Notes: generated by a model not told the origin, from the sequence alone. Counted from the first letter of the stretch, positions 1 to 64,000 are shown. The stretch: DNA of 64,000 nucleotides from Raillietiella orientalis (GCA_036172245.1 JAYWIR010000029.1:496001-560000); one strand, 5' to 3'. Made by a program: numbers and translations.

Positions 1-1180
1 GGCGATGGACAGCTTCCTGGAGGGCAGTGGTGTCTTCATCTTCTCTTATGATGCAGCATAGATTTTTCTTGGTTACCCTAGACCACGCGTGGTTGTTGTG
101 GTTTTTCCACACTTCGCGGATCTTGCAGGTGAACTTTCCCGTCATCATGTCTATGTATCGACGTATGCGGGAATGGTGATATCCACTCCGCTCCCACTGT
201 TGAATTCTGTGTAGGGTGACTCTGGGCCGTTGGTAGATCCAGCTCTACAATGTGATTTCGATTCAGCCAGGGAATTGATTGCAGTTTGCTTTAGAAATCA
301 GCCGCTGAGTATCAGCAGCCACATTTTATAAAAGTAAAAAAAGTGGCACATTTTTCTTGTATCAGTGTCGCGAATGTTACATTTCTGGAATCCTTAGACG
401 TAAAGAGTATTTTTCGTCTGGTCTCTTTGACTTTGCATGAATATGAATTTTTTAACACATAATCATCAGTGAAATGCAGCAGATCTATCAATAAATAACC
501 ATTTCCTCTATTTCCTTCGAAACAGTGACCAATGCTAAAGCAAATACAATTTGAGACCGCAGCATCTACAAATGGTTAGGCCGGTCGTAATTCATCTGAT
601 TTTCTGGATGAATCATTGGCGAACCGGCGTTTGCGAATTTATAGAGATTGCACATTCTGAATTAGAATCAAACTTGAATTTCGGATTCGAGCACGTTTTA
701 CATCGTAAAGTTAGCTCCAATCATAAAAGACGTATTCAAGCATGCCCCACTTGTTCACCCTAATGCCTACGTAATTCCATATTGAAACGGAGAAGGAAGC
801 ATGAATAACAAGCAAATTTTGAATTCTTAAGAAATGGGTGGCAAACAGAATCAAAGGAAGAAATAATATTCAACTGAAGTTGTACAATGGCATTCCACTC
901 TCAGATTATGCAAGATATATGCTTCATACGATAACTTATGAAAGCAACTTTTGGATTGCTGTTTCAATTTTATCGGTAAACCTCTTGAAACGATCCACTG
1001 CTGATTCAATAAAAAAGAAAAAAAAAAACAGCATTAAGCTGTTGCAAACATTTGAATATCATGAGGGCAGGTACAACAAATAGATGGAAAGAATGGCAAT
1101 ATGCACTCTGGATTTGTTTCTATGTGATAAATTCATTTTCTTCCTCCTATACGAAAGATTGACAGCGCCGGAGTCTTCGC

Positions 1181-1238
1181 AAAACTTGAGATAGTAAAGT
1201 TGAGATAGTAAACTTCGTAAACTTGAGATAGTAACTTG
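1181..1238. repeat. Short tandem repeat, unit ~AACTTGAGATAGTA x3
   Basis: ttgagatagta occurs three times within 60 nt. Confidence 0.7.
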
Positions 1239-1299
1239 GGAAAATTCTACTTTGAATCCAAGATCTAACCGAACCTCGACACAGTACATTCCTCAAGTG

Positions 1300-2600
1300 C
1301 AGTTTTCACTGTGATCAGGACCTGAAGTTAAATTGCATTGGAAGTTCTCCGAGAAGATTTCCTCAAACTTCATGAGCCAAACCATACGTTAACCGAGACC
1401 CGTCTTCAGGAAATGGACAAGTCCTTTTCTGCTATTTCGGTGACACATACTAGAGCGACATAGCATTTTGCAGACCCAGAAAAACGGAAGCTTCCACAAA
1501 TACAAAACCCTGTTACAATCAAAAAGAAGGTTCTTTCAGATTAATTTCAAAACTCTGTAGCAGACTTAACAGCGACTTCTGGTAAAAGGCAAATGATTCG
1601 TGATACGCTAACTTGAGAACTACTTTCCACTTGCCAGGAATTCTCAAATAATCCAGATTTGATAGTTCTGAAATCCTGTCCTCTGAAGGTGCTCTTCCTC
1701 CCATTCTTGACTAGGTTTTTTCATTTGTGGAAACTCTAGTTTTACCAAAGAACTTGAATACAAGAAATGGGAAGACCGTCTTGTAGATTCAGCCGACACT
1801 CGTTCAAGTATGCACCACCAACAAACAAATTTTCTCGTTTTGTGTTTAGTTGGAGTAGCTGATACAAAGGAAGATCTGCTGAAAATACTCCATATCATAA
1901 AGAAAACTACACATGGAGGAGATGAATTTCCAGAAACATTGTTTCACACGCTCGATGAAGTTGTACTTTCAATGGTACAACGAAGGTATGTATAATGTTC
2001 TCGGGACTTTATGTGCTTTCAAACTTGTGAAAAAGTTTCCCATCAGCAAAATCTGATATTTAGTGGAATCAGTTGCAGTGCATTAGGCCTTCTGAAGAAT
2101 TTTCCGAAATTTGAATTCTATAGATGTACATTTTCGAACAGCTTGATGATTTTTCCGAAAGCATTACTCTTACTTCAGAACTTATGCATGTGCGATGGTT
2201 ATGTACTGAGCCAGCGGATTGTTAGATTGTATTTAGGTCTTGTAGTTTATGAACATCAAAGGTTCCTAAAGATCAAATCATGATGCTGAGTTGCTCTAAT
2301 TTCAAATCTTGATATGAGAGCGACAGAACACATGATATGTCTTGTTCCATCTAGTGTTCCATTCCCCAATGGAGAGAACTAAGAAGTAGCAGCAGATTCA
2401 AGTATGAGGAAGTTACAGAGAGGGAAGCCAGTATGTCTTCCGATTGCGCAAGGCTTATTTAGCAGAATCAGCAGAATTGTGGCGTTCAGGCAACTACCTG
2501 TTGCCGATCGCAATGCATTAGAGAAAATGAAAACGACAAGGCGAAGATGGAACGTCCTAATAAATAGAATGGAGCGAATCCAAAGATGAATGTTTTTGAT
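1300..2600 (+). pseudogene. Decayed coding-like sequence of unknown family
   Basis: Consecutive same-strand open segments (1810-1995, 2011-2283, 2404-2589) with protein-like composition. Confidence 0.25.
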
Positions 2601-3718
2601 CATAGAAGCGGCTAAGCAGTTTCTCCTTTATATAGAAATCACACTCTTTCTGCATAAAGGTGCTGCATGGTGTAAATTCAGAAACTGTTATTTTGAAGAA
2701 ACGTAAGGATTTAAATGTGACATTAGAAAAGAGCGGCTATAAATGTGTGTTGCTAACCGAGAATAAATTTCGTAACAAGAAAAAAACGGTTAATTAAGCC
2801 TTATAAAACAAAACACAAAGGATAACAAACCATTTTCCAATGAAGGAGCAAACCAAACTTTTCTGGCCGCATTGATGATACTGGAAAAGCACAAAAGTGG
2901 GCTATTCCATCTTTTAGCTGTTTAAGGTTGGGTAATCAAATGGATACGTGATTACCAAAATTCTAAATTGCAAAATTTTTTATGCTGCAATAGTATGAAT
3001 AAAAAGTAATATTTAACATGCCGATCTGAAAAGAAGTAGGAATCAGTCGTTCTGAACTTGAAGAATGGTAGAACAAGAGTCCTACTTACATGAGAAGATG
3101 ACAAACAGGAAAGTACCGTGATATTGAAATGCTTGCATCAGCAGAAGAAAGCTTGAATCGTTCTGAGAGCTCTCGTAAGTACGTCCCTATTATCGAGAAA
3201 AAGAAAACATGCGTAGAAAGGGAAAATGACATAGAAAAACTTTAAAAATTCAGACAACTTTTGGCAAGAATGTTTAAAAGGATATGATAAGCCTGAGGAA
3301 TGAAACAAGCAGCACCAAAACAAAAACCATATTGGCTCTTCTATAAGAATATAAAGAAACCAAACTGCAGAGATGCCCCAATATCGAAAAGAAACTTCAC
3401 GATGCAAAAGCAAAGTCTTCACGCTAGTTTTGACTTTGAGAATGACGATGGGCAAGTCCATTAAGCACGGGGTTTCCGTAGCACTGAGCACCCGATTTGA
3501 ACGGTCGGTTCTGAAAAAGGCTCACTTATTTTGGAAGATGGAAGTCACAAAACCACGAGTCCTAGTTCTATATTGAATCAGATTCAAAATTTCAGGGAAG
3601 TGAGGATCTTTTCAAGGAGTGCACTTGGCGTAATTAATTTCCGACCCTCAGACAGAAGATAAGAGATACAGTTTGAAATTTTCGTATCGTTAAAAAGTTG
3701 ATCAGAATTAGAATTCTG

Positions 3719-3749
<31 letters not shown>

Positions 3750-4107
3750 TATGCAGATTGGGTTTCAAATCTTGGAAGTTAATCGAAGCATTCCTTTTCT
3801 GCACGACGAAAGGTTCTTCGCCTTGTTTTTCAGCTGTTTTCTTGCCATGTAATGATCATGTTGAAAAAGTCATGTTCTGATGAATCGTTAGCAGCACTGC
3901 TACGGATGTAAAAAGCAGCTTCTGGAGAAAATGCAATTTAAAATTAAAGTGTTTTTAGAGTATGGACTATCCACTCAGTCATGATGTACATTCTTCCATT
4001 CCACATGCACTTTCGTGTTGGGTATGACATTTACGATGAATGAAATAGAATGTTTCACAAAAAAATTAAAAATTCCGGAACTTGATTGCTAATAAATTGG
4101 GTTGTAG

Positions 4108-4198
4108 GTCTTTTATCATGATATTTTCTGATGCAGCCAGCCATTACAAGGATCGTATGCCCAGAATTATAAAAGAATCATTGGAATGGAAAATAAAG
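4108..4198 (+). CDS. Probable upstream exon, vWA-domain segment (SFIMIFSDAASHYKDRMPRIIKESLEWKIK)
   Basis: ttgtag acceptor, aag|gtagag donor, phase 2 to 0. Resembles the hemicentin/VWA7 vWA segment GSFIYVFTDA..KD......LIQQK (from recall). Confidence 0.55.
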
Positions 4199-5759
4199 GT
4201 AGAGAAAAAATTCAATGAAGTAGATTAATACACTGTAAGCATCTGACTTTGAGACATCATCTGAATTAATAGAACTTCCTAAATACATCAGAACAGAATA
4301 TGAAATAAAATATCGTATGTCACTCGAAGGTGATATCATTCATGACAGGAACACCAATCCTTATCAGAAAAGCCCCCTCCCCCCAAAATGATTCCATATT
4401 CACTTTAGATGTAACTTGTGTATCAAAAATTAGGATTACTTTAAAGATTGAAAACATATATATCATAAATAAATTGAAACATACATGAATAAAATGGATC
4501 ATTTTACAATTGCAGACGTTGAGGCCAGGCGCTTTTTGCGAAATGATTTTCTGAAGCTTCTTCCATTGCTGACGCTTTTCCGAATGAGCTTTGCATTCTG
4601 AAACGGAACTAGAATGCCTTCTACTTCAATTAATTAGACTAGAAAACTAGTATCACCTCAGTATGTTTTTTTTTTTTTTTTTTTTTTTTTTTACTAGTTT
4701 CCATGCTGCAATGGAGACTTCTCAAGTAATGCCGATTTGATTTTACGATGCCGACTCTTTTCCCTCGCAGCATCGGAAGAACAAAATGCCACTCAAACGT
4801 CACTCGAGCGTTCCGAATTTCAACGCGTACATATAAGCAAAATATCCCATGTCTCTGTTATACATACATCTATGATTGGTATCGGTTTCACGTGCAGTTT
4901 CATAGATTTACAGTGTGCCACAGATGGTCTCTCCCCTATTTTAAGCAGTTGTTTTCAGAGTACAGAAGAGCGAAGTTGTCAATCTTATTAAGTGAAGATT
5001 TAACTTTTCATTAGAGGTTTTTTTTTTTTTAAAGAAAACATACTCCGTTGGATGCCTGAAACAGTGATGTGCACATGCAGTATAAGACACTGATAGCATA
5101 AGAGTGCTCTCGTATCAAACGGCTCATCTCCTCTCATAATACACAATCACAGATATAGGTTTCCCGATACAAAGATGGGTTTCCCGCTTAAAGGAATGCA
5201 CTGATGGTGTAGAAGCTACTGGATTTGCATATTCGCGTTCTTCGATCACTCATGAACAACGTGCATTTGTGAACGAACTCACGGATTCTTTCATACATTG
5301 TGTATTGAGCGTTGAACACTTTACCTCTTTATCCTCTTGTCTTCCTGAGAACATGTGGGTTCAAATTGGTCTCCCACAACACTGTTCTGAAAATGTTACT
5401 AACACGAATCGCAAATTTCGCTCACCCCAGATCCTGCATGTTTAATATTCCTATTTGCTCTCAATTGATTTTGCATAGTTGGATAATTTACATTTCGAGC
5501 TAGACATTCTGCGTGGAATCTTACAATTCTTCTAGACACTTCTAGACATTCTTTTAGGTACTAAATCAAACTAATAAAAGTAATACGTGTGCACTTCACT
5601 CTGATTTATGTCATGCTTGTCAACCATTCAGTTTTCACTCATTTTTTTAATTTTGGATTTCTGCATTGAATGCAAATACAGCTTTATGCAAAACGCGGTT
5701 TTCAGATATTTTCATGATTGATCGTTTGGATGATTATTGTAGGAATTGAGGAGACAACT

Positions 5760-6240
5760 GGATAAAAATTTTTCATCATGGATGATTATGCCTTAATGAT
5801 TCATTTCTTTTCCAGTCTTCAGTATTTAATGCTTGCATAAGCAGCGGGAGAAAGTGCTTATAATCGATATTACGTGCTAAATTATCAGCAAACTGTGTGC
5901 CAGAACCATTTTCTTTAATTGTATTTAATAATGGATCTTTCAGTGGATTATTGATATTGATTGTTAATGTTTCTTTGAATGCAGTATTTGTTCGTACACA
6001 TGAGCGAGTACTCTTCAAACTTTGGTGAAATGGTCCATGACCTAATGCGTTCCACTACTTCCCTGGTGTTTGCAGTTGATCATAATACCAATAAGATCCA
6101 CAAAGTAAGAGTTTCCCTCATAATGCTGAAGACGTTTCAATCTTTTTTGTAATAGAAACTTCCCTATAAAAAAAAAAAGAAAATCCATTTTCTAGTGCAT
6201 TCAGTTGTGTCATCATACCAATATTTGGTTGCAATATTCT
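5760..6240 (-). mobile_element. Decayed Helitron-like Rep/helicase linker fragment
   Basis: Translated pieces YFV...HGP...AFKE...GSGTQF resemble the Helitron RxYFV...KGPTSF...TFKEA...SGxQLR pattern. Contains stops and frameshifts. Confidence 0.4.
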
Positions 6241-6749
6241 TATTCTTATTAGTGTTAAATTCAAGAGATTGAAACTGCAACTTCAAGTCAGTACGATTCC
6301 GTCATTAATACTCCTATTAATACGTTAAAGTGAAAGCAGATCTCGATTTGAGGATTCGCACGTGACTGTCTTGGAATAAGGTTTGCCCGCTTCTCGTCAC
6401 TTTTTGTGCAAGCCTTTTGGAGTCCGAGATCATTCGTTAGTGAAAGCTCAGAAAGAATGAGTTGCTGCTTAATGAGTTCCGCACTTACTATGATGCCGTG
6501 CGAGCGAACGTGTTTTGAAGGAATGGATGAGCCCCCATTTGAGAATATGTGTTCAGTACATTACAAGCAACATGGTGCCGGATTGATTAGCTTGTTTGCT
6601 GGGTTCGTGACGAATGGGGTTTTCATATGTTTAAGGAATATTTTCAGCATGTAAGAAGTGTGCTGATGACCACGTGGTAAAAGTTTTCCAAATTCTAAAA
6701 TTTGAAAACACAGCTTTAGGTTAACGCATCACAAGATTTCTGGTTTTCT

Positions 6750-8930
6750 CAGAACGTGAATAAGTTTAGGGACTTTAGGTTTCTCCGATGAGGGATCGGA
6801 AGGAATACAAAATGAATTGGGATCAAATATTGTAGGAATACAGGAATCTCCTTTCCCATAATCGATTTTGCTGCTAACCTAGTCGCAAAAGCCGTGTGAT
6901 TGCAGCTGGGATGTCTTCAGCGTTCCTTTTGAAGTTGAATCTGTAAAGAATTGTGCAGTGGTTCCAGTCATAGAGGGTGACTACCGTGTGTGAAATTTGC
7001 TGTTGCAGAAATGATGAATCGTCACAGCGTGAAAAGTGAACCTCTTAACGGAAGTTCATCATGACTGGGACATCTTTAGTCAAATTAGGCAGAATAGGTA
7101 AGTAGACGAATTTGGCAAAACGAAGACTAATAAATGGGATCGATTGGAAAAGCAATGGTTTTAAATTTCTACTGATGTCATGAGGAGATTTGAGTGGAAA
7201 CTCATAGAGAGAACGAAAAAAGACAGAAATGCAAAAGCGATTTCTGCTTCAGAATGTGTACCTCGAAACAGACATCCAGGTTGATTGAGTGGCAGGAAAT
7301 TATTTTTGATAACATCAAAGAATTGCTCGGTATCATTGTGAACAAAAGCTTACTATTTCCTGATGTGCATTGAGAAAGAATCAGCGATGTACCTGTCTTT
7401 GGAAAGGACACAGACTCTTCTTTCTATGTTCTGTATACATAAAAGTTGAAGAGAATTCGATCAGAGCATGACCTTTTGCTTTACAAAGTGATTCATACTT
7501 TCAAGAACTGAGTAAGGACACATTTATTGCAAAAAGATGGAGTGAGCCAAGGAAACATGTGTATATGATTTCGACCTGCTTTTATGCCGAATTTTGTATG
7601 CCGCTTTGGAAGAAACAATTTAAAGCGACAAGTAGTAAACAAAGTTGGTATTTGGAGAAATCACAACAAAAACGCTTATTATACTTTATTCCCATGTGTA
7701 GTCTTCATGTGTTGGTTCTCAATGAAAAATTCTGAATACCCCTTATGACAGGAGAAAGCCAAGGTGCTAAACATTGCTTGCCTGCTAAACATTGCATGAC
7801 GCGTACTTCAGAGTTTCGTATATCAAATACAACAGAGAGTGAGTGTAACAGAGGCTTCTTGGAGCTGGTTTGGAAGAATCCACTCAGAAACAGAAGATGG
7901 TTTCTAAGACTTATGCCAAGGTAAACAAAGACAACTGAATTCGAGTTTGCTTGCAAATCAGCTGTGTGGGATGGAGTGCTGGAAATCACGTTTGATCCGT
8001 AAGAGTGGAAATTAAGTGCTAACCACGAAATGTAGAAAAGCGCTTTCGTTTGGAATGGAATGATTTTGAAGTTATCACAAGCACTGCCTACTTTAGGTTG
8101 ACAATTCATATTCCGGAATCCTCGATGAGAAGTGGTTTCTGGAAAGCTGCATGGTATCTCAGCAGCATAGTCTTCTCAAGACATGGCAGAGAGCACGCGA
8201 GGAACAGACCAACTTCTTAGATATGGGTTGAAGTAAATATGCGCGAGATGCATTCAAAATAGCTTCGAGTGGGAGAAGAGGTTGGTGACATAGAGAGGCG
8301 TTATAAGACAGCAATATGCACGAAGCTATTTGGAGTAATTTCAGATGGAAAGTGAAACGGAACATACGCTGAAAAGAGAAATTCTAGAACAGGTAGGCAA
8401 TATTTCGTCTAATATGACCTCCGGTGGAATTTCGTTCAAATTAACGGCAGGATCTTAGCATTTGCGTGAGGTAACTGGGTTTGGGTCCATCGTTTTTCTC
8501 GTTATTCCTCAAATCAAATAAAGGGTTGAATTGGAATGGAAATTCCAAACTTCCACTCCACCTGTTTTCCGAAAGGAAAACAGTCCTTTGCTTTTGTAAG
8601 ACTCGAATTGGAGATCTCAGAAGAAAATTCTGCAGTATATGCAACTGTGTCAAAGGGTTGTATTAGGCAAGGATTTAGAGTTGCGGAAAGGGAGTGAATA
8701 TGAACCCCTATGTAGCGGAAAGCAGAAACTATTATGATTCTTTAGCTGCAGCTTTAGCTTGTTTCCGACAATTTGAGATCCTTTATATTGTGATGATAAA
8801 TTCTGTTTGACGTGGGAAGTAAGAATAGAGAAGGACATGTTTTGGACTTTCGCTCTTCATTGGGAATTATTGATAACGATAGCTTTCGATGGTGATATTT
8901 ACGAACTCACAAGAAAATTTCCTCAGTGAT
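6750..8930 (+). pseudogene. Heavily decayed coding-like sequence, possibly NACHT/P-loop family
   Basis: Long purine-biased stretch with a dominant frame broken by stops. Only vestigial GAGLEEST and GILDE motifs. Confidence 0.25.
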
Positions 8931-9198
8931 TATACTTTTGAAAACTGATTTTGTTTCTGATTTCCCTGTGACCAAAAGTCACTGGATCATGTAACAGAAT
9001 CCATGCTTATCCATCGTATCGTGTAGTACAGAAACTTGGAAAAAAAATGATGGCAGTGTCAAGCGAAATAAATATTTATTCGAAAACAGGCTTCATTTAA
9101 TTATATGAATTTTCATTGTTTCTCAATGCTGAGATATTCACATGTACGACGATATGACATTCACGCTTAGACTGACATGATTTTCCAATTTCTTTTAG

Positions 9199-9622
9199 AC
9201 TCTCAACGATTACGTCGTTCAGGTTCATTTATACGCAGATTTAATCCATTACGAAGTAAGCACCGAGCGCAAAAGTTTTTCTTATGATATTGACGGCACC
9301 ATTGAAAATTACACATTTGTTTTATCTTGTTCGGAAATCGTATCTTCTCATATTGCTCCTGGTGAAACTAACTTGGTTATGCATGAGATGAACGCCACCT
9401 TTCAAAAGCCAACTTTTGGCATTGAACAAATGCCCACTGATTTCGGGAAAATTGTGCATACTGAACAAACTCCTGTCGTTGGAAAACATACAGTTGCAGT
9501 GCTGTTTGAGAAAAAGCTCATATGTTACTTCCAAGTCAGAGGATTTGGAGGATTAGAGATAGATGGAGGGTTTGGACACTCGCCGATTCCATTGACTGAT
9601 GCGATTCCTTTTCTTCCAACAG
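9199..9622 (+). CDS. Exon, hemicentin/VWA7-like beta-sandwich (TLNDYVVQVHLYADL...GKHTVAV...FQVRGFGGLEIDGGF...FLPT)
   Basis: ttttag acceptor, cag|gtatga donor, 141 open codons, phase 0 to 1. VHL..D, F..D.....T..LS and G..TV....V.G...I..GF patterns as in the hemicentin region after the vWA. Confidence 0.8.
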
Positions 9623-12600
9623 GTATGAAATAACTGAATACATATTTCGTAGTGTGTTTCTTTCCTTAGCGCAAAGATCCAATAAGCTTATGCTCCTATT
9701 TACATGTGTGGTTATTGTCTATGTTTTTTACAGATATACTTTATGATGTATTTTGACTCTCATCAAGTTAAAATAAAATACCCATAATTTTTATTCGATA
9801 TATGGTTTTTGTCTCCATGAAAAGCTCGAAATATACATTGGTAATACATACACGTAAATACATTACAAATGTACGTTAGAATTCCAACGGGAAAACTGCT
9901 AATGTTTTGGAAACGAAAGGCGATCTCCGTGGGACATCTGTACCACTGAAAAAATCTCTCATTGTTGAATCAGATACGGAATGAAGTAGGAATGATCACT
10001 GTACACTGTGAAGATTTCTCCCTATCCACGTGTATATAATGCCAATAGCGTATGCTGGGAAGCGAAAATGTGAAAATATTCGTTTTTTCATCAACTTGAC
10101 GTATCGTACCACAGGAGCACTGGCGTACCATTGGAGTGACGAAAAAAACAGTAGTAAAGGTTGCCTTCTCTTTGGAGTATGCTATTGCTTACAGTGAAAA
10201 GGCGACTATCGGTTCTATATTTGTGGCGACCTTCATGTGAATTTCTTAAGGCACCAGCAAAGAACGCTGAAAGCAAATGAAAAGAAGCATAAGGTGTCTT
10301 GCAAAGTCATGGTTAGATGCTTGAAAGGGTTGCAAGTTTGAGCTTTCCATCAAACTTTAAGCCAGAACGGAAATCTGCAACTAAATTATCAAATGCTGTC
10401 CATTTGTAGAAGCACAACGAAAATGAATCTCAAGACTCACAACAACGTGTGATGGAAAGAATGCTCTTCTAAAGAAGGAAACGATGGTTTTTCAAATAGT
10501 TCTCTGACTTCGTTCTCTAGCAAAGGTTTTCTCATATCTGAGCATGGTATGAGATAAATCCAAAAGGAATGCTGAAAATTTCGATGACTGAGACCGGGCA
10601 TGAGCATTATTTTAGGAAGAGCTCCATCAAAAGTTTAAAAAGTATCAAACCGTGATTCATAGAGTAAGAGCACACGATCTAAAAAGGTTCCAGAAAACAG
10701 TGCTGTGGCCTCAAAAATATTCTACTTTTACAGAGTGGAGAATTTCTATTTTCCATAAGGATTACATACCAACTCGACGAGCCTTGCCAGAAGAGTCCAG
10801 TAGCCTTGCCAGATTGAAAGTACGCGGATCGGATGTCAAGAAACACCATTAGAACGGAATGTGAAGTTTCGAAACAAAATTTTTTTGCTAAATTAGCACT
10901 GAAAGAAGCACAGTCTAATGTCCAAGGAGTGGCTATGCTAGCAGTATAAATTTCTAAGGCCACTTTTCGTCATCCATGACACTTTTATCATGCTACTTAT
11001 TGATAGAGTGGCATTCTGTTTTTGTTTGTCCTTTTTGTAGGAAGTCGTATCCATGTGCATTTCACGTTTTATCGTATGTGCAAGTGTTGGAATCGTGAGT
11101 TTAAAGACGAGTTATTGCACAAAATGAAGCCTTGGATGGATCATGAATACCACTGCGGCTCTTCTGAATATCGCAGCCACAAGTCAAGGAAATGCTTAAA
11201 AGCTTTTTCAATGGAAGTCAGGTTCCTGGTAGCTATTAGGAACGAGAGAGCCTTATCTCATCTGTCTTCAAATCATTAGGAGACGTATGTTCCAGCAGGA
11301 GTGCGGTCACAGGATGATCACTTTTCAATCTCTCACTGACGTGTCTCCAATTATTTTTCATGATAATGATGTTGTGCGCAGAGATATGGAAAGGGAACAC
11401 AAGTATATAGTGCTTTCTGTTGTGCAGAAATAGTCTCATTGCGTCATATAATTTCAGTTGCTTATTTATCGGTACATGGAGGGTAGACATCTGTAGACAA
11501 GGGCCTATACTGATATAAAGGATTCAAAATTCTATTATTTGCAGTAACTAAAATCATTTCCGATACTCTTTCTGATACTAGAAACTAAAATCAAAGAAAT
11601 ACCCTCAGCCTTACTGATGTTTCTTCACTGTTTTGACGAACCATGCGCGGTGTCGTTACCGCGTTATACAATGCCTGTTGTTCGAATGGAAGAAACCAGG
11701 TTATCTGTGTACGCATGACAGATCTGACGGGAAATCGTCGATTGATGTGCATGCTTGCACAAATCAACGTGTCGTCACCACATTGAAGAAATGTACTCTA
11801 CGAAAGCGCTTGGCAAGAGGTGGTCCGGGTCTCTCAGGAGAAGACATCAGACATGCAAACAGAAAGGGAAAATCACAGACCAAAGTTTGTCGTTGAATGT
11901 TTTGGCACATAAGTTCCTGATTCGGGAGCTGTCAGGAAACTTCTGTAACGCATGTTTGCCTTAAATGTTCAAACGTCGTGTAAACTATGGTCTCTAATGG
12001 AGTGCATGATAAAGAATCGCTTTTCGGTGAAAACTTCAGAAAAAAGTGAAAACAGCCAGTGGAATAAAATATAATTATTGGATGGTTACAAACGAAAGAG
12101 CGACTCATCTATTCTCAGGAATGACCAACATGGATTACTTTCTCTATCCAACTCCATTTGATTTTGTCAAATTCATTTCTTCGGTTCAAATCTATGACCG
12201 GGACAACATTTTGAAACTGGAGATAATGAACCCCTCGAGCGACCCTGAGTATAAGCTTTATATAGTTGGTGGTGTTTCGATCGACTATGGTTACGTAAAG
12301 GTACGTTTTTCTGATTCTATACTCTACATGGAATACGAAAGGACAGAGTAAATTATTTCTTACACTATTAGGAAACAGAGAAATCAAATCAAGTCTAGGC
12401 GTGATGAAACCTTATGAGTTCAGTGGAAATTAGCGAATGGGAATATGGCACTTGTTCGCGGTCGAGATTGCTAGCACTTTATATTTGATCAGTAACAAAA
12501 AACTGAGCAAGCAAACAATTCTGCATCATTTAGCACGGAAACGAACGCTGAATTTTCCAGGTGACAACTCAGTGTATCGAAATTCGAATGGCAACTGCAC

Positions 12601-15600
12601 AATGATTCGATGATGCTATCTGATTATTTGCCCGCATTTCTTGTTGTCTCAATATCTGCCGAGTTGAACTTGTGATGCAGACTTGATATTTTCCGTGTTT
12701 TTTTTTTTTGTCCTTTGCCGTTGTTGTTGCATTCAAAGCTTTCCCAGAAGAATGGAGCCTCTCGAGTCTTACCTACGAGTACTGCGAATCTCCGCCAAAC
12801 TAAACTGCTCTAAACTCCTCTAGAAACTGAAACTGATTGATTTTCGAATCCAGTTTCAGGTTAGTACTTGAGACTGAAATGGAAGCCAGAAATGGTTTCT
12901 CTTGAAACGCAGGGTCAGTTCGGAGCAATATTTTGAAAATGTACTTGATTAGAAACAGAACTGACCACAGATGCGAAAAAAGTTACCAATCTTCCAAACA
13001 CGAATTAGCCGAGGTTAACTCGATCACACGTATTCATTGCATTTGTAATTGACAGGTATGCTGCAATCCACGTTGCCATCTTTTGTACGAATACCGTAGG
13101 TTTGCCATTCCCAACGACAGCAAAAATTTGCACACGAATTCATAAGGATGTGCGTCAATCCGAATCGTCTGAAAATAAAATGTGTAAATATGTATATCTC
13201 CTGAATACATGACGCCACACTAATGTCTCTGTTTATTTGTACTTTGGAGAAGGAATTTATTTTGTGCTTTTGGGTATTGCATTTTGGCTTCCTTCGTGTC
13301 TAAAAGCAACCCACAATGCACATTACTTACTCTTCTTGCATGTGATTCGCTTTGCCTACTTTCTTTCACTGAGCTATTCAATAACGAATTCGGTTGATGA
13401 CCGGAAGAACTATCGTATAGCTCTTCAAGCTTAACAAGGTAAAATTGCATTTCCGCCATACACTTTTGTCCTGTTGGCCAGGGTCGCCAAGTTTCATTGC
13501 TTCACTGATGTTGCAACGATGTTTTTTCCCACAAAATATTTCTGCTCCTGTAGGTCAGAGGAGTTACTTCTGGAGGCACACCGTTTATACGACAAGTGGA
13601 AACTGCGATACGCATTATCCCTCACAAAAGTAAGAATTCAGGCAATGCTTTTTTATGGAACTTTACGATAATTTCTGCCTCCCAAATGCGTGGAAAACAT
13701 GATTCTCCTAGGTTATCTTGCCCTTTGATTAACGTATGTGATATCAGATTTAGAGGAGGATATCACATCAGGAGGACGAAAGATTACTTTAAGGTTATTT
13801 TCCGTATGAAGACTAGTCGAATTACTGACTTGACGATGCATGAGGTGCACAATCAATACATAATCCTGACACTATCTTTTTGCAAACAACGAAAGATATT
13901 ATTTTCTGATAATCAGACATGTTTTTCTGAGGTGTTCATCAACATGCTATCCTTTCATTCTATCTGCATTACAATATGAGTGCAACTTTCGAAAAGAGTC
14001 ACTTTGGTGTGACACCAAGCCACTGAAACAAATGTTGGTGAATCTCATCATCTCTCATTATGGTTTGAAGATTCTGGAAAAACCTATTTTTCTTATGGAG
14101 GTATGGAGAAATCAGATTTCGATTTTGATTCAGGAGAACTTCGGAGTGTTTTCATGCTATAAATTACGCCACTGAGATTCTGAACAGGACTTTATGCTGA
14201 AAATCGGATCCGTCACATCAGTATTGAGCGAAATCTCTTGCTTCAAAGCACCTTGCTCGATTGCAGCTCGTTCTTCATTTATCATCTTCAGAGATACCAC
14301 TCCTCACGAAGCTTCCCTTGCCGCAGTGCAGCATCCTCACGTTTTCGGAATCGGGAGGTCTTTTCCTATCATATCAACCACGCATGGTTAGCAAGAGAGG
14401 GGAAACAAAACTCTGCAATTCTGCAACTCTGCGACTGAAAATTATCAAAAGCCTTTGTGCTTTTTTTCATTGATGCACAATTTTGTAACTCCGAATTAAG
14501 GGAGATGATCTGACCACGCTCTTGACCGTTGAAAAAGAGAGCATTTACAGAACTACCATTCTCCATAGGACAAACTGGAGGAAATTTTAAGATTATTCTC
14601 CATATGAAGACTGGACGAATGCATTGCTTCTTACGATCCTTTCTCAAAAGCTTGCGAATGTTGCGTTGGCTCAGTAATGGGCACGGTATCGGTGAGAAGC
14701 AGAATTCCTATGCATGGAACTTTTCATTCTAAGATCAAAACAACCATGAGACATCACTATTGCACGAGCATGTTTCGAAACGGTTGGCTGATCATCCCTT
14801 GAATGACTGCAAAAAAGGGTGCAGAATGGGTCAAGTTTGCCTTCAACTCTTCGCTCCCAGTGAATTCTGAAGTGGCAAGAGGCTCGCGCCTGGAACGCAT
14901 TCGGTTAGCAAATGAAGCCATGTTTGTCAAGTTTTCGAGCTTCGAACGTCAGCATGTCGGAATTCCACGATGCGCAAAAACGCAGGAAGTAAGACTTTTT
15001 CCTCCATAAGACTCCGCGTAATTGTGGAAAGCCTGGTAAGCTCTCCATCCGTCTCCTCATTACCAACTTATTATGCATATTCCTCTTTACATTGGAATAC
15101 ATCAGTGTTTGATGCTTTTCACAATATCACAGGCATAGGTTTTTGCAAACTATTCCAAACTTTTCAAAATTGAGGCTTTTTTGTTTCAGCAGAGAATACT
15201 CTGCGGATCCACATAAATCTAATAACTACAAACACTGGGATTCATCTCTTTATTTCCAGTTGAAGCCAAAGCCAAAATAATATTTCCTCCACAAATGAAG
15301 AGTTGGAACACAACGTTATTTTGTACTGTGCATTCTGATACACCTTTCCAGGCTTATTTTGGAACAGACAAAAGTGCTCGGATGATTTCTCATGCGTAAG
15401 ATACAAAAACTCTTGGCGCTAAACTGTTTGAACGCACGCCAATAAACCAATGATCACCGTAGAGCTGAAGAGTCGCCTCTTTACTTGAGAATAAGCGGCC
15501 GTCTTACAGATCTTTCAAACAAAACATATTACTGTAAGGTGCAAAACGATCAAGGATACAAGGAAGTGTCAAGGGAATTCATACCAAAATGTAAGCAATA

Positions 15601-18600
15601 CCATTTCTGTTCGAAGGTGAATAATTGTATCTGCAGATGATCCACGATGCACGAAAGTAGATACAATTTCATTTAAGACAGATTGTCATGAATCTGCAAA
15701 GTGGACCGCAGAATACGAAGAGTCGGAAAATTGCTACAGTCCTTGTATGTTTTCCTTGGTACTTCCAAATGGCACATGCTCTGTCAGGTAGATCCAAGTT
15801 TATCCCTTTGAAATAGACATGCAAAAATTCTGCACCTTAAAGTTACTTCAACTAAGAAAAATCTTGCGCTTTGATTTGTTCTTCGTCTATCCGTGTGATA
15901 GGCAAATATGCTATCTTTGCCACAAGTAATCATTTGTCTGAACAAGTGAGCGAATAAAGGCAAACTTCAATCAACATTAGCCAAATATTTGGAATACTGC
16001 AAAATGCACTTGATTTCCCAGCGTTCCGATACTCTTCGGCCGTTGCTAAAATGCGATATTGCTTTCATTACCAGTAGTAACTTGAATCAACATTTAAGCC
16101 ATCATAACTACGAAGGCTCGTCATTCTAATAAATGTGAGCGCTTATATTGAAAAGTGTGCACACAATACTGTTCCAAAATCTACATTGCATCATGGCAGA
16201 CAAAAGACGCGTTATGGAGCAATACCTCGATCTTGCACTATGAGAATATCGGGTGCTAAGAAAGCATACATCATCGTATGAAGATACATGGGTGTATTTT
16301 CTTTCCCTTCGACGGAAATGATATTCACTGCATCCTTATTGAATATGAAGATCGAGTGTAATTAGTCATTTTTTTTTTTTGAATGCATGGGTAAAGAAAC
16401 GATCAAAACAGAAGGTAAGCAATGTGTACAAGATCAACAACCTAAAAGAATGGAGAATCAATTTGAAACTGTTTTGCATCCAAATGACCACTGCATGTAT
16501 GAGATTCGACATGAGAACTGAATTTTATCATTCGCATTAACTTTTATTTAGTTTTGGAATGAAACTTTGTAAAAAAAAAAAGAAAAAAAGGTTCTGCAAA
16601 AGAAAAGCAATATTCGAACACAGTATCGGAATGAGAATTATGTAATGTAGGTAGAGAGACTTTTTCCTTTTTGTCCTTCCTTAAATGATGAATCCACGTC
16701 TGGTTCATCGAATAAGGTCGCAATTCGCTATTTCCAATCTCAGACGCTCCTTAATAGTAAAATGAGTAGGCAGCCACGCTGAGTGTTCTCTCTATTGAAA
16801 TCATTCTCGTGCGGCGCTCTATTTCTTGAAACAGTTTGAAACTTTGAAGCTTAAAAATGATAAAAAAAATTCCTTGCTCCATGCAAGCGACACGACGAAT
16901 CATGCAGAGCGAATCGAGCAGAACCTAAAAAAATATATATCCCATCGTGTTTTAGCATCAAATTCATAAAAGCAGAAATGGCTTCCGGACTTTATGAGAC
17001 CATGGCATGCTTCTCGGGTCAATCAATATCCTTGGAGCAACAGGACAAACGGGTGGACAAACAGCACATAGTTTGTGGGAACAAAAGTGGAGAACAAGGT
17101 AAGCAGGCGCGCTTCGCGATGAAGTCGAACGTTAGCCCTCTTACGTTGGGAAGGGCAGCCTGCACGTTGTCTGGACGCTCCTGTGACGTGTACTTGCGTT
17201 CTCACAAGGAGTTGAGGCAGTAACGCGGTCACTGCTGCCTCTGTCCCAAGAAGCAGCGGAAACGGAATCACGATTCGGGAAGCGAAGTCAACTTGTTCCA
17301 CTTCTCCGAACGGCGCAAGGGATTCCGATCCACTTTCAACCTAAAAGTCTATGAAAAATTCGCAGCTGAATTCCGGAAAACCCATGGATGGCAGCACATT
17401 TTGGAAATGAACTGCTTCCCTTGTCTTATTTTGAAAAGCACGCACGAAAAATGCGAAGCTGAGGCTGTGCAACGGTGTACGCAAAAGGGACAGACCTGCT
17501 AAACGTTGCCGTGGATTATTTCGTTTTCTTCTACGGCTCTCAAACTCTTCAGTCTACCGTCATGCTTTGTGACCGAATGTTATCCCGAAGGAAATTTGCA
17601 CAGTAAGGGAAACTAACGGACACAAAATGGTGTCCAAATACACTGGCAGTTAAGAAAGGATCAAGGAAGCTCGGAAACTGAGGTTTTGTTCTGGGCCTGA
17701 AGTCCCCTTTCTTTTTCTGACGCAAGAAGAAGGAAAAACCTGGTTTTCAATTCCACTCAAACATCGGATTCGGAACCACTGCTGGCAGACGACGATTCAT
17801 TTGGGGAAACTTGGAAATGAAAATGGGTTTCGAGAGTGAACATATGGTTGAATTTCAGATCAAGCTTACTGGTTGCATTTGTAGCAAGTGCTGTTTAAAG
17901 TGCGCTCACAATCGAAATAATAGGTTGCTATAAATACAAAATCATGCTCGGATTGATCTAGAAAATCGTGCTTAAGGCTTGGCATTAGCAACAGCAAATA
18001 AATATCCCCGGTCCATTCAGAAAAGCAAAAGAATGCTCTGTTTTGTGGAGTGTAGCGAGTACCGTGGATACAGTTTTTGCCACTGTAAGTAGAATGGCAA
18101 CGCAATTTTCACTGCATCTCAGAAGAGCACCTAGCAACGGCTTTGTGCTGACTAGGTGCAGACAACATTATACCATCTAAAACAGACATCCAAGCACACA
18201 GTTTCCAAACACAAATATGCTTGCATCGTATTCAATTAATGCACTGGGCAATTAGAGATCGTTCCAACGGAATCCACATTACAATTATTCAGAGATGATA
18301 AGCGAGATTTCACGAAAGCAGTTCATGAAAACCGAAATTCTGTTGCCTGTTTGTGTTGGCTTAGAGAAAGATCGCGGTCTTGAGTTGATATTGAGGACAA
18401 ACCCTGAAAACTGAAACCGAGGAGAGTTTTGCAAACTCAAACTACAATTAGGGAAAGTGAGGTTTCTTCTTATTATTTTTTTTGATTGCTCAGTATGAAC
18501 TATTATTTCCTTTACTTTGTACAAGCGATATCATGCTGATGAACTCGTGAAACTTCGGCTAGAACTAGTTGCCGTTCTACTCTACTAATGTCTCTGCTTT

Positions 18601-21600
18601 TCTTGTGTTTTTGTGCACAATAAGAAAGAAATAAGAGAAGCAGAGATAATGAGAAAAAGGCTCCACAGAAGGCTTTCGAGAATGCATGCAAGACATCAAC
18701 AGAATCGTCGAAACGGAAATACAGGAACGAAAACCAGATCAAAGAGGAAGAATCTAATTAGATGAGAGGCAACGTTGTCTTGGAATCCATAAACCTTCAC
18801 GATAAAAACTAAGGAAAGTAGTTCCAGGGTTCATAGATGCTCTTCATGAACTTGCATTCTCACTTGGTTTTATCAACTGCCTACTTTAAATAAAAACAAT
18901 TTTCTTCTCGGTTAGTAACATGTTCTTTTCAGTACGAAATTGCGATATGTGATTAAGACCGACTGCCCATAATGCTGGGATGAAAAGGGATTGCACTGAA
19001 AAGTGCTTGGATGGAAATCTTGCATAATCAGAAGAGTTGGGTTTGTTTTAGTGGTTGTGCGTCTGCAAGGACATGCCGTGTTATCAGTGTCAACTTACCT
19101 CAGAAAGTTTTCCATTGATTTCAATATGTACAAATGTGGTTGTGCTACAGGTAAGAAAAAATGCTTCCCATACTTTGTATCTACACAATCTGTTGCTCCG
19201 CTCGAACTCAATATTTTGGCAGCCACGTTAGGTAAATCCGGGTATTAGTCAGAAACTCTTATTCCTTTTGCCTTTATTTCTTTGGGCAGCGCAAGTTTCG
19301 GTTTTCGCCCATTCCAGAACAAACGTTCACTTCACCTGCACGTTTTCCTGGAAAAACGTTTTCGTAAACGACTTCGTTTGTGCTCACAACACTTTTGCTG
19401 AACATCTTGCGTTCCTCGCGTTTTTTAGCTGCAGGCCAGCTGTACGTTCTTGTGCTCCCTACAGCACAGTGCGAAATTCGCGAGCCTTTTCTCACTACAG
19501 GATACGATGCTATATGCATTTGTTATCCGTGCATTTGACCCACGAATGTTTGGCTTTCCTGTTTGCATTCCCAGCAAACAGATCCTACCCTTAAATTGTT
19601 TTAATTCGACACTTTCTTTCCCGAATCGCTTCCAATCATGTCCACCGTATTTCGAGTTTTCAACTACAAGACCATTTACACGCATCTGAACTAGCAATGA
19701 GCACTTGAGCTAGTGATGAGAGAGCGATCTGGGACTAGCAGGCTCGCCCTCATCACTCCACTTTCCGCGTTTATTCCTTGAATTCTGTGTAAAGCTCACC
19801 AGGGATTTTCTCAGGAGTCAAGAGAACGCTTGTGCCCAACAAATTTGTTTTTGACAGGCGGTGCTCCTGCTACGCTCTCTCGTTACCGAAACTTCGTCGT
19901 AAGAGTACGGCATGTTAGGATTTATGCAGTAATGCTTCGTATGCGCACACACCCAAATCCATGGTCTCTAAATAAGTCATTTCTTCTGTTTCTAGAACCT
20001 AAGCTTGATGTACCCTGTGAACAACAACTAATTAAGGACGAAAACTGTGCCTGTTCGAGAACCAAAGGAGCTGAATGTAAAGGTTGCTGTGCACCCGATG
20101 ACAGATGCGTGGAAAAAAGCTGTAATTATCGTTCTGCTGCTGCTTCATGATACATACATGAATGCAGTGGTTATAGAATAAGGCTTGAGTGGATGTGAAA
20201 GTAATCCTATAGGTGATGGTGCACTCGCACATATGCAGTGTTGAGTAAATTAATGCATTCTCATAGATGATAAGAGATCCACCCTTTAATCTTCTCCGTA
20301 CTTTTCGACTGTCTTGGGTATCATCTGCATGGTGCTGGAAGGTGTGCTTACAAACTTGGAGATTACAGTCGCGTAGAGAACGAAATGCTAGTCTTTAAGC
20401 GGCTCGGATGTCTGTCTGTAGCTTACGTGGCTAGGAAGATGCAATTTACGGAAGCTCCTTTTACGCAATTACGCGGAACTGCACTGAAGAACGTGGAATC
20501 GCGTTCTTCGGAACACCCAAAGAAAACCCTCATAATTCGATTCTGACCTCGGATTGCAAATCGCATCCATCCTTTATCCAGGAATGGGTTTCCATTTCCA
20601 ATTTCCTATAGAGATGAAAGTGGCAATCCATCACAGATGTGATTCATATTGTGCTAGAAATGCGACGATCTTAGAATATCGTTTCATGATACATCCAAGA
20701 AGGTCGGGCCATTTGCATATGATTGAAATGGCAAGCTTACTATAAATTATAGAACGCTAAATCAGTTCTTGCCATGCATCATTTGTGAGCAATCGGATCA
20801 AGTTTACTAGATCGAATCTGCATTTTTTATGAATTCAGCTACAATAAGAAATCCAGAACCTTGTGTTGTAAACATTTCAATCTTTTCTCATGCTGATGGT
20901 ATAATTCAAGTTTTGTATCATTTTAGGTCCAGAACCAGAGATTCCAGGTCAGCATTTCCAGCGTTTCCGTTCTGTTGATTTCCACGAAATAGAGAATCGC
21001 TTCCACGTGTGCGATTACGTATAATACACGAAATGCTTTCCACAAGTTGATAATAACTCTCCTTTCTATTTTTCGTAATGCTAATGAAATATTAAAATGA
21101 AATGACCGAAAAAGCTCAGTTCTCTTCTCAAGAATCCTCACGGAAGAGTAACGCAATCATGTTGATGCTGTTTCACGTTTTGCGTATTCATATCCAAGAC
21201 GTTGCCGTATCATTTCTCCGTTTCCATCCATGACGTTTCGTGAATTCTAGGATGCACAGCATCTAGGAAGGTTGCGTACAAGTGTCCATGTTCAACAGAT
21301 ATCGGGTGTATCGATGGTTTGGAATGCAGACGCGGAATATGCGGTAAATGCATTCTCAGCAACCAATCACCATCTTTCCTGATTTTTCCTTTCAATTAAA
21401 GAATATTGCGAATCCACTCCAGGAAGATACAGGTGTCCCTGCTTTGCGAATGCTACGTGTGCCTACCCATACAAGTGCATGAAAAATATCTGCAGTAAGT
21501 CGTTTAATAAGAACTTGACAAATGCCTGAAAGATTTAAATTGTCCCAGTGATAAGCGGCCTGAAGGATGCACTTGCCTGTCTGGTGACAAATGCATGAGT

Positions 21601-24600
21601 GGGATCTGCTTCCATAAACTTTGTAGTGAGTTCATCTCGTCATAATCACAGCTGGCTTATGCGATTTCGGATAAAAATGAAAGGAAACTTTCCATCGAAA
21701 GTTTAAGAAAATCCTTTTTTCTTTTTGCTTCGTTTCCCTGAAATTGCTTCACGTTCCGTGAACTATGCGTCCGTTAGCAATTTTTTCTTCATAAGACGTA
21801 GGTTTCGTAAGACGGAGGGGAGGGGGGCACCTTTTCAGCTCCTCTGCGTTTGCAGCAATTCATTCATCGTATCTGATTTCCTGATTTGTGTATTGCCTCG
21901 TTCAGATTCCTTGAGAACTTGTTTTCATGATTCACTTTCCTGAACACGCGAGAAATGTTCGGAAAACGCTACTTGCATGACTGTGAACGGCTTCGCAAGG
22001 ATCATTATTCGAAAAACCTAAAATATCTGGTATCTGTTTCTGCTACAGGCGAGTTACAACTTCTCTTTCATGCAGTAACTGAATTAACTAGCAAGCTGTT
22101 ATTCGGGACAGGCCGAAAGAGCACGAAGCAGGCATCTGTCGTGGCAAGCATCTTCATTCATCGACCGGAATTTCACAGAAATTCGTAATTACCGACCAAA
22201 ACTTTTGTTCAAGGAACCACGGTGTTCGAGAAGAAAAGTTTGCGCTACCGAAACGTAAACAGATGATTCGGAGCTTCTGGATCCGTATGGGAAAATGTCT
22301 TTTCTTCGATTTTGTAAAATATCCCAACAAACTCGAATCTTTGAGGTGTATGGCAGTGGCTGCGCAGATTCTTCTTCCCTTTGCCGCAGCAGGTTACACA
22401 TCAGGTGGTTTACGATCATAGAATCCGATTCGGTGGTTCCTTTCCCGTGAAGAGTTTCTTGGACACGAATGGGTGCTCTTTCGCCAAATATTCCTCGATA
22501 CGAACTTATCGCTCGATGCTGGGTACGCACCTTCGTGGAACGAAAAGTTTGTATCAAGGGAAATGGAAATTGTCTGTGTTCGATGAAAGGGATTGTACTC
22601 AAGCAGTAGATACATGCCAACATGTGTTGGTTCCCTATTGGAATCCAGAATCCACTTGCATGCAGCATGAGCGTTTTGCTCAGTGAGGTGGAGGTACTGA
22701 ACAGTGCTGAGGCATCTTACAAATGTTCAGGATAAAAAATGGAAAGAATGCCGCCGTAGATGTCGCTAGGAACATGAATGAAGCATTCTGGAACTGGAAT
22801 ATTTATTGTTTAATGCACCCATTGCTTTTCCCGAGATCGACTCCAGCTCTTAGAGGGGAATCGGTCATATAGATCCATGCGACTGCACGCTCTTGCCAAA
22901 ATTCTAGAATCTCAGAACGTTAGGATCGAGAAGCTTGTAGAACGGAGAGAATGGTCTTAATTTTTTCTTTTCTGTGACTCAGTTAGTTGTCCGACAACTT
23001 CCAAGCCAAGAGGCTGCCCATGTAGTTCACCAAAGGAATGTGATCAGGAATTAGCGTGTGAGGATCAAATTTGTGGTAAGATATGCCAAGCAATCGTAAA
23101 GAGGATTGTTTTTTTATGGAACCAAAATGAGTTCCATGCTTGAGGTCTATATTAGAAATGCTCTTTGATTATAGAACTGAACTGCGAAAGACTGCCCCGC
23201 TATCCTGCTTGTCCGTGCACGACAGCTGTTTGGTGCGAAAGTAAAACTTGCGTAGCAGAGAAATGTGGTAAGTGCCCTCAAAGGAGGTTTTGGACTTATT
23301 GATTAAGCTCTTCTTACTCTTCACAGACACACACACACACACACGTGCACAAAAAAAATTAACTTCAATAGACATTTCATTCAAAATGCGCAAATGTTCT
23401 TCTCTCTAATACAAGCAACAAACGACTGAATATCTGATGGTACGCTGTAAGCAAAAGGCTGATTCTCAACCGTATGTTTGGCCGAAGCAAGTTTTGTAGA
23501 TGAAAATGGAGAAAATGATTTCTATTACCCAAGAGCTCAAAAGGTAGTTTGACTGAGAATCTCAGAGACGAGTCCGTAAGCCGAGAAAAACGGCTGGAAT
23601 TTCAAGAGCTATAGTCATCCCATCGTACTGATTGTATAAATGAAAGCAACTCTTACTGATTATGGGATACATTGCATGAAAACTTTTTGTATGGATTCGG
23701 CATGTCTGAAGATATTCCGGTAGCTCTTGCCAAGATTCGTCAGTTTGTCACGAAAATTTCGAGTCTTTTCAATTTCCGATCTGTCAACCGATCTCATCTG
23801 CTTATGTTGGCGCCACTCCCATTCCGGAAAGTTTACATAGAAATGATTACATGTAGCGCATAAAAATTCATCAAGGAGACTGGATTAGAAACTCATGAGA
23901 AGTTTGTCCTTTTCATCTGCATCCGACGTGCCGATGCAGCCACAGGGGCAAATGCAAACTCTCTAAACGAGCTTGGTACCGTGACTCACATCAAGTGTCT
24001 CTTGCAAACGTGCACTAATCCGTTAGCTCATTTTCATGGAGCCTCGAGCGTTTGTGGTCGTGTCGAGCTGCTGCTAATTCGTAGACAAAGCCATGCAGGG
24101 CATTAGAAAAAGCAGTTTCACTCAACCCCCTTCCTTATTACAGCTCTTCCTATTTGATAATCAATGCAGAACTGGTGGAATTAAAGTTGCGTCATAGTGG
24201 CCGTCAACCTGCATCTCATCGAAGCACAACACTTTAGCAAACTTACATAAAGGAAAAAACTTGGCAAATGAGCGTCATAGTAAAGCTTTCATTGGTTTCC
24301 AGTGCATAATCCTCAAGATGCCTCGATACTTTGGAGGAGTTTCACTACCAGTATTGTCCTCTACGCCACATTTTTTCATGGTTTCAACGAAGCTGATTCT
24401 ATTCCTACCATTCTACAATTATCACAGTCATGAACATGTAGAAAATGTCAAGAACATCTAGAAATGATTCACAATCTCGAAATGATCTGCTGCCAAACCC
24501 TTTTTTTTTTCCTGATTCGGGGAGCACAGGGTTGTAAGTTGCGCATGTAATTTCAGATGCAGCAAAGAAATGCACAACCGATTTGGACTGCGATCCCCAT

Positions 24601-27600
24601 CATGCCTGTTTGAAGGGACACTGCGGTAAGTGTCGACACGCAGTCGGCTTGCCAGCTGCTCAGAAACTTGCATTGCTATTCCTGGGTGACGATGTTACCA
24701 CAGTGAGAGGCAACCATCAGCGTGTATCCCTTTATCAGCGTATCTTTTTGTTGTTTCATGAAATTCATCTGTATGAGTTCCTTTTATTACCAGAGGTCAT
24801 TTGCAATGCCAAACCGTTGAAACCGTCTTGTCCCTGCTGGGCTCCTGGGGACTGTGACATCAATTCGTGTTCGGCAGGAAAATGCGGTGAGTTTTCTTAT
24901 TCCTTTACTTTCGTCTTGCCATGCAAGGAAGATTTCCACCGTTTGCTTGACTGCAGTTTTTCTTTTCTTTTCTTTTTTTTACAGCTTGTCTCGATAAGTT
25001 GGTGCTTCTGAAATAAAGTTTGGTAAATGAAACTGAAGCATTAGTATTAAGAATGATACTTACTAATAGGACATTACGGTACTGACAATATCTCAATTGG
25101 AAGCATTTGCCCATTTTTTAACCGATTTTCGACTCTTAGAAGCACAAAAATTTTTCGTGACGTGACTGCGTTGAGTGTTAGCAAAGCTTTTGCATACTTC
25201 TAGTGCTTGCTCTTCATATTCCTTTAAGATCTTTGTTAACGAGCACCTGTTAATTGTTCTCCGTGTGAATCTCAGTACATTTGAGTTCCATAGCGAAACA
25301 AATCATGTGCGTTTTTTTTTTTTTTTTTTTACTTGCAACCATTTGCATTTTTAATTTGGAATGTTTAGAAAGTAAGGTCAGTGGACTGGCAGCGTATATA
25401 CGGAAATGAGGATCGGTGTTCACATGTGTTTCAGATGTCTGCATTCCTGGACGAGGGAAGACCAACTGCCCTTGTCCCTGTGCACCTCAGTATAAATGCT
25501 TTGAAGTTTCTGCAAGTACCTCCAAATGCGGTAAATAGCGTATTCCACGTGTGACCACTTAGCTTATTTTCAATACTTGGCTTCTATGTTCGCGAGTACA
25601 GTAAATTAGACTTCCCAATGTGACTTTCGTGTGTAGATGGTTTTCGTCCTTTAGTACACGATTTCATTCTCTAAATTGATTCATCAGGTGCTTGTTTGCT
25701 TTCTTTAAGAATGGAAGGAAAGAACAAAATTCATTCATTAAAGTGAAAACGAGAACAGCAGTTCGATTTCAGTTCCTCAATGTGATGGAGAATGAAGTAA
25801 ATCCATTGATAAGGCGGAACTCTTTTAAAAAGACAAACTGCGAGTGATGGCAAATCGAGTCTTTTTTGTTTCGTTGTTTCTCTCCCATTGGAACACGTGA
25901 GAAGGGAAACTGCGGTCATCAGTTGAATGTCCGCTTCTTTGAAGACCTCCATGTATTTGTGAATTTTCGAAAATCGGAATGCAATGCATCTACACGAATC
26001 CTGGAAGAGGTTTTGTCGTGTCAATTCTCTGCGAGAGTGCAGCTTTACAGTTTTGCCGAGTGGAATGGGTTTCATGCGGTGAAATTCAACTTCAACGGGG
26101 GTGAAGAAAATGGGGTGAAGAAATCGAGCATTGATGAGCCGATCCTTCTTAAGAGCGGTGCGACACTTCGGCCACGCTCCCGATTTGTGTGGAATCCCTC
26201 TCCTCCTCCGCCGCTATGCCACGGAAAGGAAATCAATAGCTCTCCATCCAAGAGAAAAGTACACTTCGATTCCAGTCGGGTCCAACACGAGAAGATGACG
26301 AATGACGCTACGAAACATTTATACGAGAGAAATATCAAATAGGCAACGCGCCCAACAAGTGGGCATCGGCGGAAATATTCAGCAACGAGTAGAGACGCTC
26401 CTGTTTTCAGAAATATGGAATTCTTGGATTATGGATTCGCTGTTTCTACAATGTTCGCATCCCTCTCAATATTGCTGTTGAAAAAGCACTTTATAAATCA
26501 AAAGTCTTTTCTGAAACAGAGGTCTGAAACTCATCAGCATTGAAAATACAGCTTCAGAGAAAGCGCAAGATTTAGGCATTTCGTGGGAGGAAACAAGCAG
26601 TGCTAACCTAACGATTATTGAAGAATTAGAGAAAAAGTCCGTGGAGCAAACTGGGAGATAGCAACGAATAACTAATTGTCTTTAATTATCAAGAACCCTT
26701 TGAATTCAGGCAAAAGCAGCAAAAGTTCACAGTGCTGAAATACAAACATGGGAAGAAATTGAAACTCTTTTGCTTTAATATTAACAGGCAAAACCGAACT
26801 CCAAACAGCACTGATCGGAAAGAAATTGCTTTCGTTGATACGCAAAATGAGTAAGAGAAATCTGCGTGTGCCCACTTGGCTGCATTTCTTGCAACGTTTC
26901 TCCGAAATCCAGCAGCGAAATAATATCAAAATAGTGCTCCTTCCACGAAACCCAACCACCGAGCCTATCCATCCCAAAAGAGGAGACTAAAAGAGGCAAA
27001 TGGTGAAGGAATTCTGCATAAAAAATACTGCACTTTTATGAAGAAAGATCAAATCAAACGGTTTCCAGAGTGCTTCAAAAACGAGGTCTGGCATTTGAGC
27101 TTAATGAACCAAAAGGAGGTGAAAGGAATCAGTGTAATCGGAATACCATTGTGGATTTTCAGATCTCTTCTTGGACTTTATCCTTGTTAATGGAGTTCCA
27201 ACTACGATGTCTGAAAAGCTCCTTCAGAGTTTTTTTCGCAGAAAGTCATGTACTGCAGAAGTAGAAAACCGATGGTCGAGACTGAGGATCTGACTCAAAA
27301 GGAAGAATTCGATTTCCGACACAATACCGAAAGTTTCAGCATTCCCAGAAAGGATGAATTTTTCGAATGATCTTCCAGGAGAGTGGAGGCAAGCGATGTT
27401 CTCTTTTAGACAAAGATGTTAAATTGAAGTCTATTTTTCGAGAAGCACCGTGATGAAAGAAGGAAAAGGAGGGAAGACTAAGCCGAATAGGATCACTTGG
27501 GATAGAGTTGCAGAAACCAAGTCAGCGATCACAATGACGAGAAATGGTGACTGCACAAAACGAACTGTTGCATTCGATTCGATACTTGTTTGCAATTTTT

Positions 27601-30600
27601 CGTAATTTCTTTTTCGCGTAAACAACTTCAAGCTTTTGCTACTGGAAATGGGCGCACATTCTCCATTTTCCCCAAATACTGATTTTTGAAAAGAAGACGT
27701 AACGAAGTTTGAAGAATTCAGCTACTCTGGCTTTCCGCGTTCGAGGAGCGCCGCGGGCACATTGCGACCACAAATGCGACCGGAAGAAATCCAAGTTGCA
27801 TGCATCCGTTCGAATCGATTTGCAAGTCGCTGTTGGAATATGCAATCGTTTCATCCCAGGATCTAAAAATTAACAACACTTGAGATTCGCGGCAACGGCT
27901 TCGACGATAAAGGCACACACGCGTGACGGTGCAGTGAGAGAGTCACCTTTCATCCATGTGAAAGACAGGTGAAACTATAAAGATAGAAACGCGATCAGCA
28001 TGGGGGAAGAAGATTTTTTCTTTCGTCCGAAGTTTTGCAGTCACATGTGCAGAAGACGATTTTCGAGTTGGATGCTCCAGTTGAGGATGGCGACGAGTTC
28101 CGATTCTCACGATCTTCGAAACTCCCTTGTATTTCTTTTTGCTTCTCGAGTCTCTCTGCAAGCTATCCTGAAGTAATCTGAACGCCATTTTCGTGGAAAT
28201 CCTTCAGCCACTACTGCGCGCGGAGAGCCCTGAGAAGCGACAATTCTTCCGTGATTCACATCTGTGGCTTGTGTGTTTTAGTTCCTGATTGCAGCCAAAC
28301 CATCAAACCTGTTGGTTGCAGCTGCCAATCCAACGAGGAATGCGACAGTTTAACCTGTGAAAGCGGACTGTGCCGTAAGTACACCATGATGGCGAAGCAT
28401 ACGTTTACTATACGTTTCCGACGTATTTTTCCACACGAGATAAACGTACGCAGTATGCGTGTTCTCTTTTCGAATGATCTCTTTGAATGAAATGAGTTGG
28501 GCACAAAAAACAAGATTCCCGTTGCGAGAGATGCCTCCGTAGGTCTACTGAAACCTGAAAGTGCACATGTGATCCTATTGACGATCCTATGGAACAGTGG
28601 CAAAGGAAGGACCCATTTGCCGCTTGCACATCATTGAGCTCATCCCTTGCTTTCCGTGTTATTTGATTTCCTACGCTCAAAACTTGAAAGCAGGAGTTTC
28701 TGTGACGTGTTGGTGCATTCGCAATAGCGAAGAATGCCTCAAACGTCCGCGATGGGAAAAGTTGATTTTTTCTTCCCGTTTTCCTTTGTTCGCATTCCTC
28801 GAAATATCCTCAGACAAAAGCATTTCGAAAAATCTGATTCGGAAACGACTGCATGAAAATGTCACGAACTATTTTTTTTTCCAGAGACTTGTAGCCGGTT
28901 TTTAGGTGTCGAAGGTTGCCCTTGTTTGTCCAACATGGATTGTGCAAGACATCTCGCATGTTCTTCAGGATTTTGTGGTTAGTCGAAACAGTAACCTATA
29001 TTGCAATAACGTGTCCATACTGCTTCTTTTCAACATGGGTGCTTTGGAGTGTAAATTCAATTCAAAAGTAGAGTAACTAGACTCCTGTTACTTCCAATGC
29101 ATTATCTATAGTCGTTTGAATGGAAAGAATAGAAAAAGTCTCCCCAAAAGGAAACCAAAACACAATTTTCTAATCTTAGAAACTCGGCCGCAGTGCGAAA
29201 AATCGTCGGCGTCGGTGTACTGCCCCTGCAATGGAAAAAAATGCGTCTCGGGATTGGAATGCAAGGAAAAATTATGCAGTAAGTACGGACTTTCAAGGAA
29301 GGCATTCGAGACAACGCAAACGCCGACACGAGCGTAGCACCACTTTCGATTACACTTGTTTCCAATCAATTGGAAACTGTGATCCATCACTTAGCAACTC
29401 GCTCTTTGCACTCTCGATCCGGGGGAAAGTATTGGAAAGTCATTTTTAGAGCTGCATGGGTCACATGCTCGGAATTGAGATCGGGAGCAGCGGAGTATGG
29501 ATCTGAGAAGGAATGCACTTCAGGGACAAACATCCTTACAAAAGAGAAACAACATTTATGGTTTTGGTGCTGTAGATTAAACGGTCACTTTCATGTATGC
29601 GATTCGGTAAAAGATACTGCATTCGCTGATACATCGAGAAGGAAGTGTTACATCATTCCATAAGCAAATAGAAAATTGAAAATATAGAGGGGCAACCCGT
29701 TCGTCCCGAAGATGCTATGATTTCATTGCTGCACCTCTTATGAGGAGAGGGATGCTTTTCTCGGACCAAAAGTTCAAGGAGCAGTGTAAATGCCGCTGAA
29801 TGAAAGGAAAATTTCTGTCAAACAAAAGCTACCGGTTCATTTCTGTTGAATATGCAGTGGAAAGAAACAGAACCGACACGGATCTTCTCTCGGGTTCGCT
29901 TCCCTAGCCTTGAATCTGCGGGAGAAATGCACAAAGAATGGATTCCTTGTTTCGTGGGGTCCTTTGGAGGTTCAGTGTCCTGGAAAATTTTCAGTTATCA
30001 AAGAATGGAAATCGATCTTCGAAACGGAACGCAAGAATCCTGTGTTTGAACAGACCATGGATTCCTATCATAGCAGACGCCTTTCCTCTTCTTTAAACTT
30101 TGGCAACTTGCAGAGATTCACAGAATTTCCTTGCTGTCTCCTTATCTAATTGTTTTTTTTGCTCCATTGCTTGCAAGTTTCTCGTCTATTGGAAGCAAGA
30201 TGTCATTTTTTACACATTTTCGGATTCTTCGGAGGAGGAGGACGTCAAGAAGCAAGGCAATCTGAAATCATTCAAGGATCCTTGCAGCTTCAAAGCTCAA
30301 TCTATAGGTAGAAAGTAAACCCATTAATTTTTCTGCTTCTGTTGCAATTTCTGTTTTAAGTAAATCGGTTGCTGACTTCTTTTCCGGAAGTTGTGCACAT
30401 TCGATTGCGGTCAGGATAAACCAATTGCACTAAATGCTGGAATTTTTCGGCCACCGAAACAAGAAACTCTTGCTAAATCGCAAAACATCCGGAGCCTCTT
30501 CCGAAACGTAGCCTACGGAGAGTTTGCGGGCGTTCCTGTTTTTTCGAAGTTTTGGAATGTGGAAACTTTGTTTTTGAATGCGAGTCCACCATTAGTTTCA

Positions 30601-33600
30601 GAGCAAACTGGTGATGTACTCTCCTGAAAGTGGAGGAAGGTGCATTTGCACAGCTGCTGCAAATGAAACAGCAAGACCGCTGAAAGTGCTTAGTTGGGTT
30701 GCTTTCATACAATCCTCAACAAAGGAAGAGAATGATTCATGCTTGCCATGCTCTAACAGTTCGTTCAATGGTGTTGATCGCATGAGGCAAACGATGTGTA
30801 AAAACTGGATGACGATGGATGCTTATAGAGCCACCCTCATTCTGGAGGAAACGTTCGCGCCCAGTCTTGGAAAATCTTTCGACTCCCACATTGCAAAATT
30901 TTCTTCCTGAAGTTTAGTTCCTGTATCATGATTTGGGAATTTGAAGTGAAATACCAAGGACGTTAAAGGAAATGTGCTCTTGATCGTTTTTGTATGCACG
31001 CTGAATCCAGCTGCAACCTCGTACCTTTTCAAATCATACAAATTATTCAAGTGCGACCAATGTGTAACAAAAGCCTGTATTCGTTTTCAGTGTATCTGGA
31101 AGAAAAATGCCCCTCCCTCCCATGGCATTATGCGCCCTCTTGTCCCTGCTCGTCTCCCAAAGATTGCTCGTCTCACATGTGCAAGGGTGGAAAATGCAGT
31201 GAGCTCAAAAGTCTTCCTACTTGTTGCCATCTCTTGAAAAATTTATTAATGTGATCAAGAATTTCACAGAATCCCGAAGCGATTTTCAGTTTCTTTTCTC
31301 GAACTGTCTTCTTCTTCCATGCAAAAGTGCGAATCTCGTGAAGCAAAATAAAGTTCGAGAGGAACCGAAGAAATCCTTGTCATTTCAGCCACTTGTTCTG
31401 GAAGAGGTCGAGACGTCAACTGTGACTGCTTCCTGCCTGGAGATTGCAGACACCCATTCACCTGTGATTCGAATACGCATGTCTGCGGTATGCTCTCATC
31501 TTTTTTTCTGGGTGGCATTCCCCCCCCCCCCCTTTTCGTATTCCATTCCAGTGAGTAATCTTGCTCCAAAAACAATGATACATACAGACAGAACTCACAA
31601 TGAAACGGATTCCATGCATTCCAGGATGGGAACAAAATAACTCATAATGTTTGGGCTTGATTTCCAAAAAAAAAAAAAAAATTCGTTTATGTTTTCTTTG
31701 CTCTGTCGAATGAGCTTCGACCACAGAAACAGTTACATTGCTAGATGTCATGTGCTTTTTTCTAGTTCCAGATTGTGATTCATCACTGAAATCCCCGGGA
31801 TGTAGCTGCTCCTCGAATGCTGATTGCCGAAATGGGGAATGCAAGAGAAACATATGCGGTCAGTATTAATAAATTTTGGAGTTGAAAGCAAAGAAGCATT
31901 TACTTTCTGTAGCGAAATAAAAGTTTCCTTTGAACCCGAGGAGAAGAAGCTGTTCTTTTCTCGAACTGCTTCATTCGTATTGAACACTCCTGCACGCTAA
32001 CCCTAAATTCTCGGCGAGAACACGCGCGATTGAATTCTTTTGAGTGTAACTGCGTTTATCAGTTCCGACGTAACCACAGCAACTTTATGAACATTACGGA
32101 AAAGGAACGCTAAAAGGAAGTTGCTTGCTGAAACGAAAAACTGGTGACATCTTCGCCTTTGGAATTGTCTGCGTAGAACCTTCCTGGTCCGCTCCTGGCT
32201 TCGTATTCTCGGGTCTTTGTTGAAGGACTCCTTGGACGCTTCGAGATGAAGGCGCAGAATGCTATGCTTTTCGAAGTTTGCCTCCGATATCTGTTTATAA
32301 CAAGAGCGTGATAATCAAATGCCTTTGGGAGCAGCCCAAATGCTCGCTGGAAGATTTGCTGTACATCGTACTATGAAGCGCGCTTGTTCGAAGGGCACCG
32401 CAGGGAGTTACCATGTGATGGTTGCGTTGTCTCCTTTCCGGGAGTTTAGGTTGGCCTGCAGATCGGTTGACCGCTGCCAAGGAACCAGCGTTTCGGTTAA
32501 GCATTTAGGCATGCCGATTTGGTTTTCAGTGGTCTTGTTTGAAAAAATTCGTTCACAGGCTGCTCTAATGGGTCATGAGCAAACTGGAGACATGATCACA
32601 GATCATGATCATCTCATAGCCACGCTAGGGGACTAGCTTTCTTGTATCTTTGGCTGTGTAGATAAGGTGGTTGGATTACAATCAAAAAGCTGGTGTACTC
32701 TGATGCCTGCTTTGTTGCGTACAAAACTTACTAATAATGATTCGCAATTGCAGCATTTGTGTCGCTGTATTTCTTCGTGGCACAGGGAGGGTTGCTGATT
32801 TCTTTCTTTCTTTTCGATTTGAAAGAAAGAAAGCGGAAAATGGGCTGTGTTTAAGATTGTTCTTCCTTGGGATGCAAGAGAAAATTCTAGCCTTCTGCTC
32901 CATGAAGACCCACTGCTCCGCTCATGGTGCTTCGAGCGCGCATCTCCCTCTATCCCCTTTCTCAGAACTCACATCACGTATTATATGTTACGTATTTGTA
33001 AGTTTCTCTCACGAATTCATGAAAGAGTCAGGTAATGATCCAATACTGAGGTAGATGTTAGACAAAGACGGGCTCATTTTGAATAAGAAAACGCAATTTC
33101 AGCTTGGTGCACAAAAAAAGGAAAATACAGAGGATGCACTTGCAGTTTAACCTCCGAATGCGGCGGACTACTCGTGTGCATAGCCAATGTTTGCGGTAAG
33201 GTTTCCGATTCTGTCTGCCAAATTGTATTGACGGCAGAAGAATCCTTATTTCGGTGTGTGTGTTTGTGTGTTTCACTGATTCTTGAACATAAGGTAACCG
33301 TTTCACTGAAAGCAGTCAAGGTACGAGTGTAGAGCAGTGTTAATGTCGTTATGATGCCAAAATCGAAAGCATTGATAAGCCATTCCATGAACTGCTGTGT
33401 CTTAGTTCCAGATTGCTCGAAAACGCCGCTTATATCTCTCTGCAGATGCAAATCACCCGCAGATTGCGCAAGTGGAGTGTGCCACAGTGGACTCTGCGGT
33501 GAGTAGCAACCGACTTCTTCACCGTAAAAAAGTCTTCGATCTCGACAACCTGCATAAAGCACGTGAGGAACAACATGGCCTCAGCATGATCGATGATCCT

Positions 33601-33717
33601 ATCGAAAGGATCGAGCTTGAAAGTTTCAGAGGAGAGACTGGGTGGACGGTATGCCTGAAATGAACTGTATTACCAGCTGCTCAAACTGACGTTCTTACGT
33701 TGAGGTGGACGAAATAC

Positions 33718-33777
<60 letters not shown>

Positions 33778-36700
33778 TACCAGAAAAATTTTGCTCAGAT
33801 AAAAAGTTTTGAGATTTCCACCAATTGGCTTAAAATTAGATAGCTATGGCGCTTTGTTCTCCAAGCTTTCAAAACAGACCCAATGAATCGCACGAATGTG
33901 ACGCACTTTTCGAAAGAAGATTTTAGTAAATGCGATAATAAATAAGGCTTTTTAAGAGACTTAAATGCAGAAATTGGAAATTCGTCTCGAAAAGGGGAGA
34001 TCGTCTCACAAAATCCCGCATAGCAAGCACACTCTCGACTGAATGTGGAAAAGCAGTTGCTTTCCAGGAGTTTCTAGGTAGACGCGAAACATTGAATATC
34101 AATGCTTTTAAGCGAAAAAGACATTTGTTGGCAAACTTGATGAAAGATGCAAAGTATCGGAAATTATTTTTTCAATGGATGTATCTTTTTGATGTACTTG
34201 CCAGCTCCCTGCTCGAAAGAGATAGGAGAAACGAACTGCGCATGTGCTGCTCCTGATGATTGTCAGGGAAGATGTGATGCAATAACAGCAACTTGCAGTA
34301 AGGATCTTGTTTTCAAAATTTGAATAATGCTGCGTCCCTCCCCATGTGCATTAAAAATGACTCCTTGACCGTTAGCGAGGTGCTACAAATGAACCTGCAG
34401 GTTCCTACGGGAAGTACTGTGCGAATCCTTTGAGTGATTGTGACAGAGTCACCCGGATCGCTTGAACAGTTTGCAAAATTCTTCCTTTCCATTTCACATT
34501 CTTTACTCTTCTCGTTTCCGATGAGTTTGTTGAAACCCTTCAGAACAACTGTCAGGCAGAATACGGATCCATGAAAGTTTTACACAGCATGCTCTGTTCT
34601 TTCCAGTTAACTACTGCACCACCGGAAAGCATTTGCAAAAAGGAGGGTCTTGTCCTACAGGTCATTCCTGTGTTAGGACAAGTACGAAAGGAATATGCGG
34701 TAAGCGTTCTTTGGTTACAGACTCCCAGATCAATTCGTTCTTTGCAATCAGACTGTAGGCTTGGCTAATAGACACTTAAATCAGAATCGGGCGAGAAAGG
34801 ATCCTTGTTTGCTTCTTATCGCTGTAATGGTTCATCTTTCTGCAGATTTATAGTTTGCCTGCAACTGCTTACTTGCAGGTATAGATTTGCGTGATTTCGG
34901 GCAAGTTGGGTATACGTAGGTGGCCGTCATGCAGCAGCACGAACTAATGGTTTTTCATGTCATTTCATACAACCTGTTTCTGCCTCAGTCCATCACACCA
35001 TGTTCATGTTTCTGAGCATCACCTTTTTTCTTCTTCTTCTTCTTCTTCTTCTTCTGGAGGGGGGGGGGGGGGAATCAATTACGATGAGCTCATGTTTCGA
35101 AGCTGAGTTGGAATTTTTTTTTGGCTTCCCGTGCTTTCTAATTTGTCGAATATGCATTACAACTTCTGAAATGACGCGATTTTTCGTTTTCAACTTTTCC
35201 ATAATTCCTGTCTTCCTGCGACTACATTCGAGCCAAGTCGTTCGTTATTGTTTTCCATTTGATTGTACTGATCCTTCTTTTGCAAGTTCCCTCTGCTGCG
35301 TGCAAGTCGACGAAAAGCACATGCCTCTGTCCTCATCCCAAGTGGTGCAGCGTGGGCTGCTCTTGTGGTACTCCGCATGCTGATCAGACGCATTCAATAA
35401 ACGAGTCTCCCATCTAGCGAAGTGTGCGTATCCAGCGCCGAAATACTGTCCGTGTTCGGTTCCTTCAAACTGTCTGGGGAAACTGATCTGCAGATACTAC
35501 GACGACTTCAGCGGGGTTTGCGGCAAGTATCCATCCATCAGAGAGAAAGAACTGAATAGTTGATGAATTGCATTGTGAAGACGATGCATGTACAAGTACC
35601 GTGTCATTCCCGTACTGCCCTTGCAAGTCCAGTTTCCAGTGTGCAAGCGGAACGTGTATCCAGGAAACTTGTGGTAGGAGGGCATCTTTCGATTCATTCG
35701 TGGAGGTTTTCTCTCTCTCTCTCTCTCTCTTTCACTTGATTGATGATATCACTTTTACCATTTGTCATGCGAATGAGAAAGAGGAAACTTTTTGTAGACA
35801 TTTGCCGCGGAGGAAATCGCAAGGAATACTGCCAATGCGAAAAGCATGAAGACTGCGAGAAATCCTTGAGATGTGTAGAGGGAATATGTAGTGAGTAATG
35901 ATGTTTTCTACATCCAAGTCTTCGATCTTCCACCAAGTGATCGTCGGAAATTCAATTCTGTTGAGATTTTTTTTTTTTGCCTTCGGGTGCGATGAGTCTC
36001 ATCAAGATCATGAGCCTACGCTCATGCACTGATCCCAATTCCACATGCCAGGAATTCTCTTGCTCAGTGCGAATCTTAGCAAGCACGAAACTATGGGGTC
36101 GATTTTTTTGGTCATGCAGTCGAGTAGTAACGAACAAAACTGTGTGTCTGCCTCTCATAACTCTGATTTGGAGTATTCAAACATCCGTTAACGACAAATG
36201 TGGAAATGTAAACTTGAGAGCAAGTATTTTACCAGCATCCGCTTAACCCACTCGGGCTTGTCTTCCGCACTCCTACCTTGCCAGAGCTTCTGAGTGTGAA
36301 GCCACTGGCAATATGATATTCTAGGTCGCCTGATATGCCCACCAAATCCTCCATTTCCTCCGGAGTGTGACTGCATTGAACATTCGCAATGTGCTTGTGG
36401 AGTATGCTACAAAGCGAAATGTGGTAAGTGGCTAGAATTTTCGAGAACACTGCCTTCTCCGGCCAATCGTTTACCGCAACTTTGTCATCAAGTCTTCTGG
36501 TCTTGAACTTTTTAAATCTCACTCGGATTCCCCGTCAAGAAGCACAAACAAGTGCTTACTGCTTTCATGGTCATGAGGAAAACTAGTAATAACCCGATCG
36601 CAATGCTGTTAGATGCTGTCGCGATGCAAACGCGCTTCATGTTTACGTGTTGGGCATTCTAACGAGCAGCACTCCCAAGGGGAAATACGTGTACGAAATT

Positions 36701-39700
36701 TGGAATACACAGTAGTTTCCTCTCTTCACTTTTTGATGAAATGATCTCGCTGACAGTTACAGCTTCCGATAAGTGTGGCAAGGAACAGTGCAATTGCAAG
36801 GAGGATGCTGACTGCCGCGGAGAAAGCATCTGCAGCAGATGTTACTGCCGTAAGTTTTCAAATGCTGCTCTCCCTGGTTCTTCATGTGAGATTCAGGAAA
36901 ATGCCAATACGCTTTCGCCCCTGGATGCCCTTGTAGCAACTCTCGTCAGTGTGAAGGGGTATGCAACCTAAGCGAGCTGAAGTGCACCCCAGGTAGAGAA
37001 AAATTGCACATTTTGTATTTCATTCACTTTCAACGAAGATGAGAAACGATCTCCTGCAGCGAGTGCACCGACTGAACGGTTTGTCGTTTGCAAAGGCCTT
37101 GCCTTCTTAATCCATGGATTCGAAACGTGACAAATGAGAGATTCGCGCGCTTGCCGTAGTAACTTTGAGGACCTGAAGCGCGCGCGCGTTTCCCTCTCAA
37201 ATCCCCGAGTCATCTGCCTTTCAGACACGCTCTGCAAATTCATCGGAGCTCCGGGATGCCCTTGCAGCAATAAGGAGCAGCCATGTCGACATGAATGCGT
37301 GACTTTCAAAAGTTTCAGCTTCTGCGGTAAGGGGCTGTTTGCATTCAGAATCCTTCTTTCCATTCTGACTGTGATCAGTCTGGAAGCATCGCGAGCACTT
37401 TCCAATGGCAACCAGTTTCGCTTCCCGTTTCTTCCGCATGTTGCGACGAAATGACGCAGACACCAATCTCAAACTCTTCTGTCCGTAGGAAACTGCAAGA
37501 AACCACCTTTCAGCCCCTACTGTCCATGCAGCAAGCCCGATTCTTGCAAGAGTTTGCAGTGCGTGGACAAATTCTGCTCTCCGGATGACAGTCAGTACGC
37601 CGATTCGGAACTTCCCGATTCATACTGGCTTCCTTTTCCATGCCAGGCGCGTGTGCAGCGATGGCAGCGAAACCGCCCACGTGTAGGTGTGCACATCCCA
37701 GTCACTGCCTGAGGTCACTGTGCCTCAACAAGACATGCGGTATGAAAAGTTGCTTCCTCGTGATCAGTTCTTTTCAGAAAATGTGCGTGTTCAGCCTTTG
37801 AGGAAGCATGCTCGCGTGGAGACACTGAGGGATGCCCCTGCGACAGCTCGAAAGCTTGCGGAAAGAAGGATTGCCTTGCGGTTTTCGACGACCTCAAGAA
37901 ATGCACTGGTACTGAATGGGTCTTGCTGTTTCCTCGGAGACTGTTGTTGTGTTCAGTGTGTCCCCGAGGCGGTGGTTGTCCTTGTAATCCCGAGTGCACG
38001 GTTTGCATAATCCATCCAAGAGGATACATTTGCGATGGAGGTTGGGCTCAACTTGGTGCATTCCATGCTTTGAATTTGTGTTTCCTCATTCCTGCTGCTT
38101 CGGCTGGAAACTCGAAATCCTATCCTGTTTAGGAATTTGCCAGCAGCACGTGAGACCTCCCGGATGTCCCTGCACGAATCACGAGGAGTGCGAGGAAAAG
38201 TTCTGTAGCGGGAAAGCATGCGGTAGGATTCGCTTTCACGAGCTGTGGAAGATGGGCGAACTCTTTAGGCTGTTCGCCACCTTACCCGGATGGGTGCACG
38301 TGCTCCTCTCCGGAAGAATGCTTCAACATTTGCGAAAGAAATGCGAAAACAGGGTTCCTTAGTTGCGGCGGTGCAGGTACGTGGTCGATATGCTGCGGGC
38401 TGCCAAAAATCTTTGGGAGTGTGATTCTGCGCGATTTCCCGCAAAGGGAGTAGTAACTCAACTCACCTTGTATCGTAGCCAAGTGTTCGGGAAGAAAAGT
38501 GGACGGGTGCTCTTGCGTGTCGGATAGGCAGTGCATTTCCAATTCCTGTGTGAAACCTGAGCCAACATCGGCGTTCGGAACATGCTGTGAGTTGTTCAAC
38601 TGGGTCTGCGTTGCAGTTAAGACCATGGCAGCCCGTGAAAGACTCGAAAACATTTCCTCGTCAAAACGAATCCGCCCTGTGCTGTTTCCGTTTTCAGCAG
38701 CGCTGCTCCTCCTTCTTTCACCAAGCCTTCATGGAGATGTCCCCTCTGAAACTGCTCTGATTCGATTTCGATTCCTCAGTTTTTCCTTCTAAATTCCAAG
38801 CATCGCGGTTTCCCATGTAACAGGTTGATTCCGTTCCCTGCAGCTGGCCGGTGTCGCAGATTCCTTGTTACTTCACCATACGTGGGGAGCGAATGATCTA
38901 ATGATTAAGCGATAGTGGCTGATTAACCCAAATGCGATGTTGCAGATCCACAGTGCAATGTGCCCCTCAAATCGCCCTTCTGCGCATGCAACTCCCCAAA
39001 AGACTGCAATCATAACGTATGCGGCAGACAGCAGGGTAAAAAAGTATGCGGTACGCACTTTTCATTCTTTACCACTTTTGCAAACACAGAACAGTCGCTC
39101 GGCTCAAGCGGTGCACATTCCTTTCTTTTCATTCCAGTGAATTGTGTTGCTGCCCCCCGACTTCCTGGCTGTCCGTGTACTTCCAATGCGCACTGCAAAC
39201 ACCATTGCAGGAGGCGCCGGTGCACAGGTATCGTGAGGGCTCCCGCACTCTTTTCTTCCCCCTCTTCCTATTTCTGATATTCATCCTTTTGGGCGACCTC
39301 TGTTAGTGTGGGAAAAAAGCTTTTAACTCTGGAAGAGAAGTTGCTGTATGTATTCGAGCCACTTCCCCATTGCCCTGCATCCCCCCTGCCCCCCTCAAAA
39401 AACAAAAAAAATTAAAAAAAAAAACATGTACACCGCGCTTGCTTCCGCATTTTTCTTCCCGACTTTAAGAGTTCAAGTAAACAACGTTCTTTGATAGCTC
39501 ATTCCAGACTCCGGCTGTTCCAAACAAAGGTGGCGGCCGAGCGGTTGTCCTTGCAGAACATCGGATGAGTGCTTCTCCGGGAAATGCGTTCCGAGTGAGT
39601 CGGCAAAAGGCTTGAGTTGTGCAGGTAGGATGATGACGCTCATTCATTCGTTGTACCGAGCACCGCTTCACCGCCGAAGAGAGGGGGAAAAAATGCTCCA

Positions 39701-46350: not shown

Positions 46351-46456
46351 GAAAGCACGGGACTTGCAAACAAGGGGGAGGAGGGGAACAGGGAAACAAC
46401 ACAAAAATGGGCACTAAAAAGAAAAAATGATGCAAATGCAGAGCGCGGCCGCCACC

Positions 46457-48680
46457 ATTTTTGCTAACCTCTTCCTTTTCTGTTTTTTTCTTTCCCTCTT
46501 TTTTTCCTTTCCTCTTCTTTTTCTTTTTTCTTTACTTTTCCGTTTTTTCTTCTTTTCTCAATATTTCTTTTTTTTGTTTCCTTCCTATTTCTCTCCTTCC
46601 TTTCTTCTATTTTCTTTCTTATTTTTTCCCCTATCTTCTTTCCTTTGTTTTCTTTCTTCACCTTTTTTTTCTTTTCTCTTTTTTATCTTTTTAAAATTCT
46701 TCTTTCTTTGTCTTTTGTCCTTTCTCCTTTTCTTCTTCTTTTCTCTCCTTTTGTTTTTCATTTCCTTCGAATTTTCTCTCTTTTTTCCCCCTGTTTCCTT
46801 GTCTTTTTCTTTCTTTCTTTTTGTCTTTTTTCTGTCTTTTTTATCCTTTTCTAAGTTCTTTCAATTTCTTTCGTCCATTCCTGTTCACTTTTTTTTCCGA
46901 ACCTTTCTCTCCTTTCAATTGTTTTTCTTTCCTTTTTTTTTTCCTCCCTTTTATTTCTTTTTTTTCTCTCTCCTTTCCCTTCCTTTTCCTCAACTTCTTT
47001 TTTTTTTGTTTCTTCTTTCTTTTTCCTTATTTTTTTCTCTCTCCTCTCCCTTCCTTTTCCTCAACTTCTTTTTTTTTCTTCTTCTTTCTTTTTCCATATT
47101 TTTTTTCTGGACTTTCTCCTCCTTTTCTGCATTTTTTTTCTGTTTTTTTCCCTTTCACTCTCCTTTCTCCTTTTTTCTCCTTTTTTTCTCTTTGCTTTTT
47201 TTCGTGTTTCTTTTTTTTCCTTTTCTCTCCTTTCTGTTCCTTTTCCTCAACTTCTTTTTTTTTCTTTCTTCCTGTATCTTTCATTTTGCTTTTTTTTTTT
47301 TTTACTCTCCTTTCTACTCCTTTCCGTCAACATCTTTTTTTGTCTTCTTTTTTTTCATTCTCTTTTTTTTTCTATTTCTCTTCTTTCTCTTCCGTTTCTC
47401 CTTTTTTCCCCTCTCACTCTCCCTTCTCCTTATTCCCCCCCCCCCCTTTTTTTCTCTTTTCTTTTTTTGCTTCTGTCTCTCTCATTTCTCTTCCTTTTCC
47501 TCAACTTCTTTTTTTTTATTTTTTCTCTTCCTTTTTTTCATTTTGTTTTTTTTACTCCTTTTCTGCTCCTTTCGGGTCAACATATTTTTTTTCTTTTTTT
47601 TTTCATTTTCTTTTTTTTCTATTGCTCTCCTTTCTCCTCCTTTTCTCCTTTTTTTCTCCCTCTCTCTTTTTTTTCTGTTTCTCTCCTTTCTGCTCCTTAT
47701 TCCGAACTTCTTTTTTTCTACTTTCGTTTTTCTCTTTCCTTTTTTTTCCTGTCCTATCTTCTCCTTTTCTTCTTCTTTTTTATTTTCTCTTTTCTTCTTT
47801 TTTCTCTCATCTCTACTCCTCTTGCTTTTTGTTTTTTTTTTTTGCTCCCTCTCCTTCCTCCTCTTTTTCCTCAATTTCTTTTTTTTTTCGCCTTTTTTTC
47901 CTCTTTTATTGTTTTTGTCTTTTTTTTCTTTTCCTTTTTTCCCCTTCCCTTTGTTTGTTCTTTTTTCCCCTTTTTTGTTTTTCCCCTTCTTGCCTCTTTC
48001 CTTTTCCTTTCTTTTTCCTTTCCTCTTCTTCCCTGTTTTTTTTTCCTCTTTGGCTGCATCCATAGCTCCCACGGGGTGCGGCAGCGAAAGGACCAAAACC
48101 AAATAGGCAGGCAGACAGATACGAATCCTCAGCCACTGCAGCAGCCCAAGCGAGGGATTCCGAAGAGCAAAGATAGAGAGCAGAGCAAACACTCATCTTT
48201 TCTTGTCTTGTCGACCACCGCCATCGCGGCACACAAGCCACGGAGAGCCACAGAGCAAACCAACAATGGAGCGTCCATCAGCACCAGCAGAGCCGCCACA
48301 GCCAAGTGGATCTTCTTCCTCCTCTTATCCGGCACCTCTGCTCTCTTGCTTGTGATCCTTTTTTCCTTTTTTTGGGTTTTCTTCCCTTTCCATTTTTTTT
48401 TCTTTCCTTCTCATTTTTTCCTCTCCGTTTCTTTTTTTCTCTTCTTCTTCTCCCTTTCCCCCTCCCTCCACCTTTCTTGTCTTTTCGTTTGTTCTCTTTT
48501 CAGTTTTCCTTTTTTCGATTTCCTTTGGGGGCTCTCCTTTTTTACTGCTCAATCTTTTTTCTTATCTCTTGCGTTTCGTCTTTTTTTCCTTTCTTGTTTT
48601 CTTTTCTCTCTTTTTCTTTTTGGGGAATTTTTTCTCTTTCCTTTTTCTTCATTTCCTTCATCCTTTGTTTTTTTCTTCGC
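46457..48680. repeat. Long aperiodic polypyrimidine (T/C) low-complexity tract, with a mixed-sequence island at ~48050-48310
   Basis: Nearly all T/C on the plus strand. Confidence 0.95.
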
Positions 48681-51600
48681 ACGACAAGAACTTCAACATT
48701 CCAAGAACCAAAGAAGGTCTTCGAGGCACCCGAAGCGCTCGCTATGAAACCGAGAAAGCGACACAGCTCGAGTGACGTCACTACCGCAGCTCAAGAAAAA
48801 TGGGGACAGAACTCACTCACGTCGACAGGAAGAGACGAACGCAGGGGTGGTGCCAGGGGACGCGGTGCTTCCTCGGCGGTAGGAGAGCACGGGCGGCCGC
48901 CAGGTCCACCCTGCACAGATGGGCGGGACGGAATTCGCTCGCACCCTAGCGAAATTTCTTCCCATCAAGGGTCGATGCCGACGATGGACGGCAGGTACCT
49001 TTCAGGAGGCCCGCCGGAGAGGGCAAACACACTCCCTGGAGTAGACCTGGCACCCTACTGCCGAGGGGAACAGTGGGGCGCCGAAGAGTGCGATGCATCT
49101 GGAACGCCAGGGAAACGTCCCAGCGTTTTGAGACTCCAGGAATGCGGGGGGGGGGGGGACAGCTGTTCGAGTGACGTCACTGTAGCTGTGAACGGAAACC
49201 CTGTGGAGTTGGAGCGGGTGTATGGCAACCGAAACTCTAGACTGCGGTGTTCGAGTCCGCATGCGGGATTCGTTTCAGCTTGCAGGACTTGTGTGCCTCG
49301 CCTGCCGGTCGCATGTGGGCTTCTGGGAACGCCGTGATTCCTGATCTGCCTATTCGAGGGGCTGATCGCGACGTCGGATTCGCTATCCGCGCTGCCTGCT
49401 GCTAGCCGTGTTCGTGTGGAGGAGACATCCAAGCGACCACACTTGGCCAGGATGGCCGCTTCGTCCAGTGTTCCCATACACAAGCATAGGAAAGGAAAAA
49501 AAAAAAACAAGAAGGATGAGATGGAAAGGAGGATGTCCCGGGTATGGGGCAAATGGAGGGACTGCGCTGCTTGTGCTTCCTTCATCTGATGGGTCGTGCT
49601 GCCCGTTCCGACCAGCACACGGTGGATGGTCTCTGCGATTCCTGGACCAAGGGACGAATGAAGGGGGTGGAGCAACAGAGGCGTGGGTGGGCTACGGAGC
49701 ACCCTTCGGATGTCCTGGCGACCGAATCGCGTGCTCCTGAAAGAGAGATTTCCGGTTGCCTGCGGGAGGGGGCGGCCCCGCCTTCGCGTTCGAGAGGGAG
49801 CATGCCGTTGGTTCCGCGTGCGCGCCACCGGCCTTTCCGCGCTTTCCTCTCAATCGGTTCTCAGCCGACCCGCGAGCGCCTTCGTAAAGGTCGAGCCCTT
49901 CGCGCGCAGGTATGGGCAGGGCACGGTCGGCTTGCGCAGGCCGCCGGCCCTTCAGCTCGCGCGATTGGCAGCGCAACGACCTGCGATGGCGGTCTCGCTG
50001 CTTGGCAGCTCGTGTGGACGGCAGACGTGCGTGCGGGGAACACGGGTCGTACCCTGAGGCAGGATGCGGTGCTCCTGGGGACGACGGATGCATCCATGGG
50101 TGCCTGCTCCTTGGGACTTGTTCCATCCGTGGAGGCAGCTGAGCTTTCGACTGCAAGATGGGCGTGCACCAGGGCGCGCGAGTTGGAGAGACGGCGGCGC
50201 TCCGCTGATCCTTTCGCGTTGCCGAGGGTCAGCTTTTGCCGCACATCCGCGCAAGTTGCCGCTGGGCAGGCTGGGGTCAAGGTTTCGCCTTCCCTTTGGA
50301 GCACGAGATGGATGCAGCTCATCCGTTCCAGGTCCGACACCACCACATTCCACCATATCTTCCCCATCCGTGGATCCAAGGACTCGTTTGCACGCATGCG
50401 ACCCTAGGCGAAGTAATGACCCGAAACGAAAAGGTCGGCGCCGATTCTTGAAGCTCCCGTGCTTCCCCGAGAGAGGACGCTGACGGGAGGCGGTGATTTC
50501 TCATCGAGCGTGGGGGGAAGGAAACAGGAAATTCGAATTACTGAACGCACCGGAAGAGGACGAGGCTCGGAGACATCGACATTCACCCCGCAACCCCGCA
50601 TCCTGGTTTCCTCGGGAGCGATTCCGCGTCACTCACTTTACAGGTCGCTCGCCGCTCCTATGCCTGGAGCGATCTTGGCGCTCGGCTCCTGTGCGTTCCA
50701 CGTGGCGTCGGGGCAGCTCCCTCTTCTCCTCGGTCCACGTCCAGCAGCAGCAGCTCCGCGGCGGATGTGCATTCCGCGTCTCCAAGGACTTTCTTGCTGG
50801 CGGCGGCGGCCTGTCGCGGGAGCACTGGGATCGCCGATGCTTCCTCCCGCTACCCACCCCAGCCAGGTTGGGGTGGGTGGGACCTCCGCGCCTCGAAAAG
50901 CACGTCCTTTCCTCTTGAGGATGTTGGTGGAAATGAGAGCAAAGAATCGCCGGATAGTCCGTTTCCTTGGATGCCGAATTTTTGGCCCGCCCCACCCGCG
51001 CATGCTGGGGGTTTCGATTGTTGCCTTGCGGGTCAGAAGACCCCGAAGGAGCGATGGTTTGGATGCCTTAGTCCCCTCACTTCACTTCACTTCCCAGTCC
51101 CGCACATATATAAGATTGTTTCAAATTCCGCCGCAGAAAAGAGACTGGAGAATCATCAGAAATGCACTGGCTCAAAAAGAAATAAAAGCGATCTGAGTTG
51201 CAGTTGAGGAACAATTTACACATTTCCATGGGGCACTGATTTTTCCTGAGCATCTAAAGCATGCCAAGTATTTTCTCCATTATTCTTTCGAGTTCAAGGA
51301 ATACCATCATTCATTTGCTCATTGAGATCAATTAGTGAATTTTTTGCTCCCTTGGTTGCGTGTCTTCATGACAGCTTACTTTATCTCTTACCGCTTTAGT
51401 AGCTAAACTCTAATTTTCTCCAGAAAAATGCAGAGACTTAACAGGCATATGTTTTGCATCTAGATCAGTCAAAATTATTGGAAACGGCGCACATTCCAAA
51501 TTTCAAGCAACTTTTACTGCACTTCCATGATGCCAAAGAAACAAAGTCCTCCTCTGTTTCAAGCAGCAGGAATCAATCCTTCAACTCAGATATTCCATGG

Positions 51601-52099
51601 GATAGAATTCTCCACACTCACATCAAACACAGACATGCCATTCATATAAAGTGGAATTCAACCACATTCCTCTGGAATGAACGAAATCTACAAAAGCATC
51701 CACAAAGTATCACGGGTGCCTCGCCGGTGGAATGATGCATGGTTGAAGCTACGAAAACGTTTGCGACCCCGAATGTCCCACTCCGGGTCTCAGCGTCCGC
51801 AGATCCCCGTGTCGACCACCCGTTAAGTGGTTTCTGAGTCTTTGCTGTACAGCCGTTCTCTTCCCAGTCTGCCGGTGTTGCACTGTCATGGTGGTTGCTC
51901 TGAGGAAGGACCGCAATGAGGTGAGCGCGGGTAAACGACGACCACAGCATCTTGCGCGGGTCGCTGACGATCTCTTCCAAATACTGAGGAGCACATCTGC
52001 CACGCTGCGTTAAGACGCACTCTGCCCAGCTCGTGTCGTCGACCCTTCCCCGTGCGTAAACGGACTCCTAAAGCTATGCAGTCTGGTTCGAGAAGAGGT

Positions 52100-54670
52100 A
52101 GGAGATCCAGGGGTTCTCCCTCGGAAAGGCAATCATTGGGCTAAGTGGATGCCTACCCACGTTAGTTAGCGACGGAAAGGGATGGGGGTCCTTGGCAGCC
52201 GGTTGCCCGCTTGACCGGAAGGCGTGCTGGCATTCACCAAGGTATCATCCAGAACTTCGCCGCAAGGGCGATTTTTCTGGATTGAGCTGATGCTCCCTTC
52301 GCTCCAACGTACGCAGGCCAAGATCATCGTCCCAGCTTGAAGCACGGCTGTATTTGGAGCGAAATCTAGACCTCAGCGTGCCCACAGGGCTTATCGTAGG
52401 AGGTGCTCTGTCCGCTTTTCGATGGCAAAAAGATCGATGCAAACGGAAAATACAAGGAAAGGACTACGAGTTCTTCGGTGGACGAAGAACTCAACAGTTG
52501 GCTCCAACGAAACAGTCCTCTAGCCCGATGACACAGATTGACAGTATCTATCAGCTCACTCTCCTTCCGAATTTCTTAGAGTTGAGAAAATTTCTTGGAG
52601 AACATCTTCCAGTGCGAGGTTGCAGAAGGGACTCGGAAGAACTTTCTCCTCTAAGGAACAAGCTCTTCTGCCCTGATTGATAATGTGGAAGCCGACGTCT
52701 CCTGTCAGCAGGAGTTATAATTGATTGTACTGTAAAAGATCCAAGGGTGACCTTGTAAGAACGCGACAAGCTGCCTCAGCAGGAATAAACTTCCTCTGGG
52801 AACTGATTTAGTGGCGCGACAGCAATCTTCAAAGTCCTTCTCTGCCGAACTGTGCGCAGAAAGATGTGTCGCGCGAGCGCATACTGCGAAGACTTCTACA
52901 ATTTGGCTCACATTCGAAACTGCACATCCAGTCCCATGTTTTCCTGCGTCAGGGTGCATCAGCCTGTGTTCTAACTTTCCTAGAGCGGGAAAGCACAGAA
53001 TGGTGGTGAAAGAGGAGAAAGGTCCTGTAATAGAGAGAGAGATCACAATTAGACACCTCGAAGCCAGGTAAGAGCAGAGATGGACCGCTGCTGAACGGCA
53101 TCGCCGAGGCCGTTGAGCATAGGTAAAAAGGGAACCGTTTGAACGATCCTGTTGTCCTACAGGATCGTTCAAACGGCATCTCCTCACTTTTTCTGATCCA
53201 TTGGATGCATCGTTTCATGCACCAGGACGGATTTTCCTCCGGAGACCCCCATGCTGAGAAGCGTGTTGTTTCCAACGTGGATTCTTTTCTTTTTTGAACT
53301 CTCTCTCTTCGAAGCAGTCGATCTTCTACGTTTCCTACTTGACCTTGAATCGATATCGTGGGAATCGAATAACTCCAGAACCATGGCTCGACCACTCTGG
53401 AGTGTGTGCCGAGGGTCGTGCGGAAGGGATGCCGACTCGGTCGGCTCGCTTGCAACACTTTGTCCTTGAGCCGCTCCATGCAAGGTCGTCTTGCCCTAGA
53501 AGATCTTCACTCTATACAGCCAGTCGCTTATGCGCACACAGAACGCAGTCTTCATCTCCGACTCTTCGTCTCCGCTCGAACCTGCCCTGTGTTGCAGAGG
53601 GGACGGACGTTCCTAGTGAACGCGACGAAATGCTCGTCGTTACATCGCGTGTCTCTCCCGGTCCCTACGTTCTGCCTTCGCAGCTTCTCGCACTCTTCAT
53701 CTCCAAAGTAGATAGACAGAATGCATGGATGGTTCCATTCACGTTTTGGGGTAGCACGTGTTCCCTTTGATTCCAGGGATCCTCCTCGACAAGATACTTG
53801 CTCCGTCGCGTAAAGGATGGTCATTGTGGTGATCGCTCGACAAGTGTTTTCACCATGGCCTGCCTGTGATTGCGTCTTCCAACTTGTCGTCAGCTGAGAG
53901 GATTCTCAAGTTGCTATTCTCAAACATCCGCACATCTCTGGATGCGGTGAAAGCAAAATCGCTCTCCGCCCCGGACTCTCATCTTGTAAGAAGGTATCTC
54001 AACGGATGTACAGACAATCCTCCTGCTGAGATGGTCTGGTTTGACCTTAAGTTCTTCTCGTCGTGCTGCCAAAGTCTCGGGTCCTTTCTTTTGCACGACG
54101 AGTGCTCGAAGCACAATCCTCATGGGAATCGCAGTTAAAAGAGCAGCCATCGTGTGCGCTTACGTCCATTACCGAATTCGTGAATGCGAATTTCTGTTTG
54201 TGAGAAATTATGAGAAACCGGACTCTTTGCTTCTTTTTGTACCGTTCTGGTCACCTCGTGATTTTCTACGTAGAGATGTGAGAAACGGTCTCTTCTCAGT
54301 ATGGAACTTTTTTTTTTCGGTATCCTAGTCGTTGTCGTCAAGATGTCAATTAAGTTGCCGGAGTCTCAAAGGGCAGTCGCGTTCTTTCGGCTCCAGAAGT
54401 CGTGGACAGTCCAATGACCAATTTCCGTGCTTACAAGATCTTCGTACCCTGAATTGTGTTCTCGTTTCTCGATTCTTCGCGTATTGTAACGTGACTCGGT
54501 TCTCTTCCTTTCCAGAATTTGCGTATGCATGCTCATGGAATAAACTGTACATGCTGCAGCGCTACGAGAGCTTCTTGAAACGAAGTGTCCCAGCTTCCCT
54601 GCCAGTGCATCGTGAGCTTTCGATCACGGAACCGAAATCAGCATCCGAATGGAAATATTTTGTCCCGTAA
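52100..54670 (+). mobile_element. Decayed DIRS1-like tyrosine-recombinase retrotransposon (RT, RNase H, MT, YR)
   Basis: Collinear remnants: LDL...AFRWQ...YEF...LAP and GVIID (RT); DAS and ELSLFEAV (RNase H); LRLFVS and PSQLLALFISKV...W (MT); HLVRRYLNG and YRIRE (YR). Confidence 0.55.
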
Positions 54671-55029
54671 AGTGAACAAATCTCAATGTATTCCCAGATT
54701 TTTCAGTCCGAGTGGAGTTGCATTTGCAGGAGGTTGGAAATGAAAACGGAAATTTCCCTTTGGAGAAGAAGTCATGAAGTTTTTCATGGCTCGATAGCAG
54801 GAAACACAGTTTGGGAACAGACAGTAAAGATCCATTGTACGAGAGGTACTTGTTTATTTCATTACTCGAAAGACATTTGCTTGTGCCCGCTTGCCCTTCC
54901 TTTTTCTTTTTCTTTTTGAAACGAAAAATTCCTTTCGTTCCTTCCAGGTAAAATTGCACGCTGCTATCTGGAGCCAACAGCGAGGGACAGACCCAGAAAT
55001 GAAAACATTTCTTTTTCCCCTTTTTCTTG

Positions 55030-57941
55030 CGTGAATTTCCGAATAGGTGGATCAGGCCCGCAGTTGAAGAAATCCCGTCGGGCTGTGCTGCAACGATTCA
55101 TCCTGGTTATCGGTATCCGATTGGGATGAGGCTGAGTGCTTCCTCCAAAACTGCTCCATCAAGCAGGTCGCTAACTTGGGAAGCCCTCAATGGCTGCAGC
55201 CAACATGCCCAGGCGCCGTCCAGGGGATCACTATCCTTCTTGTGCACTTTTCCAAGTGGCAGTGGTGAACACAGCATCGAAAAGGTTCTCTGCTCGGTGT
55301 AGCTTCTGTTCCGATTCGTACTCTTTGTAGTTCGAGCATCTGGCGTCGGCGATTCACTCTTCTTATGTGGCAGCAGGCACGCAATCACAGAACTTCTGTG
55401 AGGTCGATCCATCAACTGGATGACGCAAGTAGTTTCAATCCTTCAAGGCAAGCTTTCTGGCAACGAACCTCAAGCACGGGCTTCGCTACTCCAACTAGAG
55501 ACGGATCAGGGAGAGAATCAGTGGAAAGCACTGCGAAACTACTGGCCTCCGACGTTTGCTGGAACGGTACTCCAAAGATTTCATTTCGAAGCCAACAAAG
55601 TACTCATCCCACTGTAGGCATGACGGTAAGCAGGATCGGCATCTGCTGAGCTGATGACGACATGTTTCGCTGGCTACAAGGATGACTGCAGCTCGTGCTG
55701 GTGATCCGTGGACACGGTGCGGACGTCGCTGTGCTGGTGCGAAGGGGTAGTAAAGGGAGTAGGTAGATAGCCGACAGGGAGTACCCGGTAGCCGGGGTCG
55801 GACACAATTAGAGGAACGGGACGGAGCCAAGCGACGGGAAGGCGACGAAGACGAATGTCCCGTGTGCTTTGGCTGCCTTCACCCACTCCAAGGTACGAAC
55901 ATGCAGTTTCTTCCTCGGTCGCGTGGTAACCCTGTTGAAGGAAAACCCCAGCTAGTTGGTTCGCTGCTCCGCAAACGCCAACGCCTGGCTAAAGGAAACA
56001 GTTGGCACGTCCGAGCTGACATCCGAGAATTGGAACTGACAGCGACTCTGCAACCGCGCCCGCTGCTCGCTGAGGAAGACCCTGGAGTGTCTCAACAGGA
56101 GCACATGGGCGGAGACGACCTCTTCTCTCCCCCGCTGCAGTGATGCCCTTCTTGAGGAAAACACTTGGCAGCAGCCAAGAGCCGAGGTGGCAAGTCTCCT
56201 GAGAGATCTCAGGCAGACGGAAGTTGATGAGGACCATTCGGCAGCTCACGGATGCTGTGACCTTCCATGAGGATTACAGCGCTCGGGCGACCTGCTCGGT
56301 ATACCATTCAAAGACCTGGAGTGGCGCGCAGCGCTCCACAATACAAGCATTCTTCCCCAAAGTGGTAGGAGTCGGCACTTCCGCTATAGAACTGGGATTT
56401 CCCCAGCAGCGCCGCCGAAAGCACTAGACGATGGACAGGGTGAGCCCACACACTGTTGTCGGTGCGGGGAACTGGGGTCCCTCCCTCACATTTCAGTGGA
56501 TTGTGTTGCCCTCTGGTCCCTATGGGAACGCTTGAAAACGACCCTCCGGATACCGGTTGACCCCCCAGGAACGTTTTACGGCTCTCCTTCGTGCGTGATG
56601 CCTTGCAGTCAGCCGCAGCCCCAGCAGCACTTTGCTGCATCTGCGGGACTGTGGAGCGGTGTGGAGCGAAGCCAGCGGAGGAAGAAGCGAGAGGGATACC
56701 GACCTATTCGCTGTTCGCCTTCTGCGGAAAGCGTCCAGATGGCCCCAGCTGGGCAGTATACGGACGGACCTAGCCGGCATCCTGCCAAAGGATGCAGACT
56801 CCCTCCAGCGGTCAGTCATCCCTGCCCGATCCTCCAGATTGTTCCTTTTTATTTTTGTTTCTTTTTTTATTTTATTTTTCTTTTTGGGTGGCAATTCCAG
56901 GCATCGCAACCAGCAGCGTTCCCACCCTGCAGCACCTCTTTCGGGAGGAGGTTCGATGCGGGAGGAGCGTATCAGCCGCCTTGAGCCAACGCCGCTCGCG
57001 CCAACACCATTTCCTGCGGCAGAGCGGGCGCGGAGACCGCCGGTTTCTCCGAGATCGCCGCCCGTGCGCACCAGTCGTCCCAAGATGGAAAATAGGAAGC
57101 TGCTGCACCGTGGGACAGGTGATCGGGTGTTTCACCAGGTGGCACTTTCCGCAGTCGTTCTAGCAAGTCCACACTTCTGGTCTTCAGCAGGAGGAAACCG
57201 GAAGAGCTGCCTCGTCCGACGCACCTCCATCGATGCGAACGAACGCTGCAAGATCGCGGTTGATGGCCGACTTCCAGCTTCCGCGTCGCCAACACAACTC
57301 CATCGGCGATCCGAGATCATGGATTCGACGCCCGGACGCGTGCGCAATTCGGTTTACGGGAGGAGGAGGATAGTATGTTGTGGTGGTTCCAGGACAGCAA
57401 CCTGTCTTCCCGTGTACGGCGAACACGCCGAAGAGTTCTAATTTCCACCCTTTTCCTTTCGAAGTTTTTCGGATGGTTCCAGGTTTCGCGTGTTTTGCGC
57501 GGCGACAGGTGAAAGAATACGAAACAGGTACAGCGCTTCCCATGTTGCACGTGGAGATGACCACCTTGCAGCAGGGGATAACCAAAGGATTCCGATCCTC
57601 ACGAAAGTGACAAGTTGGACGGATTTCAAGCGTTACATGACTAAGGATCCATGACCAAGAACATTTTCCATCGCCTCCTGACGCGAGACGCTTTGCGTTT
57701 CCTGTTGCTCGTATCGAAGGCCTCCACACGCGCTCAGACGTCCCGAGTTGGATCTCAGCCGCTGGCGCACCGTTACCAACAACTTCTACCGACCATCTCG
57801 ATTTCCAATCTTGTTTCAAGTCGCAACGGCCGGCTTCACTGAATCTTTGGGAGCCTCCCTGTTGCGAGGGCCAAGTGATCCCAGTGATCCGGGAATTCCT
57901 GCGTCCTGCCCGAGCGGAATTCGACTCCTGGGTAGGATGCA
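55030..57941 (+). mobile_element. Decayed non-LTR element, N-terminal region up to the RT start
   Basis: Its right end is the reverse complement of 45371-45628 and includes the NSTPG*D motif. The left boundary is uncertain. Confidence 0.45.
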
Positions 57942-58049
57942 TATTTTTTTTCCCACTCACGTTCGACAGGCAGCTCGGAGGCTCGATGTGAAGTGGGAAG
58001 CCAGGAGCGAGGATCCTTGGAAGCGGAACCGGGAAGCGTCCTTCTTCTC

Positions 58050-59300
58050 CGGGGAAAGGAGTTCTTGATGAGAAAGTGAAAGAACGGCAGCAAGCATCCC
58101 CACCTGCCGACCTTTTCCATTCCAATCTTGGTCGTATCGAACCGTGAACTGTAGCTGACGCGAACGTTCAGGCTGGCACGCCATGATCTTGCTGCTTCTG
58201 GTCCCGGATTTCTGGAGTCGGTGGTTGGATTTGTGACGTCGTTCCTCCTGTCGATCGTCTGCTTCTGATGCAATCATCTCGTCTCCCATCATCCCGGGTA
58301 CCTTGAAGTCGTCTGCTTCCTCCCTCGGTTGCTCGCCCAAGTAGGTGACACTCCAGTGGGCACCGCGGTATGGAGCCGCATGAACGCGGCGACAAGCAGC
58401 TGCCTTAGTTTTGGGGAGTGTGGCCACTCGGATGACAGAGTTCAGTCTCGTGGCAGTGCATGACTTCTCGGATCGCAACGCCCAAGGAAACCACTTGTGA
58501 AAGCGTCATCTCTTGGCCAAAATCTTGATACTGGAATTCTAGTTGCTGCGTGGTTAAACTGAAGGCTGAGTGCGTGTTTTCGCTCTGACAGAAACCGCTT
58601 CCAGGACTTCCAGACGATGGGTTGTCGAGATCTCTTCGAGCGGGCGTAAGTTGTACTCTGCACCGGGAACGCGCTGTTTTGCTGAGAGATGCTCTTCCTT
58701 GCTGCAGTGTTGGTTGCGACGCTGAAATGGCTTTCTGCACCGTGACCGTCCGAGTAGTGGACAAAGCCTCTCGTGCCGTGGTTTCCCAAGTGAAGCGGCG
58801 TCTCATCCCACAGTCCACAGCTTCGACACGTGCCATCCCGCCTTTGTTCTCCTTTCTGATCCACGTTGTAAGACCCAGACGCAAAGATTCAGTCTTTCCG
58901 AGCGGTTGAAACGTTAGTCGACTGATTGCAGGTGATTTCCGGATGCGGCGAAGTGGTTGCAACTAGGATGGCGCCCGTTGTAGCGCATTTCCTTGCTTTG
59001 ATCGGGTTGTGGTTCAACGATTTCGTGCGCGTTCTCGGTATGCCGGCTGGAATGAACGTTCCAGGCTCTTCTTACGTGACACCGACAGGGGATCTCGAGG
59101 CACCTGCGATTTCTTACGCGAAAGGTCCCTCGAACTTTGCTGATGCGTTCGCAGCCGTCTGGTGGTTGCTGTCCTTGATCTCCTTGGTCCGCTTCATGTC
59201 CCAGCTATGGTTTCCCTTCTCTCGAAGTTTGTTGGTGCATTCCTGACACGGCTAACAAGGAATGGATTTCTGTTCTGGCTCGCGTGCGAAATCGATCCAC
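58050..59300 (-). mobile_element. Decayed non-LTR element, RT end to REL endonuclease
   Basis: Remnants NPIKARKCAT, KGGMA, DVTNP and VGRWG, in the expected order. Confidence 0.45.

Positions 59301-64000: not shown

What the first reader, a model, noticed from the sequence alone, without database searches (positions are those of the whole stretch)
4108..43636. Unusual domain architecture: hemicentin-like head, CUB, Cys array, EGF, TM
Seen: exons at 9199-13629 carry, in order, motifs matching the region after the vWA domain in hemicentin/VWA7. Three exons then form a CUB-like domain, followed by the array, an EGF domain and a TM helix. Known: hemicentins are secreted matrix proteins in which this head is followed by a long Ig array and EGFs. 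Inference: here a Cys-module array replaces the Ig array and the protein is membrane-anchored. I do not recognise this combination, and it suggests a lineage-specific adhesion or recognition receptor built by exon shuffling.
Basis: partly seen in the sequence, partly recalled or inferred. Interest (0 to 1): 0.8.

Follow-up and report, generated by a model that had tools for sequence, protein, structure and literature searches.

The report
Membrane protein with 36-module cysteine stalk
This looks like one very large animal-type gene for a cell-surface protein whose long stalk is built from about 36 small six-cysteine modules, one per exon; the stalk, an EGF domain and a membrane anchor hold up, but the claimed hemicentin-like head and CUB domain could not be confirmed.

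Summary
The cysteine array, the EGF domain and the membrane helix are confirmed. At least 36 six-cysteine modules (C-x7-9-GCPC-x5-C-x3-4-C-x4-5-C) lie on the + strand only. Each sits on its own 84-117 nt exon in intron phase 1/1. An EGF exon follows (Pfam EGF, E 4.9e-6), then a hydrophobic exon.

The module matches no Pfam family and no relative in three large protein searches. With the paralogues as alignment it folds confidently (pLDDT 88.5) into a small knottin-like knot.

I built a 52-exon, 1,944-codon open model. The gene starts upstream of 4108 and runs off the window start.

No tool result supports hemicentin/VWA7 or CUB. Pfam, the PDB sequence search, phmmer against 1.84 billion proteins and the Atlas returned nothing relevant. 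Exon-by-exon tests have little power, and I could not submit a spliced protein.

No RNA data were available, so the link between head and array rests on frame and strand continuity alone. Novelty: a new variant of the mosaic adhesion-receptor kind. Interest is moderate.

The parts
82..128 (+). First head exon visible in the window (47 nt, enters with 1 base of a split codon, leaves with 1). The gene continues upstream of the window.
   Evidence: Acceptor ccctag| at the 92nd percentile, donor CAG|gtgaac at the 76th. Frame-compatible with 1850. Weakest of the head exons.
1850..1985 (+). Head exon (136 nt) encoding ...HGGDEFPE...
   Evidence: Acceptor gtgtttag| 94th percentile, donor AAG|gtatgt 95th. 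Frame fits 128 and 4108. Its VWA-like look is my recall only; there was no Pfam or PDB hit.
4108..4198 (+). Head exon (91 nt) encoding ...FIMIFSDAAS...
   Evidence: Acceptor 97th percentile, donor AAG|gtagag 79th. No Pfam hit. The PDB search gave only a designed protein.
5985..6104 (+). Head exon (120 nt, phase 0/0).
   Evidence: Acceptor 93rd percentile, donor AAA|gtaaga 98th. Frame fits 4198 and 9199.
9199..9622 (+). Largest head exon (424 nt, 141 codons), predicted all-beta.
   Evidence: Acceptor ttcttttag| 98th percentile, donor CAG|gtatga 89th. No true relative in 1.84e9 proteins. No Pfam hit at E<=10. AF2 without an alignment gave pLDDT 40, strands only.
12119..12347 (+). Head exon (229 nt).
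   Evidence: The only candidate in the 9.6-13.6 kb gap that converts phase 1 to phase 2 as both neighbours require. Donor 96th percentile, acceptor 83rd.
13559..13629 (+). Last head exon (71 nt).
   Evidence: Acceptor 94.5th percentile, donor AAA|gtaaga 98th.
15260..15395 (+). Ig-like domain, first half (...LFCTV...).
   Evidence: Best acceptor in the region (99.8th percentile), donor 98th. Frame fits 13629. The one PDB hit at E<=10 is a T-cell receptor alpha chain, E 0.29.
15463..15590 (+). Ig-like domain, second half (...LYLRISGRLTDLSNKTYYCKVQNDQG...).
   Evidence: 9 of 9 PDB sequence hits at E<=10 are Ig domains (titin E 0.14, antibody heavy chains). In the alignments printed for the best three, the YYC motif pairs with their YxC/YYC. 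Donor AAT|gtaagc 97th percentile, acceptor weak at the 47th.
15637..15744 (+). Alternative donor at 15782. Read-through reaches a TAG at 15789-15791.
   Evidence: Acceptor 92nd percentile, donor 95th. No CUB hit in Pfam or PDB.
17977..18084 (+). Possible middle exon of the unassigned region (108 nt, phase 1/1). Uncertain.
   Evidence: Strong donor ACT|gtaagt (99th percentile) but a weak acceptor (76th). A second reading in another frame from 17989 is possible. No Pfam or PDB hit in either frame.
19052..19150 (+). Last exon of the unassigned region (99 nt, phase 1/1).
   Evidence: Acceptor ttgttttag| 94th percentile, donor CAG|gtaaga 98th. No hit.
19996..20130 (+). Atypical Cys-rich exon (9 Cys) that opens the array.
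   Evidence: Acceptor 97th percentile. Donor at 20130 is weak (9th percentile). The stronger donors at 20088 and 20121 make a TGA when joined to 21251, but they work with an acceptor at 21260.
21251..42469 (+). Array of 36 six-Cys module exons: 21251-21343, 21402-21494, 21533-21625, 22983-23075, 23175-23267, 24794-24886, 25435-25530, 28282-28374, 28885-28977, 29180-29278, 31091-31198, 31389-31487, 31766-31858, 33103-33195, 33406-33498, 34205-34297, 35581-35673, 35798-35890, 36325-36423, 36757-36849, 36897-36992, 37225-37326, 37489-37590, 37647-37739, 37795-37908, 37957-38040, 38133-38222, 38269-38370, 38479-38586, 38946-39050, 39138-39227, 39508-39594, 39762-39878, 41627-41719, 42183-42290, 42365-42469. 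One further module at 35423-35521 has unclear splice sites.
   Evidence: All are phase 1/1 and all are open. 35 of the 36 were aligned (37795-37908 was not); Cys columns are conserved while non-Cys identity averages 13%. AF2 with the paralogue alignment gave pLDDT 88.5.
42754..42861 (+). EGF domain exon.
   Evidence: Pfam EGF PF00008, E 4.9e-6, 27.1 bits (cutoff 21.5); EGF_2 E 3.3e-4. Acceptor 97th percentile, donor GGA|gtgagt 99th.
43043..43138 (+). Transmembrane exon (...FTIIILTFLGIVSLLLLAAAILWFLV...).
   Evidence: The only stretch of the model with Kyte-Doolittle mean >1.8 over 19 residues. Acceptor tttcctttccag| and donor AAAG|gtttgt were read from the DNA. The scores printed were taken one base off.
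43329..43636 (+). Possible last exon (cytoplasmic tail, stop at 43634-43636). Uncertain.
   Evidence: One of three frame-valid endings: splice to 43329, splice to 43288 (stop near 43377-43379), or read-through of the TM exon donor (stop near 43417-43419). Acceptor only at the 76th percentile.

Best explanation
One large + strand gene of an animal-type genome, with at least 52 exons and 1,944 codons inside the window. Its 5' end lies beyond the window start. It encodes a type-I membrane mosaic protein.

From N- to C-terminus the window holds:
- a globular head of about 370 residues;
- one Ig-like domain;
- about 110-150 residues of unassigned Cys-containing sequence;
- at least 36 tandem six-cysteine mini-domains, each on its own symmetric phase-1 exon;
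- one EGF domain, one transmembrane helix and a short tail.

Inferred mechanism: each module is a small disulfide-knotted (knottin-like) unit. Strung together, the modules form a long, stiff, protease-resistant stalk that holds the head and Ig domain far above the membrane, as in an adhesion or recognition receptor. The array grew by duplication of a phase-1/1 exon. The duplications are old, because only the Cys scaffold and the GCPC turn are still shared.

Shown: the array, its exon structure, the EGF domain, the hydrophobic anchor, the open frame-consistent chain, and the confident module fold. Inferred: that head and array are one transcript, the stalk function, and the ligand-binding role of the head.
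For: - Strand-specific array: 30 regex hits on + against 0 on -.
- Each module fits a 84-117 nt AG...GT exon in phase 1/1.
- Six conserved Cys columns against 22% mean column identity and 13% mean non-Cys identity. No DNA direct repeat of 40 nt or more in 19-44 kb. This is conservation of a scaffold, not recent duplication.
- All 36 module exons are open.
- Module model: pLDDT 88.5 (two of five models near 88). Its best structural neighbours are small disulfide-rich knots.
- EGF above the Pfam cutoff.
- One hydrophobic segment only.
- Head exons have splice sites mostly in the top 2-24% of all AG/GT sites. Four junctions that I picked for their motifs, before checking frames (128|1850, 1985|4108, 4198|5985, 6104|9199), are all frame-compatible.
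- The Ig-like exons link 13629 to 15637 in frame.
- No ATG plus signal-peptide-like exon with a phase-1 donor lies between 13.6 and 21.2 kb that could start a separate array gene.
- The full chain of 52 exons reads 1,944 codons to a stop.
Against: - No transcript evidence.
- The link region at 15.7-21.2 kb rests on exons with one weak site each: the acceptor at 17977 is at the 76th percentile and the donor at 20130 at the 9th.
- I chose several exons because they fitted the required phase, so the open chain is not an independent test for them.
- Reading through the donor at 15744 meets a stop at 15789-15791. That would end a 511-residue secreted head protein.
- Head and array differ in G+C: 0.35-0.41 against 0.41-0.49.
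- The 141-codon head exon has no true relative among 1.84e9 proteins, a low language-model recognition value and pLDDT 40.
- A codon model trained on the modules does not separate head exons from random open ORFs. It does not separate the TM exon either, so it lacks power.
- The 3' end is ambiguous.
Confidence: 0.55

Rival explanations
1. There are two neighbouring genes on the same strand. The first encodes a secreted head protein (head plus Ig-like domain plus a short Cys-rich end) that stops at the TAG at 15789-15791. The second is a membrane protein made of the Cys array, EGF and TM, whose first exon I did not find.
For: Read-through of the donor at 15744 gives an open 511-residue product that ends at 15789-15791. 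Exons between 15.7 and 21.2 kb each have a weak site. G+C differs between the two parts. A candidate exon with good sites (19318-19441) does not fit my chain.
Against: No ATG exon with a hydrophobic leader and a phase-1 donor lies between 13.6 and 21.2 kb. The donor at 15744 is good (95th percentile). The exons at 15637, 19052 and 19996 are all phase 1/1, like the array. AATAAA/ATTAAA near 15.9-16.1 kb occurs at background density.
Confidence: 0.25
2. The array, EGF and TM form a real gene, but the head exons upstream of about 15 kb are chance ORFs between chance splice-like sites. The likeness to hemicentin would then be pattern-matching by the reader and by me.
For: No Pfam, PDB, phmmer or Atlas support for any head exon. 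ORFs of 140-175 codons occur several times elsewhere in the window on both strands. The codon model shows no signal. AF2 gave pLDDT 40.
Against: Four motif-picked junctions are all in frame, about 1 in 81 by chance. Splice sites are mostly above the 90th percentile. The neighbouring Ig-like exons are recognised by the PDB search, 9 of 9 hits. That result shows a real extracellular-domain gene reaches at least to 15.26 kb, and it needs upstream exons.
Confidence: 0.12
3. The locus is a decaying pseudogene or an unexpressed relic of an exon array.
For: No expression data. No relatives found. One module (35423-35521) lacks a clean phase-1/1 exon. The 20088|21251 junction makes a stop.
Against: 36 of 36 module exons are open with usable AG/GT sites. 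The six Cys are kept while the other positions have drifted to 13% identity. That pattern means long purifying selection on the scaffold.
Confidence: 0.06

Closest known systems
Hemicentin (fibulin-6, him-4) and VWA7: the N-terminal VWA head and the beta-rich region after it
   Same: By my recall of these proteins, not by any tool: short motifs in the window exons appear in the order expected for that head, namely GGD..PE in 1850-1985, F[ST]DA in 4108-4198 and GF..P near the end of 9199-9622. An Ig-like domain follows directly, and there is EGF near the C-terminus.
   Different: No profile or sequence hit to hemicentin or VWA7 in any search. There is one Ig-like domain instead of dozens, and no G2F or fibulin-type end was seen. 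A membrane anchor is present. A 36-module Cys array is unknown in those proteins. The first part of any VWA domain, with its metal-site motif, lies outside the window.
Small disulfide-rich knots: inhibitor-cystine-knot toxins and the colipase/Dickkopf/prokineticin fold
   Same: Six Cys in about 30 residues. The module model superposes on omega-atracotoxin-Hv1a (Foldseek E 0.1, TMq 0.66), U3-scytotoxin-Sth1a (TMq 0.76; VIA Z 3.9, rmsd 1.6 over 27 residues), conotoxin, LEAP-2, a spinach trypsin inhibitor and colipase. Atlas leads point the same way: toxin families, and Dickkopf_N at 0.75, all below 0.9. A CxC step followed by x5-C is, by my recall, also seen in colipase-fold proteins.
   Different: None of the matches is significant (no Foldseek E<=1e-3, no Z>=5). 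The Cys spacing C-x7-9-C-x-C-x5-C-x3-4-C-x4-5-C is not the ICK pattern. Those proteins are single secreted peptides, not a 36-fold tandem array inside a membrane protein.
EGF-array receptors built from phase-1 exons (Notch, MEGF/Draper and tenascin type)
   Same: Type-I membrane protein with a long tandem array of about 30-residue six-Cys modules, one module per symmetric phase-1 exon, plus a true EGF next to the membrane.
   Different: The modules are not EGF. 0 of 36 reach any Pfam EGF family, and the Cys spacing differs.
Integrin beta subunit (functional analogy only, from general knowledge)
   Same: A globular head carried on a stalk of small Cys-rich modules, then one TM helix and a short tail.
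   Different: No sequence relation was tested or claimed. The integrin stalk has four I-EGF modules, not 36. Pairing with an alpha subunit is unknown here.

Membership tests
Hemicentin / VWA7-type head | VWA domain recognised by a profile | tested here: inconclusive
   No VWA-type Pfam family at E<=10 for ORFs or exons 62-211, 1711-1992, 1852-1983, 4070-4225, 4109-4198, 5979-6149 and 5985-6104. No VWA chain in PDB searches of 1711-1992 and 4109-4198. The fragments are 30-45 residues, and the N-terminal part of the domain is outside the window. The same kind of scan also missed the Ig half-domain, so power is low.
Hemicentin / VWA7-type head | The domain that follows the VWA domain is recognised by a profile or sequence search | tested here: not met
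   The 141-residue exon 9199-9621 should hold most of such a domain. It gives no Pfam family at E<=10. phmmer against 1.84e9 proteins gave 5 hits at E<=1e-3; by their sequences they are repeat proteins hit in 3-19 stretches each, and none resembles hemicentin or VWA7 (that library gives no names). 0 of 122 word-sharing candidates scored E<=10. No usable Atlas hit.
Hemicentin | Long tandem Ig array, G2F and fibulin-type C-terminus, secreted | tested here: not met
   Only one Y-x-C Ig-type motif in a plausible exon upstream of 21 kb. One EGF. A hydrophobic anchor is present.
CUB domain | About 110-residue beta-sandwich with four conserved Cys, recognised by a profile | tested here: inconclusive
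   No CUB family in Pfam at E<=10 for 15639-15782, 17979-18083, 17989-18177 and 19054-19149. Four PDB searches returned one unrelated chain and no CUB. The three exons give only about 105 residues, and the Cys do not sit in the usual CUB positions as I recall them. The pieces are short and the exon choice is uncertain.
Immunoglobulin-like domain | Two Cys about 50-60 residues apart, with a Y-x-C motif in strand F | tested here: met
   LFCTV in 15260-15395 and TYYCKV in 15463-15590, read. 9 of 9 PDB hits at E<=10 for the second exon are Ig domains; the three printed alignments pair the YYC motif with their YxC/YYC. Each hit is weak (best E 0.14).
Immunoglobulin-like domain | Profile hit (Pfam Ig families) | tested here: inconclusive
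   No Pfam hit at E<=10 for either half-domain exon. The domain is split by a 67-nt intron and could only be scanned in halves.
EGF domain | Pfam EGF above the gathering score | tested here: met
   PF00008: 27.1 bits against a cutoff of 21.5, E 4.9e-6, for 42756-42860.
Knottin / ICK and colipase-Dickkopf fold | Significant structural or profile match | tested here: inconclusive
   Foldseek: 9 matches at E<=10, none at E<=1e-3. VIA-align wide: 7 chains with Z>=2, best 3.9. Pfam toxin families appear only at E 0.024-0.044 for one module of 36. The disulfide pattern is not known.
Type-I membrane protein | Signal peptide at the N-terminus and a single TM helix near the C-terminus | tested here: inconclusive
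   A single hydrophobic segment near the C-terminus was found. The N-terminus lies outside the window, so a signal peptide cannot be checked.

The most novel reading that the evidence does not exclude
The 30-residue C-x7-9-GCPC-x5-C-x3-4-C-x4-5-C unit is a new family of extracellular knottin-like domain. It would be unknown to Pfam and absent from billions of catalogued proteins. Here it is used at least 36 times in a row as the stalk of a receptor that carries a VWA-type head and an Ig domain. That would be an independently evolved, much longer counterpart of the integrin-beta or Notch-type Cys-module stalk, with loops free to vary for recognition.
Probability: 0.3. Interest if true: 0.6.

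Novelty: new variant of a known kind. Interest (0 to 1): 0.4.

Why it matters
If the model is right, this locus adds a new building block to the set of extracellular modules that animals shuffle by phase-1 exons. It would also show the longest tandem run of knottin-like units known to me in one membrane protein. The contrast between the fixed scaffold (six Cys, GCPC) and loops at about 13% identity makes it a natural case for asking whether such arrays serve as rigid spacers or as variable recognition surfaces. It is also a caution about method: the head and CUB assignments rest on recalled motifs that no profile search confirmed.

Tried and rejected
- Whole genome: none is held.
- RNA evidence: no RNA holder listed. 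One DNA run (X1) holds 0.05 of the sampled words.
I made no further attempt.
- Earlier findings of this scan: three look-ups returned nothing.
- Word-indexed protein searches:
  - exon 9199-9630, longer proteins of 253-2000 aa: 122 candidates, none at E<=0.01, and none at E<=10 on repeat;
  - module profile A2, 71-2000 aa: 639 candidates, none at E<=1e-3.
  - Orthologues longer than 2000 residues were outside these three searches.
- phmmer against 1.84e9 representatives: 5 hits. By their sequences these are repeat proteins whose score is summed over 3-19 stretches. I reject them as relatives.
- Atlas: no usable hit for the head exon. Only leads below 0.9 for a two-module ORF.
- JGI metagenome contigs: 120 pattern matches, none confirmed. 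The alignment query was not accepted.
- AF2 on the 141-residue exon without an alignment: pLDDT 40.3. I did not use it for fold search.
- Codon-usage model trained on the modules: head exons and the TM exon score like random open ORFs, so it has no power.
- Poly(A) signal search: background density.
- Complex prediction on the two Ig half-domain exons: verdict 'no answer'. This is no evidence either way.
- Rfam: no family.
- DNA direct repeats in the array: none.
- Literature: three full-text searches. I saw only the listings, found no paper on such an architecture among the titles, and read none.
- Considered and rejected:
  - reading introns through with stops as X to join exons for Pfam, because a code should not be named for that purpose;

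Full report
WHAT THE WINDOW IS

The window has 35-49% G+C over the finding and rises above 50% beyond 44 kb. It holds no prokaryote-style long genes. Instead it carries many short open segments on the + strand, bounded by AG and GT. No whole genome is held for it, and earlier notes of this scan hold nothing on it.

THE CYSTEINE ARRAY (CONFIRMED)

A simple pattern (CxC, then three more spaced Cys) hits 30 times on the + strand and never on the - strand. Around every hit there is an acceptor AG two bases before a codon boundary. There is also a donor GT one base after the last Cys codon, typically ...TGC G|gtaagt.

Each module is therefore its own exon of 84-117 nt, most often 93 nt, in intron phase 1/1. 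Introns range from 38 nt to 2.75 kb inside the array and up to 3.1 kb in the head.

I aligned 35 modules. The consensus is x-C-x7-9-G-C-P-C-x5-C-x3-4-C-x4-5-C. Four Cys columns are invariant and two are present in at least 90% of rows, but mean column identity is 22%. Outside the Cys columns the modules share on average 13% identity (maximum 42%), with no periodicity along the array. No DNA direct repeat of 40 nt or more survives in 19-44 kb.

A profile made from the modules finds 34 hits with E<0.01 on the + strand between 21.2 and 42.3 kb and none on the - strand. That count is circular for the training rows. One extra module at 35423-35521 was not in the training set.

An old array whose scaffold is kept while everything else has drifted, with 36 of 36 exons still open, is good evidence of a functional coding sequence.

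WHAT THE MODULE IS

None of the 36 module exons reaches a Pfam cutoff. Six of 36 give sub-threshold hits: EB, LEAP-2, Dumpy DPY, LDL-receptor A, late nodulin and two toxin families, E 0.024-0.94.

A search of the 5.8-billion-cluster collection with the module profile found 639 word-sharing candidates of 71-2000 residues, and none scored E<=1e-3.

With the 35 paralogues as its alignment, AlphaFold2 gives a confident model (mean pLDDT 88.5; five models 88.5, 88.4, 71.2, 58.0, 57.6).
- Foldseek against the PDB returns nine matches at E<=10 and none at E<=1e-3. All are small disulfide-rich proteins: omega-atracotoxin-Hv1a (E 0.1, TMq 0.66), a conotoxin, U3-scytotoxin-Sth1a (TMq 0.76), LEAP-2, a spinach trypsin inhibitor, another spider toxin and colipase.
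- A Foldseek-independent scan of 48,161 chains gives seven with Z>=2. The best is Z 3.9 (rmsd 1.6 over 27 residues), and again these are small disulfide-rich peptides, mostly knottin-type.
- Atlas leads for a two-module ORF are of the same kind and all below 0.9.

I read the module as a knottin-like mini-domain of a family not in Pfam. The fold assignment is suggestive, not significant.

EGF, MEMBRANE ANCHOR AND 3' END

Exon 42754-42861 is a true EGF domain (Pfam EGF, 27.1 bits, cutoff 21.5, E 4.9e-6).

The next exon, 43043-43138, encodes the only strongly hydrophobic stretch of the whole model.

After it three endings are frame-valid:
- a splice to 43288;
- simple read-through.

I cannot choose among them.

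THE HEAD

I derived splice-site matrices from the module exons and read the DNA at the sites.

I add 82-128, 1850-1985 and 5985-6104. Their acceptors and donors mostly lie above the 90th percentile of all AG/GT sites in 1-44 kb.

I first picked four junctions for the look of the encoded peptides: 128|1850, 1985|4108, 4198|5985 and 6104|9199. All four turned out to be in frame. That has about a 1 in 81 chance for random picks.

The gene therefore starts before 4108 and runs off the window start. Its first exons are not in the window.

IS THE HEAD HEMICENTIN-LIKE?

From memory, several short motifs occur in the order I would expect for the VWA head of hemicentin/VWA7 and the region behind it. 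These are GGD..PE in 1850-1985, F[ST]DA in 4108-4198 and GF..P late in 9199-9622. That is a lead from recall, and two recollections of the same kind are not independent.

No tool result backs it:
- 94 + strand ORFs of 3.1-20.6 kb gave only chance Pfam hits below cutoff.
- 20 and 14 further exon or ORF translations at E<=10 gave nothing relevant.
- PDB sequence searches of four head pieces gave no VWA or related chain.
- The 141-residue exon found no true relative among 1.84 billion representatives. It had five hits, all with repeat-protein sequences hit in 3-19 stretches each.
- None of 122 word-sharing candidates scored even E<=10.
- There was no usable Atlas hit, with a recognition value of 1259.
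- There were no confirmed relatives among 120 pattern matches in the JGI metagenome contigs.
- Its single-sequence fold is unusable (pLDDT 40.3, strands only).

The power of exon-by-exon scans is low. The Ig half-domain below is also invisible to Pfam at E<=10. The 141-residue exon is long enough to hold most of a domain, however, so for that feature I score the membership test as not met.

Between 13629 and 15637 lie two exons:
- 15260-15395, with an acceptor at the 99.8th percentile;
- 15463-15590, with a donor at the 97th percentile.

A 67-nt intron separates them. They are in frame with both neighbours.

They encode about 88 residues with LFCTV in the first half and LYLRISGRLTDLSNKTYYCKVQNDQG in the second. 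All 9 of 9 PDB hits at E<=10 for the second exon are Ig domains (titin E 0.14, antibody heavy chains). In the alignments printed for the best three, the YYC motif pairs with their YxC/YYC. The single hit for the first exon is a T-cell receptor chain (E 0.29).

The Cys array does not simply replace an Ig array, because one Ig-like domain is kept.

THE 'CUB-LIKE' REGION

Exons 15637-15744 and 19052-19150 have good sites. The exon between them is uncertain. It could be 17977-18084 in one frame, or 17989-18084 in another frame combined with a donor at 15782.

Pfam at E<=10 and four PDB searches return no CUB protein. The roughly 105 residues and their Cys positions do not look like a canonical CUB to me. 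I leave this region unassigned. The test is inconclusive and the claim is unsupported.

ONE GENE OR TWO?

Evidence for one gene:
- The strand is the same throughout.
- All linking exons are phase 1/1, like the array.
- I found no ATG exon with a hydrophobic leader and a phase-1 donor between 13.6 and 21.2 kb. Across 1-44 kb 14 candidates were listed, and only one, inside the array at 25305, has such a donor.
- A 52-exon chain reads 1,944 codons without a stop.

Evidence against:
- I chose several linking exons for their phase.
- Each of two linking exons has one weak site.
- Read-through at 15744 stops at 15789-15791, which would give a 511-residue secreted protein.
- G+C differs between the two parts.
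- There are no transcripts.

I put one gene at about 0.55 and two genes at 0.25.

MECHANISM AND COMPARISON

The best reading is a type-I surface protein in which at least 36 disulfide-knotted modules form a long rigid stalk. The stalk presents a globular head and an Ig-like domain. The design is analogous to the Cys-module stalks of integrin beta subunits and to the EGF arrays of Notch- or MEGF-type receptors (general knowledge, not tested). The array was made by repeated duplication of a symmetric phase-1 exon.

It is not a member of the hemicentin family as that family is defined: it has no long Ig array, it has a TM anchor, and it has no profile hit. Whether its head is a remote homologue remains open.

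I rate it a new variant of a known kind, the mosaic adhesion or recognition receptor, built on a module family that appears to be undescribed.

LITERATURE

Three full-text searches listed nothing on such an architecture. I saw only the listings and read no paper.

Noticed in passing
window 46418-48750: About 2.3 kb of T/C-rich low-complexity DNA (GC skew -0.55, AT skew -0.68). Degenerate tandem units of 24-254 nt give long spurious F/L/S-rich ORFs.
   Followed up: partly
window 63562-63930 (+): A fragment of a reverse transcriptase (Pfam RVT_1, E 4.9e-5, 23.6 bits, below the cutoff of 29.6). Probably a decayed non-LTR retroelement.
   Followed up: partly
window 21494-21533, 36849-36897, 37590-38269: Very short introns (38-58 nt) sit next to introns of 1-3 kb in the same gene. 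Together with tttcag acceptors this points to an invertebrate-type genome. I did not try to place it further.
   Followed up: no
window 19232-19591 (+) and 19318-19441: An ORF with a signal-peptide-like stretch (...KLLFLLPLFLWAAQVSVFA...) has no in-frame ATG before it. Within it, a candidate exon at 19318-19441 has good splice scores (8.9 and 6.0) but does not fit the phase-1 chain. Unexplained. It could belong to an alternative transcript.
   Followed up: partly
window 9256-9402 (exon residues 20-68): The best phmmer hit (P0001) aligns its roughly 95-residue tandem repeat (...DADGTIESY.W...) to ...YDIDGTIENYTF... of the head exon. From recall, that repeat looks like a PKD-type beta-sandwich. 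The score is summed over 19 repeats, so it is not evidence of homology. It may hint that this exon encodes an Ig/PKD-like sandwich.
   Followed up: partly
window 35423-35673: Two adjacent modules whose clean phase-1/1 exons cannot both be drawn. The donor at 35558 leaves a 22-nt intron, and the donor at 35526 is phase 2. One of them may be skipped, shifted or decayed.
   Followed up: partly
window 33714-33775: An (AT)n microsatellite, 15.5 copies of ATAT, in an array intron.
   Followed up: no
window 36000-44000 versus 4000-20000: G+C rises along the gene from 0.35-0.41 in the head to 0.49 at 36-40 kb, and to 0.49-0.57 in most of the sequence downstream of the gene. Introns shrink in the same direction.
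   Followed up: no
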